A stretch of 64,000 bases of DNA from an uncultured Candidatus Saccharibacteria bacterium (GTDB lineage Bacteria; Patescibacteriota; Andersenbacteria; UBA10190), in NCBI GenBank assembly GCA_964610055.1, contig CAZSUC010000001.1, positions 588,977 to 652,976 on the forward strand, read 5' to 3'. The notes under the pieces are model-generated. The model was not told where the DNA came from, did not search any database, and saw only the letters and a program-made list of their open reading frames with translations. Below are positions 1 to 64,000 of the stretch, in pieces. The position numbers and the translations under genes were made by a program. Numbering within the stretch: the stretch's first letter is position 1; the number at the start of each line of letters is the position of its first letter.

Positions 1-1
1 A

Positions 2-307
2 GAAATAGTCGTTCTTCCTCACCGCTCCGCCACCCAATCAGCCATCGCCGCCTTAGCCATAGCCGCAGCTAAACCGATTATCGCATCCCGTACCGGCGCC
101 ATCCCTGAATTATTAGAAGATAATCGCACTGCCATCCTAACTAAGCCTAATGACCCCGAATCGCTTGCTAGTGCTATCAAGCAGCTCCTTAATAACCCTC
201 TCAAACAAAAAACTCTGCGCCTGAATGCCTTCCAAGACTCTCGCGAACGTTTATCTTGGAATAAAGTCAGCCAAAAATATATTGATCTTTACTCTTCCTT
301 ATTATGA
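2..307 (+). CDS. Glycosyltransferase family 4-like protein, C-terminal fragment (5' end outside window)
   Basis: The open frame from the window edge reads ...AKPIIASRTGAIPELLEDNRTAILTKPNDPESLASAIKQLL..., the typical GT4 C-terminal pattern. The stop overlaps the next ATG (TTATGA at 302-307). Confidence 0.55.
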   Translation, partial: EIVVLPHRSATQSAIAALAIAAAKPIIASRTGAIPELLEDNRTAILTKPNDPESLASAIKQLLNNPLKQKTLRLNAFQDSRERLSWNKVSQKYIDLYSSLL

Positions 308-1221
308 TTCCTGGTCTCTCTATAATCATTCCCACTTACAATCGGTCCCTATATTTAAACCGCCTACTTAACGCACTTACTGCTCAGTCATTGCGCCCAA
401 ATCAAATAATTATCGTGGATGACCACTCGTCCGACGACACGAAGAAAGTTGTAATTAGTCTGCAAGAAAAATTTCCCGAAATACAATATGCCCTTAATCA
501 GGGCCACTACCAACGAGACGGCAAAAAAACTGGCCTTGCGCTAGCCAACCAACCTTACCTTGGATTTTTAGACGACGACATTATTATTGAAGACCAGGAT
601 TTTATAAAAAAATTATTACCTTACCTAAAACCTGACCGCCTTATCCAAGCCAAGGTTATTCTTGAAAACCTTGGTTATCAAAACGTCCTTCAAACAAACT
701 GGCGTGACCATATTGCTCACCGCCCCTATCCAATCCTAGAACTAATTACCGGACGTTTTCACGCCGGCTCTCGCCCTCGATTTACATTTCCAACAATCGA
801 ATTCGGCATCTTCGTTCACAAAAACCATGCCCCTCATTTAATTGACGACAATCTCATTAAGGACGCTTACGGAGAAAGTTACGCTTCTTCAATTAAGCTT
901 TTCCAAAAAGGAATCCCCACCCTCCTCGTACCAGAGCTTGTCATCCGCCACCCCGGTGCCCCCTCTGGAGGGTCAAGTCGGTTTAACCGTATGTCTATGT
1001 TAAAAAACTTTACTGAATTCCATGAAGGTTACTTCTATAACATGATTTACATCCATAGCCGCTACCTACCAGCATGGATATGTCTCTGGCTGCCGTTTTA
1101 CTTGATAAAATCACTGATCGCTCTTGCGGTTAATCACAACTTATCCGGCTGGTACTCTTATGCCATCATACCCATCTCAAAATCCTTATTCCGAAACTTC
1201 TTTCGAAGGCACTATGTCTAA
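304..1221 (+). CDS. Glycosyltransferase family 2
   Basis: N-terminal LSIIIPTYNRSLYLNRLL...IIIVDDHSSDDT matches the GT2 (GT-A, DxD-type) signature. 305-aa ORF. Confidence 0.8.
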   Translation: MIPGLSIIIPTYNRSLYLNRLLNALTAQSLRPNQIIIVDDHSSDDTKKVVISLQEKFPEIQYALNQGHYQRDGKKTGLALANQPYLGFLDDDIIIEDQDFIKKLLPYLKPDRLIQAKVILENLGYQNVLQTNWRDHIAHRPYPILELITGRFHAGSRPRFTFPTIEFGIFVHKNHAPHLIDDNLIKDAYGESYASSIKLFQKGIPTLLVPELVIRHPGAPSGGSSRFNRMSMLKNFTEFHEGYFYNMIYIHSRYLPAWICLWLPFYLIKSLIALAVNHNLSGWYSYAIIPISKSLFRNFFRRHYV

Positions 1222-2278
1222 CCAACCCTCTCTTCACTTCTTTGCATGGGTCGGCGAATCATCCGGCGGAGCCGCTAAAATAGTTTACGACCTCGCCCTC
1301 ACCGCTTCTCAAAAAGGCTTTTTAGTCACTCTAGGGGTTTTTAAAAAAAATCCTGAATATTCCCTACCCCAAATCGTTATTCCTATACCCGCCTTTGTAC
1401 CTTCGTCATTTAAGTCTTTACTTGCTTCCTTTGTCTTCCAAATCATCCATGCTCACCGCTTCCACATCGTATATGCCCATACCCTCGGTTTCTGGAAAAA
1501 TAACCACAACAAACTCTTCGTCCATGATGCGGCCGACCTAGACGAAAAATACCGCCAAATTCCCGACCAAGTCCACCGCTTGGCTTACAGTTTTTGGTCA
1601 TGGCTTTACCTAAATACCTGCCTGCGGCAAGCCGACACAGTTTTTGCGGCCACCCAAAAATTTTATGCATATTTGCAAAAACATAACATTGACACTGAAC
1701 GTATTCTTCTTAGCGGATCATACTTTGACCAAAATATTTTTCACTTCTCACCCTGCTCGCACCCCCGGCAGCCTTTTAAAATACTCTTTGTCGGCCGGCC
1801 TGATGATCCTGCCAAAAACTTCGTCTATTTGCGCCAACACCTTTACAAAGTTCCTCATCTCCAACTAACAGTCATCGGAGGAACTAAGTCATATAAAGAC
1901 CATAACTTCCGTTTCCTGGCCGCCTCCTCACCCCAAACCGTAGCCAAACACATGCACGCTTCGCATTTATTTATTCTTCCCTCAATATCTGAGGGTTTTC
2001 CGCTAGTCCTGTTAGAAGCACTTGCTTCTGGACTACCATGCTTAGCCTCTGCCGCTTCAATCCCAGCCGAACTGTCACATATAAACTCGCTCCACGTCTT
2101 TGATATCACTACCACTCCTCTACCTGCAATTCAAAACATCATGGACAACTATCCTTCTATTACCAAGCCCCCGGCCGTTCTCGCTCAGTTCCATAAAGAC
2201 CGAATCCTCAATCTGGAATGCCACGCTATCCTCCACTCTTTTGACACCGACCCACTGCCCAATAATACCAACTTTTAG
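1214..2278 (+). CDS. Glycosyltransferase family 4
   Basis: C-terminal PSISEGFPLVLLEALASGLPCLAS is the GT4 E-x7-E region. The start is moved to ATG 1214 (MSNQPSLHFF...), which overlaps the upstream stop by 8 nt. Confidence 0.8.
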   Translation: MSNQPSLHFFAWVGESSGGAAKIVYDLALTASQKGFLVTLGVFKKNPEYSLPQIVIPIPAFVPSSFKSLLASFVFQIIHAHRFHIVYAHTLGFWKNNHNKLFVHDAADLDEKYRQIPDQVHRLAYSFWSWLYLNTCLRQADTVFAATQKFYAYLQKHNIDTERILLSGSYFDQNIFHFSPCSHPRQPFKILFVGRPDDPAKNFVYLRQHLYKVPHLQLTVIGGTKSYKDHNFRFLAASSPQTVAKHMHASHLFILPSISEGFPLVLLEALASGLPCLASAASIPAELSHINSLHVFDITTTPLPAIQNIMDNYPSITKPPAVLAQFHKDRILNLECHAILHSFDTDPLPNNTNF

Positions 2279-3038
2279 GCATTAACCCAGTTACCAGAAT
2301 TTCTCGAAAATATACCGGTATATTACTCGCCCATCCAGGATAATCTTTACGATATTGGTATGCCGCCGTTAAGAATAACCAGTACTGGCGCATTTTATGC
2401 TTTCCTGAAACTGTCCGAGTACTTACCCGATGCGACATGCCACACATACTTAAATTACATAGCCTATATTCCGTCCCAATCCTTAACCACAGCTCATAAT
2501 CCTGAGCATACTGTCTTTTTTCGTCATACCCTCCTAACCGCTGTAACGCTTCTCGCCTTACACAAACACTTGCGTGACCAAATGGGTTCTCACGTAGCAT
2601 TATTTTGCGAATTTCCGCATCTTGCTCCGGCATTCTTAACTGGTATAAGGCATTTCCCTTATCGTCTATCACCTGATACTGAGTTCCACATACCCCCAGC
2701 TTCGGATCCGCTTCAAATACTCGCACTTGTTCCTCTAACTTAGCCAGACTAATCCAAACATCATCGTCATCAATCCTAGCAATATATTTCCCTTGTGACC
2801 GGCTAATACCTACGTTTAACGATCTAGTTAAACCTAATCTCTTTTGGTTCACGACAATCTTAATTCGATTATCACCGATACTCTTTACCACATCAGCCGT
2901 ACCATCGTCTGAACCATCATCAATCACAATTAGCTCCCAGTCTAACAACGACTGTTCTTGCACGCTCTTAATTGCGTCGCGGATCCGATTCGCCCCATTA
3001 TAGGTCGCTAAAACCACCGAAACGATCGGTTCCCCCAT
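2226..3038 (-). CDS. Glycosyltransferase family 2
   Basis: VSVVLATYNGANRIRDAIKSVQEQSLLDWELIVIDDGSDDGT is a GT2 signature. Confidence 0.85.
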   Translation of the reverse strand: MGEPIVSVVLATYNGANRIRDAIKSVQEQSLLDWELIVIDDGSDDGTADVVKSIGDNRIKIVVNQKRLGLTRSLNVGISRSQGKYIARIDDDDVWISLAKLEEQVRVFEADPKLGVCGTQYQVIDDKGNALYQLRMPEQDAEIRKIMLRENPFGHASVCVRREALQRLGGYDEKRQYAQDYELWLRIGTEYRLCNLSMCGMSHRVSTRTVSGKHKMRQYWLFLTAAYQYRKDYPGWASNIPVYFREILVTGLMPKSWYYWAVGRCQKSGG

Positions 3039-3039
3039 A

Positions 3040-3984
3040 TTAAGCGTTTATGTTAGAGCGATACCAATCCAACGATTTCTTCAACCCATGTTCAAAATCT
3101 ATCTTTGGTTCATATCCTAAGTCGCGCTTAGCTTTACGTATGTCGGCTCGCGTACCTAAAATATCTCCGGCCCGCTTCGGAAGCCTCTTAACTTCCGGAT
3201 CAACTTTTAACAACTCTTTAAGATTTTGCAACAATTCATTAATGCTAGTTGTTTGGCCCATACCGATATTATATGCTTCTCCGCTCCGAACTTTTAAACT
3301 AGTTGCCGCTTTTAAGTTAGCCTGTACTACATTTGCCACATATGTAAAATCGCGACTTTGACGCCCGTGCCAATGCACCTCTACCGGTTCACCAGTTAGC
3401 AACGCCTGGGTCATAAGAGGAATTACAGCCGCATACGCCGAATCCGGTCTCTGGCGCGGACCAAATACGTTAAAATAACGTAAGCACACGGTTTCTAATC
3501 CATACAAATCACTAAATAGACGTGCATAATACTCCCCGGTCAGCTTACTAAGTGCATACGGAGACTCCGGATGCGTAGGCATTTTTTCGTTATTTAAATT
3601 GGCCTTAAGAGAACCATACACAGAAGAAGATGAAGCTAATACTACTCTCTTCACCCCCGCTTCTTTTGCACCTAACAAAACTTGCAGTGTGCCACCGATA
3701 TTCACTTCGTTCGTATCCCAAGGATCTTCCACTGACCGCTGCACTGCTCGCAACGCCGCCTGGTGCAACACATAATCCACTCTCTTCATTGCCCGATTAA
3801 CTACTAACGGATCTGTAACCGATCCTTCAAAAACCGTAATTTTATCCCGAACCAAATCTAAATTTTCTTGTCTACCGGTAATAAAATTATCCAAAACTGC
3901 TACTTTGTGACGACGCTTGACCAGCTCCGTCACAATATGTGAACCAATAAATCCCGCCCCACCCGTGACTAGATAATACGCCAT
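3040..3984 (-). CDS. NAD-dependent sugar-nucleotide epimerase/dehydratase (extended SDR)
   Basis: Carries LVTGGAGFIGSH (Rossmann GxxGxxG) and the YALSK catalytic YxxxK motif. 314 aa. Confidence 0.85.
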   Translation of the reverse strand: MAYYLVTGGAGFIGSHIVTELVKRRHKVAVLDNFITGRQENLDLVRDKITVFEGSVTDPLVVNRAMKRVDYVLHQAALRAVQRSVEDPWDTNEVNIGGTLQVLLGAKEAGVKRVVLASSSSVYGSLKANLNNEKMPTHPESPYALSKLTGEYYARLFSDLYGLETVCLRYFNVFGPRQRPDSAYAAVIPLMTQALLTGEPVEVHWHGRQSRDFTYVANVVQANLKAATSLKVRSGEAYNIGMGQTTSINELLQNLKELLKVDPEVKRLPKRAGDILGTRADIRKAKRDLGYEPKIDFEHGLKKSLDWYRSNINA

Positions 3985-4028
3985 AATCGTGCTTTAGTGA
4001 TTATACCCACACAATAAGGGCAATTCCT

Positions 4029-5003
4029 ATGAAACGCAAAGTTTGGATTCCATACGACTGGGCCGAAATCGGCGGCCCGTCTTCTTTTTTATCATCCTTT
4101 AAATCAGGACTGGTAAACTTTGGTTTTTCTGTTTCAGCCCGACCTAACATATCTTTTGACACGCTGTTTATTATGTCCGCCTGTCCGTTATCTTATGTTA
4201 TCCTTGCAAAACTGCTAAGACGACGCATTGTTCAACGCCTTGACGGCGTTTATCACCCTGGCCTCCCGGGCCGAAACGGCCGCCTTTATTGGTTTAAAAA
4301 TTTACGCGCCCAAATCATCCATAATTACCTAGCAAATCATATTATTTACCAAAGTCAATTCAGCCAAAAGGCTTGTCATCTTCTTTTAGGAAAACCTAGC
4401 GGCCAAACTTCAATCATCTATAATGCCATCGCCTATAAATTTCCAGCACGCGCCCCAATTAGTCGTAAAAATATCCGCCTCATTACTTTTGCTAATTGGC
4501 GCCGCTTAGACCAAATCGATCCCATTATTAAAGTAATATCATTACTACCAGACAATTTTACCTTGGACATAGCCGGCCCTGCCTCCCCCTCCTTACAATC
4601 AGTTCTAACTCAAGCCAAATCGCACTCCCGCATTACCTACTTAAGCAAGATACCCCATGAAGAACTACTCTTGCGTCTCAATCAATACGACATTTTTCTA
4701 TTCTCCGACCAATCAGCCTGTCCTCACAGCGTCCTAGAAGCTCTTGCTGCCGGCCTCCCTGTCGTCGCTTTTGATCGCGGTGCCTCTGCCGAGCTTGTTC
4801 AAACTGGACAAACCGGCGAAATTATCCCTCTGCCTCCTCATAACCCTTTTAAAGATAGCTACCAATTTTCTGACCAGGATATTAGTGCATTTACTCACGC
4901 TATAACCAAAACTGCCAATAATCTCGTCGAATACCAAAAACACACATCTGAACACCAAACTGGCTACCATGATATGCTTCAAGCATACGCCAATCTACTT
5001 TAA
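4029..5003 (+). CDS. Glycosyltransferase family 4-like
   Basis: The C-terminal region reads HSVLEALAAGLPVVAFDRGASAELVQTGQTGEII. Confidence 0.75.
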   Translation: MKRKVWIPYDWAEIGGPSSFLSSFKSGLVNFGFSVSARPNISFDTLFIMSACPLSYVILAKLLRRRIVQRLDGVYHPGLPGRNGRLYWFKNLRAQIIHNYLANHIIYQSQFSQKACHLLLGKPSGQTSIIYNAIAYKFPARAPISRKNIRLITFANWRRLDQIDPIIKVISLLPDNFTLDIAGPASPSLQSVLTQAKSHSRITYLSKIPHEELLLRLNQYDIFLFSDQSACPHSVLEALAAGLPVVAFDRGASAELVQTGQTGEIIPLPPHNPFKDSYQFSDQDISAFTHAITKTANNLVEYQKHTSEHQTGYHDMLQAYANLL

Positions 5004-5014
5004 CCCTGCTCTCT

Positions 5015-5674
5015 ATGCCTGTTATCTCACTATTGCTTCTTAAACTTCAAAAATCATCTTGGCGTCTCGTTATATTGCGCCACCTGCTTGACTACGATAA
5101 CCATCTGCGCCGTTGGATTACTTTCTTTGCCATGGAAAAAGGTATCCACCCGAAACACCGCCTAACTCGCTACCACGATTTTTTTCTGGACCACATCTCT
5201 GCTAACCAATCCGTCTTAGACGTTGGCTGTGGCGCAGGCTACCTCGCCTATGATATTGCTTCTAAATCCGTCTCTATTACCGGAATCGATATTAACCCGG
5301 TTTCCATCAAACACGCCCGCCGAAATTCGCTCCCAAATATTAAATTCATTGTCGGCGACGCCACCGTTTATACCTTTCCGAACACATTTGACGTTTTAGT
5401 GTTAAGTAACGTTCTTGAACACATTCAAAACCGTCCTGAATTTCTGAAAAAACTAAAACACTTAGCCCCTAAAATTCTTATCCGCGTACCCATGATTGAC
5501 CGTGATTGGACAGTACCACTAAAAAAAGAAATGAACCTCGAATACTGCTTAGATCCTACTCATGAAATCGAATACACTGAATCCATATTCCGCCAAGAAA
5601 TGGCCGCCGCCAAACTATGTGTACAAGAGCTAAGTATTCGTTGGGGAGAAATATACGCTGTTGTCACTGCCTGA
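5015..5674 (+). CDS. Class I SAM-dependent methyltransferase
   Basis: Motif I is VLDVGCGAGYLAYDIA, and the downstream VLVLSNVLEHI segment fits the family. The exact start is uncertain. Confidence 0.75.
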   Translation: MPVISLLLLKLQKSSWRLVILRHLLDYDNHLRRWITFFAMEKGIHPKHRLTRYHDFFLDHISANQSVLDVGCGAGYLAYDIASKSVSITGIDINPVSIKHARRNSLPNIKFIVGDATVYTFPNTFDVLVLSNVLEHIQNRPEFLKKLKHLAPKILIRVPMIDRDWTVPLKKEMNLEYCLDPTHEIEYTESIFRQEMAAAKLCVQELSIRWGEIYAVVTA

Positions 5675-5675
5675 C

Positions 5676-6470
5676 ATGAAAAAATATTACGACCGACAAC
5701 ACCACCGACTGGTTTATCTACATACTCAGGCCAACTCTTCATTTTGGGATAACCAGTGGCAATCCCCCCGTCTTAAAGAAAAAATTCTAGCTGACAGTCG
5801 TAATCCTTTCTATGTACACATCACTCGACGTTATCTACCAGTCATAAATCCCGCCCCTAAAATTTTAGAAGGTGGCTGCGGGCAAGGAGCAGTCGTACTC
5901 AGCCTCCTCCAAGCCGGATATAAATCTGAAGGAATAGACTTTGCTCATAAAACTATCACCAAAGTAAACCAAATTTTCCCTAACCTGCCCCTTCAAACCG
6001 GCGACGTCACAAAACTACCTTATTCCTCCAACTACTTTGACGGTTACTGGTCATTAGGAGTAATTGAGCACGATTACAATGGATTTACTGCCCTAATTCA
6101 CGAAGCCCACCGCGTTCTCAAATCAAATGGATACCTTTTTCTCACTTTCCCCTACATGTCATTTACCCGAAAAACTAAAGCCGCTTTAGGCTTGTACCCC
6201 GACTGGCACGCCTCATCAACCAACCTCAGTAATTTTTACCAATTTGCCTTAGACCACCTGCAAACTTTAAACGAAATTACAAAATTTGGTTTTGTAGTTA
6301 AAGCAGGGAATCCAATCGATGGATATAAAGGCTTCCAGGAAGAAATACCCATCTCCCAACCCCTGATCAAATTAATTAAACGGCTCCCGCGTCCGCTGCC
6401 GTACGCCCTCTCTACCCTCCTCACGCCAGTTAGCGGACATATTTACCTTGCCGTCTTTCAAAAACAATAA
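5676..6470 (+). CDS. Class I SAM-dependent methyltransferase
   Basis: Motif I is ILEGGCGQGAVVLSLL, and GVIEHDYNG is also present. ATG 5676 lies 1 nt after the upstream TGA, which makes it more plausible than 5661. Confidence 0.75.
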   Translation: MKKYYDRQHHRLVYLHTQANSSFWDNQWQSPRLKEKILADSRNPFYVHITRRYLPVINPAPKILEGGCGQGAVVLSLLQAGYKSEGIDFAHKTITKVNQIFPNLPLQTGDVTKLPYSSNYFDGYWSLGVIEHDYNGFTALIHEAHRVLKSNGYLFLTFPYMSFTRKTKAALGLYPDWHASSTNLSNFYQFALDHLQTLNEITKFGFVVKAGNPIDGYKGFQEEIPISQPLIKLIKRLPRPLPYALSTLLTPVSGHIYLAVFQKQ

Positions 6471-7493
6471 TTACTTCTTAGAAACAATAGTCTTCCCCAT
6501 ACTCTTTTCCGTATCTAATTTGCCATAACGAACATGAAAATTATCTGCAATATAGCCTAAAACGTCTTTGCGTTCTTGTACGCCTTGGATTGTATCGAGC
6601 CCCGCTCCCTCGCCCAAAATGTAATCAAATACCAAAATACCATTATCTTCTAACGCCTCATGCATTCGTTTAACTGTATCCAGCGGCCTATTCAAATGTT
6701 CAAACACAGTCATACAATAAATCACTTCTACTTTTCCTTCTGTTTTTAACTGGAATTCATCCGCCGGATCTAATACCAGCGGAAACACATTCTGATTACA
6801 TCCCAACTTATACGCTCCAAAATGAAATGCTAGCGTCGCAATATCACTAATAAATATTAACCCTTGTCTGCTTTTAGGCCAAAATTCCAACAACGTGGTA
6901 GTAATTGGAGCAGTCCCGCACCCGAATTCTAAACTCTTAGCTGGCCAACGCGGCGCTACTTGTCCCATCAAATTTAATAATGCTAATTCATTAGCACGCG
7001 ACTCCTTGTAAACCAAGTGTAGCAACTGGTACAAAACTTCTGGCTGCTGCCAAGCGCTTAAATGCTGCTCCGCCCCCGCCGCTCCCGGTACGTTGCTTTG
7101 TTGAAACTTCAATCGATACCAACTACGCAAAAAGTATAAATCCTCTGGCCCCCACAACGGTCTTCCTCCCAACACCTGGGACCAGTAGCGCTGAAAGACT
7201 TCAAACCAAGACTGATCCAATCCAGTTCTCCGCCACCAATGCCACGCATAATTCCTAGCTCTTAACGGCAACCAGCTAGTTCTATACACTTTATGAAATG
7301 GGTCTTTCAACCAATCATCAGATACATCTTCTCGATTTTCCGGCGGATATTGCGCGTATAGCTCAGATACATTCACTTGCATATTTCCATACCCATCCTT
7401 ATCTAAATCTATATTCTCATTACTCAACATCTGATATATTGTGCACGAGATGACCATACCTGCCAATAGCAAACCAATTAGATTTTTTCCCAT
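6471..7493 (-). CDS. Membrane-anchored class I SAM-dependent methyltransferase
   Basis: Motif I is LEFGCGTAPITTTL, followed by CMTVFEHLNRP, with an N-terminal hydrophobic helix GLLLAGMVISC. The ORF is open up to 7571 and start choice (7493, 7457 or 7430) is uncertain. Confidence 0.7.
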   Translation of the reverse strand: MGKNLIGLLLAGMVISCTIYQMLSNENIDLDKDGYGNMQVNVSELYAQYPPENREDVSDDWLKDPFHKVYRTSWLPLRARNYAWHWWRRTGLDQSWFEVFQRYWSQVLGGRPLWGPEDLYFLRSWYRLKFQQSNVPGAAGAEQHLSAWQQPEVLYQLLHLVYKESRANELALLNLMGQVAPRWPAKSLEFGCGTAPITTTLLEFWPKSRQGLIFISDIATLAFHFGAYKLGCNQNVFPLVLDPADEFQLKTEGKVEVIYCMTVFEHLNRPLDTVKRMHEALEDNGILVFDYILGEGAGLDTIQGVQERKDVLGYIADNFHVRYGKLDTEKSMGKTIVSKK

Positions 7494-8460
7494 TGCCGAC
7501 ACCGCTAGTGGCTGGTATCCTGACCGAGCCTTACAAGAATTTAAACAAGCCTCCTCCCTAAAGCTTGTCACTTCCCCTCACCAAGCAGACCTAATTTGGA
7601 TATTCTCTTACTACTTATCTCTTAATCCAATTTTGTCATGGCCACACCTGCGCCATCTTCTAAACCAACCACCCCTACGACATAAATCTTTAACACACAC
7701 GCCCGTCATTACTACTATTCACCACCTCTCCCCGCAGAAAAAAAATATCTGGCATCCAATCATAACTAACCTGGAACACATCACCGACTATTGGCATACA
7801 GCCAACCCAACAGGGCACGCGACTATTTCCAGCATCAGCTCAAAACCCATTATAGATTTACCTTATTGGATTGATACCAATCTTTTTCAGCCTTTCACGT
7901 CCAGCCAAAAACAAGCTAATCGCCAAAAGTTAAACATCCCCAAAGACCATTTAATCATTGGTAGTTTTCAACGTGACACTGAAGCAGACGGACAGACCCC
8001 CAAGCTGGACAAAGGTCCCGACATCTTCTGCGATATTATCGCTAAAATCCCGCAACCAGTCTTCGTAGTACTCACAGGAACTCGTCGCCAATATGTGGAA
8101 AAACGCCTAAAATCGGATAATATTCCGTATCTTAATGTTGGACATGTGCCCTATCATGATCTTCCCCGCTTATATTCCATCCTTGACTATTATTTAGTCA
8201 CCGCTCGCCTGGAAGGCGGCCCCCAGTCTATTCTTGAAACTATGGCAACCAATACCCCTATCCTTAGCACCTCGGTTGGTATATCCGGCCTCCTGCACTC
8301 CTCCGCTATTTTCTCGCCGGAATCCTTTACCCCTGATATTCTTCGCGCTGCCAACTCACCTCAAGTCCTTGCTCAACATCTAACTACTGCCACGCAATAT
8401 AGCATACAAAACATTATTCCTCAATACGATCAGGCTTTGGCACAGATATGCACAAACTAA
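7450..8460 (+). CDS. Glycosyltransferase (GT4-like C-terminal half)
   Basis: YLVTARLEGGPQSILETMATNTPILSTSVGISGLL resembles the GT4 nucleotide-sugar binding region. The start is uncertain (GTG 7441 or ATG 7450) and lies in a 5'-5' overlap with the divergent gene. Confidence 0.65.
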   Translation: MTIPANSKPIRFFPIADTASGWYPDRALQEFKQASSLKLVTSPHQADLIWIFSYYLSLNPILSWPHLRHLLNQPPLRHKSLTHTPVITTIHHLSPQKKNIWHPIITNLEHITDYWHTANPTGHATISSISSKPIIDLPYWIDTNLFQPFTSSQKQANRQKLNIPKDHLIIGSFQRDTEADGQTPKLDKGPDIFCDIIAKIPQPVFVVLTGTRRQYVEKRLKSDNIPYLNVGHVPYHDLPRLYSILDYYLVTARLEGGPQSILETMATNTPILSTSVGISGLLHSSAIFSPESFTPDILRAANSPQVLAQHLTTATQYSIQNIIPQYDQALAQICTN

Positions 8461-8461
8461 T

Positions 8462-9490
8462 ATGAAAGTCTTCATCTCCTTCCCAATCAAATCAAAGCCT
8501 TACGGCGGCGCTAACCAGTTTCTCAAAGCACTCGCAAAAGAGTTAGAACTCACTGGTCACTTAACTCAAAATCCTGCAACCGCAAGTTTAATTCTCGTGA
8601 ACGCCAACCCCAGTAACTTATTCTTTGGATTTCAACAAGCCTTACGCTTAAAACAAAAGTTCCCTAAAGCCAAAGCCGTTATCCGAATTGATGGTCCCAT
8701 TTCACTTATTCGGAATACCAATAACACTATTGATAAACTAATTTTAAAACTATCTAACCTCTTGGCCGACGGCATCATCTTTCAGTCGCAATGGAGCGCA
8801 AAACATAACAATCTCATCCAGACGGTCACCGCCCCTAACCAAACCGTTATCTACAACTCTCCGGATAATCACATATTTTATCCGCAAACTACCCCAAAGC
8901 CCAGCGTCCCTATCCGCCTAATTGCGACTTCTTGGTCCTCTAATCAAAACAAAGGTTTTAGCTTTTATAGGTACATTGACGAAAACCTTGATTTTAAAAA
9001 ATACCACATGACCTTTGTCGGCAATGCGCCACAAACTTTTAAAAACATCCGCTGTCTTTCCCCCGTCTCATCTCACCAACTCGCCCACTTACTTAGACAA
9101 AGCGACATCTATATTACCGCTTCACGTAACGACCCCTGTTCTAACGCTCTGATTGAAGCCCTGGCGTGTGGACTTCCCGTCGTTGCCATGAATAGCGGCG
9201 GACACCCTGAGCTAGTCCAAAACAACGGGGAACTATTCCAAAACGCAACCGAATTGATCCAGAAGCTAGAAACAATCATATCTAATTATTCTCGTTACAC
9301 AAATCGGCTTCCCCGCTTTTCAATTAGTCAGACTGCCACCGAATACGTCCAATTTTTTAGCCAGGTTTCAGACACCCGCTCCACTCCCATCTCTATCTGG
9401 AAAACTTATCGTTACTGGACAATATGGGGAAAATACTATTTCACTACCATGGTTTCCGGAATCATCTCCCGAATCTTCCCTAAAATATAG
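8462..9490 (+). CDS. Glycosyltransferase family 4-like
   Basis: Contains ITASRNDPCSNALIEALACGLPVVAMNSGGHPELVQNNGELF. 342 aa. Confidence 0.75.
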   Translation: MKVFISFPIKSKPYGGANQFLKALAKELELTGHLTQNPATASLILVNANPSNLFFGFQQALRLKQKFPKAKAVIRIDGPISLIRNTNNTIDKLILKLSNLLADGIIFQSQWSAKHNNLIQTVTAPNQTVIYNSPDNHIFYPQTTPKPSVPIRLIATSWSSNQNKGFSFYRYIDENLDFKKYHMTFVGNAPQTFKNIRCLSPVSSHQLAHLLRQSDIYITASRNDPCSNALIEALACGLPVVAMNSGGHPELVQNNGELFQNATELIQKLETIISNYSRYTNRLPRFSISQTATEYVQFFSQVSDTRSTPISIWKTYRYWTIWGKYYFTTMVSGIISRIFPKI

Positions 9491-10374
9491 GCTGCTGCTG
9501 CTCCGTTCTGTATGTGTTGCGCAAAGTATTTTAGATTGTTTTTCGATATTTCCTTGCGCAGATTCTCATTTTTCAGGACAGGTAAGAGCTGTTTAGCTTT
9601 CTCCTTATACTCACTGCATAATTTTAAAAACTCAGCAGATGACAAATTATTATCCATTGGTCCGCTTAAACCTAAGCTCATATAGTGCACTTTCTCCCGT
9701 ACCGGAACGGGCCAATATGAAGTCGGCGGATAATCAGCTATCACTGCTCCTCCAATACTCATATAGTCAACCATTTTGAAACTTAGACAATCATGCTTCC
9801 CCCTGTTAAGAACATTCCAACGTGCCTGGCGGTTCCATTCTAACCATTTTTGATACGGCACATTATCTTTCCAAACTTCCACCCCGGCTTCTTGTAATAG
9901 CGCCCCCCACCGCTCATGGTCATCTGAACTCACCATCCTAGCCGCCAGTTTCATTTTAAAAGGCAAAGACGCTAACGCCAAAAACATCGCCACCTTATGA
10001 GGACGCCCCCCTGAAATACCAGCCAGCCAAACAATATCATACACCCTACGTTCCTCAGGAAGCGGGAAATTATGCTTTGTTAATGTCGTGCCGTTTAAAG
10101 ACGACACAACATTAACAGGATACAACCTCCCCGGATCATAATTAGCCTTAAAGTAAACCCCGTACTGCGTCGGATCATAGGCTAAGTCCTTACTATCTGT
10201 CACATCAATCAAATACGGTAAACCGTTGACTTCAAAATAAAAACAAGCCGGAGGACTACTTTTACGCAGATGTGGATATAGCTTAATTTTTCCCTGTCGC
10301 GCCAATTGCCAAAACTGCCGCATCCAAAAGCGGCTATACCAATGCGGATTAATTGCTATCGTGACTTTATCCAT
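9436..10374 (-). CDS. Hypothetical protein, possible glycosyltransferase (candidate nonulosonate transferase)
   Basis: 312-aa ORF with no motif I can name. The C-terminal part (HDCLSFKMVDYMSIGGAVIADYP) loosely resembles exostosin/GT-B-type acceptor-side folds. It lies immediately downstream of pseI. Confidence 0.55.
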   Translation of the reverse strand: MDKVTIAINPHWYSRFWMRQFWQLARQGKIKLYPHLRKSSPPACFYFEVNGLPYLIDVTDSKDLAYDPTQYGVYFKANYDPGRLYPVNVVSSLNGTTLTKHNFPLPEERRVYDIVWLAGISGGRPHKVAMFLALASLPFKMKLAARMVSSDDHERWGALLQEAGVEVWKDNVPYQKWLEWNRQARWNVLNRGKHDCLSFKMVDYMSIGGAVIADYPPTSYWPVPVREKVHYMSLGLSGPMDNNLSSAEFLKLCSEYKEKAKQLLPVLKNENLRKEISKNNLKYFAQHIQNGAAAAYILGKIREMIPETMVVK

Positions 10375-10380
10375 ATAAAG

Positions 10381-11436
10381 CTATTCGTCTTTAATCATGT
10401 CCCAACTTAAAGGCTGTCCTTTTTTTAAAGTATACTTTGCTTTCCTACCTAGAACATCAGACCAATATTTCGGATGCATCCCAAATCCTGGCCGAATTGA
10501 CCGAATATTTGATTCGGTAAGACTCTCTCCTTCATTCACATCCTCTGTCACAAACAAGGAACGAGAGTGTTCCCGACTTTTCTTAGCCCTATTAGTCAAC
10601 ACAAAAGACCTTGTCCCCAAAGATTTTTCAATATTTCGAACTGCTTGCGACATCGCCTTAAATTCTTTCGGATCCAAAGAGAACATAGCATCTGGGCCAC
10701 CCAGATCCTTATCTAAAATAAAATGCTTCTCTATTATTTTTGCTCCCAACGCTGTTGCCGCCACTGGCATCTCAATTCCTAATGTATGATCAGACAAACC
10801 AACCACAGTCTGGTAGATCGCTTCTATTTCTGGCATTCCTCTTAAGTTTACCTCTTCTAAAGGAGTTGGATATGCGGATGTACATTTTAATAAAGCTATT
10901 TCATTATTACCCGCTTCTTTTATGGTTTGTACCGCTAAATCAATATCTTCTTTCATAGCCACGCCAGTTGATAATATTACTGGCTTATTCTTCTGTGCTA
11001 TATATCTAATTAACGGAATATCAGTAATTTCAAAAGAAGCAACTTTATAAGCCGGTACATCCATCTTTTCTAAAAAATCAACTGCCGTTTTATCAAACGG
11101 ACTAGAAAAACATACCAACCCCACGCTCTCTGCTACCTCTTTCAGTTTTGGCTGCCAATCCCACGGCGTATACGCCTTTTCATATAACTTATATAAGGTT
11201 GTACCATCCCATATGGTTCCTTGGTTAATTTGGAAATATTCGTTATCACAGTCTATCGTGATGGTATCAGGTGTATACGTTTGTAACTTGATCGCATCCG
11301 CCCCAGCATCTTTTGCTGCTTTTATAGTTGCTACTGCAACGTCAAAATCCTGATTATGATTTGCTGACAGCTCAGCAATAATAAAAACTGGACATTCTGT
11401 CCCAATCTTACGTTTAGCAATATTCATGACTGCCAT
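10381..11436 (-). CDS. pseI: Pseudaminic acid / N-acetylneuraminate-type nonulosonate synthase (NeuB family)
   Basis: PVFIIAELSANHNQDFDVAVATIKAAKDAGADAIKLQTY is the NeuB/PseI/SpsE signature. The C-terminal SAF-like domain reads ...GESLTESNIRSIRPGFGMHP. Confidence 0.85.
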   Translation of the reverse strand: MAVMNIAKRKIGTECPVFIIAELSANHNQDFDVAVATIKAAKDAGADAIKLQTYTPDTITIDCDNEYFQINQGTIWDGTTLYKLYEKAYTPWDWQPKLKEVAESVGLVCFSSPFDKTAVDFLEKMDVPAYKVASFEITDIPLIRYIAQKNKPVILSTGVAMKEDIDLAVQTIKEAGNNEIALLKCTSAYPTPLEEVNLRGMPEIEAIYQTVVGLSDHTLGIEMPVAATALGAKIIEKHFILDKDLGGPDAMFSLDPKEFKAMSQAVRNIEKSLGTRSFVLTNRAKKSREHSRSLFVTEDVNEGESLTESNIRSIRPGFGMHPKYWSDVLGRKAKYTLKKGQPLSWDMIKDE

Positions 11437-12056
11437 ACTTTTATCTTATTAAGAATCTTATACGCGTCATCATTGTCCATCACATTCTTAATGTGCACCG
11501 CCTCTATACTAACATTCATAGCACCTTTAATATCAGCTTCCCAGTCATCCCCTATAACTAAGGCCTCTGATGGATCAACATTAAACCTTTCCAACGCTTC
11601 CAGGAAATACTTCTGATGTGGTTTTGCGTACTGCAACCCATCCAACTGAGAGTATAAAATTAGGTCAAAATAATTCTCCAGACCTAAAGCTTCAACTTTC
11701 CGTGCCTGCACATTCGGCCACCCATTCGTAATCAAACAAAGCTGATGATCCACACCCAACCTGCCTAATAACTCAACTACTTGCTCGGACATTCGTATAT
11801 CTGGCACATGAGAACGATATACATTAATTAATTCCGGCACCACCCCTGCCCCTAAAGCAAACTTCTGTACTAAAGTTTCAATGTTCTTTCCGCGTCCATT
11901 CCTAATAAACGACTCTAATAACAATCTATACGCTTCAAAATAGCTCTTGTTGAATTTATGTTGAACATATTTCGCTACCGTTTTAAATCCACTGATAACA
12001 TAGTCACCTTCAGCATATAGAGTATTATCCAGATCAAAAATTAATAATTTAATCAT
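11424..12056 (-). CDS. HAD-superfamily hydrolase
   Basis: Carries the N-terminal LLIFDLDNTLY motif (DxDxT motif I) and a C-terminal GDDWEADIKGA motif. Confidence 0.8.
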   Translation of the reverse strand: MIKLLIFDLDNTLYAEGDYVISGFKTVAKYVQHKFNKSYFEAYRLLLESFIRNGRGKNIETLVQKFALGAGVVPELINVYRSHVPDIRMSEQVVELLGRLGVDHQLCLITNGWPNVQARKVEALGLENYFDLILYSQLDGLQYAKPHQKYFLEALERFNVDPSEALVIGDDWEADIKGAMNVSIEAVHIKNVMDNDDAYKILNKIKVWQS

Positions 12057-13027
12057 ACCTTAGACACTTCGGCATCTTCTAAAAATAAATCCTGACTAAA
12101 TCGCATCATTATTAACCCTGGTTTAAAACCCTGATAACTAACAGGTAAGTTACGCAATAAGCGCAGAATAAAAACAGGTGTGTTAGCCCCAGACGCAAAA
12201 GACAGACTGCTTCCGCCTCCGTACCGCGGATTAATCTCTAGAAGTTTCACTGACCCATCGCTCAGCTTAAAACACTGCAGTACGTTATGCCCAATGAGCT
12301 GCAACTTCTCTCCAACTGCTCTCGCCAATTCCAGCACTTCCTTATCATCCACCGTCACCCCAACTTTCGATTCCCCGTCTTCAACCAGCAGTCTCACTCG
12401 CGGCACAATACTAATAACCTTACCTTGCCAATCAGAAAAATAATCGACTGAATACTCGACCCCCACCACTTGTTCCTGAAAAAGGGGATTTGAAACCAGC
12501 TTTAAAGCCATGTCCATTTCTTCTGGATTCGACACCAATTGCACCCCTCTGCTCCCCGCCCCCCAACGCTCTTTGACTATACAAGGAAAATTTGTAACTT
12601 CTGCCTTATCCAACCAAGTTTGGATAAATGGAAAATGGTTCCGCACTAAAAATTTAAAAAAAGCATATTTATCATTGCAGACTGTCGCCGTTTCATATGA
12701 TGGAGCCACAACTTTTACTCCTGCCTGATCGAATGTTTTTTGGTTCTTTGCTAGATACAAGACATCACTATCCCGTGTTGGCACCACTAAACTTATATTA
12801 TTTTTCTTACAAGTTTCGATAATATATTCGTCAAATCTAGGATCATCTAAACGAGGAGAAACATCAAACGCATCGCATGCATACAAGCCCGCGGAATAAG
12901 GGTTAATATCAAGACCAATTACCTTGCCAATCACATTTTCGTGCTTTAGAGCGTCCTTAAACGAGTTCACCAGCGTAACTTTATTACTTACACTCGTAAT
13001 TAGAATATTAATCTGCGCATCCTTCAT
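12053..13027 (-). CDS. ATP-grasp domain protein
   Basis: PCIVKERWGAGSRGV ... LLEINPRYGGG are typical ATP-grasp segments. It overlaps both neighbours, consistent with an operon. Confidence 0.8.
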   Translation of the reverse strand: MKDAQINILITSVSNKVTLVNSFKDALKHENVIGKVIGLDINPYSAGLYACDAFDVSPRLDDPRFDEYIIETCKKNNISLVVPTRDSDVLYLAKNQKTFDQAGVKVVAPSYETATVCNDKYAFFKFLVRNHFPFIQTWLDKAEVTNFPCIVKERWGAGSRGVQLVSNPEEMDMALKLVSNPLFQEQVVGVEYSVDYFSDWQGKVISIVPRVRLLVEDGESKVGVTVDDKEVLELARAVGEKLQLIGHNVLQCFKLSDGSVKLLEINPRYGGGSSLSFASGANTPVFILRLLRNLPVSYQGFKPGLIMMRFSQDLFLEDAEVSKV

Positions 13028-13547
13028 ACTCTCTTCTTAGCATAGCGTGTAAAACACTGTCGTAATAATGCCCTTTTTTGTATACATTCTCCCTGAGAAC
13101 ACCTTCTTTTCTAAAACCGATCTTCTCTAAAGCTAATATTATCCGTTTTCTAAAAACATAAGTCTCAGTAACAACTCGGTTCATATTCATATCGCCAAAC
13201 CCTACATTTAACATGTGTTTTACAAATCCAGTGAATATCCCTAAAAATTCCTCGTCTGACTCCGACAATTTCGGATCCAACAAAAACGAAATCTCTCCTT
13301 TTTGGCTCACATAATCAACATGCACCAACCCTCCGTAACCAATCAGATCTCCAGTTTCATCAACAATCGCCAGCAGCCTTTCTTGATTACCGAAACTGAT
13401 TCTTTCCCAATACCGATCCTGGTCATCATTTGTTAATTTTTGATTTTGCCGCAGAATATCCATCTGCTTGTTCCTCCAATCCTTAATCAGTGACAAATCC
13501 TGCCTTCTCAATTCTCGAATTCCGTAATCTTTATAAATATTTTGCAT
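13008..13547 (-). CDS. GNAT N-acetyltransferase, PseH-like
   Basis: 179 aa. The N-terminal IRELRRQDLSLIKDWRNKQ...DRYWERI pattern is typical of PseH-type GNATs, and the gene sits between a cytidylyltransferase and an ATP-grasp gene in a pse-type cluster. Confidence 0.7.
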   Translation of the reverse strand: MQNIYKDYGIRELRRQDLSLIKDWRNKQMDILRQNQKLTNDDQDRYWERISFGNQERLLAIVDETGDLIGYGGLVHVDYVSQKGEISFLLDPKLSESDEEFLGIFTGFVKHMLNVGFGDMNMNRVVTETYVFRKRIILALEKIGFRKEGVLRENVYKKGHYYDSVLHAMLRREYEGCAD

Positions 13548-13548
13548 A

Positions 13549-14301
13549 CTATATCCTGTAAACCACTGGAGTATAAGCCACTTCTTGAAGAGAGGTTGTT
13601 TTTTGCTTCACTTCACAATTGACTGTTAATAGCCCGTGATTTTCCTTAAGATAATATACAATATTTTCGAACGTTAAAGATTTAACATTTTGCATAACGA
13701 TGCGAACTAGCCGGTAATCATCTTTCGTATCTAAGGTTAATCGCATCTCAGAAAAATCGCGGTTGCACACTAACGCTCCAGCGTTTACTTTATTTCTCCT
13801 GCTTCTCATATACAAAGTCACATGCTCTCGCTCTGCTTGTGTCCTGGCGTTCTGGCATGCCTGCTCTAACAACTCAAAAGAAAAAACCTCTGCGTCAAAC
13901 CCTCTTGGAAACGTCTCCGTATCAATTCTAGCATAAGCAAATTTATTTTTCTGAAACGCTTTATATAGCGCTTGAATCAAAGATGAATCCACCAAAGGAC
14001 AATCAGCAGTTATCCGAATTATGACATCATACCCACCCTCTTTAGAACACTTATAGAACCTCTCCAAAACGTCCGTTTCCGACCCCCTAAAACACTTCAC
14101 TCCATTACCTTTACACAAATCAAATATTACATCGTCCTGTCGCTGGTCAGAAGTTGCTACAATCACTTCTCCTAAATCGGCTATCTGCATCCTTCTAACC
14201 ACATGCATTAATACCGGCACGCCTTCCAGATCCAGCATAACCTTGCCCGGCAAACGAGTTGACCCCATTCTGGCCTGAATAATAATAGCTGGATTATTCA
14301 T
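13549..14301 (-). CDS. Nonulosonate cytidylyltransferase (SpsF/PseF-like, CTP_transf_3-type)
   Basis: N-terminal AIIIQARMGSTRLPGKVMLDLEGVPVL matches the SpsF/acylneuraminate cytidylyltransferase-family signature. Confidence 0.75.
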   Translation of the reverse strand: MNNPAIIIQARMGSTRLPGKVMLDLEGVPVLMHVVRRMQIADLGEVIVATSDQRQDDVIFDLCKGNGVKCFRGSETDVLERFYKCSKEGGYDVIIRITADCPLVDSSLIQALYKAFQKNKFAYARIDTETFPRGFDAEVFSFELLEQACQNARTQAEREHVTLYMRSRRNKVNAGALVCNRDFSEMRLTLDTKDDYRLVRIVMQNVKSLTFENIVYYLKENHGLLTVNCEVKQKTTSLQEVAYTPVVYRI

Positions 14302-15422
14302 TTTTTCTTTAAAAACTGTCGAACTAACCTGATAACTATATCCTGATCCTTTACCGATAAAGATGGGTACATTGGCAGACTCATGATTGTACTATAAAAC
14401 TTTTCTGCCTTAGGACATTGACCCTTCTTATAACCTTTCTTCTGATAGTAAGGATGCCAATATACCGGTATGTAGTGAACTTGGGTCATCACTCCATAAT
14501 CATGCAAAAAATCATATAATTTCCGTCTCACTATGTCATCTTTAAGTCTAATGACGTACAAATGGTAAGCGTGCTCTACGTCCCGGCTTAACGGCAGAAC
14601 CTGTAGACCTTTCAGTCCCAAAAAAGACTTATCATACCGCCGAGCAAGCATTCTTCGTCTTTCAATAAAAAAACTTATTTTATTCAACTGACTAGCACCT
14701 AAAGCAGACTGGATATCAGTCATTCTATAATTAAAACCCAAATCTACCATTTCATAACACCAAGGATCATATAGTCTATCTTCATTCTTCTGAATACCAT
14801 GGCTTCTTAACCGCAACAATTTTTGATACAAATCATCGGAATTAGTTGTTATCATACCGCCCTCACCAGTTGTAATATGCTTAACCGGATGGAAGCTAAA
14901 AACTGACATGTCAGAATACTTACAACTTCCCACTCGGCTTCCTTTATACTCTGCCCCCAATGCATGACACGCATCCTCAATTACGATTAGTCCTTGCTTT
15001 TTCGCAACCCTACTAATTTTTTCCATATTACATACCGAACCAGCGTAATGCACCGGTATAATTACTTGAGTTTTTTTAGTCACCTGGCCCAATACCAGGT
15101 TTTCATCAAGTAACCCATTAGCCTTAATATCAACAAAAACAGGCTTAGCCCCGCAATACCACGCACAATTTGCAGAAGCGACAAACGTCATCGGTGATGT
15201 TATTAATTCTTCTCCCCTTTTTAATCCGGAAGCCAGGCAAGCTAAATGCAAAGCCGCGGTCCCCGAAGATACAGCAACGGCATATTTTGCGCCAACATAC
15301 TGACTAAAGAGATTTTCAAATTCTACTACTTGCGGACCACTTGTAAGCCAATCTGACTTTAAAACATTAGCCACAGCTTCTACGTCCTTATTATCCACAA
15401 ACTGATGTCCGTACGATATCAT
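14298..15422 (-). CDS. pseC: DegT/DnrJ/EryC1-family PLP aminotransferase (PseC-like)
   Basis: Contains MISYGHQFVDNKDVEAVANVLKSDWLTSGPQVVEFE and SVFSFHPVKHITTGEGG (PLP lysine region). 374 aa. Confidence 0.85.
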   Translation of the reverse strand: MISYGHQFVDNKDVEAVANVLKSDWLTSGPQVVEFENLFSQYVGAKYAVAVSSGTAALHLACLASGLKRGEELITSPMTFVASANCAWYCGAKPVFVDIKANGLLDENLVLGQVTKKTQVIIPVHYAGSVCNMEKISRVAKKQGLIVIEDACHALGAEYKGSRVGSCKYSDMSVFSFHPVKHITTGEGGMITTNSDDLYQKLLRLRSHGIQKNEDRLYDPWCYEMVDLGFNYRMTDIQSALGASQLNKISFFIERRRMLARRYDKSFLGLKGLQVLPLSRDVEHAYHLYVIRLKDDIVRRKLYDFLHDYGVMTQVHYIPVYWHPYYQKKGYKKGQCPKAEKFYSTIMSLPMYPSLSVKDQDIVIRLVRQFLKKK

Positions 15423-16444
15423 CTTAACAACCCCAAAGAGTTAAATAGCTTTATAACCTCTTTTTTTGAAATTACCGCATCCCGCGAACTGTATTGTTCC
15501 ATTACTTTTTCGTCTAACAATTTTCCTTGCCTCATATAAGCCGGACGCGTCTTCCCGGATTGAGCTTGTATACAAGAACTAATCACATACAAATTCTTAA
15601 AATCATAAGTCCTTGGAACTTCGGCAGAATTAATCATCAGCTCATGAATCTTTTCACCAGGTCTTAACCCGATTTTTTTAATCTTACTGTTAGCCTGATA
15701 TCGCTCTGTCAGTATTTCAATTAAATCCGTAACTTTAAAAGACGGCAATTTTGGAATAAACACTTCTCCGCCCACCCCATACCTCAGAGCATCAAATATT
15801 AAATTGACAGCTTGCTTAGGGCTAATAATAAAGCGTGTCATTCGCGAATCCGTCAAAGGAATGCTTTCACCTTGCATAATCTTCTCTGTAAAAAACGGAA
15901 TTACAGATCCTGTGCTTTCTAAAACATTACCATATCTAACCGTAGTAAACACGGTTTTAATGTCCCCCTTACTATAATTACTCTCACTAAAGATCCTCTC
16001 ACTCACAAATTTGCACGCCCCATAAGTATTAACCGGAGCACACGCCTTATCGCTAGAAATAAATACAGCCTTTTGAACACGATTATGCAAACAAGCGTCA
16101 ACTACATTTAACGTTCCAATAATATTAGTCTTAATTGACTCTTCCACGTTATATTCCAGTAAATCAAGTCGTTTGAGAGCAGCTGCATGTATCACGATAT
16201 CAGCCTGCCTCGTTGCTCTTATCAGCCTCTCTCGATCGCGAATATCTCCTAGTAAATGACGAATCTTATTATTATGCTTAAACAATTCTTGAAGATGGTG
16301 GTGCTTTACTTCGTCACGGCTAAACACACGAACGCTATGCGGCCCCTTTTTTAATATCTCTGTCACTAACGAGCGCCCTAAATATCCAGTACCCCCAGTA
16401 ATTAATATTGTTTTACCCTGAAACATATTGGTTTTCTTTGCCAT
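15419..16444 (-). CDS. pseB: UDP-N-acetylglucosamine 4,6-dehydratase (PseB/FlaA1/CapD-like)
   Basis: Contains GKTILITGGTGYLGRS, HAAALK, YGACK and VRYGNVLESTGSVIPFF...LTDSRMTRF. By recall it aligns closely with Helicobacter FlaA1/PseB. Confidence 0.85.
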   Translation of the reverse strand: MAKKTNMFQGKTILITGGTGYLGRSLVTEILKKGPHSVRVFSRDEVKHHHLQELFKHNNKIRHLLGDIRDRERLIRATRQADIVIHAAALKRLDLLEYNVEESIKTNIIGTLNVVDACLHNRVQKAVFISSDKACAPVNTYGACKFVSERIFSESNYSKGDIKTVFTTVRYGNVLESTGSVIPFFTEKIMQGESIPLTDSRMTRFIISPKQAVNLIFDALRYGVGGEVFIPKLPSFKVTDLIEILTERYQANSKIKKIGLRPGEKIHELMINSAEVPRTYDFKNLYVISSCIQAQSGKTRPAYMRQGKLLDEKVMEQYSSRDAVISKKEVIKLFNSLGLLR

Positions 16445-16550
16445 ATATCACCTAAACTTACTATGCTTATACTGCCCTAAAAAGTAAATTTTGCAGCTAC
16501 TTAATATAAACCCATCCTGAATTTATTGACAACAAAATGTATACCACTAT

Positions 16551-17762
16551 ATGTCAAATAATATAGGTTTTGTCATATCCCGTTCTGCCGAATTAAAAGT
16601 ATATGCCCCCCTTGCCAGCGCTGCTTTAGCCAAAGGATATAAAGTTTTTTTAATATGCGGCCCAAACCCTGAACAATCATGGCCCAATACACCTACATAC
16701 AAACCCATTAAAGCCAACTTAAGGTTTCAGGATGACCAGCACATTCAATATATTCCGTATTCTGACTACAAAGATGCACACCACCAAATTATAACGCACC
16801 GGATTAAAAATATTTTTACCCTTGGCTTCCGTCCCGGTTCTTTGACTTATTATCTTGGCCACCAAATCTCACAAAAATTCCGTCTCTACGGGCTCCAGTC
16901 TTATGCCGATTACTTGGCTACTCCTCCGGAATTAATGCAAAAGTTTGACGCTTTTTTCACTTTCAGCCCAATCATGAAAGACATATATCAAAAAGTTTAT
17001 CCCAAAGCGTCTATGGCAAGTCTAAACAGCGTCTTTCAAGCTGTCGGCAATCCCATGACTGAAAACATTAACACACTTCAACAACACTCTGCCGATATCC
17101 GCTCAAAATACAGCCTGCCTAGCAACAAAAAGATTGTATTATTGTTATCCTTTAACATCGGTAACGAATTATGGAGAAAATATGTTTTTGGTTCACCCAA
17201 CTGGCTATATTCTCTTGCTGCCCTAATCTACTTTCACGAATACTCTAAGATACCTTTAATCTGGTCTCAACCCAAGCTCAAGCGTATCCTAGCCGAACTT
17301 AAGCAATGGACCCGACAAAACAACGCGATTCTTGTCACCAAAACCCGGTCCAAACAAAACGAGCCCTCTTACCTCAAACGCACAACTGATTATCTTATTA
17401 CAGACACCGGATCTTGGCTGCCCTATCCTGCCCTGGAACTCATGTCTATTTCTGATTTGGTGGTCAGCTTTAACAGCACCGGAATCATTGAATCATCCGC
17501 ACTAGGCAAATTCATGCTTTCTATAAAATTAACTGACGATAAAACCACGTCAATTGGAGACACGTTTACTCGTACAATTTATCGCCCCTCAAACGTTAGT
17601 CAAACTGTGGACTACTATGACTTTCAAAAATTTCTATCATCACACGCCTTATCAGACTTTACCAAACAATCATCTGAATTTGCGCTCTATAACAACACCT
17701 TTATTAGCAAAAATACCACCCCCGCATCGCATCAAATTCTTGATTACTTAAATCAACATTAA
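16551..17762 (+). CDS. GT-B-fold protein, possible PseG/SpsG-like nucleotide-sugar hydrolase or transferase
   Basis: 403 aa. The C-terminal LMSISDLVVSFNSTGIIESSALGKFMLSI resembles the MurG/PseG-type (Glyco_tran_28_C-like) segment. It is divergent from pseB. The functional call is weak. Confidence 0.5.
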   Translation: MSNNIGFVISRSAELKVYAPLASAALAKGYKVFLICGPNPEQSWPNTPTYKPIKANLRFQDDQHIQYIPYSDYKDAHHQIITHRIKNIFTLGFRPGSLTYYLGHQISQKFRLYGLQSYADYLATPPELMQKFDAFFTFSPIMKDIYQKVYPKASMASLNSVFQAVGNPMTENINTLQQHSADIRSKYSLPSNKKIVLLLSFNIGNELWRKYVFGSPNWLYSLAALIYFHEYSKIPLIWSQPKLKRILAELKQWTRQNNAILVTKTRSKQNEPSYLKRTTDYLITDTGSWLPYPALELMSISDLVVSFNSTGIIESSALGKFMLSIKLTDDKTTSIGDTFTRTIYRPSNVSQTVDYYDFQKFLSSHALSDFTKQSSEFALYNNTFISKNTTPASHQILDYLNQH

Positions 17763-17765
17763 GAC

Positions 17766-19655
17766 TTATTCACCGAATGACATCTGCTGTGTTAACAACA
17801 TCTGATAGTACTGCCCTCTTTTTCGTAGTAGCTCTTCCGACGAACCAAACTCAATTATTCTACCCTTACTTATAACTGCTATAATATCAGCCTGAGTTAC
17901 CGTCGACAGCCGATGAGCGATTATAATTGTAGTTTTTTTATGGCTCAAAGCGTTGATTGCCTGCTGCACCTCGTGCTCTGACTTACTGTCCAGAGCACTT
18001 GTTGCTTCATCAAAGACCATTACCTGTGGATCACGTACCAGAGCCCGTGCAATTGCTATCCTCTGTCTCTGCCCTCCAGACAACCGCACTCCTCTATCAC
18101 CAATCACCGTGTCATATCCATCCGCTAAATGACTGATAAACCCATGCGCGTTAGCCGCAACCGCCGCCTTCCGAATCTTGTCTATAGGACATTCTCGTGA
18201 TGCACCATAAGCAATGTTCTGCCCGACGGTATCATGAAACAAAAACACGTCCTGACTCACCACTCCAAACAGATTACGATAACTCGCCTTTTCAAAATCT
18301 TTCACATCCACCCCATCAACCAAAATCCGGCCTTTTGTTGGATAATATAATCCTAAAATTATATCTACCAAAGTACTTTTCCCTGAACCACTTTCTCCTA
18401 CTAAAGCCAAAGTCTTTCCAGTCGGCAAGAACAGATCTATATCTCTCAGTACTAAGCCATCTCCATAGCTAAAACTCACCTTCTCAAACTTTATCCCATG
18501 CTTCACCACACTAACCCGCTTTACGCCTTTATCAGTTTCTTGAGGCTCATTCAAAAATGAATATACTCTCTCAGTTGAGGCCATGCCTTCTTTTATGCTA
18601 AACCAAACGCCTACTAAGATATTCACGGGCTGCTGGAACCTGGTTAGCACGACAAAAAACAGAATCAGCTCCGGTACCGACAACTCATTCCTTATAATCA
18701 AAACTCCCCCTAAAAACACCACGGCCCCCGATAACAACGCGCTTGTAATTTCTTTAAAACGGTTTGGCAATGCTTTGCTTGCTGCATTCAGAGCCTCTAA
18801 TCGACGCCATTCTTGTAAATACTGCCTCCAACGCGTATTTTCGTCTTGTGCACGGTTAAATATTTTCACCACCTTAATGCCACTTAACGTCTCCTGTATT
18901 ACAGATGTAACTGCCGCCTGCACAACCAATATTTTTCGTTTATTGCTTTTCATCCACTCGCCTATTCCAATGGAAAATACACTGATCAAAATCCCGACTG
19001 GAATCATAATTAAAACTAGCTTTGCATTAATGACTAATAAAACGACAAGTAAGCTCGCCGAAACAAAAAAATTAATCACTATGTTGGCCACACTTCCGGA
19101 AACCATCTGAATCACCCCTTCGATATCATTAGTCATGCGAGACAAAATCGTTCCACTCCGCTCCTTTACAAAATACTGGTATGGCAGCTTAACTAGATGC
19201 TCATAACACGTTGCTCTTAGTAAAGCGTTTCCGCCCGTTTGCACACGAATGAACAAGAAATCCACTCCAAAGCCAATTATTGCCGACAAAACAACCAGAC
19301 TAATTATAAACCCCACTAGCCGTATCAACTGAAACGACTTCGTCCCTTCCCCAGCAACCACCACATAAAAGTTATTAACAACACTTTTCACCCGACTCTC
19401 CCATTCGGACACTTTTTTAAAAGCCAAGGGCTCACCATACATTTCCGGATCACTACTACTACCAAGCCCGCTCACTTCTTCAGGAAACAAAGTTTGCACT
19501 ACAGGCAAAAAAGAGTAAGTGGCTACACTGCTAACTAAACTCAACATGATCGCCAAAACACTCGCCACCACTAACACCCGCCACTCCGGCAGAATATACC
19601 GTAATGCCCAGCCATATAAACAGATTTGTTTACGCTTGTCCATCCACTGCCACAC
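17766..19655 (-). CDS. ABC exporter, fused permease/ATPase (MsbA-like)
   Basis: Six-TM N-terminal half. Walker A GESGSGKST, ABC signature LSGGQRQR and Walker B VMVFDEATSALD are present. Confidence 0.9.
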   Translation of the reverse strand: MWQWMDKRKQICLYGWALRYILPEWRVLVVASVLAIMLSLVSSVATYSFLPVVQTLFPEEVSGLGSSSDPEMYGEPLAFKKVSEWESRVKSVVNNFYVVVAGEGTKSFQLIRLVGFIISLVVLSAIIGFGVDFLFIRVQTGGNALLRATCYEHLVKLPYQYFVKERSGTILSRMTNDIEGVIQMVSGSVANIVINFFVSASLLVVLLVINAKLVLIMIPVGILISVFSIGIGEWMKSNKRKILVVQAAVTSVIQETLSGIKVVKIFNRAQDENTRWRQYLQEWRRLEALNAASKALPNRFKEITSALLSGAVVFLGGVLIIRNELSVPELILFFVVLTRFQQPVNILVGVWFSIKEGMASTERVYSFLNEPQETDKGVKRVSVVKHGIKFEKVSFSYGDGLVLRDIDLFLPTGKTLALVGESGSGKSTLVDIILGLYYPTKGRILVDGVDVKDFEKASYRNLFGVVSQDVFLFHDTVGQNIAYGASRECPIDKIRKAAVAANAHGFISHLADGYDTVIGDRGVRLSGGQRQRIAIARALVRDPQVMVFDEATSALDSKSEHEVQQAINALSHKKTTIIIAHRLSTVTQADIIAVISKGRIIEFGSSEELLRKRGQYYQMLLTQQMSFGE

Positions 19656-19688
19656 TTAAAAACACATGATATTATTACAGTAGACGTT

Positions 19689-21095
19689 ATGCCTATACAT
19701 TACAAAGCCAACTGGCAATCTATTATTGCACTGATAGGAGCTACAGTAATTCTCCTTACCCTCACCCTCCAATATCCCTTCTCTGTTACTTTCCCTATAG
19801 GCGGAGATGCACCCTCATACATCACTTATACTAAAATGCTCCTTGGCGTTTTCCATAACCCCAACGATGCCTGGTACGCCCTTACTCACACCTGGTACCC
19901 ACTTGCATACTTTTACTTCGCCCCCTTCGCTTTAATTCCAATTAGCTGGCCCATGCGCTTCGTCTGGTGGGCCGCTACAGGATACGTCATTTCTGGAGCC
20001 GCTCTCGGCTGGCTAATTTACCGGATCGGGGGTTGGAAATATGCTGCCGCCAGTATCGCTCTCTGGGCACTCGTCCCGATTGCTGGCATGCGCCACTTTG
20101 AAGATGCCACCATCGCTCAACTCTGGAGCTATACCCCCTTCTTTTTATTTATTGAACGCTTTTACTCTAAAAAAACCATTGTCACCCTGATCCTACTGGT
20201 TATTACCTGCCTGAGCCACCCCATCACCGCCATCGTACTTCTCACCGGCATGTTTGCTTTTATTCCTGCTGGCATATATTCACATAAAGGATTCCAGCCC
20301 GCCGACAAACGCTTCACTATTATTATGGTTACAGCGGCATCGATCATGGCTCTCGCTGCATTGGCGGTTGTTATTAGTCGCGCTTCCGTATTTAACGTCG
20401 TTGTCGCTCTTCCTCAACCATCCGGAATATTTGATTACATGCGACCTAACTTCATTCCAATCGCTATGCTTGCTCCAATCGGGCTAATCTTCCTCCTAGA
20501 ACACTTGCGCAACAAACCTCACGCCTTACTTATGATGACCTGTATTATATTATCCAGTACATATTTTGGCCTTAACGGAATTTTCGGACACCACGTTTGG
20601 GAAGTTAGGTTCTACGCCTTCTTCGTCATGAGCCTCATTATATTAGCTTCCTTTTCCCTGCCTCATTTAGTCCACCATATATTTCCCTCTCACATTCTCG
20701 CTAGCGCATTTTTAGTTTGTTTTTTTAGCGTTATGGCCATCACTAATTGGTCCCAGGCTGCCTATGTTTATAACTTTTACGAATCGTCTAGTCGGTACGG
20801 ACGTCTGCACTCTGATGAAATTTCCGGTATCGAGTGGATGATTAACAACCTACCAAGCCACTCCAAAGTATATGTCACCAATACTACTCGACACTCGGAA
20901 TGGATCCAGGCGCTGACTGACTTCCAGGTTCAGTTCGTTGATGAGAATTCACTGACTAACGGTCTAATCCCTATCACAGAAGGCGCACAATATCATGCCT
21001 TCTTTACACATACTGAAAGTTTTCCAAAGGATCTTATCCAATACCCTATGATCTACCAGAACCAGGGGTTTAAAGTAATCCAACTCAATTCATGA
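19689..21095 (+). CDS. Polytopic membrane protein (possible glycan polymerase/GT-C-like)
   Basis: 468 aa from ATG 19689, with many hydrophobic helices. No named motif was found. Confidence 0.6.
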   Translation: MPIHYKANWQSIIALIGATVILLTLTLQYPFSVTFPIGGDAPSYITYTKMLLGVFHNPNDAWYALTHTWYPLAYFYFAPFALIPISWPMRFVWWAATGYVISGAALGWLIYRIGGWKYAAASIALWALVPIAGMRHFEDATIAQLWSYTPFFLFIERFYSKKTIVTLILLVITCLSHPITAIVLLTGMFAFIPAGIYSHKGFQPADKRFTIIMVTAASIMALAALAVVISRASVFNVVVALPQPSGIFDYMRPNFIPIAMLAPIGLIFLLEHLRNKPHALLMMTCIILSSTYFGLNGIFGHHVWEVRFYAFFVMSLIILASFSLPHLVHHIFPSHILASAFLVCFFSVMAITNWSQAAYVYNFYESSSRYGRLHSDEISGIEWMINNLPSHSKVYVTNTTRHSEWIQALTDFQVQFVDENSLTNGLIPITEGAQYHAFFTHTESFPKDLIQYPMIYQNQGFKVIQLNS

Positions 21096-21406
21096 TTATC
21101 AGTCACAAAACATCCAGCTGGATTATTATGGTTAGCTTGCTTATCTACTTTTTTGCAGACCACCACATCGTTTTTTACATTTGGCTCACCGGAACAACAA
21201 TCCTTTTATTAACCTCTATCCCTGTCCGTACTTTTCTGCTGTTTACTGTCCTCGCATTTTTTGCTATTGCCGCCTTAAACATCTCCATCCCATGGCCAAA
21301 CGCCTGGCCGGATCTCATTAAATTATCTGCTTCAGCTCTTACTTGGGTAGCTATTACTACTACCACTTCCGCCTGTATCCTTTCATACCACCGAAGTGCG
21401 CCTTAA
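21092..21406 (+). CDS. Small membrane protein
   Basis: 104 aa with about 3 hydrophobic helices and an ATGA overlap with the upstream gene. Confidence 0.45.
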   Translation: MIISHKTSSWIIMVSLLIYFFADHHIVFYIWLTGTTILLLTSIPVRTFLLFTVLAFFAIAALNISIPWPNAWPDLIKLSASALTWVAITTTTSACILSYHRSAP

Positions 21407-22093
21407 AATTTTCCGAAAGAAATAAATCAAGTCATCTAACACAACACCGGGAAAAGCAATTATAAACCAAACCCCCAACAATCCCATCAAGGCATCCCTT
21501 ATTCCTAATAGTGGTGCTTCTTTATATCCTGACCACATTTTTTCCCATAACATACTCCTACCTACCAACTTCATCTCCACATCACCCTCCTTGTTATTCT
21601 CCGCAATCCAATAATGTCCGTCAGGATAATTGGGGTCAGCTTTTTCCACAAACACCCGCGGCGCCCGCGCCTGGTTTTCATGTGCAATCTTAGAACCGTT
21701 AAATACCACTTCTAAATCCCCGTCCAGCCAAACCGCAGGATTAATCTCAAATACTTCCTCCCAAGTCCGCCCCGCTTCACCTTGCCGCCGCCAACGCTGT
21801 ACTAATTTCCCGTTCCGACGCAAATCAATCTGCAACTCTTCAGTTTCTTCCGGCCAATAGATTGGCACAACTATTTTTGTCGCTTCAAACGGCTCTTCCA
21901 CCCTTAAAGTCTGAGTAACTATAAATTGCGCAAAAACAGGCATACCATTTTCTGGCACATCATGAGCAGCTAAAATCCGAATAGCTGCAAACTCTTGATA
22001 TTGACCCAACCAATTCCATCCCCACCACCCAAACACCAACAATAATATTCCGCTCGCACTCATTCGAACTATTTTGATCCAGCTTTGCGACAT
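21383..22093 (-). CDS. Membrane-anchored protein with extracytoplasmic beta-rich domain
   Basis: 236 aa with N- and C-terminal hydrophobic helices. It lies directly downstream of the 22103-23503 gene. Confidence 0.6.
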   Translation of the reverse strand: MSQSWIKIVRMSASGILLLVFGWWGWNWLGQYQEFAAIRILAAHDVPENGMPVFAQFIVTQTLRVEEPFEATKIVVPIYWPEETEELQIDLRRNGKLVQRWRRQGEAGRTWEEVFEINPAVWLDGDLEVVFNGSKIAHENQARAPRVFVEKADPNYPDGHYWIAENNKEGDVEMKLVGRSMLWEKMWSGYKEAPLLGIRDALMGLLGVWFIIAFPGVVLDDLIYFFRKILRRTSVV

Positions 22094-22102
22094 AAAACTG
22101 AC

Positions 22103-23503
22103 TCAAACGTTCTTCCGCCGCCGCAAACCGATCGCCAACCACGCCCACGGCATCAACCAAACAAAATACTGATGCAATAAAGTAGGGAAAAACCCGATCA
22201 ATATCGTAAAGATTGCCAGCCCGGCTTCATATATATTTATCTTCCGCCACCAAAGCGCTGCGTACACGAGCGCCATCATTCCTCCCACCACCACCATCTT
22301 CCCCACGCTCCCGAAGTCCAACACAACCGGTAATGCCGGCAAATCATAATCCATCCGCGCCTCCCGCGTCACTGAATATGTCAGCCCCTTCACTACCGCC
22401 GCCGGATTATCCCAGACAAACGGCAAAATACTTACAACCGGTATAGCACTAACCAGCACCGCTGCTAACAACGTGATTTTCACTTTTTTCCCCGGCCGTG
22501 TCCGCTGCCAAACACTAATCAAAAATACCGGCACAAACACCACTGCCACCTGCTTCACCGAAAGCGATACTCCTAAAATCAACGCTGCCCATAACGCATG
22601 CTGCTCGACCAACGTCACTGCCCCTATCAAAGACACAACACCTAAGAAATCCGTATGCGCTATTCGTGCCACATACAAAGACCAGCGGTTAAACAGCCAA
22701 AATAAAGCGGCCAGAACGCCCAAAACCGGCTGCTTCCGCCGCCAAAGCCAAGCCCCTAATAATCCGGCTCCCCCAAACCAAACTATCGTCACAATTACCC
22801 GCCAGACTTCAATCCAGTCTTCATATTCAGTTAAGCCTAGCTGCTGCATTCCGGCCGACATCCAATACACCAAAGGAAAATGAGCCGGATAACCAATACA
22901 AGTATTGTCTAAAGCACATTTATACGGATTTTCTCCTGATTTAATTTGCCCACCCCGTTGCCAATAATATCCAATATCATCTCCCGCCGTATCATGACTC
23001 CAAAAAGAATTTAGAACTGCTGCCAACGCTCCCATTCTCGTCTGAAACACTATGGCTATATTAACGTCCTCATTATCTTCAGCCATATCTTGATTTCCAG
23101 GCTTCCATTTCACCTCATTCCCGTAATTTACAAACCTCAACCTCGCGATTGATGTAGTTTTTGCCTTAATTTTTGCAAATTCAAACACCCATTTCACCTC
23201 TGCCTTTTTACCAATATCTCTTTTTCCACTTACCTCTCGAATCACATTTCCTTGTTCGTCCTGAACTTGCATTATTATTTCACCCGGATTAAGCGCTTTT
23301 TGTTCCTGTGTAATAATTTCCGAAAGTCCGCTCATTGGTACCTGAATTACTTGCTCTAGCTGTTCGTTCGTCTCTAGCACCACAGGATCGATTTCGCCTT
23401 CCTGAGGCTCAATCACACGCACCGGAACTGTAACTGGCCATATTGCCAATATAGTTAGCAACAATACCACTATTCCTAATTGTATATATAAAAACTTTTT
23501 CAT
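22103..23503 (-). CDS. Polytopic membrane protein, GT-C-like (DUF2029/GT87-like guess)
   Basis: 466 aa. An N-terminal anchor and a soluble segment are followed by about 8 TM helices. The family call is tentative. Confidence 0.65.
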   Translation of the reverse strand: MKKFLYIQLGIVVLLLTILAIWPVTVPVRVIEPQEGEIDPVVLETNEQLEQVIQVPMSGLSEIITQEQKALNPGEIIMQVQDEQGNVIREVSGKRDIGKKAEVKWVFEFAKIKAKTTSIARLRFVNYGNEVKWKPGNQDMAEDNEDVNIAIVFQTRMGALAAVLNSFWSHDTAGDDIGYYWQRGGQIKSGENPYKCALDNTCIGYPAHFPLVYWMSAGMQQLGLTEYEDWIEVWRVIVTIVWFGGAGLLGAWLWRRKQPVLGVLAALFWLFNRWSLYVARIAHTDFLGVVSLIGAVTLVEQHALWAALILGVSLSVKQVAVVFVPVFLISVWQRTRPGKKVKITLLAAVLVSAIPVVSILPFVWDNPAAVVKGLTYSVTREARMDYDLPALPVVLDFGSVGKMVVVGGMMALVYAALWWRKINIYEAGLAIFTILIGFFPTLLHQYFVWLMPWAWLAIGLRRRKNV

Positions 23504-23568
23504 TATCTCACGTATTTATAGCATACCGCATTGCCAGGCTCCCCCTCCAGCGATTACCCTTATACTTA

Positions 23569-26346
23569 ATGTTACAACGACTCTGGCAAACAGAACGCTC
23601 CGGAATTATATGGATCGGACTTACTTGGTTTTTTTTCTTCGTCCGTATTCTCAGTGGTACTCATGTTTATTTTCTCGATGACCTCAAATTATTTTATTAC
23701 CCCATTGAAACCATCTACGCTGAGTTTCAACATTCTGGCCACCTACCTCTTTGGAGTAACGTTTTTGGTTTCGGACACCCCTTACTTGCCTGGGGACAAC
23801 TTGGCTTCTTCACTCCCTTACATTTTCTGCTTCGCGCACTTTATATCCCCGCCCTGAATCTTCTTCAAATTTCACTGGTCACTTATTTTGCCATTGGTCT
23901 CTCGGGACTATACACCTTTCTCCGCCAGTGTCGCCTCTCACCGCTTGCCTCAGCTTTTGGTAGTATCGTCTTTATCTTTGCCGGATTCAATATTGGTCAC
24001 TTAAATCATGTGAATTTTTACGTTGGCACCATGGTTCTACCATGGCTCTTAGTTGCCATTCTACGTTTCACTAAACAACCCTCTTTGCGTTTATCAAGCA
24101 TTGTTGCTTTACTTGGCGCCACTATCGCTGTCAGTGCTCAGCCCCAAATCGTGGCTTATTGTTTTGTTATCGCTGGCATTACAGCCATCATTTTTTTCGT
24201 TCATCATTTTTTTTCTCTGACACGCTCACATCGTCTCCATTATCTTATTCATTTTCTCGTTTTGGGCATTATTGCCACTATCCTAGCCTTGGGTATTTCT
24301 TCAATTACCCTGCTTCCTCTTTTTGAGTTCTTACCATATACAGAACGTAGCGCCGGACTCAGCACCACTGAGCTTCTCGACTTCAGCTTTCCTCCCTACC
24401 ATTTTATTACTTTCCTTGCTCCTTATTTCTTCGGAGACCATGCCAATTATTGGGGCCCTAAAGGCTTTCAAGAACTTGCTGCCTATACTGGCATGATTCC
24501 GCTTTTACTTGCTGCTAGTTCGCTTTTCTCTTGGCGCACGCATCGCCCTCTTCGTATCCTTGGTCTCGCTTTAATCTGCTTTAGTCTCCCGTTACTCCTC
24601 GGTTCATATTCCCCGTTATATCGTTACCTTGTCTCACATGAGATTATTTCTGCCCTTTCTATTCCTGGACGATTCGTTTTACTTCTTGATTTTGGTCTCG
24701 CTCTTCTGGCTGCCATCGGTTTATCTGATTTCTTAAACCAAAAACTAAAACTATCACGTTATTTTGGGGCCATTCTCATTACCATTGCCATTTTTCTGCC
24801 TTTTGCCTATACCGCCACACTTACCCCTCAAATTCGCCTCCGTCTTTATCAGCTAATCAGTCAACTCAACTGGTCTTTTCTCCTAGCTGGTCTCGGATTT
24901 ATTGCCACTCTCTGGGCTTGGCTCTGGCCATTTCGACTCCAACGTCGTCATTATGCTAGCATCCTTCTAGGTATCACAGCTTTTACTCTTATTGCTTACG
25001 GCTGGAGTTATAATCCCATTACTTCACGCGCTCAAGTTCAATCTACCTCTCCTTTACTAACTAACACTACTCTCATTACTCCCGCTCGAATTTTCAGTCA
25101 GCACCAGCTTCTCATTTCTCAAGCTGCCACTAAATTGCATACTACTGAGGATCTTTCACCTTCTTTCTCAATCAAACAACCAATCTTCACCTGGCCAGAG
25201 TCTGGTTGTTTTTCCATTGCCATGCACGCGAAACCAGAAATTAACTCTCACATTACCGTCACTATATCCAGTGATCTTGATAGTCGTGAAATCCTCGCCT
25301 CTCAATCAATTGCCAGTAGTCTTATCACTTCAAACGACAATCAAATTATCTGTTTTCCTTCTTTTACTCCGACAGCCGATCAAAACCTCATCTTGTCTTT
25401 CACGAGCTTAACTGATTCTGGCGTTAATCTATATTACCAATCCGAACCAGCCACCAGCTCAACATATCTAATCAGAGTTGCGAACCCAACTCTCAGTCAG
25501 CTTCAAGCATCAGCAAAACCAGGTCAAATTATGTATCAAACATACGATTTTGACGACACCGAATCGATCACTTTAAATCGTCATCTTAACGCCGCTGCTG
25601 GTTTAAGTAGTGCAAATTGGATTGGATCGCTCTCAATTCTATCGTATCGAGAATTTGTTGATACTTTCTTCGGTAATGATCAGGAAAACGTCGATGGTGA
25701 CGGTCATCATGTTTTAGCAAAAAATCGTCATATTTTTAACATGGCTAGCGTCAATTATTTTGCTCAAATCTTGAATCCCAACACTCAGGATATTATGCCA
25801 TCAGCTGATTTCTCAGAAGAATCTGTGTATCAATTCGGCGACAAAACCGCTAAGCTTTACTTTAACCCCGAAGCTTTTCCTAAAGCCTATTTAGTACGCA
25901 ATGCCGAATATGTACCCCCTGCCGACGAAGCTCGCACAATTATGCTTGATCCCGAATTCAACCCTTCTCAACTTGTTCTTATTAGCGGAACAAGCGAACC
26001 TAAACATTTACCTGCGTATAGCTCCGACCCAATCAATGGCACAGTTAATACAACCGTTTACGAGCCAACTCGTATTGACATTGACGTCACTACTGATACC
26101 GAAGCTTGGCTTGTAGTCACTGATGCTAGTATCCCTTTATGGCAAACTTATATTGATGGCGAACTTGCCCCATACTATGTTGCTAACACCGTGTTCAAAA
26201 CTGCTCGTGTTCCTGCCGGAAATCACACCGTCAGCTTTCGCTATATATCGCCAGCTACTCAATTAGCTTCCAAACTATGTCTTTCTGCTTTAGCTATTAG
26301 TATATTGATATTAATTATTCCTTTTAAGCGCCTTTCTCATAAATGA
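23569..26346 (+). CDS. YfhO-family polytopic membrane protein (putative glycosyltransferase)
   Basis: 925 aa. N-terminal HLPLWSNVFGFGHPLLAWGQLGFFTP and C-terminal ...WQTYIDGELAPYYVANTVFKTARVPAGNHTVSFRYISP plus a terminal TM are typical of the YfhO architecture. Confidence 0.75.
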   Translation: MLQRLWQTERSGIIWIGLTWFFFFVRILSGTHVYFLDDLKLFYYPIETIYAEFQHSGHLPLWSNVFGFGHPLLAWGQLGFFTPLHFLLRALYIPALNLLQISLVTYFAIGLSGLYTFLRQCRLSPLASAFGSIVFIFAGFNIGHLNHVNFYVGTMVLPWLLVAILRFTKQPSLRLSSIVALLGATIAVSAQPQIVAYCFVIAGITAIIFFVHHFFSLTRSHRLHYLIHFLVLGIIATILALGISSITLLPLFEFLPYTERSAGLSTTELLDFSFPPYHFITFLAPYFFGDHANYWGPKGFQELAAYTGMIPLLLAASSLFSWRTHRPLRILGLALICFSLPLLLGSYSPLYRYLVSHEIISALSIPGRFVLLLDFGLALLAAIGLSDFLNQKLKLSRYFGAILITIAIFLPFAYTATLTPQIRLRLYQLISQLNWSFLLAGLGFIATLWAWLWPFRLQRRHYASILLGITAFTLIAYGWSYNPITSRAQVQSTSPLLTNTTLITPARIFSQHQLLISQAATKLHTTEDLSPSFSIKQPIFTWPESGCFSIAMHAKPEINSHITVTISSDLDSREILASQSIASSLITSNDNQIICFPSFTPTADQNLILSFTSLTDSGVNLYYQSEPATSSTYLIRVANPTLSQLQASAKPGQIMYQTYDFDDTESITLNRHLNAAAGLSSANWIGSLSILSYREFVDTFFGNDQENVDGDGHHVLAKNRHIFNMASVNYFAQILNPNTQDIMPSADFSEESVYQFGDKTAKLYFNPEAFPKAYLVRNAEYVPPADEARTIMLDPEFNPSQLVLISGTSEPKHLPAYSSDPINGTVNTTVYEPTRIDIDVTTDTEAWLVVTDASIPLWQTYIDGELAPYYVANTVFKTARVPAGNHTVSFRYISPATQLASKLCLSALAISILILIIPFKRLSHK

Positions 26347-28313
26347 AAATTTCACTCGTCTTTGTTTCTCTTTGGGGGCTTATTTCACTTTGTCTTTCAC
26401 TTGGCTTATTTTATCTCGCTAATCAAGCTCCTAATACTCTTAAGGCCTTACCTGTAATTGACGCACCTACCTGGCTAACTTATGGTCTCTGGCAAGGACT
26501 TCTGGTCGGATCCGCTTTCTTATGTACCGTTTTGCTGATTAATCGTTTACCCCGCCATCGTTGGTTAGCTGCCAGTATCGCACTCGTCATTTTTACTCCT
26601 CTAGCCATTGGTGGTTTTTGGTTTTCTACCTCCAATCTTGGCATTTCTGACTGGGATTATTATTTTTCTTATCACGAAGTTTTACGTCAAGGTATTCTCG
26701 TTCATCACACTTTTCCTTTTTGGAATCCATATATTTGCGGCGGTACCGCCGGCTTAGGCGATCCCGAATTTCCTGTCTTTACTCCTACATTCTTGTTAGA
26801 GCTCATCTTTGGTATTCCAATCGGATTTCGTCTCGCTATTATGTTTTCAACTGCCATGACCGCTCTTGGCATGCTTATGCTAGGTAAGCGCTTAAAACTT
26901 TCAGTTAATGCTTCTCTACTTGCTGCTTTAGTTGTTGCTTTTGGCAGCGTTAACTTACTAGAAATTGTTGAAGGCCATCCTAACATTTTTTCGGCCATGT
27001 GGGTACCATGGATATTTTGGGCCTGGCTTGCGGAGTATAAATCTTTTCGTCTTAAACACTCCATCCTAACCGGCACCTTCTTAGCTCTCACTTTCTTCCA
27101 GGGCGGAATTTATATGCTGATGTACGTCACAATTACTCTGGGTCTCTTAATTATCTTCCTTCCAAAACATAAACGCTCATTTCTTATTACCGCTACTGCT
27201 GGTTTATGGGCTCTGGGCTTCGCTGCCATTAAACTTATCCCTGTCTTATTTTGGTTAAACCAATTTCAAGACCAAGTATATGCCAGCTCAGCTAACACAT
27301 TATTATCTTTACATAAAATTCTTCTCGGCCGTTTTCTTCATGGAGAAACTAATGCCAATCTCATTTCAAGCCAAGGTAGTGGATGGCATGAATATGGCGC
27401 TTATATTGGCCCGATCGCCTTCGCCCTCGCCTTTGTTCGTCTCTCTCGTCTAAAAACACACCGTCTCACTCAACTTTTAATTGCTTTTGCTTTAATTTTC
27501 CTTCTCTTCTCAGCTTTAGGACCAACTCTAAAGCCCTTCTTCAATCAAGTCTCTTATTTCCCTCGCTCTAATATCTCCCGCATTATCCTATTTGCAGTTT
27601 TACCTTTAGCCTTATTAGCCGGACAAGGTCTAGATCAATTTTCCAAACGCTTTAAATATCTTGGCGCCGCTATCGTCGGGTTAGCCGCTATTGATCTCTT
27701 TTCTCTGGCTTACCCGTTATCATTACAAGCTTTTACTCTCGTGCCTGCTGTACCCACTCCAGAAACCGCTGCTTATCCCTTAGAACGCACTGTCGGCACT
27801 TTCATGGTTCGTTCTAACGGAGTTGACTACACTCGTGCTTACACTGCTATCAAATCTGGCTATGGCACCGAAACCTATTGCTCAGTTCTTACTCCAACTA
27901 ATTCTACTACCGCTATAGAAGAAGGCGAATCAGATCAAGACCGCGCCTACGTCACCTTATCAAATTCAAATGACGGTACAACCCAGCTACTTGATTGGAA
28001 CTATAACCGAGTAGCAGTCAGTGTTAATTCCTCACAACCGACTCAAGTGATCCTTAACAGTAATTATGCCTCTGGTTGGCTCACTAACGGTAAACCAGCC
28101 AAAGAAATTAACAATCGCCTAGGCGCATCTATTCCCAAAGGACACAGTGAAATCATTTTTACTTACCGTTCACCTGGGTTTATAGCCGGCTTAGTTGTTA
28201 CTTTACTTTCGTTAATAGCAGCCCTTACAAGCTATATCTTCTCCACCACAAAATATTTCAACTCTGGACACGCTTCTATCCCTGATAAAGACTCCGTTTT
28301 ACCATCACGATAA
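26343..28313 (+). CDS. YfhO-like polytopic membrane protein
   Basis: 656 aa. It shares the FPFWNPYICGGTAGLGDPEFPVFTP motif with the two other + strand YfhO-like genes. ATGA overlap with the upstream gene. Confidence 0.7.
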   Translation: MKISLVFVSLWGLISLCLSLGLFYLANQAPNTLKALPVIDAPTWLTYGLWQGLLVGSAFLCTVLLINRLPRHRWLAASIALVIFTPLAIGGFWFSTSNLGISDWDYYFSYHEVLRQGILVHHTFPFWNPYICGGTAGLGDPEFPVFTPTFLLELIFGIPIGFRLAIMFSTAMTALGMLMLGKRLKLSVNASLLAALVVAFGSVNLLEIVEGHPNIFSAMWVPWIFWAWLAEYKSFRLKHSILTGTFLALTFFQGGIYMLMYVTITLGLLIIFLPKHKRSFLITATAGLWALGFAAIKLIPVLFWLNQFQDQVYASSANTLLSLHKILLGRFLHGETNANLISSQGSGWHEYGAYIGPIAFALAFVRLSRLKTHRLTQLLIAFALIFLLFSALGPTLKPFFNQVSYFPRSNISRIILFAVLPLALLAGQGLDQFSKRFKYLGAAIVGLAAIDLFSLAYPLSLQAFTLVPAVPTPETAAYPLERTVGTFMVRSNGVDYTRAYTAIKSGYGTETYCSVLTPTNSTTAIEEGESDQDRAYVTLSNSNDGTTQLLDWNYNRVAVSVNSSQPTQVILNSNYASGWLTNGKPAKEINNRLGASIPKGHSEIIFTYRSPGFIAGLVVTLLSLIAALTSYIFSTTKYFNSGHASIPDKDSVLPSR

Positions 28314-29662
28314 TAAATTCTATATTCTGCTTCGCTTAAATCTTCTTCGCCTACTATCTTAATCGCGCTATTTCCATGGCTTAAATACAAAAGCCGATCA
28401 TAAATATGCACATTTTCCGTACCGATCGCACCCAGCCCCGACACACATTGAATTAAAGGTTGTACATCAACTAAATCAGCCGCACTATTTGTCCTATTTC
28501 CTAATGAAAAATCATTTAAACTCCCTCCTGTTTTCAGGAATGGCCATATCACTAAACCTAAAAACACCACCGCTCCCGCACCACTGACAGTTATTGTTCC
28601 TAATTGAATCCAACGCACACTATATCTCTTTAAAAACTTTCCGTACCCAATGCCGGACAATACCCATATTCCCAAACTTACTAAAACAAAATAACGCAAT
28701 GTAAACCGATCAATCATATACAGTAAAGCGCTTAAATGTATCACTAACCCAATCAGCCACGCCCCAGCCTGCACTCGTTTTCGCGGCAATACAATAGCTA
28801 AAATTACTCCCACACATAATAATCCTAAAATAGTTATTTGCACTCCGCCCGGAAATTCCTGCCCCGTATAACGCGCTATAAACGATGACCCGCTCACAGC
28901 CACGCGCAAAATACCGGGTAAATCATGCCAACGCTGACCCATTAAATCGGCCACAGCCGTCGGATCACCTTGGTCATCCGTAAACAACTGCAACATAATC
29001 ATCTGTGTCCCAAAGGCAGCCCAAAAACCCACCGCTGCCGGCCACCATTCCCACCATGTCCGTAAAATTCGCCGAATCATATGTTTATTACCTTTTCTCT
29101 GTACTGCCTCAACCGTTTCTTTGATTAACCACACTAGTGCAATCGCTAATACCGTCGGCGCAAATAAAATATGCGTATGCATCCCTAAACCAGCCACCAC
29201 CCCCGCTAACAAATGCTTATAACGCCATTTCTTTTCTAACACCCACAATAACAAAAATGACCAGAAGGGAATTAAAGTAATCCCCCAACCAATTCGTTGA
29301 TAAGTTAAATAAATAGGCGAAAATCCCATCATCACTGCTCCTATTAAACCAACTGATCGCCCGAATGTTTTTTCCAACACAGCAATCGCCAATAAATAGG
29401 TTATTATCGACACTATCAGCATCGGCACCCGTAACGCCAAGGCTGTATATCCAAACACTTTAATAAAAGGCACACGCACGTAATCCATTAAAGGCCCAAT
29501 ATATGACCTTTCTCCTTTGAAGACCAACTCTTCTGCTTGAGTCAGCTCCCATGCATTTTCTCCCTCCGACCCCTCATCTCCCATTAACCCCGGCACACTT
29601 CCCAGCCAGGCCATATTAATCACTATAAACAGTCCTAATAAACCTAATTTCACTTTATCCAT
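28232..29662 (-). CDS. GT-C glycosyltransferase, family 39/83-like (ArnT/PMT-type)
   Basis: 476 aa. GDEGSEGENAWEL...IGPLMDYVRVPFIKVFGYTALALRVPM... matches the ArnT/PMT first-loop DE motif and helix pattern. Confidence 0.75.
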   Translation of the reverse strand: MDKVKLGLLGLFIVINMAWLGSVPGLMGDEGSEGENAWELTQAEELVFKGERSYIGPLMDYVRVPFIKVFGYTALALRVPMLIVSIITYLLAIAVLEKTFGRSVGLIGAVMMGFSPIYLTYQRIGWGITLIPFWSFLLLWVLEKKWRYKHLLAGVVAGLGMHTHILFAPTVLAIALVWLIKETVEAVQRKGNKHMIRRILRTWWEWWPAAVGFWAAFGTQMIMLQLFTDDQGDPTAVADLMGQRWHDLPGILRVAVSGSSFIARYTGQEFPGGVQITILGLLCVGVILAIVLPRKRVQAGAWLIGLVIHLSALLYMIDRFTLRYFVLVSLGIWVLSGIGYGKFLKRYSVRWIQLGTITVSGAGAVVFLGLVIWPFLKTGGSLNDFSLGNRTNSAADLVDVQPLIQCVSGLGAIGTENVHIYDRLLYLSHGNSAIKIVGEEDLSEAEYRIYYRDGKTESLSGIEACPELKYFVVEKI

Positions 29663-29664
29663 AG

Positions 29665-31620
29665 CTAAAGTTGGTATGCAATATCACCTGACTTAGCGAC
29701 CGGCTCTGTCTCTCCTTTGCGTTGCAAAAACATATTACCGGGACGTAGATCTTCATCAATGTACCGGACAGTTACTGCGTTTCCGGCTGTCCCGTCAGGA
29801 CTGGTAATAGCCACGTAAAATTCATGTCCCGCCGCTTCTGTAATCGGATCAAACTCAAAGCGCTTCCATTCGTTGTCTATAATTTCACTGGCATTCACTG
29901 TCACTCGTCGCAACGCGGTTGCCGAATCTGGCCGCTCCTTAATTTCCAACACGACTTCCGCTGTATTATTTCGACTCGAAAAAGTCGCAAACCCAATTTC
30001 GACCGCATTCCAATTATCCTGCTCGGGCTGCACAGTTTGCCCCACTTCCATTCCGCTCGTTAACTCGCCTACATGCTTCGTGAAATATCCAACTGTCATT
30101 GTCTCGTAAATCCAGGCATAAGGCACACCATGTATTGAAACAGTATGTACTGGCGTCTTGTCTTTCACTTCATCTAAAACGTTACTCGCTTGATCATCCA
30201 GAGCTCTTCCCCCCATATTACGATAAGTAATAATGTAACCTACTCGATAATCGTCTCTCGCACTTAAGCTAAATACTTTTCCCTGAAAATACGGCCGCAT
30301 CACGTTCGGATACCAAGAAGCAACTGTTAATTTGTCTCCCAACGGATTTTCATTCAACCAATCAGCCGCTAAATCTAACCCTTCCCCCCACCCCTGCTGA
30401 CTCAAAGAACGCACATTAGGAAATATCGGATTATTATACGCAATCGCATACGGCGCCCACCGCCACCATGTCACTCCCGCTAATATAACTACCAACCCAA
30501 TCAGAATTAATTTATCTCGCTTCTTACTGTGCCACCACGTCATCCCTTGCGCTAACATCCAACCTGATAGAATAGGCCCTATAACCAATGCCGGCATTGC
30601 GTAACGATCCCCTTTCTTAGCCGCCAACGAAATCAATACTAGAAAACCAACAGCATACACAATCATCCAAACCATTGTCTGCGCTCCTTTATCTCGTCGT
30701 TTAACCGCCGCATATAACACATAAACCACAGCCGCTATACTCAAAATTTGTACCCACGGAGTTACTCTCCCTAAAACTGTTCGCACATAAAACGAGGCTG
30801 GCGAAATAGGCTCATCTGATATTTCTAACGCCACATGCTCATCCTCTAAAACCGTCTGCGTATCTTTAGCAATATATCCTAATTGAAAATCCTTCCGAGT
30901 TAACATTGTCGGCCATAAAATTACCAAGACCACCACCGCTATTACGCCCCACATTGCCATTTCACCTAAAACTCGCTTCCAATTCTTCCCTCGCTCCCAA
31001 TACAAATCAATCATCCACATTAAACCAGCAACTGGCCCCAACCAAAATGCTAATACCATTTTTACTCCTAACGCCGCCCCCGCAAAAACTGCGCTAGTAA
31101 TCAAATAACCAGTCTTACGCCGTCGTCGAAACTGAATAAACCACAACAAAGACGTTAACATCAGCATCGCTTGTAACATATCCAAATGCGCCACCATACT
31201 CATCCCTACTACATACGGCTCCAACGCCAACATTATTCCTGCCAACCACGCCATCTCTTTTCCCCAGATCTGACTTAATAGATACGCCACTAATCCAATC
31301 AGACCTGACACAACTATCGCAACTGGCACAGTCGCTGCTTTTCTAAAGCCAATCACATTATTGTCATCTAATTCCACTCCGCTTATTTTTTCTTTTACCA
31401 CAATTCCCGCTCCCATGATCCACATTCCCGTTGCACCCGGATGACTCGTTAAGAATGTCCCGCTAATATCACCAGCGGCTAACTTAGCGTAAAACTCATT
31501 ACTTCGCATCATCCAGTTTTCTTCATCGGCCGTCATAAACGATCCAATCCCAACCAATCGCACACTTATCGCTAGCATCCCGATTACAATCCCAATTATA
31601 ATGTCTTTTACTTTTATCAT
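29665..31620 (-). CDS. GT-C glycosyltransferase (ArnT/PMT-type) with C-terminal soluble module
   Basis: 651 aa. The N-terminal ~500 aa are paralogous to 40168-41676 (FMTADEENWMMRS vs YMTVDEEAWMLRS; ASWYPNVMRPYFQGKVFSL vs ASWYPQVLQTYFRGEVVSL). The C-terminal ~135 aa are homologous to the N-terminal module of 41673-44324. Confidence 0.75.
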   Translation of the reverse strand: MIKVKDIIIGIVIGMLAISVRLVGIGSFMTADEENWMMRSNEFYAKLAAGDISGTFLTSHPGATGMWIMGAGIVVKEKISGVELDDNNVIGFRKAATVPVAIVVSGLIGLVAYLLSQIWGKEMAWLAGIMLALEPYVVGMSMVAHLDMLQAMLMLTSLLWFIQFRRRRKTGYLITSAVFAGAALGVKMVLAFWLGPVAGLMWMIDLYWERGKNWKRVLGEMAMWGVIAVVVLVILWPTMLTRKDFQLGYIAKDTQTVLEDEHVALEISDEPISPASFYVRTVLGRVTPWVQILSIAAVVYVLYAAVKRRDKGAQTMVWMIVYAVGFLVLISLAAKKGDRYAMPALVIGPILSGWMLAQGMTWWHSKKRDKLILIGLVVILAGVTWWRWAPYAIAYNNPIFPNVRSLSQQGWGEGLDLAADWLNENPLGDKLTVASWYPNVMRPYFQGKVFSLSARDDYRVGYIITYRNMGGRALDDQASNVLDEVKDKTPVHTVSIHGVPYAWIYETMTVGYFTKHVGELTSGMEVGQTVQPEQDNWNAVEIGFATFSSRNNTAEVVLEIKERPDSATALRRVTVNASEIIDNEWKRFEFDPITEAAGHEFYVAITSPDGTAGNAVTVRYIDEDLRPGNMFLQRKGETEPVAKSGDIAYQL

Positions 31621-31659
31621 GCATTACTTATAGTACAATAATTCTAATTAATAAACCGA

Positions 31660-33930
31660 ATGTCGCCTTTTTCTCGTCCTTACTTTGCCTTATTAATTGT
31701 TAGCGCTTTAGCGCTCTGGCCGCTTTTTTTCGGCCGTTTTTACGGTATTGGCGATACACGCTCCGTTTATATTCCCATCGAGCATTTTTTTGCTGAGCAA
31801 CAACGGCACTTTAATTTACCGGCCTGGATGCCAGACACTGCTTGGGGTTTTCCGGTAATTGCTTCTGCTCAAATCGGTTTCTTTTATCCGCCTCTTTTAC
31901 TGACACGCTTCTTACCTATCTTTATTTACCTGCCGTTATTACTCTGGCTCCACATCTTTTTTCTCGGTATCGGCGCCTATCGTTTGGCCCGAACCCTAAA
32001 TATTAGTCAAAACGGCGCCCTGATTACCGCCCTATCCATTGCTCTTAACGCCTTTCTTTGGCAGCACTTAACCCACCTAAACATTATTTTTGCTTTGGCT
32101 TGGTTTCCTTGGCAATTACTCGCCGCTCATTACTTAGCCAGATCACATCGACCTAATTTCAAACAATTTGCCGGCTTAGTTTTCACTTTAGGCCTCCCGT
32201 TTTTAGCTGGCCAACTTCAAGTTCCTTTTCTCACCGCTCTTTTCTCTACCATTTATTATTTCGTTTCTTTACCCAAAAAGCCTTTCCCCTCTCGACATCT
32301 CCTCATTTTCCTCGGCGCAACTCTTTTGACTATTACTCTCACCGCCGTCCAAACATTTCCCACCCTAGAGCTCACATTCCTTTCCAGCCGTGGATCAACT
32401 AATGAATTTTCTTTGGAACGAGCTAATCAACATAGTTTTCCTATTTATCATCTACCCACCTTACTTTTTCCACGCTTTTTCGGCTCAGATAATACTTATT
32501 GGGGGAAACGTATTGAAATAGAATACGGCTTTTTCTTCGGCGTCATTCCGCTATGCCTCAGCTTTATTGCTATATTCAACAAATCACGTCGTTACCGTTT
32601 CTGGATTATCAGCGGCTTCATAGCTTTTCTGTTAAGCCTGGGCGAATTTTCTCCTTTTCGCTTAGTTGGCTTAGAGCCATCGCTCTGGTACTTTTCTGCT
32701 CCCGCCCGTTGGCTATTCTTCACCGTTTTTTCTGGATCAATCCTTGCTGGTTTTGGTTATGATCTTTTGCCTAATATCTCACCTCGTTACCTGCGCATCC
32801 TTAAATCAACTATTGTAACCATATTAAGCTGCGTCATTTTATATAATCTCGTCCTTTGGCTCTTGCCGGAAAATTTTGCTTCTTATGTTCTAACCTGGTT
32901 GCAATCACAAAATCTCACCGGCGCTCGCGATTCAGCCTATTATTTAGATAAGATTAATTCCTTACTCTCCTCTGCAAAACACACGGGCTTATCACTTGCT
33001 TCGCCATATACTTACATCACTCTCATTCCTTTGCTCGCCATTCCATGGCTCTTCCAAAAACATCACTCGTGGCTTATTCCTCTCACAGCTATTGAACTCA
33101 TCTTAATTGCCAGTACGGCCAATCCAAGTGTTACTTGGTCCAATATTCTAACTCCTCCTGCCAGCATCTCTGCCCTTCCTCAAAGTGTTACCAGCGATCA
33201 CGCTCGCATCATTTCAATCTCAGCTCCCGGCGATACAGGGCTTTGGCTAACTAACCCTGAAACCCGTGCCGATACCGCTCGTCGCGAACAATATCGTCAA
33301 CAACTCGAACCACTCACTCACTCACTTTTTAATCTTGCCGGTTCTCAATGGCCCGCCTCGCTGGATCTACAATCTCAGGCACATACTTTAGAAAATTTAC
33401 TCGAATCACGCCAAGATCAACTATACATTGATTCTGACAAAGCCGCTGCTCTCAATATCGGTGCTGCCTTAATTGCCAACGAAGCTCCCCACACTGTTTC
33501 AGAAGTACTACCCCAAAATATTGCACCGAATATCTTCTTGTATTCCTTCTCTCCTCAACCTCGCGCTTCTCTTTTAACTGAAGACCAAACCGAATTAGCG
33601 CTTCCATACGACAACACTAATCCTAATCACCAAACTTATACCCTCTCATCATCTACTCCCGCGACCCTTATTATTCGCGACACCTGGTACCCTGGTTGGC
33701 AAGCCACACTTGACGACCAACCCGTTAACATTGATACCTATAACAATATTTTCCGTTCTGTTTCGGTTCCCTCCGGATCACATACCGTTTCTTTCACCTA
33801 TCATCCTACTTGGCTTTATTACGGTCTAGCTATTTCGCTTACCACTCTTGGTTTTCTAATATTTGTGCTGATGTACAATAATCATATCTACACTGTTCCC
33901 TTTATTTTAAGGAGGAAGACCATTGGCTGA
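31660..33930 (+). CDS. YfhO-family polytopic membrane protein
   Basis: 756 aa. Contains NLPAWMPDTAWGFPVIASAQIGFFYP, and the C-terminal RDTWYPGWQATLDDQPVNIDTYNNIFRSVSVPSGSHTVSFTYHP plus a terminal TM. Confidence 0.75.
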   Translation: MSPFSRPYFALLIVSALALWPLFFGRFYGIGDTRSVYIPIEHFFAEQQRHFNLPAWMPDTAWGFPVIASAQIGFFYPPLLLTRFLPIFIYLPLLLWLHIFFLGIGAYRLARTLNISQNGALITALSIALNAFLWQHLTHLNIIFALAWFPWQLLAAHYLARSHRPNFKQFAGLVFTLGLPFLAGQLQVPFLTALFSTIYYFVSLPKKPFPSRHLLIFLGATLLTITLTAVQTFPTLELTFLSSRGSTNEFSLERANQHSFPIYHLPTLLFPRFFGSDNTYWGKRIEIEYGFFFGVIPLCLSFIAIFNKSRRYRFWIISGFIAFLLSLGEFSPFRLVGLEPSLWYFSAPARWLFFTVFSGSILAGFGYDLLPNISPRYLRILKSTIVTILSCVILYNLVLWLLPENFASYVLTWLQSQNLTGARDSAYYLDKINSLLSSAKHTGLSLASPYTYITLIPLLAIPWLFQKHHSWLIPLTAIELILIASTANPSVTWSNILTPPASISALPQSVTSDHARIISISAPGDTGLWLTNPETRADTARREQYRQQLEPLTHSLFNLAGSQWPASLDLQSQAHTLENLLESRQDQLYIDSDKAAALNIGAALIANEAPHTVSEVLPQNIAPNIFLYSFSPQPRASLLTEDQTELALPYDNTNPNHQTYTLSSSTPATLIIRDTWYPGWQATLDDQPVNIDTYNNIFRSVSVPSGSHTVSFTYHPTWLYYGLAISLTTLGFLIFVLMYNNHIYTVPFILRRKTIG

Positions 33931-34126
33931 TGACAAAGACCAAGACGAACGAAACCGACGACTTACAGAAGCCCTTGCGCCGTTAGGGCGAGGCGAGCTT
34001 CCTGACGGTACACCCATTGACCTAGCCGCCATCTCTGAACGTGCAAATCGGAAAGCCTGGATTTTTGCGCGCCGGCTTAGAGATAGCGCAGTACGTGACA
34101 ACCGCCGATACAAGGGTCAACACTAG
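33923..34126 (+). CDS. Small hypothetical protein (67 aa), paralog of 34285-34476
   Basis: TTG start lies 7 nt after GGAGG (33911-33915). It shares ERNRRLTEALAPL...IDLAAISERA with the second copy, and a perfect terminator follows. Confidence 0.5.
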   Translation: MADDKDQDERNRRLTEALAPLGRGELPDGTPIDLAAISERANRKAWIFARRLRDSAVRDNRRYKGQH

Positions 34127-34141
34127 CCCACCTCCTTACGT

Positions 34142-34169
34142 CCCGTGCCACATCGGCACGGGCTTTTTT
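34142..34169 (+). terminator. Rho-independent terminator
   Basis: CCCGTGCC-acatc-GGCACGGG forms a perfect 8-bp stem, followed by C and T6. Confidence 0.7.
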
Positions 34170-34284
34170 ACAATTTATTCCGTCCCAGTCTCTCATACCG
34201 GTATAAAATTTCTACTTTTGTAGATCGATATAGTATATTAACTTTATCTTTTGTTCCCTTCACTTTTAGTAGGAGGATAAACCG

Positions 34285-34476
34285 TTGGATAATGAAAACG
34301 AACGAAACCGACAACTTACCGTGGCTCTCAATCCATTAAGGACAGGTCTATCATTATCTGACCTCTCCGCAATCGCTGACCATGCCACAGACGACGCCAT
34401 GTCGCATGCCAAAGCAGTTCGTTCAGGAACAGCAAGGACCAGAGCTAAACACAGGTTAGGCCCATACAAAGGCTGA
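34285..34476 (+). CDS. Small hypothetical protein (63 aa), paralog of 33923-34126
   Basis: TTG start lies 8 nt after GGAGG (34272-34276). It carries ERNRQLTVALNPL...LSDLSAIADHA. A 20-nt stretch, gaacgaaaccgacNacttac, is shared between the two copies (33947-33966 and 34300-34319). Confidence 0.5.
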   Translation: MDNENERNRQLTVALNPLRTGLSLSDLSAIADHATDDAMSHAKAVRSGTARTRAKHRLGPYKG

Positions 34477-34509
34477 CCTTTGCGCACCATCACAGTCAGG
34501 AGAATTTTC

Positions 34510-34788
34510 ATGGCAGCAGAAACTTATCATTTCATCCTTTTAGGAAGCCCTCTCTCACGAACAGACTTCCTTAATCCGCTTAAAAGGCGGATACAATTCG
34601 ACATGGGCAAGACAGCTCTCGCTCAAGTCCCAGGCATACGTTTCGGTACCGAATTTCCTATTGCTTGCGCCGTAACCATCACCTGCCCGCGAGAATCACT
34701 GCCAGAACTCCACCGGATCATGACTGAACACAGTTTTCAAGAAGGTAGCCAGGAGATTTCAATCAAAACAGCCAGAGAAATCGCCTAA
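34510..34788 (+). CDS. Hypothetical protein (92 aa)
   Basis: ATG 34510 lies 7 nt after AGGAG (34498-34502). No recognisable motif. A terminator follows. Confidence 0.5.
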   Translation: MAAETYHFILLGSPLSRTDFLNPLKRRIQFDMGKTALAQVPGIRFGTEFPIACAVTITCPRESLPELHRIMTEHSFQEGSQEISIKTAREIA

Positions 34789-34814
34789 CACACCTCCTCC
34801 TTCATCATCCTACT

Positions 34815-34841
34815 CCACCAAGCCAGTCTTGGTGGATTTTT
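34815..34841 (+). terminator. Rho-independent terminator of the small-gene unit
   Basis: CCACCAAG-ccagt-CTTGGTGG forms a perfect 8-bp stem followed by ATTTTT. The U-tract overlaps the stop codon of the convergent ATPase gene. Confidence 0.65.
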
Positions 34842-36135
34842 ATATCCACATCCTATCAATCAATTCTCGCGGTTGTCCGTACCGTAATCGATTTACCGCC
34901 TGCACCTCTACCTTCCCTATAGCCGTTTCTAAACTTAACGGCGGCAAACTCTGCCCCCGAAATGCTCGGTACGTAATTCCGGCCTGAGTCAGACGGATAA
35001 AAAAGTGATATGGCGGCAAGTCCTGAAAATCCTCCACTTGAATCGCCTGCCCCTTATCCCACGATGTTTGCTGAAAGGCCGGCAGTAACGCTTCCGCATC
35101 ATTTGCCCCTATTTGAAAAGCCACCAACGTTCCTACATTACCCAACACCGCCTCTCGCACCTCGTCAGTTAATTGCGCCACATACTGATTAGTTAAATGC
35201 ACAGCTAATCCGTACTTGCGCGCTTCCGACAACATAGAAATGAATGTTTCCGTCATCACATTCTGAAATTCATCGACGTATAAATAAAAGGGAACCCTGT
35301 CTTCGACCGGCATATCGGCACGACGCATTATCGCCGCCTGTAACTTTGCCATCAAAATCAATCCCAACATATATGAATTTAATTCTCCCAGTCTTCCTTT
35401 AGACAAATTCACAATCAAAATTTTGCCATGATTCACAATCTCATCAAACGCCAAAGCATTGCGCTTCTGACCGATGATATTGCGCATCGTCGTATTTGTC
35501 ATAAAGCGACCAAACTTGGAAGTAAAATAATTCAACATTTCCGAGCGATGAAACTGCGCGGTTTTTGCCATCTGCTCTTCCCAAAATGACAATACGACCC
35601 GATCTCGCACATGGCGACGTTTTTCTTGCTCAAATTTTTCATCCGTAAATAAGCGCGGAATCTCAATCAAAGTTCCGCCCGCCGGATCGGCCATAACTGT
35701 TAAAGCCGCATTTCGCATCCAGTGTTCAAACTGCGGCCCAATAATTCCCTGCTGATCCGGATCAAATAGTTTATAAAATATCTGAATCGCCTCGGCCACC
35801 AAAAAATCTTTCTCACTTTCAGTTTTACCATCCAATAAGTTCAAGCCTAATGGCCATTCCGTATCAGCCGGATCAAACAACACTACATCATCCAACCGCT
35901 CCGCCGGAATATTATTTAACAGCCAATCGCACACTTCTCCATGCGGATCAACAAAACAACACCCCGCCCCAGCCTGAATATCCTGCAAAATCATATTTTG
36001 ATACAAAGTCGATTTACCCGTCCCAGTTTTTCCAATGCAATACATATGTCGCATCCGATCTTGCGGTGCTGTTTGAATACTGCGCATTTGATTGCGAAAT
36101 TCAGCGTGTCCAATTACATTCATTCTTTCTGTCAT
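34840..36135 (-). CDS. Soluble FtsK/HerA-superfamily P-loop ATPase, TraD/VirD4 (type IV coupling protein)-like
   Basis: Walker A CIGKTGTGKST, then FVDPHGE, Walker B FYLYVDEFQ, and the C-terminal LSEARKYGLAVHLTNQYVAQL...LGNVGTLVAFQIGANDAE (TraG/TraD C-terminal-type pattern). No TM segment is visible. Confidence 0.8.
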   Translation of the reverse strand: MTERMNVIGHAEFRNQMRSIQTAPQDRMRHMYCIGKTGTGKSTLYQNMILQDIQAGAGCCFVDPHGEVCDWLLNNIPAERLDDVVLFDPADTEWPLGLNLLDGKTESEKDFLVAEAIQIFYKLFDPDQQGIIGPQFEHWMRNAALTVMADPAGGTLIEIPRLFTDEKFEQEKRRHVRDRVVLSFWEEQMAKTAQFHRSEMLNYFTSKFGRFMTNTTMRNIIGQKRNALAFDEIVNHGKILIVNLSKGRLGELNSYMLGLILMAKLQAAIMRRADMPVEDRVPFYLYVDEFQNVMTETFISMLSEARKYGLAVHLTNQYVAQLTDEVREAVLGNVGTLVAFQIGANDAEALLPAFQQTSWDKGQAIQVEDFQDLPPYHFFIRLTQAGITYRAFRGQSLPPLSLETAIGKVEVQAVNRLRYGQPRELIDRMWI

Positions 36136-36136
36136 T

Positions 36137-36361
36137 TCAGCTCCTTTCTACCATTGTAAAATAATTAGCCGGAATAGGACGTGGCGGCAATCCCGGTCGC
36201 ATCACCATAACTACTTTTGTTTCCACCTTAGCTTCAGACGTAATCTTCACTGTCCGCCGCCATGCTTCCAAACGGTTTTTAATTACTCTCTGCGTTTCTA
36301 TTGGCAGCCAATGCTTAATTCGCTCATACTCCTCTTCTACTTTGTGTAATTTTGCTATCAT
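36137..36361 (-). CDS. Small hypothetical protein (74 aa)
   Basis: ATG 36361 overlaps the upstream TGA (ATGA), and its own stop lies 1 nt before the next ATG. This translationally coupled position is the main evidence. Confidence 0.55.
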   Translation of the reverse strand: MIAKLHKVEEEYERIKHWLPIETQRVIKNRLEAWRRTVKITSEAKVETKVVMVMRPGLPPRPIPANYFTMVERS

Positions 36362-38043
36362 ATTGTTTCTTTCATCATCCATTGCCCGATCGCTGATTCC
36401 GCCGTTTGTTCTAGCCATCTTTTCAACGGCCTAACCCCGAACCGCGGATCATATTTCTGCTCAATGTGTTGTCTAATCATATTATCCGACATCGACAAAT
36501 TAACTCCCAAATGACTGAATCGTCTTTCAATCTTCTGTAGTTCCAACCGTCCGATCATCACTAAAGTTTCCGGCGCAAACGGAGCAAAAACAGCAATTCC
36601 CTCAAACCGATTCAAAAACTCCCACCGAAAATATTTAGTCAGCAATGGCAACATCCGCCGACTTAACCATTCCGCACTTGTTACATCCTCTCCTGCCTGC
36701 CAATCAGTCACAATTTCACTTATCCCTATATTCGAAGTCGCCACAATCACGGTTTTCCGGAAATCGATTGTTCGTCCTTGCCCATCAGTTAAACGCCCAT
36801 CTTCTAACACTTGTAAAAAAATATCAAACACCGCTTTATCGGCTTTTTCAATTTCATCCAATAAAACTAACGAATATGGCCTTTGTTGTACTGGATTAGT
36901 TAATTGACCACCACTCTCATACCCAACATAACCAGGTGGCGCACCAATTAAACGCTGTACATTATGTGCTTCCTGGTATTCCGACATATCAACCCTTACC
37001 ATCGCCTTATCTCCGCCGTACAATTCTCGCGCCAACACACGCGCCACCTCTGTTTTACCGACTCCGGATGGACCTAAAAACAAAAATGAACCCAATGGTC
37101 GATCCGGATTCTTCAATCCTAACCATGACCTTTCGATTACTTTTGTTACCATATTTACTGCTTGATCCTGACCAATGACCTGCGCTGCTAATCTACCCCC
37201 CAACCCAGCAATGGCCTTCCTATCTCGCGTTTGAACTTTTATTGTCGACATCCCCAACTTATCACTCAAAACCCGCTGCGCATCTTCATATGCCACAATC
37301 CTCCGCCCCTGCACCACCGCCTCCGCTCCAATGTCATCTAAAAACCTAATTGCCCGTTCGGGCATCGCTAAGCTCGCTGGTAACTGACTCGCTAAATCAT
37401 AGATTGCTTCCGGCATATTAGCAGCCATCTTAATATTATGTTTGAATCCAAAATAAGCGGCGCGATCTCTTAAAATTTCCACCACATCTGCTTTTCCTAA
37501 TTCATCTAATCGAATCCATTCGAACTCACGTACATACTTCGGATAATTTTCCTTAAATTTTATTTCTCCTTCTAACGACAACGCTAACACTAATCTATGC
37601 CTCTGTTTCTGCCAAAACTTACTCCACACATCCGCCATCTGCGCTGTATTCATCACATACTCCAACAGCACCTCTGCCTTATCAATCACCAAAATACAGG
37701 CTGGTAGCGCTCCTAGTGCTTCTCCGTAAAGCCGTAATTTCGCGGCCGGATCATGCGCTCGATTCATTTTTTCCTGCCACCATTTCAAATCTAACTCCAG
37801 AATTGGTGTTTGAATTATCCCCTGCAAACTGCCTTTGACCGCCGCCTGCGCCAACCCTCTCAACAACGCTGTTTTGCCTACTCCTTCTCCTCCTGTCACC
37901 ACCACGTTATTCATTTGATCACGCTCAAATACTCGCGCCATCAAACTCAACTCTCGCTCCCGACCTCTCACTGGCCACTGACGAACTTGAGTAGCCTCTC
38001 GCACTAAATCAATTATATGTATTGTTTCTAATCGCTCAGGCAT
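36358..38043 (-). CDS. Clp/Hsp100-family double-AAA+ ATPase, short form (no N-domain, no M-domain, degenerate NBD1)
   Basis: NBD2 is intact: GPSGVGKT, LLDEIEKA, GAPPGYVGYESGGQLT, VIVATSN, FLNRFEGIAVFAPF and GVRPLKRWL. NBD1 keeps Walker A GGEGVGKT, but Walker B reads ILVIDKAE (E replaced by K) and the KYRGEFE-type pore loop is absent. 561 aa. Confidence 0.85.
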   Translation of the reverse strand: MPERLETIHIIDLVREATQVRQWPVRGRERELSLMARVFERDQMNNVVVTGGEGVGKTALLRGLAQAAVKGSLQGIIQTPILELDLKWWQEKMNRAHDPAAKLRLYGEALGALPACILVIDKAEVLLEYVMNTAQMADVWSKFWQKQRHRLVLALSLEGEIKFKENYPKYVREFEWIRLDELGKADVVEILRDRAAYFGFKHNIKMAANMPEAIYDLASQLPASLAMPERAIRFLDDIGAEAVVQGRRIVAYEDAQRVLSDKLGMSTIKVQTRDRKAIAGLGGRLAAQVIGQDQAVNMVTKVIERSWLGLKNPDRPLGSFLFLGPSGVGKTEVARVLARELYGGDKAMVRVDMSEYQEAHNVQRLIGAPPGYVGYESGGQLTNPVQQRPYSLVLLDEIEKADKAVFDIFLQVLEDGRLTDGQGRTIDFRKTVIVATSNIGISEIVTDWQAGEDVTSAEWLSRRMLPLLTKYFRWEFLNRFEGIAVFAPFAPETLVMIGRLELQKIERRFSHLGVNLSMSDNMIRQHIEQKYDPRFGVRPLKRWLEQTAESAIGQWMMKETI

Positions 38044-38044
38044 A

Positions 38045-39895
38045 TTAGACCATCATTGTCCGATTAACAGTTGTGCCACCCGTAATCTGACTGGATCTTA
38101 TCGTTCCTTCCTCTTCATCTTCTGTTCCTATAATTATCCCGCCACGATGACGCGCTTCTGCCGCTAACTCAATCTCTGTCCCTCTTTGCTTAATCTGACC
38201 AACATAATTATCTAAATCTACTCGCCAACCCGGCTTCTCTCTTTCATTTCTCCAATTTTCTCTTTCCGCCTCTGCTCTCCATTCATATCCAACCGGACCA
38301 TCTGTCACTTGCTCTAAACTATCCGGCTTCGTTTTCGCCTCATAAAAACGATACCTAACTGCATCCCCATCTCGCTCCACTACCGTTACATCCAACACTT
38401 CGCCTTTTACCGTACGCTCTCCCGAAAAATACTGCTGTTCTCTGTTTACTGCGCCTCTAATCACTTTTTCTAGCTCTCCTCGCTCTTCCACCGGCCACAA
38501 ATCCATCACACTCTTTTCTATTTGCTCCGGCATCAACGTTAAAGCGACTTTCTCTTCCATATCTAACTCAACATCAATACCCTGAATTTCCTCTCTTCTT
38601 ACCTCCGCCTTATAAACCGTTTCTACCTTCGGGTACTCTTTCTTTTCCCCAACCTTCACATCTACATTCACATCTACATCTATATTCTCTACATTATTTT
38701 CTCTTCCCTTTTCTAAAATCACTGGTCTTTCAGCTATTTTTTTCTCCTCCGTAATCGCAACTTCAACTCTTTCCTTAACTCTCGTAACGCTTTGCTCCGA
38801 TAAAACCTGGTCGGCTTTCACATCCACCGCTTTCGGCACTAGTCCCGGAAACATCTCCTGTAAACTCACTTCTACTTTCCTAGATTCATTTTTCTGTCCT
38901 AAATCAGTTTGCACTACTTCTGGCATTGAAGCAGCTTCTCTTTCCCCCGCATTTACATACTTTATCTCTATGGCTTCACTCGGCGTATTTTCTATCACCC
39001 GTACCTCTCCTGTCTTCGTCTCACCAGGTTCCTCTTGCTTTAACAACTCCTTACGCAACTCCTCATGATTCCAAACTTCTTCTAGCTGCGGCTCTTCAAC
39101 CTGCCTCTGCTCCACAAACACATCAGAATTAATCGTATTTTCAGATGCTTGTTCTTCTAGTTCTTCTCTTTGATCATCTACTTCCACTCTTTCACCAACC
39201 ATATCCATCGCATTTATATAATTTATCTCAATGCCTTCACTCGACGTATTTTCTATCACTTGCACCTCTTCTTCTCTCACCTCATTGCTTTGCTGTTCTT
39301 GTACCACTACCACTTCTTCTCTAACAAGCTCTTCACTTATCTCATCAACCATACTTTCTGCTTGCGCTTCAATCTCTACTTGTTCTACTTGCGCTTCATC
39401 TTCACTGCCTATCCACTCGTCGCTTTCTTCATTCAAATTAACCGGTACTTCACGAAATTGCACTAACATATATTCTGTTTCTCGTTCTCCCCACTCATTC
39501 ACTTCGTCTTTGACCACCACTGCACAACTTTTAAACTCATGATAAGCCACATATCCACTTTTCGCGCCACATAATGTTTCAAATTGCCCTTCTTCATCCA
39601 TTCCTTCACTACTAATCTCCTGATCATTCCAAAATACCCGTCTCTTACCAGTCGCGTCTTCCCTCACCACGCATTTATATGTCTGCGCCATTTCTAGTCT
39701 TTGCCCTGTCCCTTGCTCTAAATCAACTCGAGCTGATTCTAATCTCATTGTCATTCGCTCATGTTCTTCTGTCTGGCGTTCCTTTTCCGATGCTAATTCT
39801 TCTGCTTGAACCTGTACCTCAGATTCAATCTCTTCAACATCCAACATTTCCTCTAGGCTTTCTTCGGTTTCCGCTATGTTTATACTTTCAGGCAT
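38045..39895 (-). CDS. Hyper-acidic repeat-containing protein (616 aa), function unknown
   Basis: ATG 39895 lies 8 nt after AGGAG. The long central region is Glu/Val/Gln-rich with an internal duplication (EVQVIENTSSEGIEINYINA and EVRVIENTPSEAIEIKYVNA). There is no signal peptide or TM segment. Its stop lies 1 nt before the Clp-like gene's start. Confidence 0.75.
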   Translation of the reverse strand: MPESINIAETEESLEEMLDVEEIESEVQVQAEELASEKERQTEEHERMTMRLESARVDLEQGTGQRLEMAQTYKCVVREDATGKRRVFWNDQEISSEGMDEEGQFETLCGAKSGYVAYHEFKSCAVVVKDEVNEWGERETEYMLVQFREVPVNLNEESDEWIGSEDEAQVEQVEIEAQAESMVDEISEELVREEVVVVQEQQSNEVREEEVQVIENTSSEGIEINYINAMDMVGERVEVDDQREELEEQASENTINSDVFVEQRQVEEPQLEEVWNHEELRKELLKQEEPGETKTGEVRVIENTPSEAIEIKYVNAGEREAASMPEVVQTDLGQKNESRKVEVSLQEMFPGLVPKAVDVKADQVLSEQSVTRVKERVEVAITEEKKIAERPVILEKGRENNVENIDVDVNVDVKVGEKKEYPKVETVYKAEVRREEIQGIDVELDMEEKVALTLMPEQIEKSVMDLWPVEERGELEKVIRGAVNREQQYFSGERTVKGEVLDVTVVERDGDAVRYRFYEAKTKPDSLEQVTDGPVGYEWRAEAERENWRNEREKPGWRVDLDNYVGQIKQRGTEIELAAEARHRGGIIIGTEDEEEGTIRSSQITGGTTVNRTMMV

Positions 39896-40097
39896 ACAAA
39901 AAACTCCTACATGCACAACACGCATGAGGAGAAATCACTAAAAATCCTTATGCGCGTAGGCTCAACAAAGGATTCAGGCACTCTGACTTATGGCTTTTAG
40001 CCCATCACAGTTGCGGCATACCAGCGCCGGATTCTCACCGGCTTTCCCTGATCACACTTTTCAGTGCGCGTGGTGCGAACCACGCCAATCCTCTTTA
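39896..40097 (-). promoter_or_regulatory. Cobalamin riboswitch-like 5' leader (aptamer ~39966-40096, expression platform 39896-39965)
   Basis: The minus-strand RNA reads AUCAGGGAAAGCCGGUGAGAAUCCGGCGCUGGUAUGCCGCAACUGUGA (40005-40050) plus the B12-box-like GCCAUAAGUCAGAGUGCCUG (39975-39994). These are closed by P1 AAGAGGAUU/AAUCCUUU. Downstream, hairpin 39904-39931 (CUCCUCAUGC-guguugu-GCAUGUAGGAG) sequesters the SD and is followed by U6 and then the ATG. Confidence 0.8.
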
Positions 40098-40167
40098 AAA
40101 ATTAATGTGCACTCTTAGCTTACCGCCGTTCCCTTGGCCCCACAATCAGTTTTTTGCACAGGCTCGT

Positions 40168-41676
40168 TTATTTAGCGTATATCCAAACATAAGGCACGTC
40201 GTGCACCTTTATAACCTCCACCGGCACGACATCTTTCATTGCCGCTAACGCCTGACTCGCCAAAGTGTCTTCTCCGCGACCACCCATGTTTCTATAGGTC
40301 ACAATATAATCAACATGTTCATTCTCCCGAGCCGCTAAACTAACTACCTCGCCCCTAAAATATGTTTGCAACACTTGCGGATACCAAGATGCAACCGTTA
40401 ATTGTTCCGCCTCTGTCTGCGCGTTTAACCAAGCTGCCGCCGCTTCTAACCCCTCACCCCATCCTTGCTGACTTAGTGGCCGTATCTCCGGTAATAAAGA
40501 ATTATTATACGCAATCAAATAACTATCTCGCCAATTAGCCCATGTCCAAACGGATAGAAATACCACCACGCCTATCGCAAACCCTTGCCATGTTTTTTTT
40601 CGTCTCGCCAAAGTTATCTTTGCCGTTACCCATCCCGTCAACACCGGCCCCACAACCAACGCTGGCAATGCATACCGATCCGCTTTTTTCGCCGCCCAAG
40701 TCATAATAACCAAAAAGCCAATCGCATAAACATACATCCAAACCATTTCTTGGCTGTGCTTTTGTTTCCGCACTATTACTATTAATGCTGCTACCCAGCC
40801 AAATAACACCAGCGGCGTACTCCGACCCAATGCGGTTCGCATATAAAAAGTCGCGGGCTGAATCGCATCCGTCCCAGCATCTAACTCAACATGCTCCCAA
40901 GTAACTGCTGTCCCAATATCACGCGTAAATGAACGACTCATATCTGCTTTCACCCACGCCGCTGGCCATGCCACCCAAAACACCAGTCCTGCTACTCCAA
41001 TCACCGTGCCCAAAGTTCGCAACATTATATTTATTTTTCCTGACTTGCCCCATAACTTCCACACCACCCACCCCATCATCATTGGCACTAGCCATAACGC
41101 TAAAATTAATTTCGTTGCCGCTGCTAGCCCAAACCAAATACCTGCTCCAACTAGCCAACGCCATTTTTGCTTTTGCCACCAGACCATCCACGCCAACCAA
41201 CTATTCAACATGAACAATGCCAATAATCCATCCAAATGCACAATCTGCGTCGCTCCTGCTAAATACGGATCTAACGCCAAAAATATTCCAGCTAACCAAC
41301 CGACTGGCGCCCCTCCTAAGATCGTCAACATAAATGCCGCTATCCCAATCATCCCAGCCGCCGCTAAACTCACGGGCAGAACAGCTGCCTTACGAAAATG
41401 TTGTAAATTACCTGGCTGAACTGTTACTCCTAAACGTGTTTCTTGCACCACTTCCCCTGCCCCTGCTAGCCACATTAAAGGCGCCCCCGGATGAGTTGTC
41501 ACAAATGTCGACGCTGGATCCATGGCTCGAATTGCCTGCCAATATTGAGCGCTGCGTAACATCCACGCCTCTTCATCCACTGTCATATATTGCCCTAACC
41601 CCGGCCACCGCGCCAATAACGCTAAAACTCCGATACTAACTGGTATTATTCCTGCTTTCGCTTTAATCCAATTCAC
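40168..41676 (-). CDS. GT-C glycosyltransferase (ArnT/PMT-type), paralog of 29665-31620
   Basis: 502 aa and polytopic, with extended similarity to the first ~500 aa of the 651-aa protein. Confidence 0.75.
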   Translation of the reverse strand: MNWIKAKAGIIPVSIGVLALLARWPGLGQYMTVDEEAWMLRSAQYWQAIRAMDPASTFVTTHPGAPLMWLAGAGEVVQETRLGVTVQPGNLQHFRKAAVLPVSLAAAGMIGIAAFMLTILGGAPVGWLAGIFLALDPYLAGATQIVHLDGLLALFMLNSWLAWMVWWQKQKWRWLVGAGIWFGLAAATKLILALWLVPMMMGWVVWKLWGKSGKINIMLRTLGTVIGVAGLVFWVAWPAAWVKADMSRSFTRDIGTAVTWEHVELDAGTDAIQPATFYMRTALGRSTPLVLFGWVAALIVIVRKQKHSQEMVWMYVYAIGFLVIMTWAAKKADRYALPALVVGPVLTGWVTAKITLARRKKTWQGFAIGVVVFLSVWTWANWRDSYLIAYNNSLLPEIRPLSQQGWGEGLEAAAAWLNAQTEAEQLTVASWYPQVLQTYFRGEVVSLAARENEHVDYIVTYRNMGGRGEDTLASQALAAMKDVVPVEVIKVHDVPYVWIYAK

Positions 41677-44324
41677 ACTGCACTCGCTTTAATTCGATGC
41701 ATGAACACCAGCGTGTTTGATCCATTCTCTACTTCATGAACTGTTTCAAAATCAGTTTCCATCCCTGCCTCAATCTCGGAATACTCCATCAAAAATGAAA
41801 ACCCAGTTTGTTTTTCTAGTAACACCCATTCCGCCTCACGCCAAGCCTGAACCATCTCTTCGGCGGAAGGCAAAAACACATTCAGTCTTTCTGGGTTCTT
41901 TCGTGTAAATTCATAGGCATACCAACGCGGATGAGCAATATCTAACGACACATGATGACCAGATAAATATGGTACTGCCGCTGCTCCCGTAAAAATCGGT
42001 TTATCTGATGGAATATTTTCCTGCGCCCATTCTGCCGCCTCACGCAAAGAATCTTGCTGAAAAGTTCCAGTGTGCTCAAACGTTGCCGTAATATAATTTG
42101 ATAAATAAACTGCCCACATAATCACTAGTATACTTATCACCGCCAATGGGCGGCGTACCATTTCTCCTTTACCTACCACAAACAAACGTCTCCACAACCA
42201 ATAAGCTCCTACCGCCGCCAATATCGTCAGAGGTGGCAAAAATTCAATAATGTAATTCGCATGAAACTTAATCCAATTCCAGTAAAAGAAGGCTAAGCCT
42301 AAAAACCACGCCAACAAGACCAATGCACTCGCTAGCATCTGTCCCGCCGATTGTTCTCCCGGTGCCACTTTAATTGACTGTTTAATTTCAAATTGAGCTT
42401 GTGCTCCTGAAACTACATTCATCGGTATATTCACCCCTGCATCCGGCTGCGTACTAGCTTTAACTTGAGATGACGCCACCCATCCTTCTTCATTACTACG
42501 CGGCCATACAGTTGCAATCAGTAAAACACTCATCATACCCCACCATAACCCTCGCATTCCACCCATTGATAAAAACGGTTCTCCTTCATATTCAAAGAAA
42601 AATCCATGCGCCCACCACCACCCTAACCATGCCAATAACCAGCCTATTTTTGGCAGCACATGATCGACAATTACAATAGTGATCTTGTCCGACTTATCAC
42701 TGACCCACTTTCGCGCTATCACCCGTAACCATCTTTCCCACATCATTCCAACTCCCACCAGCGCCAAAATTATTAGCGGCAATGATTCTCGGAAAAACGG
42801 CGTCATGCCTCGAATTGAATATTCGCGCACTTGTTCCGCCTCTGCCGGATCAATTGCGGTTTGCCCATCTTCCGCTGAATTAAAACCACTCACTTCCCAC
42901 AAGCCTTGTGTACCATACTGACCATATGCCCACCCTAACAACGCCGAAATTACTAACAAAAATCCCGCCCCAATCAAAACTAAACGCTGGAATTTATTGC
43001 GCCATCCTCGCGACTCAATCCAGACTAATAATAACGGCACAATCCCTAACGCTAGAATACTCTTACGCGAAGCAACACCTAACCCCAATAAAAGACCACC
43101 TATTAACAAGCGATATCCTAATTTCCGGCCTCCCAGATGACCCCGCAACGCCGTCCATATCACCGCGATTCCACTAATCCCAAATAACATCGCCACTGGC
43201 TGAGTGTGCACATACACTGTACTCACTGCTGCCGATCCCAACATCCCCCACATTACCGCTGCCAATAATCCTGTTCGTTTGTTATGTGCTTCTCGTCCAA
43301 TAAAATACATCGGAATGATTGTCAGCACTCCAGCCATAATTGATCCCATGCGTCCCGCTAAAATTGTCGGTCCCATTATTAACTGCCATAATGCCACCCA
43401 TAACAACATAATCGGCGCCTTCACATAACCATCCCCTCCGGCTAAGTGTCCGCGCAATAATGTTTGCGCATCATACAAATAATTACCCTCATCATTAGTC
43501 ACCGGCATTTCTACGGCATATCTGATACGCCATAAAGTCGCCAATATCATGACTAAAGCAATAATCGTTCCCACTACTACTCGATTTAATTCTTTTTCCT
43601 GAGCTTGCCCGCTCAAAACTACTATTGCTCCTACAACCACCGCAGCCGCCAACGCTAAAATCATCCAGTTATAATACGTTCCTTCCCGTGTATCCCAAGT
43701 TCCCACTACCCACCGCGCCTGATTCCCAACAGTGGTAATAATAGCTTCTCGCAACGTCACATCATGATGAGCTATAAACGCCACATCCACCGTTGGCTTT
43801 CCTGACCGCGCAATTACCTCCGCCCCTATCTGCCCTTCGCTGTTCCGCACTAAAAATGCTGACCCTAAGTGATAAGGATCTTGCGTGTTCAAATCAACAG
43901 TCACTGCATTTCCCACCACTGACGCCGGCGAAGTAATCGCGAAGAAATAAGTTTTTCCTTTGCTATTCGCAATCGGATCAAACTCAAACCGATAAAATTG
44001 ATTATCTCCTAGCTCCTGCGGCTCAGCTATGACAGTCCGCAAATTTTCATCACTTGTATAGGACTCTCGTAAATAGAAATAAACCGGCGCCGTGTTGTCC
44101 CTCCCCGAATACGTTGCAAACATTACGCTTACTGCCGACAAGTCATCTGCATCCGCCACAAAAGTCTGTCCTACTAACGCATCGCCCGTTAATTCACCTG
44201 CGTTAGTTGTATATTCCTTAATTTCCGTGTCATTTTGCTTAACCTTAATAAAATTCGCTGACACTGCTGCAGCCGCTAAAACAACTACCACAATTAAAAA
44301 CCAAATTTTTGTTGATGATCGCAT
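41673..44324 (-). CDS. Large GT-C glycosyltransferase with N-terminal anchored soluble module
   Basis: 883 aa. A signal-anchor is followed by a module (GELTGDALVGQTF...YRFEFDPI...FFAITSP...GNAVTV), then many TM helices with an ArnT/PMT-like pattern (NDEGNYLYDAQ). Confidence 0.75.
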   Translation of the reverse strand: MRSSTKIWFLIVVVVLAAAAVSANFIKVKQNDTEIKEYTTNAGELTGDALVGQTFVADADDLSAVSVMFATYSGRDNTAPVYFYLRESYTSDENLRTVIAEPQELGDNQFYRFEFDPIANSKGKTYFFAITSPASVVGNAVTVDLNTQDPYHLGSAFLVRNSEGQIGAEVIARSGKPTVDVAFIAHHDVTLREAIITTVGNQARWVVGTWDTREGTYYNWMILALAAAVVVGAIVVLSGQAQEKELNRVVVGTIIALVMILATLWRIRYAVEMPVTNDEGNYLYDAQTLLRGHLAGGDGYVKAPIMLLWVALWQLIMGPTILAGRMGSIMAGVLTIIPMYFIGREAHNKRTGLLAAVMWGMLGSAAVSTVYVHTQPVAMLFGISGIAVIWTALRGHLGGRKLGYRLLIGGLLLGLGVASRKSILALGIVPLLLVWIESRGWRNKFQRLVLIGAGFLLVISALLGWAYGQYGTQGLWEVSGFNSAEDGQTAIDPAEAEQVREYSIRGMTPFFRESLPLIILALVGVGMMWERWLRVIARKWVSDKSDKITIVIVDHVLPKIGWLLAWLGWWWAHGFFFEYEGEPFLSMGGMRGLWWGMMSVLLIATVWPRSNEEGWVASSQVKASTQPDAGVNIPMNVVSGAQAQFEIKQSIKVAPGEQSAGQMLASALVLLAWFLGLAFFYWNWIKFHANYIIEFLPPLTILAAVGAYWLWRRLFVVGKGEMVRRPLAVISILVIMWAVYLSNYITATFEHTGTFQQDSLREAAEWAQENIPSDKPIFTGAAAVPYLSGHHVSLDIAHPRWYAYEFTRKNPERLNVFLPSAEEMVQAWREAEWVLLEKQTGFSFLMEYSEIEAGMETDFETVHEVENGSNTLVFMHRIKASAV

Positions 44325-44333
44325 TAACGCCTC

Positions 44334-45353
44334 TTACCAATAATACTCTTTATTCTTGCGATAAAACTCGACCATTTCACGAATACCGTCCTTAAAATCT
44401 ATCTGTGGTTTCCAGGCACATGCCATTTCCAATTTATGCGTATCAGCAATATAATCCCCTGTCTCATTTTTTTCATAATCTTCCGGCCAGGGTACGTATT
44501 TCTTCGTCCCCGCCCCCGCCGCTGCGATAATCATATCTACCATCTCTCCAAATTTAATCCGCTCATGACTCCCCACATTATACGCTTCTCCCGCCTGTCC
44601 TTTGACGATTAAGCGCATCATCCCATTTACAATATCATCAATATAAATATAATCTCGCTCCTGTTCTCCATCTCCAAAAATCTGAATTTCTTGCCCCTCT
44701 AAAGCCTGCCTCACAAACCAACCAACTATTGAATACTTACCATGTTTCATCTGCTGTCGTGGACCATATGGATTTGGGATCCGCATAGACACGCCTTGCA
44801 CTCCAAAAGTATGCGCATAATATCGATAATACTTTTCTCCTAATAGCTTATGAATTCCATACAAAGACAAAGGATCAGTCGGATGCGTCTCTTTAACCGG
44901 TAATTCTAAAATTTTTCCATACACTAATCGAGATGACGAAAAAAGAATCCGCGCTTCTGGTGCAAAATTTTTGACTGCTTCCAAAATCACTAAATTGCCT
45001 CGGCCGTTAAAATCCAAATCCATAAACGGCTTATCCTTTGATTCCAAATAACTCACTTGTCCCGCTAAATGAAACACAAACTGTTTGCCTTGCACTAATT
45101 TATTCATTAGTTCCTCATCCCGAATATCACCATCTACCAGCTCTAACTTCTCTTCTATATCCGCTACGTTAAACCGATTACCTCCATACGGCGGCAATAA
45201 CGCATCCAAAATTGTTACTTTTGCTCCAGCTGCTGTTAGCGCTCTTGCCAAATTACTGCCAATAAATCCTAGGCCACCAGTAATCAACACCTGTGCTCCA
45301 GTTAGGGCTGTTTTTATATCTTCCGGCAAATCGCTTGTTAATTGCTTATCCAT
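44334..45353 (-). CDS. NAD-dependent sugar-nucleotide epimerase/dehydratase (extended SDR)
   Basis: Carries VLITGGLGFIGSNLARAL and the YGIHK (YxxxK) motif. 339 aa. Confidence 0.85.
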   Translation of the reverse strand: MDKQLTSDLPEDIKTALTGAQVLITGGLGFIGSNLARALTAAGAKVTILDALLPPYGGNRFNVADIEEKLELVDGDIRDEELMNKLVQGKQFVFHLAGQVSYLESKDKPFMDLDFNGRGNLVILEAVKNFAPEARILFSSSRLVYGKILELPVKETHPTDPLSLYGIHKLLGEKYYRYYAHTFGVQGVSMRIPNPYGPRQQMKHGKYSIVGWFVRQALEGQEIQIFGDGEQERDYIYIDDIVNGMMRLIVKGQAGEAYNVGSHERIKFGEMVDMIIAAAGAGTKKYVPWPEDYEKNETGDYIADTHKLEMACAWKPQIDFKDGIREMVEFYRKNKEYYW

Positions 45354-45402
45354 TGCCTATCACGGTAGCAGAAAAATTCTGTGTCTGCATCTCTAATTCT
45401 TT

Positions 45403-45441
45403 AACAAAACCCCTTAAAGAAAGACGCATTTCCTTAAGGGG
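45403..45441 (-). terminator. Rho-independent terminator
   Basis: The minus strand forms CCCCUUAA(g)GAAA-ugcguc-UUUC(u)UUAAGGGG followed by UUUUGUU. It lies 12 nt after the stop of the 149-aa ORF. Confidence 0.6.
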
Positions 45442-45452
45442 CGAATAAACAC

Positions 45453-45902
45453 TCAGGATTGCAAGCGAATCAAGAGAGCGTAAGATTCCCTCAGCCGCGG
45501 AACACAGTGATTCATTGCCAAACCACGTGTCGTGCAAGACTTATACAGCCACGATCCGCGGGTAAGACCAAACTTATCGCGAGTATCCAGTTGCACAATC
45601 TTGGCATATGGCAACAACAAACCACGCAGAAAAAAATGAGCGCCCACAGCCAAAAGATCGCACTGATCCGCTAACCAAACACGCTTCTTCTCAACCCAAT
45701 CCATCGCTTGCATATCAGTCGTTTCAACTCCAAAGCAAACGAGTTCCAAAGGCGCTAAACCAGCCGCATGGGGCGCACACCAATCTTGAGGTATAGTCAC
45801 CCCGGTCACCATGTCATACTTAGCACTATCAACGCGTTCCTGTAAAGATACACTCCGGGGCGGCAACCAGACATCACGCAGTTTCGTTATAACCACTGTC
45901 AT
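45453..45902 (-). CDS. Orphan hypothetical protein (149 aa)
   Basis: ATG 45902 is preceded by CAGGAGAA. No recognisable motif. It sits in a patch where the window-wide C>G bias is lost. Confidence 0.5.
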   Translation of the reverse strand: MTVVITKLRDVWLPPRSVSLQERVDSAKYDMVTGVTIPQDWCAPHAAGLAPLELVCFGVETTDMQAMDWVEKKRVWLADQCDLLAVGAHFFLRGLLLPYAKIVQLDTRDKFGLTRGSWLYKSCTTRGLAMNHCVPRLRESYALLIRLQS

Positions 45903-45969
45903 CTCTCTTCTCCTGTATGAGTGAAACTTTGTCTCAGTGAAAGGTACGATCAATTACACTCTCACGATT

Positions 45970-47109
45970 TTACCCCTGTTTATATTCCCGATACAACCGG
46001 TCGTATTCACTCATGATTGCACTCCAATCGTATTGCAAAGCCATCTCTCGACTTGCTTTCCCCATTCGTTCTCGTAAATCTTGATCATCAATCAATCGTA
46101 CCAATCTCTCGGCAATCTGTTCTTCATTTTCTCCCACTAAAAATCCATTTTCGCCCTCTTTAACGATTTCGTTATTTCCTCCCACATCACTCGCCACCAC
46201 CGGCAATCCGCACCCCATTGCTTCTAAAATTACTGATGGCATACCTTCTGATAATGACGTCAACACAAACACGTCAGCATACTGATAAGATTTTTCTAAT
46301 TTGTCGTAAGGCACAGTCCCCACATACTTAATCACATCTGACACGCCTAATGAAGTCGCCAACTGGTCCAGTTCACTACGATAAGTTCCTGTCCCCACTA
46401 CTTCAACTTCAAACGGATACTGCGCTCGCTCCCTCACTAACGGCAATGCCTTCACTACCCGCTGAAACCCTTTCCGCGGAATCAAACGACCAATAAACAA
46501 TAGTCTGACTTTGGGGTTAGCTGACCGTTCAATCGGAGAAAACCTTTTCGTATCCACCCCATTTGGAATCAACTTAAACTCCGCTTTCGGATCAACTTGT
46601 TGACCTAAGCGAACCAATTCTTCTGAACAAACAGTTCTAAACTCCGCTCGTTGCCAAATTAATTTTAATAGGGGAGTAATCACCGGATACACCCGTTTGT
46701 ATCGCGATGGATTCGCCCCCGGAATATCCGATCCGCCAAAATAAACAGCGTAGGGGAGACCTCGCACTAATGAAATCACCCACGCCACCCATCCCGCCGG
46801 CACCGCAAAATACGCCTGAATAAAGTCCACTTTATGCCTTAAGGTGTACCACCACACGTATCCCAATGCTGATATTCCAAATATGACTAACTCCCACATC
46901 GCCGCATAGTCAGCAAATCGCCGCACTGCCGGAATCCTAATCACTTCAGCTCCATCAATCACTTCCCTGCGCGGCAATCCCTTATATCCCGATGTCACTA
47001 AAGTCACTTCATGCCCAGCCGCCACTAAATATTTAATCGCATATTTTGTAACCGTTGATCCTCCCCCGCCAATCGGCGGAAATTCATTGTTAATTAGCAG
47101 CAGCTTCAT
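45970..47109 (-). CDS. Glycosyltransferase family 4
   Basis: MKLLLINNEFPPIGGGGS at the N-terminus and LTSLSEGMPSVILEAMGCGLPVVASDVGGNNEIVKEGENGFLV (E-x7-E). Confidence 0.85.
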   Translation of the reverse strand: MKLLLINNEFPPIGGGGSTVTKYAIKYLVAAGHEVTLVTSGYKGLPRREVIDGAEVIRIPAVRRFADYAAMWELVIFGISALGYVWWYTLRHKVDFIQAYFAVPAGWVAWVISLVRGLPYAVYFGGSDIPGANPSRYKRVYPVITPLLKLIWQRAEFRTVCSEELVRLGQQVDPKAEFKLIPNGVDTKRFSPIERSANPKVRLLFIGRLIPRKGFQRVVKALPLVRERAQYPFEVEVVGTGTYRSELDQLATSLGVSDVIKYVGTVPYDKLEKSYQYADVFVLTSLSEGMPSVILEAMGCGLPVVASDVGGNNEIVKEGENGFLVGENEEQIAERLVRLIDDQDLRERMGKASREMALQYDWSAIMSEYDRLYREYKQG

Positions 47110-47114
47110 TGCAA

Positions 47115-48053
47115 TTATTCAAATCCAACTGTTCTCCGGATTGTATAGGGCTTTTTTTCCGTGTAATAAGTTTTTGCCACCTGATCAGCCAATACTCCGG
47201 ACAATAAAAATTGAAAACCTAATAAAACTAATAAAACAGCCAGCAGGGGAGAAGTTCGATTCGCCAACCCAATAATCCGAAATAACCACAGTGCGCCTAG
47301 CGTACCACCCAAGACAAATCCAGTTCCGATAAATCCCGCCCCGATCGCTCCAAAAAAGTGCATCGGCCTAGCTGAATATTGAATCCAAAATTTCACCACA
47401 AATAAATCCAAAAACCCTTTTAATTTCTTTTTGATTGAATATTTCGTCTTACCGTATTTACGAGGATGATGCCTTACCACCATCTCTCCCACTCGAAATC
47501 CTTTCCATGACAACAACGCTGTAATATACCGATGCATTTCTCCGTATAATTCCAGTCCTTCCAAAGCTTCTTTGCGGTACACTTTCAAACTGCACCCTTG
47601 ATCGTGAATTTTTTCGCCTGTTACTCTCCGTCGCACCCAATTCCCAATCTTACTCCCCAGCATCAATAGTTGCTTATCATGCCGCTCTTTTCGCCATCCG
47701 GATACGACATCTAATTTATCCTCCTCTAACTTCTTAATCATCGCCGGAATATCTTCCGGATCATTCTGTAAATCAGCATCTAACACAATCACGTATTTCC
47801 CTTGCGCTTTATCAAACCCAGCCGACCAAGCCGCTGTCTGTCCAAACTGTCGTCGGAATTCAATTAGCTTCACGCGCTTATCTTGTTCAGTCAGGCGCAC
47901 AACTCGTTTCAATGTCTCATCCGTGCTACCGTCATCAATAATAATCAATTCCCACTCTCCTGCCATTTCACCCACTACCCGCTTAACCGACTCATACAAA
48001 GGCAGGATTGAATCTTCTTCGTTATGTGCTGGGACAACAATTGAATATTGCAT
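47115..48053 (-). CDS. Polyprenyl-phosphate glycosyltransferase, GT2 (GtrB/ArnC/DPM1-like)
   Basis: YSIVVPAHNEEDSILPL...WELIIIDDGSTDET...VLDADLQNDPEDIP, plus two C-terminal TM helices. Confidence 0.85.
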   Translation of the reverse strand: MQYSIVVPAHNEEDSILPLYESVKRVVGEMAGEWELIIIDDGSTDETLKRVVRLTEQDKRVKLIEFRRQFGQTAAWSAGFDKAQGKYVIVLDADLQNDPEDIPAMIKKLEEDKLDVVSGWRKERHDKQLLMLGSKIGNWVRRRVTGEKIHDQGCSLKVYRKEALEGLELYGEMHRYITALLSWKGFRVGEMVVRHHPRKYGKTKYSIKKKLKGFLDLFVVKFWIQYSARPMHFFGAIGAGFIGTGFVLGGTLGALWLFRIIGLANRTSPLLAVLLVLLGFQFLLSGVLADQVAKTYYTEKKPYTIRRTVGFE

Positions 48054-48068
48054 ATCTTTGTCTTTCTA

Positions 48069-48953
48069 TTATGAAACAGTCTGGTCAGCTACCTCAAGCA
48101 GATAATCTCCATACCCACTTTTTTTCAATGGCTCCGCTAAAGCAATGAGTTGTTCTCGAGTGATATACCCCATCCGATAAGCCGTTTCTTCAATACAGCC
48201 CACTTTCAAACCCTGTCTCTTTTCAATCACTTGGACAAAATTCGCCGCCTGCAACAAAGAATCATGGGTTCCCGAGTCTAACCACGCCGTCCCACGATTT
48301 AATTTCGCTACCCGCAAATTCCCCGCTTGCAAATACAGCTTATTAATATCTGTAATCTCTAATTCGCCTCGCGCTGACGGCTTTAAGTTTCGCGCCATCT
48401 CCACCACTGCGTTGTCGTAAAAATATATTCCTGGCACCGCATATGACGATTTCGGTTGCAATGGCTTTTCTTCAATACTCAACACCTTACCTACCTCATC
48501 AAAATCAACTACTCCATACCTTTCCGGATCAGACACGTGATAGGCAAACACTAACCCTCCGCCTTGGTTCTCTACTTCTTGCTTCGCTTCTTGTAACACT
48601 TCTTGAATTCCGCCGCCGTAAAAAATATTATCGCCTAGAATCAATGCCACGCTTTCTTGACTAACAAAATCCGCACCAATCACAAAAGCCTGCGCTAAAC
48701 CTTCTGGCCGCGGTTGTTCGGCATATGTAAAATGCATGCCTAATTGCTGACCATCGCCCAGCAGCTTCTTGAACAACGGCAAATCATACGGTGTTGAAAT
48801 AATTAAAACTTCCTGAATCCCAGCCAAAATCATCATTGATAAGGGATAATAAATCATTGGTTTGTCGTAGACTGGAACCAATTGTTTACTTACTGCAATT
48901 GTTGCCGGATTTAATCTTGTCCCTGCCCCACCTGCTAAAATAATCCCTTTCAT
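48069..48953 (-). CDS. rmlA: Glucose-1-phosphate thymidylyltransferase
   Basis: [46 protein letters not shown] matches the RmlA/RfbA N-terminus. Confidence 0.9.
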
Positions 48954-48984
48954 AAGTCTTCTGCTTAATTAAGACTAACCTATA

Positions 48985-49014
48985 ATTATAACACTTTTAC
49001 CCTAATATTGTCAA
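48985..49014 (-). promoter_or_regulatory. Sigma70-like promoter upstream of rmlA
   Basis: On the minus strand, TTGACA (49014-49009), an 18-nt spacer and TATAAT (48990-48985). A GGGGAGTCCCC palindrome lies just upstream at about 49026-49036. Confidence 0.5.
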
Positions 49015-49077
49015 TAGGAATAGGGGAGTCCCCTCCGCCATTTATCATATACTTATCGCCTGCCGGCTACCACTCCT

Positions 49078-50055
49078 TTATTCACCTAGATGCTTGTGCG
49101 GCTCCAAATAATCTTGTACATACTCACGTACTGCATCCTCTAATAAAGTACTATCCTTCGCAAACCCTGTCCCCCATAATTTCTTCATTATCGCTTCAGT
49201 GTGATTTTGATACTGGTTTTTTATATTATCCGGCAAGTCAATGTATTGAATTCGAGTTTCTTTTCCTAACGCATCAAACAACGCCTTCATCGTATCATTC
49301 CACGTCCGCGCCTTGCCTGTGCCAACATTAAATACCCCATTAGCCTCCGGATGATCCATTAAAAACAGTGTCGCCCGCACCGCGTCTTTAACATAAATAA
49401 AATCTCGATCTTGTTCCCCGTCAGCATAATCCGAATGATTTGACTTAAATAACTGCACCACTCCCTGCTCTTTTGCTTCGGGATACTTTTTCAAAATAAC
49501 ACTACGCATCCCTTCCTTGTGCCATTCATTCGGTCCAAACACATTAAAATACCTTACCCCCGCCACGTTATTTAAATAACCACCATCTCGTGCCCAAATA
49601 TCAACCTTTAGTTTTGATTTGCCATACAAATTCAAAGGCCGCAATTCATCAAATAAATCATGATCATCATCAAACCCATTGGAACCGTCACCGTACGTCG
49701 CTGCACTCGATGCATATACGCAGCGCACTCCTCGATCAGCACTCCACCGAATTATATCCTGTGAATATTCCACGTTATTATCCTGCAAATAATTCCAATT
49801 TTGTTCTGTCGTGCTCGAACATGCACCCATATGTAAAATTGCTGTCACTTCTCGCTCATTCCAAACTCCTTCCAATAATTGTTGTCTAAAATCTTGCGGA
49901 GTCACTAACTCCTCATACTGCAAACTGCCAACATTATGTTCTTTTTCATCGTGATCCAACTCATCTACGATCACAATTCCTCGCTCCCCTTTTTCATTCA
50001 AAGCCCATACCAAAGCACTCCCAATCAACCCTGCTCCCCCTGTTACAATAATCAT
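49078..50055 (-). CDS. hldD: ADP-L-glycero-D-manno-heptose 6-epimerase
   Basis: MIIVTGGAGLIGSALVWALNEKG...VDEL matches the HldD/RfaD N-terminus. 325 aa. Confidence 0.85.
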   Translation of the reverse strand: MIIVTGGAGLIGSALVWALNEKGERGIVIVDELDHDEKEHNVGSLQYEELVTPQDFRQQLLEGVWNEREVTAILHMGACSSTTEQNWNYLQDNNVEYSQDIIRWSADRGVRCVYASSAATYGDGSNGFDDDHDLFDELRPLNLYGKSKLKVDIWARDGGYLNNVAGVRYFNVFGPNEWHKEGMRSVILKKYPEAKEQGVVQLFKSNHSDYADGEQDRDFIYVKDAVRATLFLMDHPEANGVFNVGTGKARTWNDTMKALFDALGKETRIQYIDLPDNIKNQYQNHTEAIMKKLWGTGFAKDSTLLEDAVREYVQDYLEPHKHLGE

Positions 50056-50097
50056 TTCCTTATTATTCCTAATTATCTTTAAAAAAGGAACTGCAGT

Positions 50098-50601
50098 TTA
50101 CTTACTTCTCCGTATTTTCGCTACAATATCTGATGTCGCCAGCCCAGGACGTCGTTCTACCGTATAAGGCTTAACTCCATATCGCTGCATTACCGGCCAT
50201 TCAATCCAAGTTTCAGGCGCACCGTACTCGCTCCCATTAACATGCACATCTGGTTGCACCGTCTCAATCAAAACATCCTGCACCTTATTATATGGCGCAT
50301 CTATCACCACTACATAATCTACACAACTCAAAGCCGCCAACATGGCCGCTCTTTCTGCTTCCGGAATAAACGGACGCATTGATCCTTTGCCATCTTTTAC
50401 GGAAGCATCGGAATTCATCCCTATAATCAACAAATCACCCTGCTGCTTAGCCTCTTCTAACATATCTAAATGTCCAGCATGCAAAATATCAAAAGCACCA
50501 TTTAAGGTCACCAGCTTCTTTCTAGCCTGCTTCCATTCTCCTGTCCGCGCCGCCGCTTCAGCAATTGTTAAGATTTTTTCTGTTCGCCAATGATGTTTCA
50601 T
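50098..50601 (-). CDS. hldC: D-glycero-beta-D-manno-heptose 1-phosphate adenylyltransferase (stand-alone HldE domain II)
   Basis: VTLNGAFDILHAGHLDMLEEAKQQGDLLIIGMNSDASV is the cytidylyltransferase-like HxGH motif as in RfaE domain II. Confidence 0.8.
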   Translation of the reverse strand: MKHHWRTEKILTIAEAAARTGEWKQARKKLVTLNGAFDILHAGHLDMLEEAKQQGDLLIIGMNSDASVKDGKGSMRPFIPEAERAAMLAALSCVDYVVVIDAPYNKVQDVLIETVQPDVHVNGSEYGAPETWIEWPVMQRYGVKPYTVERRPGLATSDIVAKIRRSK

Positions 50602-50606
50602 AGTTA

Positions 50607-51149
50607 TTAAGATAACATAATCTTATTCGCCGCTTCATCTAACGACTCCACTATCATATCCGGCTGAACTGATAATTCTTCCGCTTGCCAGTACTGGCTT
50701 TTTATCAACGCTGTTTTTGTTCCTAGCTTTTTACCGAACAATAAATCCGCCTCTTTATCCCCAATTGTCCAACTCGCCGCATAATCAATCTTCCCGATTT
50801 TTTCTTCAATCTGTCGCGCCATTCCAATTTCCGGCTTCCGACACTCACACCCCGCTTCTCGATGATGAGGGCAATACGCAATCACATCTAATTCTGCTCC
50901 TGATTTTTTCAATTCGGCCTGCATATATATATGCAAAGCTTCTACATCCGCTTCCGTGTACAACCCATGCCCAATACCAGACTGATTCGTAATCAACGCT
51001 AATTTAAACCCGGCTGCTTTCAAGTTATGCAACGCCTCTTTGGCTCGTGGCTTAAACTGCCAATCTTCCTTCCGATATACATATCCACAATCATGATTAA
51101 TCGTCCCGTCACGATCCAAAAAAACTACCTTATTCTCCTCGCTCGGCAT
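50607..51149 (-). CDS. gmhB: D-glycero-D-manno-heptose 1,7-bisphosphate phosphatase
   Basis: Carries FLDRDGTIN and the zinc-site CPHHREAGCECRKP. 180 aa. Confidence 0.8.
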   Translation of the reverse strand: MPSEENKVVFLDRDGTINHDCGYVYRKEDWQFKPRAKEALHNLKAAGFKLALITNQSGIGHGLYTEADVEALHIYMQAELKKSGAELDVIAYCPHHREAGCECRKPEIGMARQIEEKIGKIDYAASWTIGDKEADLLFGKKLGTKTALIKSQYWQAEELSVQPDMIVESLDEAANKIMLS

Positions 51150-52131
51150 AATGCGCTAATAAATCTATAATTTCATCAGCCGTTACTCCGGTTGCTCCAA
51201 TTTTATGAGCATTGATTGTTCCCGCCGCGTGACCTAAAATCGCTGCCTCTTCATCACTTGCTCCAACTAACTTGGCTAACAAGATTGCCGCCGAAGCCGA
51301 ATCACCGCAGCCGGACGTATCCAAAACTTCATCATCACCCGTAAATTCTTGTTGCGCATGATATGACTTCCCGTCTCGATTCAAAACATAAATTCCATTC
51401 TCAGACAAAGTTAAAAATACATTCGTGTTAAATGTATCTCGCAACAACCCCGCTAATTCACTCGGCTCCTTCTGATTATCAAACTGGTTAAGGCCCAAAA
51501 ACTCATAGGCTTCCTTCCGATTAGGAGATATATAATCTGCTCCGGTAAAGAAGTTTATCCGCGACGGTTTTACATCCGCCATCACTGGCACCCCGGCTGA
51601 ACGCGCCGCCTCCATTACTGCTAACGCTGTCTTTTGCGTCACACAACCTTTGGCATAATCTGACACTAAAACCCCGTCTACTTCTGAAATAATATCTTGA
51701 ATTGCTTGCACCGCCTCTGCTTCCGCCGCTCCTTTAACTTCCCGCTTGTCTTCATAATCAACTCTCAACATCTGCTGTGTGCGCACGACATATCTAATTT
51801 TTTCTGTCGTTGGCCGCGTTGCATCACTAATCAGTCTAATCTTATACCCTTCCTGTTCTGCTGCCTGCTCCAACTCACGCGCCACCGCATCGCCACCACC
51901 AACTGCCACTAATTCCGCTTGGCCGCCAATCGTCACTATATTCTTAGCCACGTTCCCCGCACCACCCGTAACTTTTCTCTCATCTGTTACTTCCAGAATA
52001 GGTACCGGCGCCTCTGGATTTAATCGTTCCACTTTACCGGTAATATACCGATCCAACATTACATCGCCAAATACTAATACTTTTTTGGATTTAAACTCAC
52101 TTAAAATTTGTCGTGCTTTGTCTGCTTTCAT
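51130..52131 (-). CDS. hldA: D-glycero-beta-D-manno-heptose 7-phosphate kinase (stand-alone HldE domain I, PfkB family)
   Basis: KVLVFGDVMLDRYITGKVERLNPEAPVPIL matches RfaE domain I, and the C-terminal DTSGCGDS is the PfkB motif. Confidence 0.8.
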   Translation of the reverse strand: MKADKARQILSEFKSKKVLVFGDVMLDRYITGKVERLNPEAPVPILEVTDERKVTGGAGNVAKNIVTIGGQAELVAVGGGDAVARELEQAAEQEGYKIRLISDATRPTTEKIRYVVRTQQMLRVDYEDKREVKGAAEAEAVQAIQDIISEVDGVLVSDYAKGCVTQKTALAVMEAARSAGVPVMADVKPSRINFFTGADYISPNRKEAYEFLGLNQFDNQKEPSELAGLLRDTFNTNVFLTLSENGIYVLNRDGKSYHAQQEFTGDDEVLDTSGCGDSASAAILLAKLVGASDEEAAILGHAAGTINAHKIGATGVTADEIIDLLAHYAERGE

Positions 52132-52136
52132 ATGTT

Positions 52137-52742
52137 TTAAACTTCTAAATTCATATCTTCACCTGGTCCGGGTGCCTCAATTACCGGTACCTCGTTTTCA
52201 AATAATTCACACAGCAAATGAATCGCGTGTAAATGCATTTCCTGAATCCTAGCATTCGTATGTGAAGGCGAGATGATGGCATAATCAGCCGTATCTTTCA
52301 ACGTCCCCTTTGGCCCTGTCATTGCGATAATCGTCATTCCTTGTGCCCGTGCCTGTTCAGCCGCTGCAAGAATATTTTTGCTATTCCCTGAAGTTGTTAA
52401 CCCCACCAAAATATCACCTTCTCGGCCTAAAGCTTCCACCTGGCGCTTAAACACATCTTCATATCCATAATCATTTCCAATACAAGTTATCACCGCTCCG
52501 TCCGCCGTTAAAGCAATTACAGGATACGCCTCTCTATTCTCTTTATACCTTCCCACCATCTCATCAGATAAATGTTGGGCTTCGGCCGCCGAACCACCGT
52601 TTCCTGCTACCAACACCTTATTGCCTCGCGCAAACGCTGCTTTCATTTGCTCCGCCACCAGCCTAATCTGTTCGTGAAATTCTTGTGTATTTTCTAAAAC
52701 TGTTTTTAGCTCCTCGGAATGTTGTTTAAATAAGTCGTTCAT
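52137..52742 (-). CDS. gmhA: Phosphoheptose isomerase (SIS domain)
   Basis: Contains VLVAGNGGSAAEAQHLSDEMVGRY and GLTTSGNSKN. Confidence 0.85.
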   Translation of the reverse strand: MNDLFKQHSEELKTVLENTQEFHEQIRLVAEQMKAAFARGNKVLVAGNGGSAAEAQHLSDEMVGRYKENREAYPVIALTADGAVITCIGNDYGYEDVFKRQVEALGREGDILVGLTTSGNSKNILAAAEQARAQGMTIIAMTGPKGTLKDTADYAIISPSHTNARIQEMHLHAIHLLCELFENEVPVIEAPGPGEDMNLEV

Positions 52743-52751
52743 ATTTTTATC

Positions 52752-53591
52752 CTACGTCTCCGCCTTACGATTTCGCAAATAATCACTTAAGGCCTCTTCC
52801 CAGGTTCTCATATTCGGACCTCGATCATTAATCAGCACACTCCATTCTGGTCGTTGAGCCGGCCGCGGATATTCGACTGCTTTGATCGGCACCACCTTAA
52901 CTTGTTTATTCGCCAACTCAAAAATCTTCTGTGCAAAACCATACCAAGTTGTCATGCCTTGATTAACTCCATGATAAATTCCCGGCTTATAGCCAGCTTG
53001 CACTAATTCTTTAGTATACCTGGCTAAATCAACCGTATAAGTGGGTGAGCCATGCTGGTCATTTACTACTTTGATTTCATTTTGCGAATCAGCCAACTTC
53101 AGCATCGTTTCCACAAAATTACGCCCACCCGCTCCATACAACCAAGCTGTACGCACTAAAAAATACTCACCACCCACAGTGGCTAAGGCCTTCTCACCGG
53201 CTAATTTTGACTCGCCATACGCATTCACTGCCGGACCAGGCATATCATTTTCTTGATACCCCTCCGCTTTATCCCCTGGAAAAACATAGTCAGTACTGTA
53301 ATGCACTAAACTAATCTCCAACTCACGGGCTACCTGAGCAATATTTCTAACCCCTATCTCATTAACTGCCAAAGCTGCTTCTTGATCAGTTTCCGCTCCA
53401 TCAACATTCGTATACGCCGCTGCATTCAAAATCCAAGCTGGTTTTTCTGCTGTAATTTTTTCTCTCACTGCCTGGACGTCAGTAACATCCAACTGCTCCC
53501 GATCCCACGCCACCACTTCTTGGTCACTCCAAACTTCCGTTAAAGCCTGGCCTAACATTCCTCCCGCACCCAAAATCACAACTTTGCTCAT
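52752..53591 (-). CDS. rmlD: dTDP-4-dehydrorhamnose reductase
   Basis: VVILGAGGMLGQAL... and YGESKLAGE are present, at RmlD-like length. ATG 53591 forms an ATGA overlap with the upstream stop. Confidence 0.8.
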   Translation of the reverse strand: MSKVVILGAGGMLGQALTEVWSDQEVVAWDREQLDVTDVQAVREKITAEKPAWILNAAAYTNVDGAETDQEAALAVNEIGVRNIAQVARELEISLVHYSTDYVFPGDKAEGYQENDMPGPAVNAYGESKLAGEKALATVGGEYFLVRTAWLYGAGGRNFVETMLKLADSQNEIKVVNDQHGSPTYTVDLARYTKELVQAGYKPGIYHGVNQGMTTWYGFAQKIFELANKQVKVVPIKAVEYPRPAQRPEWSVLINDRGPNMRTWEEALSDYLRNRKAET

Positions 53592-54544
53592 CGCTTCTGA
53601 GGCAAATACCAATTTTTCATCCATTCCACTAAATCACGCACACCATCTTGAACCGATATCTCTGGAATCCAACCTAATAGTTTTTGCGCTTTCGTTGTAT
53701 CAGCATACGTTACTCGCATTTCTCCCGCCGGTGATTCCATCGGCACAATTATTGGCGATTTTCCAGCCGCCTCGGCAATTGCATCCACTAACTTACGTAA
53801 AGGCACTGGTTCACCTCGGCCAGCATTAATAATCTCAAATCCCAAATCTTTATCGACCGCCGCCCCAATTGCTCGCACTAAATCATTGATATGCGTTACA
53901 TCTCTTTGTCGATCATCCTTATTTAACGGCACCTCTGCCTCCGTTAGAATTTTTTCCGCAAAAATCATTGGTGCCATATCTGGCCGACCCCATGGCCCAT
54001 ACACACTGAAAAAACGTAGTACAGTAATCGGTAAACCGTGCAAATCATGCCACATCGAACAATAATCTTCTGCTGCTGCTTTACTGGCTCCATATGGAGA
54101 TTTCGGCCGTAACGGATAAGTAGTTTCTTCAAACGGAGTCTGTTCATCGTTATACACCGACGAGCTCCCCGCAAAAACCAAGCGCTTCACATCGTATTTA
54201 GTCGCCGCCTCTAATACTGCCAAAGTACCATTTACATTCGTATACGTATATTCTTGCGCTCGTATTACACTCTCTTTCGGATTTGCATGTGCCGCCAAAT
54301 GAAGTACTACTTCAAACTTCCCCTCTCTAAAAGTTTTTTCTAACAACTCAGCGTCAGTAATATCACCCTCAATCACCGGTACTTCATTCTTCAGAAAGTC
54401 TGTTACCCGTGCTCGTTTTAACCACGATGGATACAAAAAATCACTAAAATTATCCCATAACACCACTTCATCCCCGCGCTCTTGCAACATTTTTGCCGCG
54501 TGACTCCCTACAAATCCCGCTCCACCAGTAATTAATACTTTCAT
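53588..54544 (-). CDS. NAD-dependent epimerase, UDP-glucuronate 4-epimerase-like
   Basis: Carries MKVLITGGAGFVGSH, YGASKAAAE and FFSVYGPWGRPDMAPMIF. The PWGRPDMA segment is characteristic of the UDP-GlcA 4-epimerase subgroup. Confidence 0.7.
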   Translation of the reverse strand: MKVLITGGAGFVGSHAAKMLQERGDEVVLWDNFSDFLYPSWLKRARVTDFLKNEVPVIEGDITDAELLEKTFREGKFEVVLHLAAHANPKESVIRAQEYTYTNVNGTLAVLEAATKYDVKRLVFAGSSSVYNDEQTPFEETTYPLRPKSPYGASKAAAEDYCSMWHDLHGLPITVLRFFSVYGPWGRPDMAPMIFAEKILTEAEVPLNKDDRQRDVTHINDLVRAIGAAVDKDLGFEIINAGRGEPVPLRKLVDAIAEAAGKSPIIVPMESPAGEMRVTYADTTKAQKLLGWIPEISVQDGVRDLVEWMKNWYLPQKR

Positions 54545-54545
54545 A

Positions 54546-55091
54546 TTAAAAACCTTCCGCTTGTTCTAATTTCGGCAAAGCCGCGTCTCGTTTTGATAAA
54601 ATAGGTTCTTTGACCGGCCAATCCACGCCAATCTTAGCATCATTCCAAACAATTCCTCCTTCTGTTTCCGGCGCATAATAGTCAGAACATAAATACAAAA
54701 CATCAGCTGTCTCCGAAGTTACGCAAAAACCATGCGCAAATCCTGTCGGAATGTATAGCATCTCAGCTTTTTCTGCCTTCAGCATTGCTCCGGCCCACAT
54801 GCCATAAGTCGGCTTATCTCTGCGCAAATCAACTGCTACATCAAAAATCTCTCCACTTAAAGGCATAATTAATTTTGCCTGCGCTTGTGGAAATTTCTGA
54901 TAATGTAATCCTCGCAAGACATTTTTCTTGCTACGCGATCGATTAAACTGCACCCATGGCCCCCGCACCCCGTAATCATTAAAAATATTCTCCCGCACCA
55001 TTTCACTAAAAAAACCTCTCTCATCCGGATAAACATCCGACGTAATATGTAAAACTTCCGGCAATGATAGTTTTTCAATCACAAAAGCCAT
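54546..55091 (-). CDS. rmlC: dTDP-4-dehydrorhamnose 3,5-epimerase
   Basis: DERGFFSE...NRSRSKKNVLRGLHYQ...AKLI...GEIFDVAVDLR is the RmlC cupin signature. The start is set to M12 of the ORF. Confidence 0.85.
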   Translation of the reverse strand: MAFVIEKLSLPEVLHITSDVYPDERGFFSEMVRENIFNDYGVRGPWVQFNRSRSKKNVLRGLHYQKFPQAQAKLIMPLSGEIFDVAVDLRRDKPTYGMWAGAMLKAEKAEMLYIPTGFAHGFCVTSETADVLYLCSDYYAPETEGGIVWNDAKIGVDWPVKEPILSKRDAALPKLEQAEGF

Positions 55092-55150
55092 AAAGGAAAA
55101 AGTTAACAATCTTTGACCTGACAATACCGGTTTTGTCCCGGTTGGTCAAT

Positions 55151-55495
55151 TCACTTCTCCTGTTGCTTAACTAAAAACGCATCTAACCATTCACGCGCTT
55201 CTTCCGACTGCATTTTTATATCCGGACTCTTAGCTATACTTTCCATAACATCGATCTCTTGAGTAGCGGTATCTTGCCAATCAGTCCGAGCAGTTAAACG
55301 TAATGTTTCTTTCTCAGCCGATATTTTCTGGCGCGGAACATTCAACCATGCAATTCCGATTACCCCCATTCCGAGCACAGCTAAAAAGAATAGTTTCTTT
55401 GGTTCCGCTTCAAAATATATACCTACCGCCAATCCCCACGTTGCCCCTACTAAGATCCAAGTTCCCAGCGCTAACTTTTCCCATTGATTCATCAT
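55151..55495 (-). CDS. Small membrane protein (114 aa)
   Basis: Two N-terminal hydrophobic helices, with no motif. Confidence 0.5.
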   Translation of the reverse strand: MMNQWEKLALGTWILVGATWGLAVGIYFEAEPKKLFFLAVLGMGVIGIAWLNVPRQKISAEKETLRLTARTDWQDTATQEIDVMESIAKSPDIKMQSEEAREWLDAFLVKQQEK

Positions 55496-55500
55496 ATTTC

Positions 55501-57273
55501 TTACCTTTTTAAAACTGCTAAATACGCTTCCGGCGGAATATCCACTGAACCATGTTCGCTCATACGCTTCTTCCCTTTTTTCTGCTTTTCTAATAATTTG
55601 CGCTTACGTGAATAATCACCACCGTACAAATGTCCCGTGACATCTTTCCGCATTGCCGGCAAAGTTTCCCGCGCGACAATACTTCCTCCAATCGCTGCTT
55701 GCAAAGGTACTGCAAATAATTGCCGCGGTAATACTTCCTTTAATTTCGCTACCAGGCGCCTGCCTGTTGCCTCTGCCTTACTACGCGCCACAATTACCGC
55801 CAGTGCTTCTACCTCCACTTTATTCACTAACAAAGACAGCTTCACCACCTCGGCCGGTCGCCACTCTTTCATCTCATAGCTCATTGAGCCATACCCCGCT
55901 GTCACTGACTTTAATTTGTCATAAAAATCAACCACTAATTCACGCATCGGTATTAAATAGGTTAACTGCACCCGCTCCCCCTCTAAATGCTGTTGATTTA
56001 CAATTTCCGCTTCTCGATCCTGCATTACTTCAAAGACGGCTCCCATGTACCCAACTGGCGTTAAAATATCAACCTGAGCATACCGCTCTTCAATCGCTTC
56101 AATCTGAGATGGGTCCGGAAATTCTACCGGCGTCGCCGCTTCCATATCCTCACCGTTTCGCAACTTAATTCGATACGCCACACTCGGAGTCGTAATCACT
56201 AAATCTAAATTATATTCTCGACGTAAACGCTCTTGAATAATTTCCATATGCAGCATCCCTAAAAATCCACATCGAAACCCTTGTCCTAAAGCTTCGCTTC
56301 TCTCTTGTAATGCCGTTAGGCTCGCATCGTTTAACATCAATTCACTAATCGCATCTTTTAATAAGGGAAAATCATCACCCCGAGCAGGAAAAATTCCGGC
56401 AAACACTTTGGGCTGCGGAATTCTAAAACCCGGCAAAGCTTGTAAACCTGACCGCCGACTTGCCAAAGCAATCGTATCGCCCACCCGCGCTTGTCGCACG
56501 TCTTTTAACCCCGTTGCTATATATCCAATTTCTCCCGCATCAATCATTTGATCAGGATGCCATTCGGGTGCAAATGAACCAACTTCCACTGCCCGATCAG
56601 TCGCCCCTGTCCCTAGAAAAATCACTTCATCTCGTGCTGATACTTTACCTTCTATGACCCGCACGTAAGTTACAACTCCTTTATAATCATCGTACACAGA
56701 ATCAAAAATAAGGGCTCGCAAAGGCTTAGTATTGTCCTGCTGTGCCGCCGGTATTCGCTGCACCACTGCATCCAAAACTTCTTTGACTCCTTCTCCTGTC
56801 TTAGCTGAAATCTTGAGAATATCAGTCGCCTTGCCACCCAATAAAGCGAGTATCTCTTGAGTGACTCGCGGTACATCTGCTGCCGGTAAATCCACTTTAT
56901 TAATCACTGGAATAATCTCCAAATTATTCTCAATCGCAAAATACAAATTAGAAATAGTTTGCGCTTGCACACCCTGGGTTGCATCCACCAGTAATACGGC
57001 TCCCTCCACCGCCTGCAAACTCCGACTCACCTCATATTGAAAATCAACATGACCCGGCGTATCAATCAAATTCAGCATGACCCCATTCCACTGCATGCGC
57101 ACTGGCTGTAACTTAATTGTAATTCCCTTTTCCCTCTCTAATTCCATTGAATCTAATAGCTGTGCTCGCATCTTCCGACTCTCCACTGTTCCGGTCAGCT
57201 CTAACATCCGGTCGGCTAAAGTCGACTTCCCGTGATCCACATGCGCAATAATGCAAAAATTACGTATCTCCAT
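55501..57273 (-). CDS. lepA: Elongation factor 4 (LepA)
   Basis: MEIRNFCIIAHVDHGKSTLADRMLELTG... with DTPGHVDF and NKVDL. The start is set at ATG 57273. The ORF-track extension to 57387 runs through a terminator hairpin. Confidence 0.9.
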   Translation of the reverse strand: MEIRNFCIIAHVDHGKSTLADRMLELTGTVESRKMRAQLLDSMELEREKGITIKLQPVRMQWNGVMLNLIDTPGHVDFQYEVSRSLQAVEGAVLLVDATQGVQAQTISNLYFAIENNLEIIPVINKVDLPAADVPRVTQEILALLGGKATDILKISAKTGEGVKEVLDAVVQRIPAAQQDNTKPLRALIFDSVYDDYKGVVTYVRVIEGKVSARDEVIFLGTGATDRAVEVGSFAPEWHPDQMIDAGEIGYIATGLKDVRQARVGDTIALASRRSGLQALPGFRIPQPKVFAGIFPARGDDFPLLKDAISELMLNDASLTALQERSEALGQGFRCGFLGMLHMEIIQERLRREYNLDLVITTPSVAYRIKLRNGEDMEAATPVEFPDPSQIEAIEERYAQVDILTPVGYMGAVFEVMQDREAEIVNQQHLEGERVQLTYLIPMRELVVDFYDKLKSVTAGYGSMSYEMKEWRPAEVVKLSLLVNKVEVEALAVIVARSKAEATGRRLVAKLKEVLPRQLFAVPLQAAIGGSIVARETLPAMRKDVTGHLYGGDYSRKRKLLEKQKKGKKRMSEHGSVDIPPEAYLAVLKR

Positions 57274-57333
57274 AGAATACCGCCCAGCATACCAATTCAC
57301 GCCCTTTTCGCCAATATCTCTCTTGTTCATCAT

Positions 57334-57384
57334 AAAAAAACGCCCCAAGGACAATCCGACCGGGCCATCGGGAAAGCCTTGGGG
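57334..57384 (-). terminator. Intrinsic terminator / attenuator immediately upstream of lepA
   Basis: The minus strand forms CCCCAAGG-(26 nt)-CCUUGGGG followed by CG and U7 (A-run 57334-57340 on the + strand). Confidence 0.55.
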
Positions 57385-57485
57385 CACACATGAAGGAACA
57401 ACGCAACAGGGTAAAGAGAGCTATGCGCATGGCACCAGCCGCTCGGTCTCAACTTAAACCACACGCATAGCCCACACGTAGTTTT

Positions 57486-57513
57486 ATCATATCCCGCCTA
57501 CTCCAGATGTCAA
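57486..57513 (-). promoter_or_regulatory. Sigma70-like promoter (proximal)
   Basis: On the minus strand, TTGACA (57513-57508), a 16-nt spacer and TATGAT (57491-57486). Confidence 0.45.
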
Positions 57514-57519
57514 CCAAAG

Positions 57520-57557
57520 AAAAAAACCGCCGAAAAGCGATTGTGTGGCACGGCGGG
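57520..57557 (-). terminator. Intrinsic terminator-like element (distal), with competing or pseudoknotted helix
   Basis: The minus strand forms CCGCCG-(18 nt)-CGGCGG followed by U7. The loop contains GCCACAC, which pairs with the upstream GUGUGGC (57562-57568). Confidence 0.45.
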
Positions 57558-57644
57558 AGAATATCGCCACACAAAGAGCTTTTCGACGGCAACCGGGAAA
57601 GGGTAATCTCGCATCTCTTGCAAATTTGAGTCACCATTCTCAAG

Positions 57645-57662
57645 CTAGCCCGGCGGAGTCAT
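57645..57662 (-). other. Mini-ORF MTPPG-stop with consensus SD
   Basis: AAAGGAGG, a 6-nt spacer, then ATG ACT CCG CCG GGC TAG on the minus strand. Confidence 0.3.
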
Positions 57663-57846
57663 GTACGACCTCCTTTCTAAAATGAGATCAGCCGACAGAC
57701 AACGCAAGGGGCCCTACCAACTTCAAAAAAAGAAAGAAAAAGAGAACAATATAACCGCCCGGAGGGGTTCATGAGAACCTACTTGGGGCACTAGCAGTCC
57801 CCTACAACACCCTCCAGACGGCTCGCACGACAGGTGCTGTTAAGTT

Positions 57847-57875
57847 CTTATACTCTTACCCGCTTTTTTTGTCAA
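57847..57875 (-). promoter_or_regulatory. Sigma70-like promoter (distal)
   Basis: On the minus strand, TTGACA (57875-57870), a 17-nt spacer and TATAAG (57852-57847). It lies just downstream of the murJ stop. Confidence 0.45.
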
Positions 57876-57896
57876 CGGTCAAATTATCGTCTACCC

Positions 57897-59519
57897 TTAT
57901 TCCAACATTCCACCAAACCTTGGCGTCTCGGTCCCTGCATCTAATTTAACTTTCCATTTCCGCGGCAAATATTTTCGCAACACTTCTAACTCCTCACATC
58001 GGAATAACATACATAACCCTAAATAGGCCATTGCCCCGCCTACAAAGGCTCCAACCATCTGTACGCTCACACCCCAAAACCGCGTCATATTCACCCAAGG
58101 CTCAATTGCATACTTTAATCCTTGTACCACCATACCAGCCAATCCGCTCGCCACCGCGATCCTGATCATACTTGCCACCACCGCTTTATCATCAAACCCA
58201 TTCAGTTCTATATGCAGTTTTCCTAGCAATAACACCAAAGTTATAATCGCTGATGCCGAAAAAGCCAAGGCCAATCCTTCCACCCCCATACGCGGCGACA
58301 ACCAAATTGCCAATCCAATATTCGCCGCCATACTAATCAAAGAAATAACAACTGGTGTTGCTGTATTTTGTCTGACATAAAAAGCCCTAATCAACAACGG
58401 AGCGGCTGCTTGAGCAAATAAACTAACCAACAATAGACCTAAAATTGAATACGTCATAATAGTATCATTCCAATCAAACGCCCCATCACCAAACAAAACT
58501 CGCACAATTTGAGCGCGTAATAAATAAGCAAAAGCCGCGGTTGGTACTGTTAAAAAGATAATATAACGAAATGTTCGCGTTAGCGTCATCCGAAAATCTT
58601 TCGCCTGCTTCCGCGCCCATTGTTCGGCTAATGTTGGAAAAGCCGCTTGCGCAAATGCCAATCCAAAAATACCCACCGGTACGCTTTGAATGTTATTCGC
58701 CAAATGAAATGTCGCAATACTGCCAGCCGAAAGAGTCGAGCCAATAATGGTTACTAAAAACAAATTCATTTGTTGGCCTGCCATACCAAACATTCTCGGT
58801 ATAATCATCCGCCGTAAAGTTTTTACGTCTTTTGATTTCCATTTCATAACCGGACGCCACCGCCATCCCAACCGCCAAACACTCGGCAATTGAACTAAAG
58901 CATGCAAAGCTGCTCCTAACACCACCCCCCATCCTAACCCCGCCACTCCTAACCATGGCACCAGCCACACCACACCAACAATAATACCGATGTTGTAAAC
59001 AATCGGAGCCAACGCATACGCCACAAATCGCTTAAATGAATTCAGCACCCCTGAAAACATAAAGCTAATACTCAATAAAATTGGCTGTAATGCCATTATG
59101 CGAGATAAAGTGATCGTCATTTCTAACTTATCTCCCATAAAACCAGGTGTAATTAAAGGCACAATCCAACGCGCCCCTAATGCATATCCTGCGCTCAACA
59201 CTATCACTGTTAACAACACAATATTTAAGACCGACAAAGAGAAGTCAAAGGCCTCCTCATGATTACCTTTTTTACCTTTAACTAATTTCTCCGTAAACAA
59301 CGGAATGAAGGCTGCCGATAAAGCGCCCATCACTACTAAATTAAAAATCAAATCCGGCAAACGGAAAGCTGCAACAAACGCATCAAAAATATCGCCGGCC
59401 CCAAAAGTCGTAGTCATCACCCGTTCCCGTAACAACCCCACGACACGCGACCCTAACGACGCTACCGAGAGCCACAAAGCTGCTGAAATTAATTTTTGTG
59501 TATTGCCGTTCTTAATCAC
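57897..59519 (-). CDS. murJ: Lipid II flippase MurJ (MviN family)
   Basis: LGSRVVGLLRERVMTTTFGAGDIFDAFVAAFRLPDLIFNLVVMGALSAAFIPLF matches the MurJ N-terminus. 540 aa and polytopic. Confidence 0.9.
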   Translation of the reverse strand: MIKNGNTQKLISAALWLSVASLGSRVVGLLRERVMTTTFGAGDIFDAFVAAFRLPDLIFNLVVMGALSAAFIPLFTEKLVKGKKGNHEEAFDFSLSVLNIVLLTVIVLSAGYALGARWIVPLITPGFMGDKLEMTITLSRIMALQPILLSISFMFSGVLNSFKRFVAYALAPIVYNIGIIVGVVWLVPWLGVAGLGWGVVLGAALHALVQLPSVWRLGWRWRPVMKWKSKDVKTLRRMIIPRMFGMAGQQMNLFLVTIIGSTLSAGSIATFHLANNIQSVPVGIFGLAFAQAAFPTLAEQWARKQAKDFRMTLTRTFRYIIFLTVPTAAFAYLLRAQIVRVLFGDGAFDWNDTIMTYSILGLLLVSLFAQAAAPLLIRAFYVRQNTATPVVISLISMAANIGLAIWLSPRMGVEGLALAFSASAIITLVLLLGKLHIELNGFDDKAVVASMIRIAVASGLAGMVVQGLKYAIEPWVNMTRFWGVSVQMVGAFVGGAMAYLGLCMLFRCEELEVLRKYLPRKWKVKLDAGTETPRFGGMLE

Positions 59520-59522
59520 ACC

Positions 59523-61466
59523 TTATTGCCTTTCTAAAACCGCCCCTACCAACACGTCTTGGTTAAGCTCTCCTCGATAAACCAACTCTTGGCTGCTTGT
59601 TGTTGTAATTCCGTCATGAGGGATAGTATGCACAATCCCTATGTTTTCGGGAAGCCGTATTTCTACTCGCACTTCTGTTCGATTATCACCTGGTTGTTTT
59701 ACTACATAAGTTTCGTATCTCTCTGCTGGATCTAACAAATCCGGTAAGTCCGCTGCGCCCGGTAATCGATAGCGGTAAATTCCCACTGTCGTTGCTCCCG
59801 GTTTAGTTATCATCCAATTAGCAAAAAACTTATATCCACTTTCTTGACCAATCACCGTGCCGCTAACATCCGCCACTTGCGCTCGTTGCCATTCCGCTAA
59901 ATCAGGATCAGCCGTTAATTCCTCTGGCAATTCTGGAAAATCATATCGCGGCACATCTGCAGCTTCTGTAAAACCTCGTGCCTCTATTAACTCTGCCTCA
60001 TCCGGTACTAATACTCGCTGCCAAACTACATTATCTTTATACGCTGGGTTTTCGCCATCAGGATATTCACGATCCAATATCTCTTCCGGACCCCGATGCG
60101 TTCGCCTAATCGTAACTGTCACTTCCACATCGCCATTGCTTTGCACATCGCTGCGATAATCAATCTCTTGATCCATAAACTGATCACTCTTATGCCCTCC
60201 AATATTTGTATTATTTACATAAAGCAAGCCTAACTGTTCCTCAGGCAACTCTCCACTCCAATTTAACTCATGTACTCGCGCCTGTTCCTCTGTTCTTGTT
60301 AAATTAACTAATAAACTTTTTTTCTGAATTGCATTATTCATGACATTTAACACATCTAATACTGCTTTCGAATCTTGTGCGAACACTCGATTCAACAAAA
60401 CCGGCGTTAAGTCAGCCAAAAATTGTTTCGGCCGATTAACTTCTTTATCGTAATCATATGTCACCTCGTCTTGAGTTAGCGCAATGAAGTTATCCTCATC
60501 CACCGTCACGTTATAAGTTGGCATTTCAATTGGACCAGTAATCGCTAACAAATCTTGAATAATCTCTGGAGTAATTGCAATGACTCCATCCACCTTTGAT
60601 CCACCCTCCTTTTCCCAAAACGACTGAATTTTCTCTGCACTTAAGTCAAAATCAACAAACCAATTAGCATCTCGTAAGTACCATCTATCCGTAATTCCTC
60701 GCATCGGATCAGGTGGTGCAATATATTCTTTTAATTGTCCGTCCGGATCATATACTGTTTGCACATCTACTTCTTCCACCTGACCTCGACTAACATTTAC
60801 CACTCCTAGACTTCCAATAAATCCACCTGTTGGCCGCAATTCATGATTGTTTTGAAACACTAACAAATAACGTCGATCTTCTTGCGCTCCTAAAACTGAT
60901 AACAATAAATCACTTTGTTCATTGAAAGATTGAATTGATGCTAATAATTCTGGCACTACTTCTTTCAACATTTGCGCAGGCTCTTTTACGGATGCTGGCA
61001 ACAACAAAGTATTAACGCCATTTAAGTTTTCGACTGCGTCTTCCAACGCCGCTTGTGCCACTCCCATATTCTCTTGTGTAATCTCCAGCGCGCCAACCAA
61101 AGTCCTTTCCGACTTTTGATTACTACCGATTACCGACCCACTTGAAGCCATTAAAACAGACAACGCTTCCGTAACTCTCTGCCCTGCCTCAGTTACACTT
61201 TCCGCTGCCGCTAACATATTATCGCCTGAACGGACTGTGCCTGTAACATCTAAAGTTTCTAGAACTAATCGCGATGCTGATAAAGCATCCCGCAGTTGCT
61301 CTCGCGCTTCCATCAATTGCTCCTTGGCGTTAGCAAAATTTTCACTCCCAGTTTCAAAATCGCTTTGCGATACCGCCGCCTGCGCAGCTGCCACTTCATT
61401 CAAAGCCTCTTTCGTGCGTCTAATAATTGGGCCAATTGCAACATACCCTCGACCCAAAGCTTGCAA
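59523..61466 (-). CDS. DUF4012 domain protein (as annotated from TTG 61466; probably lacks its true N-terminus)
   Basis: YLLVFQNNHELRPTGGFIGSLGVVNV is the DUF4012 hallmark. The frame stays open upstream to 61547 and encodes a TM helix (LVSNALILIIGCGIGWLAL) with no canonical start codon. Confidence 0.8.
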   Translation of the reverse strand: MQALGRGYVAIGPIIRRTKEALNEVAAAQAAVSQSDFETGSENFANAKEQLMEAREQLRDALSASRLVLETLDVTGTVRSGDNMLAAAESVTEAGQRVTEALSVLMASSGSVIGSNQKSERTLVGALEITQENMGVAQAALEDAVENLNGVNTLLLPASVKEPAQMLKEVVPELLASIQSFNEQSDLLLSVLGAQEDRRYLLVFQNNHELRPTGGFIGSLGVVNVSRGQVEEVDVQTVYDPDGQLKEYIAPPDPMRGITDRWYLRDANWFVDFDLSAEKIQSFWEKEGGSKVDGVIAITPEIIQDLLAITGPIEMPTYNVTVDEDNFIALTQDEVTYDYDKEVNRPKQFLADLTPVLLNRVFAQDSKAVLDVLNVMNNAIQKKSLLVNLTRTEEQARVHELNWSGELPEEQLGLLYVNNTNIGGHKSDQFMDQEIDYRSDVQSNGDVEVTVTIRRTHRGPEEILDREYPDGENPAYKDNVVWQRVLVPDEAELIEARGFTEAADVPRYDFPELPEELTADPDLAEWQRAQVADVSGTVIGQESGYKFFANWMITKPGATTVGIYRYRLPGAADLPDLLDPAERYETYVVKQPGDNRTEVRVEIRLPENIGIVHTIPHDGITTTSSQELVYRGELNQDVLVGAVLERQ

Positions 61467-61525
61467 ATTTTGTAACGCTAACCAACCAATCCCACATCCA
61501 ATAATTAGGATCAGGGCATTAGAAA

Positions 61526-62218
61526 CTAATCGACGTACAGTTTTTTTTTACGCCAAGCCTCCTTTAACGCTTCTGTTAACTCTATGTCTTGTCCGGCTTT
61601 TGCCGGAACAATATTTTTCGGAAAAATACTAAAGTGCAGAGGTAAGGCAAACCGACGCTTAGGCGGTTGGATTGCATTTTGCTCATTTACTTTAATCTCT
61701 GCTCCGTCAGGTTTTTGCTTTTTGTCTTCCCATTCATACGGCATATCTCGCTCTTTTGTAATCAGTACCTTAACCGGCTTTGGTTGCATCATTTTTGTTT
61801 TATTGGTTCCTCGGGCTGGAGGAGTCATTCTTTTCGATTGCGCCAACATGTTTCCATACGGCGGCAACATTACACTCGCCCCCGGCTTATTCTCTCGCCA
61901 TACATCGCCAGTATGTTGTTCTACTCCTCGTTTCGGTTTCGGCGTTCGCCGCATAGAATATAGAGGATACTTTGAAGGTAATTCAGAATATAAAGGTCTC
62001 CGCTCAAATTGAATAATTGCTTGCTGTTGTCGCCTCTTGCGTCTTTGTCTTTCTAATTCATATCGTACTGGGCGGCGCAAACGTGCTGGCAATTTCCAAT
62101 CAAACTGCACAACTGGCGGCTGCGGTTTAGCCGCTTTCTTCGGTACTCGCCGTGTCTTTCCGTGCGCAATTTTTCGCTCCGGTCTTAACGGTTTTTTTGG
62201 AGGAACTACATCGTACAC
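61526..62218 (-). CDS. Basic, Pro/Lys/Arg-rich protein (230 aa); probable N-terminal part of the DUF4012 protein
   Basis: MYDVVPPKKPLRPERK... is low-complexity and basic. It ends ...RKKKLYVD* directly after an A9 run (T9 at 61541-61549 on the + strand). A -1 shift there continues into the DUF4012 frame. Confidence 0.6.
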   Translation of the reverse strand: MYDVVPPKKPLRPERKIAHGKTRRVPKKAAKPQPPVVQFDWKLPARLRRPVRYELERQRRKRRQQQAIIQFERRPLYSELPSKYPLYSMRRTPKPKRGVEQHTGDVWRENKPGASVMLPPYGNMLAQSKRMTPPARGTNKTKMMQPKPVKVLITKERDMPYEWEDKKQKPDGAEIKVNEQNAIQPPKRRFALPLHFSIFPKNIVPAKAGQDIELTEALKEAWRKKKLYVD

Positions 62219-62252
62219 ACGCTTATTATATCATCATGCTACACTATAACCA

Positions 62253-63644
62253 ATGTCACAGTTTCTCCCTCTTGGTCAGCATGATCTACCACCCGCCCTA
62301 TCTTTCCGCCGCTTGATTGGCCCCAGCTTTATTATCTTAGGTCTCGGCTTAGGTAGCGGCGAGGTCATTCTTTGGCCTTATCTTTCTAGTAACTATGGTC
62401 TCGGTATTGTTTGGGCTATTGTCGTCGGTATTACCATGCAGTTTTTCATCAACTTAGAAGTCGAACGATACGCTTTAATTTATGGTGAAAGCATTTTTGT
62501 CGGTTTCGCACGCATGCTGCGTTATCTTCCCGCCTGGTTTATTCTCACCACCTTCTTTGGTTTCGGCTGGCCCGGTATCGGTTTAGCCGGCGCAACTTTA
62601 CTTGCTCATGCTTTCGGTATTTCTAATGTAAACATCGCGGCCATCGCCATCTTTCTCCTTATCGGACTTATCTTGTCTTTTGGACGCGTTCTTTACCAAA
62701 CCGTTGAAAATATTCAAAAATGGCTGATCGGCTTAGGTGTCCCGGCAATTATTCTGCTCACTCTTTACCTATCTTCTCGAGCTGACTTTGTTGTTCTCGC
62801 CCAAGGTTTAATTGGCCACGGTCACAATTTTTGGTTCTTACCCGACGGCTTAGCAATTGCTGCTTTTTTAGGCGCTCTGGCTTTCTCTGGGGCAGGCGGA
62901 AATCTTAATCTGGCTCAATCTTTTTACGTGCGCGACAAAGGTTACGGCATGGGAAAATATTCTGCACGAATTACTAATCTGCTCCACGAAAATCAAGATG
63001 ACGCTCACTTTCACCTCACCGGCTCCACTTTCCCTCTGTCTTCTTCTAACCTCAGTCGCTTTCATCGTTGGTGGCGCATCATGAATCTCGAACACTTTTT
63101 AATTTTTTGGGTTCTCGGTTTGATTACAATGTTAACCCTAGCTTTATTAGCTTACGTCACCGCTTACGGCACACCTGGCAATGAGCAAAATATTACTTTC
63201 GTTCTCAATGAAGCCACTGCCATCAGCCAACTCACTCTTCCTGTTATCAGCCTGTTATTCCTGATCATAACTGGCATCATGCTTTCCGCCACCCAGATGA
63301 CTGTGCTTGATTCCACTAGTCGTATCATCGCCGAAAATTGGCTGCTCTTTACGCGCAAAGCTAAAGGCAAAATGGCACACCTGTATTATTTTATTCTTTG
63401 GGCTCAAATCGCTTTTGGAATCCTGGTTTTCCTGGCTGGATTTAACGAACCGAAACAATTAATTATTACTTCCGCTGTCATTAATGCTTTCACCATGTTT
63501 ATTTACACCGGACTTTTACTTTGGTTAAATAATAGTCGCTTGCCTCAACCTCTTAAACCTCGTGCCTGGCGCAATGTCGCTCTCGCTATTACTTTTCTCT
63601 TTTTCGGTGTTTTCTGCGTTTTGTATCTCATTGATAAATTTTAA
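62253..63644 (+). CDS. Nramp-related polytopic transporter
   Basis: 463 aa with about 11 TM helices. The N-terminal GLGLGSGEVILWPYLSSNYGLGIVWAIVVGITMQFFINLEVERYALIYGESI parallels the first Nramp/MntH segments, although the canonical DPGN is absent. Confidence 0.6.
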   Translation: MSQFLPLGQHDLPPALSFRRLIGPSFIILGLGLGSGEVILWPYLSSNYGLGIVWAIVVGITMQFFINLEVERYALIYGESIFVGFARMLRYLPAWFILTTFFGFGWPGIGLAGATLLAHAFGISNVNIAAIAIFLLIGLILSFGRVLYQTVENIQKWLIGLGVPAIILLTLYLSSRADFVVLAQGLIGHGHNFWFLPDGLAIAAFLGALAFSGAGGNLNLAQSFYVRDKGYGMGKYSARITNLLHENQDDAHFHLTGSTFPLSSSNLSRFHRWWRIMNLEHFLIFWVLGLITMLTLALLAYVTAYGTPGNEQNITFVLNEATAISQLTLPVISLLFLIITGIMLSATQMTVLDSTSRIIAENWLLFTRKAKGKMAHLYYFILWAQIAFGILVFLAGFNEPKQLIITSAVINAFTMFIYTGLLLWLNNSRLPQPLKPRAWRNVALAITFLFFGVFCVLYLIDKF

Positions 63645-63653
63645 TTGAAATAT

Positions 63654-63677
63654 AAAAGCCGGTGCGCTATGCACCAG
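63654..63677 (-). terminator. Possible intrinsic terminator
   Basis: The minus strand forms CUGGUGC-auagc-GCACCGG (7 bp including one G-U) followed by CUUUUAUAUUU. The U-tract is short. Confidence 0.4.
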
Positions 63678-63697
63678 CATTGCCGTTACGGCGGCAT

Positions 63698-64000
63698 TTA
63701 ATCAAGGGAACCAAAGAGAGGCTGACAACCAGGCGGAACGATACTATTTAGCGAGTAGCACCCCGCTTCAATGTATGGCAATTGCCCGCACTTCTGTATC
63801 AGACTCACATACAGAATCATTGAAGTCCCCCGTGGAGACCTCAACACAGTGCCCAAAAAATCACGATGCAAGACCGTCTCCTCTGGAAATACCTTAGCCA
63901 GCAAAGAATCCCGCTCTTGCTCTGTCGGCTTCTCTGTCCTTTGAAAATCATCAAGCAAATCAAGAAATTGGGACAATCCCAACGGACACAGCAAAGTATG
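63698..64000 (-). CDS. 3' end of an unidentified ORF running off the window edge
   Basis: The frame is open to position 64000. The first part (…SQFLDLLDDFQRTEKPTEQERDSLLAKVFPEETVLHRDFLG) looks protein-like, while the last ~45 codons do not. The base composition is balanced. Confidence 0.3.
   Translation of the reverse strand, partial: HTLLCPLGLSQFLDLLDDFQRTEKPTEQERDSLLAKVFPEETVLHRDFLGTVLRSPRGTSMILYVSLIQKCGQLPYIEAGCYSLNSIVPPGCQPLFGSLD

Follow-up and report, generated by a model that had tools for sequence, protein, structure and literature searches.

The DNA analysed here, a stretch of 64,000 nucleotides referred to below as the window, is best read (with a probability of about 0.8) as ordinary chromosomal DNA from a member of the Patescibacteria (CPR) related to Ca. 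Andersenbacteria, which carries mostly cell-envelope glycosylation genes together with lepA and murJ and is subject to an extreme strand-specific substitution pressure. The resulting asymmetry is strong enough to rewrite codon usage and protein composition. Strand asymmetry of this kind is rare; it is already published for one other CPR lineage, that of Ca. Chazhemtobacterium aquaticus Ch65, from which the lineage of the window differs.

Strand composition

The + strand of the window contains 9571 G, 18380 C, 17262 A and 18787 T, corresponding to 14.95% G (15.0% when rounded), 28.7% C, 27.0% A and 29.4% T, for a GC skew of -0.315 and an AT skew of -0.042. Every 2-kb window has a GC skew between -0.14 and -0.49, and none of the 300-nt windows (mean -0.315, sd 0.10) has a positive value, which bears out a preliminary description of this DNA as having a + strand that is C-rich and G-poor over genes in either orientation. 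All six 60-nt lines counted by hand for that description were reproduced exactly on recount, with G/C of 9/25 at 1-60, 8/17 at 8521-8580, 10/23 at 40201-40260, 11/12 at 24001-24060, 17/18 at 33961-34020 and 19/14 at 57541-57600. Its characterization of the YfhO gene as close to balanced has to be withdrawn, as the skew is -0.27 for the whole gene and -0.53 at third codon positions.

The same skew continues over a further 8.3 kb of left flank seen in a Logan contig (L084), and no switch of sign marking an origin or terminus occurs in the 72 kb viewed (window and left flank). Absolute skew at 154 lepA-bearing loci of other bacteria has a median of 0.043 and reaches 0.286 at most, in a close relative.

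Dependence on strand and gene orientation

The skew tracks the DNA strand and not gene orientation. In + strand terms, four-fold degenerate sites have a skew of -0.62 in + genes (n=2855) and -0.63 in - genes (n=6103), with G at 0.08 and C at 0.34-0.38 (about 0.36) in either orientation. Purines account for 28-32% of these sites on the + strand in both orientations (68-72% on the G-rich strand), and there is a modest T excess on the C-rich strand. At third positions, every one of the 13 + genes has a coding-strand GC skew between -0.45 and -0.66, and every one of the 39 - genes has one between +0.41 and +0.76; in + strand terms, the sign is thus shared by 52 of 52 genes of the window, and also by 7 genes of the left flank. 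When skew is resolved into components, strand contributes 0.309 and orientation 0.029 over whole coding sequences, and 0.561 and 0.043, respectively, at third positions. The bias is greatest at the least constrained sites (four-fold sites exceeding second positions) and smallest under functional constraint.

The + strand ORFs are backed as genes by Pfam, with matches to GT2, GT4, SAM methyltransferases and YfhO. While 39 of the 52 genes lie on the - strand and 13 on the + strand (40 on the G-rich and 20 on the C-rich strand when the left flank is included), third-position and four-fold skews keep their sign in + strand terms, as proposed earlier for genes of both orientations; a flip of sign with gene orientation was looked for at third codon positions and was not seen. 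The - genes are indeed G-rich on their coding strand, yet not to the usual degree that the preliminary description had assigned to them, since their coding-strand skew of +0.34 is far above usual.

Effects on proteins and antisense reading frames

The bias reaches first and second codon positions, and consequently proteins encoded on the C-rich strand are poor in Gly, Val, Glu, Asp and Met and rich in Pro, His, Ser, Thr and Phe. Residues encoded by GNN codons make up 22-25% of + strand proteins versus 32-39% of - strand proteins of the same families; for example, the summed G+A+V+D+E content on the two strands is 21.9% versus 38.6% for GT4, 22.0% versus 35.0% for GT2 and 23.8% versus 37.3% for membrane GT-C-like proteins. 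The earlier observation that + strand proteins are short of such residues thus extends to matched families, and the GT4 motif (E-x7-E region) quoted with it had been read correctly. Among the 120 YfhO orthologues listed, the protein of the window has the fifth lowest G+A+V+D+E content and the lowest Met content.

The frequency of stop triplets is 41 per 1000 on the + strand, compared with 61 per 1000 on the - strand, and 30 open stretches of at least 100 codons lie opposite - genes versus 1 opposite + genes. The + strand has about 12 times the density of long antisense ORFs. Depletion of TAG and TGA on the C-rich strand accounts for the long spurious antisense ORFs found there, and these counts support the original attribution of the many long antisense ORFs to the bias.

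Genes and relaxed patches

The features of the window are listed in Table 1. In the + genes of 304..9490, third-position skew is -0.47 to -0.66 and G+A+V+D+E constitutes 22-25% of residues; in those of 16551..33930, third-position skew is -0.45 to -0.55. The long run of - genes, whose coding-strand third-position skew is +0.41 to +0.76, includes those for a TraG-like ATPase, PMT_2-like glycosyltransferases, rml and heptose sugar functions, lepA, murJ, a DUF4012 protein named from its syntenic orthologue in the related contig L088, and a protein that is probably an AAA+ (Clp-like) ATPase, as read from its sequence rather than from a Pfam scan. The membrane-protein gene at the right end has an overall skew of only -0.15 (+0.07, -0.09 and -0.46 at positions 1, 2 and 3) because its product is rich in Gly, Ala and Val.

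Table 1. Location of genes, patches and other features in the 64-kb window
Feature	Coordinates	Strand	Basis or content
Composition bias, continuous	1..64000	both	+ C-rich, G-poor, slightly T-rich; - G-rich
GT2	304-1221	+	Pfam
GT4 genes	1124-2278; 4029-5003; 7441-8460; 8462-9490	+	Pfam
Methyltransferases	5015-5674; 5661-6470	+	Pfam
Genes between the + genes of 304..9490	2226-3984; 6471-7571	-	
Further C-rich-strand genes in 16551..33930	16551-17762; 19626-21095; 26343-28313; 31660-33930	+	amid - genes
YfhO-like gene	23569-26346	+	Pfam YfhO matches
Patch A	33931..34839	+	three small + strand ORFs
Patch A ORFs	33923-34126; 34285-34476; 34480-34788	+	ORF call
23 consecutive genes on G-rich strand	34840..62218	-	ORFs and Pfam precomputed on identical Logan contigs
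Patch B, cobalamin-riboswitch-like element	39957..40105	-	242-nt spacer upstream of ORF 38045-39925
Patch C, orphan ORF, weaker skew	45453..45953	-	plus 99-nt spacer 45354-45452
Patch D, murJ-lepA spacer, 509 nt	57388..57896	-	candidate structured RNA of ~300 nt, terminator, lepA promoter
Membrane-protein gene	62253..63644	+	C-rich strand
Patch E	63645..64000	both	two hairpins right after gene 62253-63644; small - ORF 63698-63994

Five short patches had been described as free of the bias. The bias weakens in all of them but disappears in none, the skew remaining at -0.13 to -0.18 and the mutational bias persisting at third codon positions. When skew was set against a codon-position-aware expectation, three patches proved to be clear outliers (z 4.4-5.3; 33.9-34.8, 57.5-57.7 and 63.6-63.8 kb) and two moderate ones (z 3.7; 39.9-40.1 and 45.3-45.5 kb). 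Additionally, stretches inside genes at 61.6-62.5, 20.7-21.0, 25.5-25.9 and 58.5-58.8 kb are relaxed as much and were absent from the earlier list. The patches are sizeable regions, either intergenic or occupied by orphan ORFs, in which G is kept by function, and relaxation is confined to such settings, namely first and second codon positions of proteins and base-paired RNA. They coincide, as first suggested, with orphan ORFs (A and C) or RNA-like elements (riboswitch-like in B, a candidate RNA in D, hairpins with an ORF in E); an Rfam scan of the whole window returned no family at its gathering score.

The first two ORFs of Patch A are paralogues (34% identity, E 5e-8), both with AGGAGG upstream, and a hairpin with a T-run follows the first near 34141. 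The three ORFs have third-position skews of -0.29, -0.46 and -0.42 and G-rich first positions, and the patch, which has no Rfam match, is a skew outlier at z 4.0-5.3 and ranks 2 of 637 in k-mer content. Patch B may represent a divergent member of the cobalamin riboswitch family (RF00174): the element scores 27.4 bits, below the 31.5 bits set as gathering score, with an E of 0.005 when the whole window is searched and 2e-5 for the region. Its core, GGGAA..CCGGUG..AAUCCGG..GCUG..CCGCAACUGU, and a B12-box-like stretch align to the family, while its minimum-free-energy fold is unexceptional (z -0.5). The Patch C ORF has no Pfam match; it displays a coding-like periodicity of skew over the three codon positions (+0.17, -0.04, +0.41), is called as a 149-aa gene on a Logan contig (L001) and ranks 9 of 637 in k-mer content.

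Patch D, the top k-mer outlier in the window, folds with a z of -4.26 on the - strand and -1.68 on the + strand, and contains a terminator at 57542-57525 and a promoter, TTGACA-N16-TATGAT, at 57513-57486; no Rfam family matches its candidate RNA. Conserved blocks are seen for this murJ-lepA spacer, and the syntenic spacer of L088 (592 nt) has a skew of +0.12 versus +0.29 for its locus and a fold z of -5.81. Finally, the ORF of Patch E has a third-position skew of +0.59 with neutral first and second positions, and the patch has fold z values of -2.3 (- strand) and -3.4 (+ strand) and a skew-outlier z of 5.05.

Lineage and relatives

The nearest named homologues of lepA (65-71% identity) and YfhO (41-49%) belong to Ca. 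Andersenbacteria of the Parcubacteria group, and several of the 120 listed YfhO orthologues are named YfhO family protein of Ca. Andersenbacteria; proteins of Ch65 or its order, UBA1400, are absent from the 120 best lepA matches, all of which are at least 64% identical. These homologue names, as distinct from a phylogeny, point to a CPR lineage related to Ca. Andersenbacteria.

Some close relatives share the skew and others are without it; for example, lepA is 73-74% identical to the window copy both in L088, which has high skew, and in L089, which has low skew. In a prediction test, two YfhO orthologues chosen solely for low G+A+V+D+E content proved to lie on contigs with orientation-independent skews of -0.30 and -0.28, whereas a control relative had ordinary skew (0.01 and 0.13), with third-position skew following gene orientation at its YfhO locus (L173). 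Purines occupy 29% of four-fold sites in the relatives L171 and L172, except in the - genes of L171 (53%, from only 219 sites), and 66% on the G-rich strand of L088. Co-orientation of genes with the G-rich strand is inconsistent across loci, the majority found in the window and flank being reversed in L171 and L172, where 16 of 18 and 13 of 17 called genes, respectively, are on the C-rich strand, while the genes of L088 are all on the G-rich strand.

Comparison with known strand asymmetries

The closest precedent is Ch65 (Microgenomates, order UBA1400), for which Kadnikov et al. 2020 (PMC7143001) describe a G/C strand disparity over the whole chromosome, with 14.97% G, 29.83% C, 27.87% A and 27.33% T. 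Its rRNA genes are located on the C-rich strand, which carries 449 genes, compared with 389 on the G-rich strand. In a set of 17,873 complete genomes, only Ch65 stood out as an obvious outlier (PMC11514846). Going by that description, Ch65 and the window are alike in their near-identical strand composition, a G+C content of about 44%, membership of the CPR, genomes under 1 Mb, a disparity unexplained by gene distribution and little A/T disparity. The window shares the roughly twofold excess of C over G over long distances (64 kb plus the 8.3-kb flank), but constancy around the whole chromosome is the defining feature of Ch65 as described, whereas the view here spans 72 kb, and the relatives of the window are named Ca. 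Andersenbacteria rather than members of UBA1400. The part of the Ch65 paper on which we draw (PMC7143001) holds no analysis of codon positions, four-fold sites, purine content or protein composition. Its Table 1 also indicates that one strand is C-rich chromosome-wide in the complete genomes of Ca. Collierbacteria and Ca. Beckwithbacteria, although the skews computed from that table, about -0.135 and -0.155, are far weaker than the -0.315 found here.

In more familiar systems, the replication-associated 'purine excess' skew of Firmicutes and Fusobacterium couples enrichment of G with that of A on one strand, as in the window, while Proteobacteria have a G+T 'keto excess' instead (PMC2031905; SkewDB, PMC8941118). 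Much of the Firmicutes skew arises from gene-strand bias combined with purine-rich coding strands, according to SkewDB (PMC8941118). In the window, by contrast, the asymmetry does not depend on how genes are oriented and is several times as large. For Borrelia burgdorferi and other spirochaetes, McInerney in 1998 and Lafay et al. in 1999 are said to have described codon and amino-acid usage that differs between the strands. As in the window, strand bias in spirochaetes separates genes by codon usage and amino-acid composition, and there the strands are those of replication (leading and lagging). Spirochaetes have the highest phylum average of replication-associated G skew, 0.096, among 185 chromosomes (PMC2031905). 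The strand component of the window, 0.31, is about three times that value. The light strand of vertebrate mtDNA has a GC skew of about -0.3, and so resembles the window in magnitude and in having one strand G-poor throughout, genes of both orientations included; however, the G-poor strand of mtDNA is A-rich, reflecting deamination transitions, whereas that of the window is T-rich, which makes the latter a purine/pyrimidine asymmetry.

Possible origins of the asymmetry

At weakly constrained sites, one strand would drift to C (and T) and its complement to G (and A) regardless of which strand is transcribed. The pressure would be mutational, an asymmetry linked to replication or repair of the two strands (a link to replication that we infer), and would belong with the whole-chromosome G/C disparity of Ch65 as one kind of phenomenon. 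Transitions cannot move the purine fraction, which at four-fold sites is about 0.3, and this excludes cytosine deamination as the only cause. The equilibrium composition suggests a spectrum that would have to contain transversions biased by strand, such as G lost to T or A lost to C on the C-rich strand, the outcome expected of oxidised-guanine lesions. Either strand may be the leading one, given that genes are inconsistently co-oriented with the G-rich strand and that the rRNA genes of Ch65 lie on its C-rich strand.

Within this explanation, it is possible, and we put it forward tentatively, that the same strand is C-rich chromosome-wide, as in Ch65, through unidirectional or otherwise strand-asymmetric replication, with adjacent origin and terminus, for example, or a long-lived displaced strand as in mitochondria. 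Such an architecture would fit base frequencies almost identical to those of Ch65, with little or no A/T disparity in either, a relation between gene orientation and skew that is inconsistent across loci, as in Ch65, and the uninterrupted sign over 72 kb; yet the lineage differs from UBA1400, and unidirectional replication would account for the constancy of the sign while leaving both the magnitude and the purine/pyrimidine asymmetry unexplained.

A distinctly less likely alternative is an ordinary, if stronger, replication skew, driven by cytosine deamination on exposed single-stranded DNA and switching sign at an origin and terminus outside the window. This alternative accommodates an asymmetry that is orientation-independent and unvarying across 72 kb, as well as the location of two thirds of the genes here on the G-rich strand; by our estimate, a 72-kb sample of a chromosome of ~0.7 Mb would miss both switches about 80% of the time. 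Deamination, however, predicts a strand rich in G+T with purines at 0.5, whereas the G-rich strand observed is rich in G+A; the strand component exceeds even the spirochaete average, and long operons occupy the C-rich strand in L171 and L172. Selection in place of mutation, for example against G-rich motifs or structures on one strand, seems improbable: while the purine/pyrimidine shift is beyond the reach of transitions and the trait differs among close relatives, the bias peaks where constraint is least, a pattern characteristic of selection working against mutation pressure, and no sequence motif was found to be involved.

We give very little credence to a purely coding-driven skew, in which G-rich coding strands, most of them on the - strand, merely make the + strand look C-rich. 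The gene distribution and the orientation-following third positions of the ordinary relative's locus L173 are as such a skew would have them, but the codon-position analysis refutes it: the 13 Pfam-confirmed + genes are as C-rich as the antisense of - genes, their third-position and four-fold skews are strongly negative, and gene orientation accounts for a component of just 0.03-0.04. A sequencing or assembly artefact, or foreign rolling-circle DNA from a phage or plasmid, has only the odd composition and one TraG/VirD4-like ATPase gene in its favour and is effectively refuted by the identical sequence in three independent assemblies (two Logan assemblies being 100% identical to the window), by chromosomal housekeeping and envelope genes syntenic with relatives, by a source contig of 698,565 bp, and by the same trait in four other contigs from different samples.

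Implications

The oddity of Ch65 may extend beyond a single Microgenomates order: it may recur in a second, unrelated CPR lineage (Andersenbacteria-related) and be on or off between close relatives, in the form of a transversion-type purine/pyrimidine asymmetry rather than a deamination skew. A conceivable, though still doubtful, interpretation is that a discrete change in strand replication or repair has evolved repeatedly in some CPR bacteria. If so, whole chromosomes may violate Chargaff's second rule, and pairing high-skew with low-skew relatives to compare their gene content could identify the cause.

Magnitude and extent of the strand asymmetry

The window contains 9571 G, 18380 C, 17262 A and 18787 T, giving a G+C content of 43.7%, a GC skew of -0.315 and an AT skew of -0.042. 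GC skew is negative in every 2-kb window (-0.14 to -0.49) and in all 300-nt windows (mean -0.315, sd 0.10; none positive), and it is the same over 8.3 kb of left flank on an identical contig from the Logan assemblies. A recount reproduced exactly all six hand counts of G and C in the preliminary description. As a background set we used 154 loci from other bacteria, each carrying lepA and no shorter than 4 kb, among which absolute GC skew has a median of 0.043, a 99th percentile of 0.235 and a maximum of 0.286, this last value belonging to a close relative of the window organism. The lepA pattern scans of genome and metagenome contigs returned mostly distant relatives (at most 68% and at most 57% identity) and were used purely for background. 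Among 185 surveyed chromosomes, no phylum averaged more than 0.096 in replication-associated G skew (PMC2031905).

Strand identity and gene orientation

The + strand open reading frames are real genes, with Pfam matches to GT2, several GT4, SAM methyltransferases and YfhO. Measured on each gene's own coding strand, third-position GC skew ranges from -0.45 to -0.66 in the 13 + genes and from +0.41 to +0.76 in the 39 - genes; synonymous positions are accordingly C-rich on the + strand in all 52 window genes, as they are in seven genes of the left flank. At four-fold degenerate sites, expressed in + strand terms, the + genes have A 0.195, C 0.340, G 0.081 and T 0.383 (skew -0.62) and the - genes A 0.235, C 0.379, G 0.085 and T 0.301 (skew -0.63). 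When the skew is partitioned, the strand component is 0.309 and the orientation component 0.029 for whole coding sequences, the corresponding values at third positions being 0.561 and 0.043. Both the four-fold sites and this partition bear out the earlier proposal that the bias belongs to the strand and not to coding, as the skew clearly does not flip with gene orientation. The asymmetry runs strand-wide, is strongest where constraint is least, and is opposed elsewhere by selection.

Consequences for codons, proteins and gene prediction

Codon choice differs sharply between the two gene sets: of the Leu codons, 70% are CUN in + genes vs 22% in - genes, and of the Gly codons, 6% are GGG in + genes vs 29% in - genes. 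The depletion of GNN-encoded residues previously described for + strand proteins holds even inside four matched families, in which the combined share of these residues (G+A+V+D+E) in + and - genes, respectively, is 21.9% and 38.6% for GT4, 22.0% and 35.0% for GT2, 25.3% and 31.8% for methyltransferases, and 23.8% and 37.3% for large membrane glycosyltransferase-like proteins. The + genes encode more His, Pro, Ser, Thr and Phe (the Phe rise being marginal in methyltransferases) and less Met and Glu, and Val too is far lower except in methyltransferases, where it is nearly unchanged. Compared with 119 orthologues, the window YfhO, encoded on the C-rich strand, ranks fifth lowest in G+A+V+D+E, third lowest in Val and lowest in Met; the highly constrained lepA product, encoded on the G-rich strand, is no outlier in composition. 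One + strand GT4 gene (Table) offers an example of the strand bias touching a catalytic-site motif: its EX7E region reads NDPCSNALIE vs E-G-F-x-L/S...E in relatives, and the residues replaced (the first Glu and the glycines) all have GNN codons.

The frequency of stop triplets is 41 per 1000 on the + strand vs 61 per 1000 on the - strand; 30 stretches that stay open for at least 100 codons lie opposite - genes (6.9 per 10 kb), compared with one opposite + genes (0.6 per 10 kb). These counts confirm that the bias explains the many long antisense frames, as had been suggested, and gene finders will be prone to spurious antisense calls on the C-rich strand. Mechanically assigned starts produce overlaps of up to 130 nt between the frames at 6471-7571 (-) and 7441-8460 (+), and also involve 1124-2278 (+); on identical Logan contigs the calls for these frames begin further downstream, with products of 319, 336 and 372 aa. 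Because stop codons are few on the C-rich strand, the frames are over-extended at their 5' ends, and start-site assignments for this genome should be treated with caution. Orthologues on opposite strands also diverge in composition, by which phylogenies and homology searches can be misled; for example, the best YfhO orthologue is only 49% identical vs 87% for lepA (next lepA, 74%). The window encodes nine GT-C-like and YfhO-like proteins on both strands, an unusually large set, and its two PMT_2-like membrane glycosyltransferases are paralogues (Table).

Features of the window discussed in the text, with the syntenic spacer of a relative
Feature	Position	Strand	Description
GT4 gene	8462-9490	+	altered EX7E region
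PMT_2-like membrane glycosyltransferase	29665-31620	-	44% identity over 505 aa to the paralogue below, E 2e-136
PMT_2-like membrane glycosyltransferase	40168-41676	-	paralogue of the above
Patch A, two paralogous small ORFs and a 102-aa ORF	33923-34788	+	paralogues of 67 and 63 aa, 34% identity, E 5e-8
TraG/VirD4-like coupling-protein ATPase gene	34840-36135	-	adjoins the patch A ORFs
ORF beside patch B	38045-39925	-	626 aa, extremely Glu-rich
Patch B, cobalamin-riboswitch-like element	39957-40105	-	RF00174, 27.4 bits vs gathering score 31.5
Patch C, orphan ORF	45453-45953	-	coding-like periodicity
Patch D, murJ-lepA spacer	57388-57896	-	509 nt; fold, terminator, promoter
Terminator in patch D	57542-57525	-	near-consensus lepA promoter next
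TTGACA...TATAAG promoter in patch D	near 57873-57845		seen by eye
Patch E	63645-64000		two hairpins after a convergent gene pair
murJ-lepA spacer of relative L088	9409-10000	+	592 nt; syntenic with patch D

Patches of relaxed skew

The preliminary description listed five short patches (here A to E) in which the bias was said to disappear, associated them with structured RNAs or orphan genes, and raised the question of whether they are outliers in k-mer composition. We compared observed skew with the expectation from gene orientation and codon position, taking non-coding DNA as neutral. The top positive outliers lie at 33.9-34.5 kb (patch A, z 4.4-5.3), 57.5-57.7 kb (patch D, z 5.3) and 63.6-63.8 kb (patch E, z 5.1), with moderate outliers at 39.9-40.1 kb and 45.3-45.5 kb (patches B and C, z 3.7); an intragenic stretch at 61.6-62.5 kb, absent from the original list, has a similar z. 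In strand-specific 3-mer content over 637 windows, patches D, A and C rank 1, 2 and 9, and patches B and E are unremarkable. In none of the five does the bias disappear altogether.

Intergenic DNA as a whole is less skewed (-0.23) than third positions (about -0.56) or four-fold sites (-0.62), and short spacers carry the full skew (-0.35 to -0.48). A recent origin of the patches by horizontal transfer or inversion is rejected, as the patch ORFs already show strand-appropriate third-position skew and none of the window genes is discordant in this respect. The underlying pressure continues through the patches, and constrained positions resist it. As for structured RNAs, Rfam at gathering thresholds found no match and ARAGORN no tRNA or tmRNA in the whole window; the structured RNAs proposed earlier thus belong to no known family, the one exception being the sub-threshold cobalamin riboswitch of patch B.

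The ORFs of patch A retain the bias at third positions (-0.29, -0.46 and -0.42), and their first codon positions are G-rich owing to an abundance of Asp, Glu, Arg and Ala in the proteins. Both paralogous ORFs are preceded by AGGAGG; downstream of the first is a hairpin with a T-run. A Pfam scan covering only the 102-aa ORF gave no match for it, and a permissive Rfam scan of the patch returned only noise. Together with the adjoining ATPase gene, these ORFs may be the remnant of a mobile or secretion module, one that has nevertheless taken on the strand bias at its synonymous sites.

Patch D folds more stably than shuffled sequences on the - strand (z -4.26; + strand, z -1.68). The syntenic spacer of L088, a relative whose lepA is 74% identical to that of the window, likewise shows relaxed skew and a stable fold (z -5.81), and the two spacers have conserved blocks in common, e.g. 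TTGTTCTCTTTTTCT. Permissive Rfam scans of both yielded noise only and no family. On these folding and conservation data, the murJ-lepA spacer appears to hold a candidate independent structured RNA of about 300 nt.

The patch B alignment to RF00174 includes the conserved core, and the element lies directly upstream of the Glu-rich ORF, which has no Pfam match; this could be a B12-regulated gene of unassigned role in a CPR bacterium. Patch E also contains a small - strand ORF whose third positions have a skew of +0.59. A Logan contig from SRR8925775 stops at position 63841, within this patch, perhaps because coverage falls or the assembly breaks there. More generally, G/C-balanced patches in strongly skewed genomes are a cheap pointer to constrained non-coding RNAs and small genes.

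Distribution among relatives

The exact lepA and YfhO proteins of the window are on record in a 698,565-bp NCBI contig and in Logan assemblies from two runs, SRR8925775 and SRR8925805. The Logan copies match the window at 100% identity, and the three assemblies reveal no polymorphisms. Named relatives belong to Ca. Andersenbacteria (Parcubacteria group, Patescibacteria), with identities of 65-71% for lepA and 41-49% for YfhO. Among lepA loci of relatives, GC skew is 0.23 in an ENA locus (L087, ERZ926039, lepA 87% identity), 0.29 in the syntenic L088 (GCA_030698495.1, 74%), 0.08 in L089 (GCA_016307145.1, 73%) and 0.11 in a GTDB representative genome (L003, 68%). Strong skew is thus common to some close relatives and missing in others.

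From protein composition alone, we predicted that YfhO orthologues unusually low in G+A+V+D+E would be encoded on the C-rich strand in genomes with strong skew. Both such orthologues that were fetched do so (L171, GCA_964392095.1; L172, JGI Ga0118719), their loci having skews of -0.30 and -0.28 over 22 kb, with coding-strand third-position skew negative in + genes and positive in - genes and a purine share of 29% at four-fold sites; the small sample of L171 - genes is the exception (53%, n=219). An orthologue high in G+A+V+D+E came from a relative in which YfhO and lepA share a 121-kb contig, and the skew of that genome is ordinary and weak (0.01 and 0.13); it is a negative control and, its skew being ordinary, provides no test of unidirectionality. 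At its YfhO locus (L173), third-position skew tracks gene orientation. The G-rich strand carries two thirds of the genes in the window and all of those in L088; in L171 and L172 it is the C-rich strand that carries the long envelope operons.

In the ordinary-skew relative (L174, Logan SRR29340338_124991), positions 486-7303, upstream of lepA, encode an AP endonuclease, an SRAP abasic-site protein, an IMS Y-family polymerase and an S24 peptidase. No counterparts of these four were seen in the window, a contrast that is only a lead for comparing the repair genes of high-skew and low-skew relatives.

Precedent, mechanism and implications

Strand asymmetry of this size is exceptional, and the only published case of such size is Ca. 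Chazhemtobacterium aquaticus Ch65 (Microgenomates, order UBA1400), whose closed 801,504-bp genome has G 14.97%, C 29.83%, A 27.87% and T 27.33% on a single strand, a cumulative skew that is monotonic round the whole chromosome, and rRNA genes on the C-rich strand (Kadnikov et al. 2020, PMC7143001). Its authors proposed near-unidirectional replication and left the cause open; Ca. Collierbacteria and Ca. Beckwithbacteria have weaker versions of the disparity (PMC7143001). In a later survey of 17,873 complete genomes, Ch65 alone stood out as an obvious outlier (PMC11514846). Our literature search found no paper on extreme skew in Andersenbacteria and no follow-up on the mechanism behind the Ch65 skew. 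The window shares the phenomenon with Ch65 but, judging by its named lepA and YfhO relatives, comes from a phylogenetically separate CPR lineage, and is therefore a further case of a rare, already published phenomenon. To this we add the orientation independence at four-fold sites, an argument from purines and pyrimidines against deamination as the only cause, the effect on protein composition, and the patchy spread among close relatives.

We infer a mutational origin, linked to differences in how the two strands are replicated or repaired. Deamination is the classical explanation of strand skew, and also the mitochondrial one. Transitions, however, leave a strand's purine fraction unchanged, and purines on the C-rich + strand make up 28-32% of four-fold sites and 41.9% of all sites; cytosine or adenine deamination alone is therefore insufficient and is ruled out by this deficit. 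Either transversions with a strand bias or selection must have contributed. If G were lost to T, or A to C, on the C-rich strand, the outcome would be precisely the large excess of C over G, together with T above A, that is observed. Such changes typify 8-oxoG in the template and incorporation of 8-oxo-dGTP, and oxidised guanine in either form could be the source of the strand bias.

Should the skew flip sign at an origin and a terminus, the organism would have an ordinary replication topology with a skew of record magnitude; should it never flip, the architecture would be Ch65-like. With a different CPR lineage in hand and relatives both with and without the trait, the cause becomes approachable by comparative genomics, the candidates being replication topology, polymerase usage and loss of a repair pathway.

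Follow-up and report, generated by a model that had tools for sequence, protein, structure and literature searches.

In Gram-positive bacteria, systems that unite a flippase with a GT-A enzyme for C55-P-sugar and a GT-C enzyme of the YfhO or PMT_2 type decorate wall polymers, and the whole genome of B. subtilis contains three GT-A/GT-C pairs (review PMC8035078). Here we describe nine GT-C-type genes lying within 25 kb of the tiny genome of an uncultured bacterium from the candidate phyla radiation (CPR; Patescibacteria group) whose nearest named kin, judged from how its homologs are named, are Candidatus Andersenbacteria. The whole stretch of DNA analysed, hereafter the window, is 64 kb long; it is a sugar-synthesis region, essentially given over to glycan synthesis, and contains no rRNA or tRNA gene. 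Like the Gram-positive CsbB/GtcA/YfhO, GtlA/GtlB, GacI-L and Csd systems, the locus combines a polyprenyl-phosphate-sugar GT2 with YfhO- and PMT_2-type GT-Cs that would act outside the membrane, and it shares with them a setting among wall-glycan genes. Unlike the CsbB/GtcA/YfhO type, it belongs to a Patescibacterium, with a contig of about 0.7 Mb, and has no GtrA-type flippase among the window ORFs scanned, which also lack an initiating phosphoglycosyltransferase; and, unlike B. subtilis with its three pairs, it has nine GT-C enzymes for one clear polyprenyl-phosphate GT2. With the mycobacterial assembly of arabinogalactan, LAM and PIM (Emb, Aft, PimE) the likeness is at the level of the fold only, and the window has no Emb- or Aft-family Pfam match and no UbiA gene. 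We interpret the array as a lineage-conserved set of four GT-C families that serves an envelope glycoconjugate and whose strand pattern is inherited, an explanation to which, taken whole, we assign a probability of roughly 70%. The features concerned are as follows.

304-16444, no strand assigned to the block: cytoplasmic GT2 and GT4 transferases, methyltransferases and a nonulosonic-acid pathway (Pfam)
17766-19655, - strand: MsbA/PglK-like ABC exporter (Pfam ABC_membrane and ABC_tran)
19689-21095, + strand: A, 468-aa polytopic GT-C with a predicted STT3/AglB/PglB-like fold
21092-21406, + strand: 104-aa small membrane protein with about 3 helices (ORF and hydropathy)
21383-22093, - strand: 236-aa protein with a C-terminal membrane helix, downstream of B
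22103-23503, - strand: B, 466-aa GT-C, predicted ALG3/PIG-M/ALG6/PimE (GT87-like) class
23569-26346, + strand: C, 925-aa YfhO-like GT-C (putative), first gene of the C-D operon
26343-28313, + strand: D, 656-aa YfhO-like GT-C (putative)
28232-29662, - strand: E, 476-aa PMT_2-like GT-C (Pfam PMT_2)
29665-31620, - strand: F, 651-aa PMT/PMT_2-like GT-C (Pfam PMT)
31660-33930, + strand: G, 756-aa YfhO-family GT-C (putative; Pfam YfhO)
40168-41676, - strand: H, 502-aa PMT_2-like GT-C (Pfam PMT_2)
41673-44324, - strand: I, 883-aa PMT_2-like GT-C (Pfam PMT_2)
44334-45353, - strand: NAD-dependent sugar epimerase/dehydratase (Pfam)
45970-47109, - strand: GT4 (Pfam)
47115-48053, - strand: polyprenyl-phosphate GT2 (Pfam; ArnC/PgfS-like over its full length)
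48069-48953, - strand: RmlA (Pfam)
49078-59519, - strand: heptose-nucleotide genes, RmlD, dehydratase, RmlC, LepA and MurJ (Pfam)
57897-59519, - strand: MurJ (Pfam)

All nine large open reading frames of the preliminary description were found in the sequence at the coordinates given there, and a simple hydropathy scan gives each protein 6-12 membrane segments. The array is not continuous: three unrelated genes at 34840-39925 break it up. The preliminary description had recognised two families and set A apart as a further polytopic protein; GT-C-type membership held for all nine and A is indeed polytopic, but we find four families (YfhO-like, PMT_2/PMT-like, ALG3/PIG-M/PimE-like and STT3-like), and A, as the STT3-like member, would itself belong to the GT-C set. 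Placement in GT-C classes with HMMs, as had been proposed, gave Pfam support for six of the nine (G, E, H, I, F and B), and this, together with a fold search on the good models of A and B and the homology of C and D to G, argues for GT-C enzymes rather than transporters. Apart from A, whose family is undescribed and resembles the oligosaccharyltransferases, the array consists of enzyme kinds already known.

Among the YfhO-like proteins, G passes the Pfam YfhO model with 61 bits (cut-off 28.5), D reaches 19 bits in its C-terminal region only, under the cut-off, and C has no Pfam match. C aligns with G at 28% identity over 397 aa (E=5e-24), with a second match at its C-terminus, and BLAST relates D to C (3e-7) and to G (2e-7). 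The sequence motif reported earlier for these + strand proteins, P54-x-W56...G63...F75-x-P77 in G numbering, does not vary among C, D, G and an ortholog with 44% identity, and neither do D32 and E41. On these comparisons we class all three proteins as putative YfhO-like GT-C enzymes. Sequence searches returned no solved YfhO structure; profile-profile comparison provides a modest link between the YfhO-like and PMT-like families (70% probability over 86 columns).

The PMT-like proteins E, H and I pass Pfam PMT_2 with 38.5 (cut-off 26.1), 29.9 and 31.3 bits, respectively, and F passes Pfam PMT with 32.9 bits (cut-off 22.7). The sequence of E has a D29-E30 motif after membrane helix 1. H is a shorter paralog of F, 44% identical over 505 aa, without the accessory domain that F carries at its C-terminus (residues 508-651) and I, in the same type, near its N-terminus (residues 35-166; 41% identity, E=1e-25; domain HMM E=2e-34). 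This domain is extracytoplasmic, is shared more weakly by C, and differs from the N-terminal beta-sandwich of B (residues 23-158), which is modelled as having the fold of a carbohydrate-binding module. B itself passes Pfam ALG3 (26.4 bits; cut-off 23.6), and its structure model supports an ALG3/PIG-M/PimE-like assignment.

A is the most unusual of the nine. Its start is the ATG at 19689, given that the database holds an identical 468-aa product and that the N-terminus aligns with those of its relatives. The small family to which it belongs matches no Pfam or NCBIfam model; its predicted structure resembles the STT3/AglB/PglB oligosaccharyltransferases, although their WWDYG motif is absent, and distant relatives touch PTPS_related and DUF6541. 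The 104-aa membrane protein that follows overlaps A by ATGA, is translationally coupled to it and has no Pfam match; an ORF of 102-113 aa also follows the A homologs in two loci of other genomes (L003 and L004), with marginal sequence similarity. The 236-aa protein encoded convergently likewise has no Pfam match and may have an N-terminal helix, under the hydropathy threshold, with about 165 non-hydrophobic residues between the two helices; homologs with 30-33% identity, again convergent, lie beside the A homologs of the same two loci. On its other side A stands head-to-head, across a 33-bp gap, with the ABC exporter (NCBIfam MsbA 435 bits, cut-off 602; PglK 243 bits), a pairing that is kept in neither L003 nor L004. 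We regard this exporter as a candidate flippase for lipid-linked glycan.

The atypical features of A, namely the missing motif and the relatives that touch PTPS_related and DUF6541, might suggest that some members are not sugar transferases but polymerases, ligases, accessory subunits (Agl23-like, flippase-associated) or catalytically dead scaffolds. E and F do give weak matches to the Agl23 'flippase activity-associated' model, but at 27-28 bits these are far under its cut-off of 126. Acidic residues of the first loop are catalytic in solved GT-C enzymes, and the family alignments of A (D40), B (D176), C/D/G and F/H (D32-E33) show such residues without variation. We therefore consider this reading unlikely, and continue to treat the nine as GT-C transferases.

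Candidatus Andersenbacteria relatives have arrays of equal density, among them L006 (Andersenbacteria GCA_030698495.1), with eight GT-C-like genes in 16.4 kb. A recent origin of the nine genes by local tandem duplication might be suggested by the F/H pair, by the domain common to F and I, and by the homology of C, D and G, which are adjacent or nearby. However, in-window paralogs are only 25-44% identical, F/H being the tightest pair, while closer orthologs, at about 44-55%, occur in other CPR genomes, and for each window GT-C whose relatives could be detected, some ortholog is closer than any paralog within the window. Proteins of other genomes are 53-54% identical to F, which has more than 100 orthologs at 40-54%, several of them named as GT39 family proteins of Candidatus Andersenbacteria; the nearest relative of H, P0133 from a different sample, is 55% identical. 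For G, D, E and I, orthologs reach about 43-53%, against 25-28% or undetectable similarity to in-window paralogs (G, 44-46% in L002, L006 and L007; D, 48-53% in L006, L008, L009 and L010; E, 43-49% in L005-L010; I, 47-49% in L005 and L007-L010), and a C ortholog in L010 is 35% identical. Pairwise comparison of the window proteins revealed no paralog of A or of B. The paralogs are thus old, and a recent local expansion, the possibility raised at the outset, is ruled out with near certainty. Sequence relationships instead indicate an array that the lineage inherited from its ancestor and keeps as a conserved trait.

The genes next to the array are conserved with it. RmlA, GT2, GT4, epimerase, I and H form an operon, with a 616-bp gap between GT4 and the epimerase gene. 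The first four genes keep their order and strand in L005 at 65-72% identity, and order and strand are also shared by L007, L009 and L010; the full order, with F or H in last place, is kept in L005 and L010, in L007 with F one gene off, and in L009, where the contig ends, starting with GT4, and the I orthologs of L005 and L007-L010 occupy the equivalent position. The GT2 has C-terminal membrane helices, and its full length matches ArnC (E=4e-46) and PgfS (E=3e-41), in each case under the equivalog cut-off. Beyond RmlA, the heptose-nucleotide genes (epimerase, cytidylyltransferase-like, HAD phosphatase, PfkB kinase and SIS isomerase) belong to a block that also adjoins the A homolog in L004, and the nonulosonic-acid pathway at the opposite end of the window comprises NeuB- and PseB/PseC-like proteins, a CMP-transferase and a GNAT.

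That the YfhO-like genes lie on the + strand and the PMT-like genes and B on the - strand is correct as first described, and the pattern recurs: in six related genomes with varying gene order, 11 of 12 YfhO-like genes are on the C-rich strand and 26 of 28 PMT-like genes on the G-rich strand, presumably the leading one. The recurrence could mean that the placement is functional, through coupled or opposed expression from overlapping divergent promoters and convergent overlapping transcripts, or through selection for a YfhO orientation head-on to replication. The head-to-head gaps between F and G are just 39 (in the window), 23 and 5 bp, and the overlap between the 3' ends of D and E measures 82 bp in the window, 9 bp in L009. 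Short intergenic gaps are, however, usual in compact genomes, and the counts in the six genomes are not independent, because the loci are orthologous blocks. There are also exceptions: in L006 the PMT strand carries a D-like gene and the YfhO strand a PMT-like one, L005 likewise has a PMT-like gene on the YfhO strand, and the G ortholog of L002 runs in the same direction as every gene around it, one of which encodes a polytopic 673-aa protein. Counted by transcription unit (two of the five are on the + strand), the in-window segregation has a chance probability of about 0.1. Since the pattern follows conserved gene blocks (F/G head-to-head, D/E tail-to-tail), with exceptions, we judge a function of the segregation improbable. 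C and B are also head-to-head, 65 bp apart, and the first 4 bp of D are also the last 4 bp of C. The strand bias of the window is extreme (GC skew -0.3) and strand-specific base composition shifts amino-acid usage up to two-fold, so that proteins of the two strands look over-contrasted. The + strand GT-C genes have a GC3 skew of -0.46 to -0.55, equal to that of other + strand genes, which points to long residence on that strand. Bacterial genes in general keep their orientation with respect to replication. Inherited operon orientation is the most economical explanation of the pattern, the loci being orthologous blocks with exceptions.

Around the GT-Cs lie a polyprenyl-phosphate GT2, an exporter of the MsbA type, MurJ (all three confirmed as first described) and several sugar-nucleotide pathways, so the large capacity for lipid-linked extracytoplasmic glycosylation proposed for this DNA is a fair reading. 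Cytoplasmic enzymes would supply dTDP-rhamnose, a heptose nucleotide and CMP-nonulosonate; the membrane GT2 would place sugar on polyprenyl phosphate, and GT2 and GT4 enzymes may additionally assemble a lipid-linked oligosaccharide. The lipid-linked sugars would be flipped across the membrane, possibly by the MsbA-like exporter, and at the outer face the nine GT-Cs would pass sugars singly to an envelope glycoconjugate, A possibly en bloc.

The acceptor could be protein, since PMT-type enzymes and the streptococcal YfhO-type PgfM1 glycosylate proteins. PMT-like and YfhO-like enzymes would then mainly transfer polyprenyl-phosphate sugar to Ser/Thr residues of proteins that are secreted or displayed at the surface, for example pilins or S-layer proteins, for which actinobacterial Pmt and the streptococcal Pgf system (PgfS, PgfM1, PgfM2) offer precedents; Pgf glycosylates membrane-associated proteins in their Ser/Thr-rich regions (PMC12041528). 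Besides F passing Pfam PMT, its family profile matches among solved proteins only a protein O-mannosyltransferase (PMT; 9i5k, E=4e-4), and as in Pgf there are a PgfS-like GT2 and YfhO-type GT-Cs, G matching PgfM1 weakly. But the operon structure differs from that of Pgf, the NCBIfam PgfS and PgfM1 matches are all far under the equivalog cut-offs, and the window encodes neither an identified target adhesin nor a Ser/Thr-rich candidate acceptor. Moreover, the carbohydrate-binding module fold predicted for the beta-sandwich of B favours a glycan acceptor, and Gram-positive PMT_2- and YfhO-type enzymes mostly target wall polymers (PMC8035078). Our preferred main acceptor is a glycopolymer of the cell wall or cell surface, with mainly protein O-glycosylation as a less likely option. 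Most likely, the locus serves to build or decorate an envelope glycoconjugate on the extracytoplasmic side, using polyprenyl-phosphate sugars.

Nine long open reading frames encoding polytopic proteins, lettered A to I by coordinate, were found at exactly the positions listed for them in a preliminary description of this DNA:

19689-21095, + strand, gene for protein A, 468 aa
22103-23503, - strand, gene for protein B, 466 aa
23569-26346, + strand, gene for protein C, 925 aa
26343-28313, + strand, gene for protein D, 656 aa
28232-29662, - strand, gene for protein E, 476 aa
29665-31620, - strand, gene for protein F, 651 aa
31660-33930, + strand, gene for protein G, 756 aa
40168-41676, - strand, gene for protein H, 502 aa
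41673-44324, - strand, gene for protein I, 883 aa

The nine genes span about 17.3 kb in total, or about 2.5% of the 698,565-bp contig carrying them. By a simple hydropathy scan, every one of the nine proteins has 6-12 membrane segments, and the models of A and B contain at least 10 membrane helices. For A, the mechanical ORF start is a TTG at 19626; the exact 468-aa product from the ATG at 19689 is present in a public protein collection, and the relatives of A align from this ATG. A further polytopic ORF (62253-63644), which had been read as a transporter from sequence alone and left out of the GT-C count, gave no match in a Pfam search.

From homology, Pfam matches and the models of A and B, we place all nine proteins in the GT-C superfamily, as had been proposed; the proposed division into two families does not hold, and we distinguish four. 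HMM and structure searches, run on the question of whether most of these proteins lie outside the GT-C fold, answered it in the negative. Similarity in three dimensions to solved GT-C structures was found with the models of A and B, while the placement of C, D and G, which we regard as probable, comes from their Pfam family and from published predictions of a GT-C fold for YfhO-type proteins (PMC8035078). In Pfam searches, G passes the YfhO cut-off (PF09586; 61 bits, cut-off 28.5), D lies under it (19 bits), and C and A have no match. BLAST relates the three YfhO-like proteins to each other (C-G, 28% identity over 397 aa, E=5e-24; C-D, 3e-7; D-G, 2e-7), and the motif earlier ascribed to them is real: C, D, G and an ortholog all carry D32, E41, P54-x-W56, G63 and F75-x-P77 unchanged. 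We could rule out that the motif is an artefact of composition, since these residues are invariant in true homologs and composition-corrected BLAST is significant.

E, H and I all pass Pfam PMT_2 (PF13231; 38.5, 29.9 and 31.3 bits, respectively, cut-off 26.1), and F passes Pfam PMT (PF02366; 32.9 bits, cut-off 22.7), the two models corresponding to a GT39/GT83-like grouping in CAZy; a profile of the F family finds a PMT structure in the PDB (9i5k, E=4e-4). B passes Pfam ALG3 (26.4 bits, cut-off 23.6) and matches GT-C enzymes of the ALG3/PIG-M/PimE type (GT58/GT50/GT87-like) by both family HMM and fold. Of the seven sequences returned by the search with B, one was B itself, and the six relatives include an entry from Candidatus Andersenbacteria that carries the name GT87 family protein. 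All nine proteins stay below the NCBIfam cut-offs, and the NCBIfam ArnT equivalog has no match among them at E<=0.1. Sequence searches of the PDB gave nothing for G or for a C/D/G profile, and weak matches only for B. Profile-profile comparison of the YfhO-like with the PMT-like proteins gave only 70% probability over 86 columns.

Invariant acidic residues are found in the first extracytoplasmic loop, namely D40 in A, D176 in B, D32 and E41 in C/D/G and D32-E33 in F/H; in E and I, the sequences GDEG and NDEG, respectively, stand immediately after a membrane helix. We also observed that F and I share an accessory domain: the C-terminal 140 residues of F are 41% identical to the N-terminal domain of I (BLAST, E=1e-25). 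An HMM of this domain built from F detects I (E=2e-34), a C-type ortholog (1e-6) and, weakly, C itself (0.004); B and a 236-aa protein encoded beside A were not detected with it. In three of the homologous loci from related genomes (numbered L002 to L010), the strand of the YfhO-like genes also encodes proteins of 760-778 aa (L005 14388-16670, L008 9122-11458, L010 13780-16107), which have no similarity to the nine window proteins except that their N-termini weakly match the F/I accessory domain (E 2e-6 to 5e-3). These may be a further polytopic family of the arrays.

Protein A had been listed simply as a further polytopic protein. Its polytopic nature is borne out by hydropathy, and by Foldseek it belongs with the GT-C proteins, with an STT3-like fold. 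A word-based search found 19 relatives, and a profile search against 1.84 billion cluster representatives returned 220, 97 of them at E<=1e-30. The AlphaFold2 model from the 19-sequence alignment (pLDDT 88.3, pTM 0.89) predicts a membrane domain followed by a C-terminal globular domain with an AglB-like fold, and the top 14 Foldseek matches are all STT3, AglB or PglB (E 2.5e-6 to 2.8e-5, TM-scores 0.52-0.59). Within the family alignment, G-G-D40 of the first loop is invariant, and the consensus reads YESPSxYAR past the last helix and NRHSEW downstream of it. The WWDYG motif is absent from both the sequence of A and the family consensus, and A has no match to Pfam STT3; we therefore describe A as STT3-like in predicted fold, not as a member of the STT3 family. 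No PDB entry was found for A by sequence, and profile-profile comparison with the YfhO-like alignment gave no match. Having no Pfam or NCBIfam model and a modelled fold like that of oligosaccharyltransferases, family A is, on this model, new. The gene is followed by one for a 104-aa membrane protein (21092-21406, + strand), and is convergent with that for the 236-aa protein (21383-22093, - strand). The three genes recur together in L003 and L004, and in L004 they adjoin the same heptose/rhamnose/LepA block as in the window.

The preliminary description had raised local tandem expansion as an origin for the array. Pairwise BLAST, a tree of F and H and ortholog mapping rule this out: F and H share 44% identity over 505 aa (BLAST), whereas F reaches 53-54% identity with proteins from other genomes and H 55% with its closest relative, which comes from another sample. 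For G, D, E and I, orthologs elsewhere are 44-46%, 48-53%, 43-49% and 47-49% identical, respectively, and paralogs within the window only 25-28% identical or undetectable. Given that each has orthologs elsewhere that are closer than its paralogs in the window, sequence comparison indicates that the array is an old repertoire. Arrays of the same density are present in relatives: mapping of the nine proteins found eight GT-C-like genes within 16.4 kb in L006 (Andersenbacteria, GCA_030698495.1). The gene order RmlA, GT2, GT4, epimerase, I and then F or H is present in L005, where the first four genes have 65-72% identity; L010 has it too, as do L007, with F displaced by one gene, and L009, from GT4 onward. 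In L002, the G ortholog has a 673-aa neighbour without a Pfam match, and BLAST found no similarity between it and I. Among the closest homologs that bear a name, several come from Candidatus Andersenbacteria (Patescibacteria/Parcubacteria groups), and the contig of one G ortholog is titled Candidatus Saccharibacteria; the source is thus probably a Patescibacterium near Andersenbacteria. A scan of a genome collection for relatives found one, and the window proteins are also present in the Logan assembly of run SRR8925805.

The segregation by strand described earlier is exact, with C, D and G (and A) on the + strand and B, E, F, H and I on the - strand; counted by transcription units (C-D, G, B, E-F and I-H), such a split has a chance of about 1 in 10. 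The idea that it is private to the window, suggested at first by L002 and by this chance estimate, was dropped after mapping of six more loci (L005 to L010). In these loci, which are centred on F orthologs and orthologous to each other, so that the counts are not independent, 22 of 24 PMT_2-like genes lie on the G-rich strand (26/28 with the window) and 8 of 9 YfhO-like genes on the C-rich strand (11/12 with the window). Gene order varies among the loci, and two tight pairs recur: F and G, head-to-head with gaps of 39, 23 and 5 bp, and D and E, tail-to-tail with overlaps of 82 bp in the window (28232-28313) and 9 bp in L009 and with gaps of 40-190 bp in L005 and L006. There are three exceptions to the pattern, and in L002 the G ortholog is co-directional with all its neighbours. 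Third-position GC skew in the + strand GT-C genes (-0.46 to -0.55) is the same as in other + strand genes, which points to long residence on that strand. Given the exceptions, the co-direction in L002, the orthology of the loci and this match in skew, we do not read the pattern as functional; more probably the orientation was inherited and has been retained, as is usual for genes, with a functional coupling the less likely alternative.

Composition has its own bearing on how the two sets compare. Irrespective of gene direction, every 2-kb bin of the window has a GC skew close to -0.30, and at third positions the skew is -0.53 for genes on the + strand and +0.60 for those on the - strand; the closest relatives share the extreme skew (+0.28 in L006, +0.35 in L007), and more distant ones have 0.06-0.14. 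The + strand proteins have about twice the His, 1.5-1.8 times the Phe, Ser and Pro, and less than half the Glu, Met and Val. This extreme bias in base composition thus makes amino-acid usage differ up to two-fold between strands, a caution for annotation, and makes the + and - sets look more unlike than ancestry requires. It may also account for the poorer Pfam scoring of all four + strand GT-C genes relative to the five on the - strand.

Nearly the whole window is devoted to glycan synthesis:

304-9490, GT2 and GT4 transferases and methyltransferases (Pfam)
9436-16444, nonulosonic-acid pathway (Pfam)
17766-19655, MsbA-like ABC exporter (Pfam, NCBIfam)
48953-40168, operon of RmlA, polyprenyl-phosphate GT2, GT4, epimerase, I and H
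49078-59519, heptose and rhamnose nucleotide genes, LepA and MurJ

The nonulosonic-acid pathway, of pseudaminic or legionaminic type, looks complete (PseB-like dehydratase, DegT, cytidylyltransferase, GNAT, ATP-grasp, HAD and NeuB) and is unexpected in a genome this small. The GT2 at 47115-48053, which shares an operon with I and H, has C-terminal helices and full-length matches to ArnC (E=4e-46) and PgfS (E=3e-41), and is a putative membrane GT-A enzyme of the kind that makes C55-P-sugars. MurJ gives above-cut-off matches to Pfam Polysacc_synt_3 and Polysacc_synt (Wzx-type), which score far lower than its match to MurJ; besides MurJ, the MsbA-like ABC exporter is a candidate flippase. GtrA had no match among the window ORFs of at least 110 aa taken as genes and two smaller ORFs.

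Several features of the surroundings stand apart. G and H are separated by three unrelated genes (34840-39925), encoding a TraG/VirD4-like ATPase of 431 aa, a ClpB-like AAA protein of 561 aa without the usual N-terminal half, and a very acidic protein of 626 aa with no family match; this block looks inserted, because the orthologs of I, G and F are directly adjacent in L007. The 909 bp before it (33931-34839) hold no long ORF, which is unusual for so compact a region, and contain a direct repeat of 52 nt with 73% identity and similar small ORFs at 33923-34126 and 34285-34476, both beginning ...ERNR(R/Q)LT.AL.PL. Within the RmlA operon there is a 616-bp gap (45354-45969), where GT4 and epimerase abut or overlap in L005, L009 and L010; its sole ORF, of 166 aa with a TTG start, is of doubtful reality. 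Neither non-coding gap has an Rfam match, and no rRNA, tRNA or Rfam family was found in the window. A DUF4012 protein of 647 aa (59523-61466) adjoins MurJ, and a 403-aa protein with only a faint glycosyltransferase match (16551-17762) lies between the nonulosonate genes and the ABC exporter. In L005 (11917-13338) and L009 (7369-8802), the F ortholog is followed directly by a HAD-UbiA fusion protein, which recalls the polyprenyl-phosphate phosphoribosyl transfer that makes arabinose donors in mycobacteria; no UbiA gene was found in the window.

Our observations concern the families and folds of the proteins, the context of their genes and the extent to which these are conserved among relatives; from them we infer a pathway. 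Nucleotide sugars would be made in the cytoplasm, and the ArnC/PgfS-like GT2 would charge polyprenyl phosphate with a sugar. Either this lipid-linked sugar or a lipid-linked oligosaccharide assembled by GT2 and GT4 enzymes would then be flipped, with the ABC exporter as a candidate, and the GT-C enzymes would transfer sugars at the outer face of the membrane. Gram-positive bacteria have multi-component transmembrane glycosylation systems that follow this logic (PMC8035078). As to the acceptor, we favour a glycopolymer, on account of a beta-sandwich with a carbohydrate-binding-module fold in B and of the extracytoplasmic accessory domain common to F, I and, weakly, C; protein glycosylation, in which the sugars would go onto protein instead, is a serious rival. 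Many GT-C enzymes acting in series recall mycobacterial wall assembly.

More speculatively, we hypothesize, at a probability of roughly one in five for the whole, that in this lineage a surface glycoconjugate is built largely outside the membrane by an assembly line of nine GT-C proteins. As part of this same tentative reading, A would be a minimal and very compact (about 470 aa) oligosaccharyltransferase or ligase with an STT3/AglB-like fold, of a kind not described before, that transfers a lipid-linked glycan en bloc, once flipped, to protein or cell wall. Its conserved neighbours, the membrane protein of 104 aa and the protein of 236 aa, would assist it, and the opposite strands of YfhO-type and PMT-type genes would reflect regulated pairing and not ancestry alone. 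We stress that the kinds of enzyme and the pathway logic are already known, and that relatives are labelled GT39 or GT87 in public records; new are the documented density of the array and its conservation in a reduced genome, and the recurrent strand arrangement. Our literature searches found neither GT-C arrays nor oligosaccharyltransferase-like enzymes described for Patescibacteria.

The ortholog sets of A to I and the operon of RmlA, GT2, GT4, epimerase, I and F or H provide concrete targets for expression and assay, and family A, as a compact fold relative of oligosaccharyltransferases, could be of use in glycoengineering if active. Patescibacteria, whose genomes are very small, spend their lives attached to other microbes, and their surface chemistry, which to our knowledge is almost unstudied, is probably central to this lifestyle. 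Nine GT-C genes and a glycan region of at least 64 kb are a large investment for a genome of about 0.7 Mb.

Follow-up and report, generated by a model that had tools for sequence, protein, structure and literature searches.

A predicted beta-sandwich module attached to either end of GT-C membrane enzymes, with a possible role in acceptor recognition

Two copies of one module on two enzymes

The 64,000-nucleotide stretch of DNA analysed here (the window) raises the question of why two predicted membrane glycosyltransferases carry what appears to be the same soluble segment at opposite ends. The original prediction had matched the tail of a 651-aa protein, residue by residue, with the N-terminal segment of an 883-aa protein. 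Both open reading frames were confirmed, at 29665-31620 and 41673-44324 on the minus strand, and the match was borne out: BLASTP aligned residues 513-649 of the former with residues 38-183 of the latter at 41% identity and 56% positives over 146 residues (E 2e-26). The Smith-Waterman score for the pair was 245, far above the scores of 2,000 shuffled sequences (30.0 ± 5.2, maximum 53; z = 41), which excludes chance or compositional similarity. When the window's 277 stop-to-stop open reading frames of 60 aa or more were compared by phmmer, these two proteins were the sole significant mutual matches (1.7e-25 and 8e-26). The first copy, a predicted C-terminal beta-sandwich, occupies residues ~513-651 of the 651-aa protein (29668-30084, minus strand). 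The second, delimited by BLASTP and by the family profile described below (residues 44-162, E 1.1e-46), occupies residues ~38-185 of the 883-aa protein (43770-44213, minus strand). These coordinates are essentially those first proposed.

Judged by Pfam gathering scores, which are exceeded in both cases, the two carriers are GT-C enzymes of the PMT/PMT_2 type. The 651-aa protein scored 32.9 bits with PMT (cut-off 22.7) and 25.6 bits with PMT_2, together with a weak NCBIfam match to Agl23, and the 883-aa protein scored 31.3 bits with PMT_2 (cut-off 26.1). A crude hydropathy scan found 8 or more hydrophobic segments in the former and 13 in the latter. The core of the 651-aa protein (30085-31620, minus strand) comprises TM1, a first external loop with the acidic motif ADEEN, and further TMs, and it ends in a conventional C-terminal soluble domain of ~120 aa (residues ~390-510). 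The core of the 883-aa protein (41673-43607, minus strand) has NDEGNYLYD in its first external loop, after the first core TM, and a C-terminal soluble domain at residues 746-883; its orthologues in CPR MAGs are 45-51% identical over their full length. The acidic motifs of both polytopic cores may be catalytic.

The 883-aa copy had been described as signal-anchored. That holds for TM1 (residues 7-25; 44250-44306, minus strand), located from sequence and hydropathy, which follows R2 and K6 and by the positive-inside rule would be an N-in signal anchor. The copy is not merely signal-anchored, however, since the hydropathy scan places a second segment, TM2, at residues 221-239 (43608-43664, minus strand), which would return the chain to the cytoplasm and close a TM-module-TM hairpin. 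The same hairpin is found elsewhere as a stand-alone gene. The positively charged N-terminus before TM1, and the acidic loop motifs after the first GT-C TM in both proteins, fit a location of the module outside the membrane, where we place it.

A third gene, at 40168-41676 on the minus strand, encodes a 502-aa protein without the module that is paralogous to the 651-aa enzyme. BLASTP aligned its residues 4-500 with residues 2-505 of the 651-aa protein at 44% identity (E 1.5e-136). The last residues of the paralogue, VPYVWIYAK before the stop codon, fall precisely at the module boundary of the 651-aa protein (VPYAWIYE, followed by TMTVGYFTKHVGELT), which speaks for modularity, and a three-frame translation of the DNA downstream revealed no module remnant. 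Relatives have one module-bearing gene at this position. The absence of the module from this paralogue indicates that it is dispensable for the basic enzyme fold.

The likeness of the two copies could be explained by a recent duplication or gene conversion between neighbouring genes of one genome, and would then have no wider meaning. The 651-aa and 883-aa genes do share a gene cluster, with 10 kb between them, and the paralogue of the 651-aa gene lies in the window as well. However, at just 41% identity each copy is closer to modules elsewhere than to the other: the nearest relatives of the 883-aa copy are N-terminal-class (N-class) modules of other genomes (62-69% identity), and those of the 651-aa copy are C-class modules (53-61%). 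Moreover, full-length orthologues of both enzymes are present in at least four other MAGs, and the module family exceeds 2,300 cluster representatives. A local duplication is thus already contradicted, and we consider it highly improbable; by these sequence comparisons the copies in the window trace to separate and older branches of the family. A word-indexed search with the module returned seven close N-class fragments only.

A large family with a predicted jelly-roll fold

A family profile of 151 positions was searched against 1.84 billion representatives of clusters at 50% identity. At E<=1e-3 it matched 2,311 of them, and at the stricter E<=1e-10 it still matched 779. Neither Pfam nor NCBIfam holds a model for the module, and an Rfam search of the window gave no match. 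Against all PDB chain sequences the best profile match had an E value of 0.82, to unrelated proteins; no solved carbohydrate-binding module (CBM) was matched, and no significant sequence similarity to a named CAZy CBM family (e.g. CBM6/35/61) was found among these chains. The only curated model touched by any family member is DUF4082 (PF13313), an uncharacterised domain of ~140 residues without known function. It gave matches in 2 of 42 relatives, both collinear and both below the gathering score of 28.4 bits: module residues 4-99 to profile positions 7-97 of 143 (24.1 bits), and residues 41-105 to positions 36-97 (16.1 bits). The other 40 relatives gave none, and the window copies had no match at E<0.1. 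DUF4082 is therefore a distant sister family at most. The module maps to no well-known domain with an unrelated role; such a mapping would have told against the original prediction.

Structure prediction had been proposed as a way to look for a carbohydrate-binding beta-sandwich, and a fold of the CBM type was indeed predicted. The AlphaFold2 model of the module is all-beta (pLDDT 96.9, pTM 0.90). Among solved folds it comes closest to domains of phage baseplates and tail fibres and to carbohydrate-binding modules of the CBM4/6/35/61 type. Foldseek gave a concordant result, with CBM4/6/61 and the CE2 jelly roll. The modelled fold is that of a CBM-type beta-sandwich (jelly-roll) and can be superposed on solved CBMs. 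The likeness to CBM4/6/35/36/61 and to the N-terminal jelly roll of CE2/acetylxylan esterases is one of fold, at 7-19% sequence identity, and whereas CAZy-type CBMs sit on soluble hydrolases and esterases, this module sits on membrane glycosyltransferases. The top three structural matches are virion proteins. Likeness to the beta-sandwiches of phage baseplate and tail-tip proteins and of PBCV-1 P1v1 (9euf_0, 9d93_Pa, 8zdp_v, 8h2i_bG) is again one of fold, with homology unproven, and these proteins, unlike the module carriers, have no membrane anchor. For beta-sandwich domains of the CBM16/61 type in the phage 812 baseplate, binding of wall glycans has been proposed (PMC13433997). The module's conserved polar and aromatic positions are GE, GQTF, RxNT, DN, DxYxxG and GD(L/I)AF. 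The shared segment is best explained as an autonomous, probably extracytoplasmic domain of ~125-140 residues, a CBM-type jelly-roll belonging to a large family without a database model.

Architectures, gene neighbours and a proposed role

Architectures were surveyed in the best 153 of the 2,311 matches, with TMs counted by a crude hydropathy scan. In this set the module is N-terminal and followed by four or more TMs in 31 proteins, C-terminal on a polytopic protein in 32, and internal in about 10, YfhO-like proteins among them; several members carry tandem copies. A further 47 are short proteins, 31 of which have a TM on both sides of the module. These stand-alone TM-module-TM members (n=31 among the matches inspected) are ~230 aa long, within a range of ~200-280 aa. 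Co-domains in 84 full-length members were PMT_2 (20), PMT (5), YfhO (5), DUF2142 (3) and DUF6541 (3), and more rarely Acyl_transf_3 (2) and a WsaF-type GT (1). The idea of a mobile beta-rich module found at either end of GT-C proteins thus proved correct, and extends to internal, tandem and separate-gene copies.

Stand-alone copies were examined in their gene contexts. In all four contexts that reach past the gene itself, a gene for a polytopic membrane protein abuts or overlaps it, with a GT-C Pfam signal in three. One stand-alone gene (P0042) overlaps a gene for a 565-aa PMT_2 protein by 11 nt. The other three (P0051, P0084 and P0105) lie 0-9 nt from genes for polytopic proteins of 442-476 aa, a PMT_2 protein by Pfam in one case (31.1 bits) and GT87-like in another (22.7 bits); the third gave no match. 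The proposed survey of co-occurrence with GT-C proteins shows fusion and gene adjacency to be recurrent among the best ~150 of the 2,311 matches.

The N-class enzyme was found at six CPR loci, and at a seventh (L001) as a frameshift-truncated copy only. A C-class gene lies at most 1.4 kb from the N-class gene at all seven, with a 4-nt overlap at one (L003). A single-protein scan of genome contigs returned six close CPR loci, but not the genome of the window itself. From gene order, the two classes are a conserved gene pair within one sugar-nucleotide/GT operon in this lineage, which is probably CPR/Patescibacteria. A single polymer is the likely target of both enzymes, and each would recognise it through a module of its own. 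The window also encodes a nonulosonic-acid pathway of the NeuB type.

Fold, topology, and gene fusion and adjacency suggest binding of a carbohydrate or acceptor. By analogy with known systems, we think it probable that the module is an extracytoplasmic accessory domain of membrane GT-C enzymes that binds a glycan or acceptor. In our proposal the module serves as an accessory to membrane enzymes of surface-glycan modification, most of them GT-C glycosyltransferases, and at least three modes of attachment, all topologically neutral, would have arisen during evolution. In the 883-aa protein, a TM-module-TM hairpin would have been placed ahead of the N-in first GT-C helix; in the 651-aa protein, the module would follow straight after the external C-terminal GT-C domain; and in the third arrangement a separate TM-module-TM protein would be encoded by a gene set against the GT-C gene. 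On the external side of the membrane, next to the GT-C active site, the module would bind either the glycan under extension or an acceptor that already bears sugars. The polymer would thereby be kept near the catalytic loop, with a gain in acceptor selectivity or processivity.

Points against binding are that beta-sandwich folds also serve in protein-protein contacts, that the module resembles no solved CBM in sequence, and that one paralogue does without it. The module might be an interaction or assembly domain that joins enzyme to enzyme (for example N-class to C-class), docks on a scaffold or forms a structural lid, with no glycan binding. Its closest structural matches, the phage 812 baseplate, the PBCV-1 capsid protein P1v1 and the tail-tip proteins of Bxb1 and Douge, favour such a role, as does the conserved adjacency of the N-class and C-class enzymes. 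Translational coupling of stand-alone copies to a partner membrane protein is a further argument, since it implies that the two form a complex. We nevertheless regard such an interaction or assembly role as unlikely. More doubtful still is recognition of a protein acceptor (a pilin, S-layer or secreted protein) that is O-glycosylated by PMT-like enzymes. The enzyme cores do match PMT and PMT_2, families of protein O-mannosyltransferases, and the NeuB-type pathway is of a kind often used for protein glycosylation. However, PMT_2 also includes enzymes with lipid or glycan acceptors, ArnT for one; fusions of the module extend to YfhO-like, DUF2142, DUF6541 and acyltransferase proteins; its fold matches are CBMs rather than peptide-binding domains; and no candidate acceptor gene came to light.

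The preferred reading, an accessory domain that binds glycan or acceptor, has precedents in mycobacteria. The C-terminal domain of EmbC contains a lectin-like CBM (PMC3044687), and AftD has three CBMs, ascribed to its complex glycan acceptor (bioRxiv 10.1101/2019.12.22.885152). In both systems a CBM is joined to a GT-C enzyme and is thought to aid acceptor selectivity or processivity. The catalytic families differ, being PMT/PMT_2 in the window carriers and Emb/AftD in mycobacteria, and phmmer searches with the full-length 651-aa and 883-aa proteins found no match at E<=1 among all PDB sequences. With no sequence homology detected in these PDB searches, the relationship is one of analogy, not membership. 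The principle of a CBM on a GT-C enzyme is already established by Emb and AftD, and the module family extends this known theme: it also includes N-terminal TM-module-TM hairpins and separately encoded copies, two arrangements that are not known for the CBMs of Emb or AftD.

Most bacterial surface polymers are built or decorated by GT-C enzymes, and acceptor choice is understood for few model enzymes. The module family is tied by fusion or adjacency to PMT_2, PMT, YfhO, GT87-like, DUF2142 and DUF6541 proteins, and so offers a handle for predicting partner enzymes and for defining a new domain family. Soluble module fragments would suit ligand screening, for example from CPR bacteria, about whose envelope glycans almost nothing is known. 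It is possible, and we suggest it tentatively, that the family is an unrecognised and widespread acceptor-recognition subunit of extracytoplasmic membrane enzymes that modify glycans. It would act in cis (fused at either end of the enzyme or within it) or in trans (as a TM-module-TM protein in an obligate complex with a minimal GT-C), and would set the choice of surface polymer for extension or decoration. In that case, module swaps would retarget GT-C enzymes, and short TM-module-TM genes would mark otherwise unrecognisable GT-C genes, including the pair for 466-aa and 236-aa proteins at 21383-23503.

Candidate divergent copies in the window

Weaker look-alikes had been suggested at 21383-22093, at 22103-23503 and in the middle of 23569-26346. 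None was significant against the family profile. Four profiles (full-family, iteration 2, short-class and short-class-domain) found no further significant copies among all window open reading frames, nor did hhalign with the family alignment (A4) among 11 neighbouring proteins. The suggestion found no support at 22103-23503 (minus strand), a 466-aa ALG3-like GT-C (Pfam ALG3, 26.4 bits) with an N-terminal soluble region of ~200 aa: it gave no module signal by profile or by hhalign (P 0.49, in a different register), and no homology was detected between it and the membrane proteins encoded next to stand-alone modules.

The other two look-alikes have weak, indirect support. The gene at 21383-22093 (minus strand), 9 nt downstream of that GT-C gene, encodes a 236-aa protein of TM/beta-rich/TM make-up and is a weak candidate for a highly divergent stand-alone member; a word-indexed search with it returned only itself. 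Within 23569-26346, residues ~557-620 of a 925-aa YfhO-like protein (25237-25428, plus strand) matched the module weakly and at the same place by profile (E 0.1) and by hhalign (P 0.064); a word-indexed search with residues 470-750 returned nothing. This region may hold a degenerate internal module, a possibility that is positional and not statistical in its basis. The 925-aa protein has homologues of 953-991 aa (E 1e-28 to 1e-31) with a bona fide module at ~620-790, and the flanks of the module in those proteins align to residues 38-415 and 753-919 of the 925-aa protein.

Homology and fold of the shared module

The C-terminal tail of the 651-aa protein (ORF 29665-31620, minus strand) was originally noted to align residue by residue with the N-terminal segment of the 883-aa protein (ORF 41673-44324, minus strand). 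The coordinates and quoted peptides were correct and the alignment is real: residues 513-649 of the former and 38-183 of the latter share 41% identity and 56% positives (BLASTP, E 2e-26). The local alignment score was 245, compared with 30.0 ± 5.2 (maximum 53) for 2,000 shuffles of the 883-aa segment. The similarity is thus far above chance (z = 41), and this test rules out a chance resemblance. When searched against all 277 six-frame ORFs of 60 aa or more in the 64-kb window, each segment matched the other alone (1.7e-25 and 8e-26).

Both carriers are assigned by their Pfam matches to the GT-C glycosyltransferases. For the 651-aa protein these are to PMT (32.9 bits, cut-off 22.7) and PMT_2 (25.6 bits); for the 883-aa protein, to PMT_2 (31.3 bits, cut-off 26.1). 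Searching solved structures with the full proteins gave no sequence relative. Neither module copy matched any Pfam model at E<0.1, no NCBIfam model covered the module, and a module profile search of PDB sequences found nothing. Of 42 family members, two gave collinear matches to PF13313 (DUF4082), scoring 24.1 and 16.1 bits, neither reaching the gathering score of 28.4. As only these sub-threshold matches were seen, the module is no closer to DUF4082 than a distant sister family would be; DUF4082 is uncharacterised as well, and the two papers found to name it do so in passing.

Residues 510-651 of the 651-aa protein were modelled with AlphaFold2, using a 42-sequence alignment of the family. 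The model has nine strands and no helices, with mean pLDDT 96.9 and pTM 0.90. Its structural matches were a 1,082-residue phage 812 baseplate protein (score 13.5; 18% identity in an alignment covering 130 of 142 residues), the PBCV-1 capsid protein P1v1 (12.0), the Mycobacteriophage Bxb1 tail-spike gp29 (10.6), acetylxylan-esterase CBMs (8.4-8.5), BT0996-C (8.2), CBM35 (7.5) and CBM6/36/32/15/8 (6.4-6.8). Foldseek independently ranked P1v1, the Douge central fibre, CE2 esterases and CBM4/6/61. These matches indicate that the module, as modelled, is a CBM-type beta-sandwich, and the suggestion that structure prediction might reveal a carbohydrate-binding fold was borne out. The shared module is real, and its structural interpretation holds at the level of the predicted fold. 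In phage 812, CBM16/61-like baseplate domains have been read as probable wall-glycan binders (PMC13433997).

Family architectures and history

A word-indexed search found seven close relatives of the module, all N-terminal fragments. One of these comes from a frameshifted low-coverage contig (ENA ERZ26167708, 2x) syntenic with the window, on which genes are split into many short ORFs; three of them make up the epimerase, and the N-class enzyme (module N-terminal, as in the 883-aa protein) is truncated at 187 aa. The breaks are probably sequencing frameshifts, which would account for several 'short' database homologues being fragments. A 151-position profile of the seven relatives and both window copies, searched against 1.84 billion cluster representatives, gave 2,311 matches at E<=1e-3; of these, 779 passed E<=1e-10 and 37 passed E<=1e-30. 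The family is thus large, and it appears to lie outside curated models. As one member is annotated to a Nitrospiraceae MAG, the family spans more than one phylum.

Every possible module position is represented among the best 153 of the 2,311 hits. There are 31 N-class proteins (one TM, module, polytopic core; ~750-900 aa), 32 C-class proteins with the module after the core, as in the 651-aa protein (~450-720 aa), about ten of ~950-1,020 aa with an internal module before the last TM, several with two or three tandem copies, and 47 short proteins (~195-300 aa), in 31 of which a single TM flanks the module at either end. Among 84 full-length members, the Pfam co-domains were PMT_2 (20), PMT (5), YfhO (5), DUF2142 (3), DUF6541 (3), Acyl_transf_3 (2), DUF7657 (2), DUF1616 (2) and a WsaF-type GT (1).

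Compared over 117 core columns of the alignment, the 883-aa copy (~43770-44213, minus strand) is 62-69% identical to N-class modules of other genomes and the 651-aa copy (~29668-30084, minus strand) 53-61% identical to C-class modules, compared with ~41% between the two. Sequence identity thus excludes a recent local duplication and marks the copies as old, separate lineages. The architecture classes interleave in a neighbour-joining ordering, indicating that the module has relocated repeatedly. Directly after the 883-aa gene lies a module-less PMT_2 GT-C of 502 aa (40168-41676, minus strand), 44% identical to residues 2-505 of its 651-aa paralogue. It ends (...VPYVWIYAK) at the exact point where the paralogue's module starts, and no module remnant was found downstream. 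The C-class gene has therefore been duplicated, one copy being without the module. This endpoint fixes the domain boundary and marks the module as an accessory unit.

Three further look-alikes had been proposed, of which two retain weak support. The 236-aa ORF at 21383-22093 sits 9 nt downstream of a GT-C gene and resembles the stand-alone TM-module-TM proteins in size and layout. The soluble portion of its product aligns with P0142, a tandem-module protein (E 0.0034 in a 153-sequence database), in register with both modules, including the QT(F/L), DxYP(D/E)G and GD(V/L) motifs. Family profiles gave E 0.19-0.6 and hhalign P 0.077, and a single-sequence AF2 model is helix / all-beta / helix at pLDDT 60. 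This ORF likely belongs to the family. The 925-aa protein at 23569-26346 is a clear homologue of the internal-class YfhO-like proteins, whose module falls between the parts aligning to residues 38-415 and 753-919. Residues ~557-620, inside this interval, give a weak profile match, and on position a degenerate module there is plausible, the chances being about even. Neither family profiles nor hhalign supported 22103-23503, and its 466-aa product showed no homology to the partner proteins of stand-alone modules.

Topology, partner enzymes and possible role

Hydropathy scanning places a TM helix at the N-terminus of the 651-aa protein, followed by a loop with ADEEN; ~262 soluble residues follow the final hydrophobic segment, the module being the terminal ~140. 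The 883-aa protein has a positively charged N-terminus (R2, K6), then TM1 (7-25), the module (38-185), TM2 (221-239), a nine-residue loop and the first core TM, with NDEGNYLYD in the loop after it. In GT-C enzymes, as established from ArnT, PglB and Pmt structures, the N-terminus is inside and the first loop and C-terminal domain are outside. By this topology and the positive-inside rule, both module copies would lie outside the cytoplasmic membrane, and the two-TM hairpin keeps the enzyme's N-in topology.

Five stand-alone TM-module-TM genes were examined in their own contigs. P0042 overlaps a 565-aa PMT_2 gene (57.7 bits) by 11 nt; P0105 follows a 442-aa PMT_2 gene (31.1 bits) after 3 nt; P0051 overlaps an upstream 447-aa GT87-like gene (22.7 bits, below cut-off); P0084 lies 9 nt from a 476-aa gene that is truncated by the end of its contig and has no Pfam hit; and P0069 is the sole gene on its contig. 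The N-class architecture is exactly such a unit fused ahead of a GT-C. Fusion and adjacency of this kind are classic evidence for module and enzyme functioning together.

On the most economical reading, which we consider reasonably probable from the predicted fold, topology, gene linkage and analogy, the module is an accessory unit that binds a glycan or acceptor outside the cytoplasmic membrane. It would hold a polymeric acceptor in place for the active site of the GT-C, either in cis or in trans. Parallels are found in EmbC, which has a lectin-like CBM (PMC3044687), and in AftD, whose three CBMs were ascribed by the authors of that study to the complex nature of its glycan acceptor (bioRxiv 10.1101/2019.12.22.885152). 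A role confined to protein-protein contacts or assembly is unlikely, and recognition of a protein acceptor of PMT-like O-glycosylation, despite the PMT and PMT_2 matches of the carriers, is quite improbable. The fusions to acyltransferase-3 proteins and to a WsaF-type GT are explained more readily if the module recognises a glycan than if it recognises a single enzyme family. That a GT-C can carry an appended CBM is already known; the newest element is the putative TM-module-TM subunit acting in trans, together with its hairpin fusion.

Genomic context

The window forms a large island of glycan-biosynthesis genes. A contiguous NeuB-type nonulosonic-acid pathway of pseudaminic or legionaminic type (9436-16444, minus strand) comprises a PseB-like dehydratase, DegT aminotransferase, CMP-sugar cytidylyltransferase, GNAT, ATP-grasp enzyme, HAD phosphatase and NeuB. 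Genes for an ABC exporter occupy 17766-19655, and the 44.3-50 kb stretch carries GT1, GT2, RmlA and epimerase genes. Nine polytopic membrane-protein genes, seven with GT-C Pfam matches, lie between 19.6 and 44.3 kb. This density is unusual, nine in ~25 kb (19626-33930 and 40168-44324) of a contig reported to be only 698,565 bp long; the set includes ALG3-like, PMT_2, PMT and YfhO-like proteins and two without family match.

The closest relatives come from CPR MAGs labelled Candidatus Andersenbacteria or Saccharibacteria. Their common order is epimerase-RmlA-GT2-GT1-epimerase-[N-class enzyme]-[C-class enzyme]-YfhO-like gene, the two enzyme genes adjoining (contigs L003, 5881-10667, and L004-L006) at distances of at most 1.4 kb. 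A 4-nt overlap in L003 suggests that the pair is co-translated. In the window, the 502-aa gene is followed by three unrelated genes (34840-39925, minus strand), the YfhO-like gene and the 651-aa enzyme. The three-gene block breaks the otherwise conserved glycosylation order and is absent from the relatives, so a defence or mobile cassette may have been inserted here. The block encodes a 626-aa protein without family match, a 561-aa ClpB-like AAA+ ATPase matching the PADLOC candidate-defence models PDC-M37B (1e-40) and DolB, and a 431-aa TraG/VirD4/HerA-like ATPase matching mad8 (4e-16).

GC skew is very strongly negative across 1-64000 (-0.14 to -0.49 per 2 kb, typically ~-0.3). As it is kept where genes are on the plus strand (23.5-28.3 and 31.7-33.9 kb), it looks like strand bias, not an effect of gene orientation. 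The convergent ORFs 26343-28313 (plus) and 28232-29662 (minus) overlap at their predicted 3′ ends by 82 nt (28232-28313).
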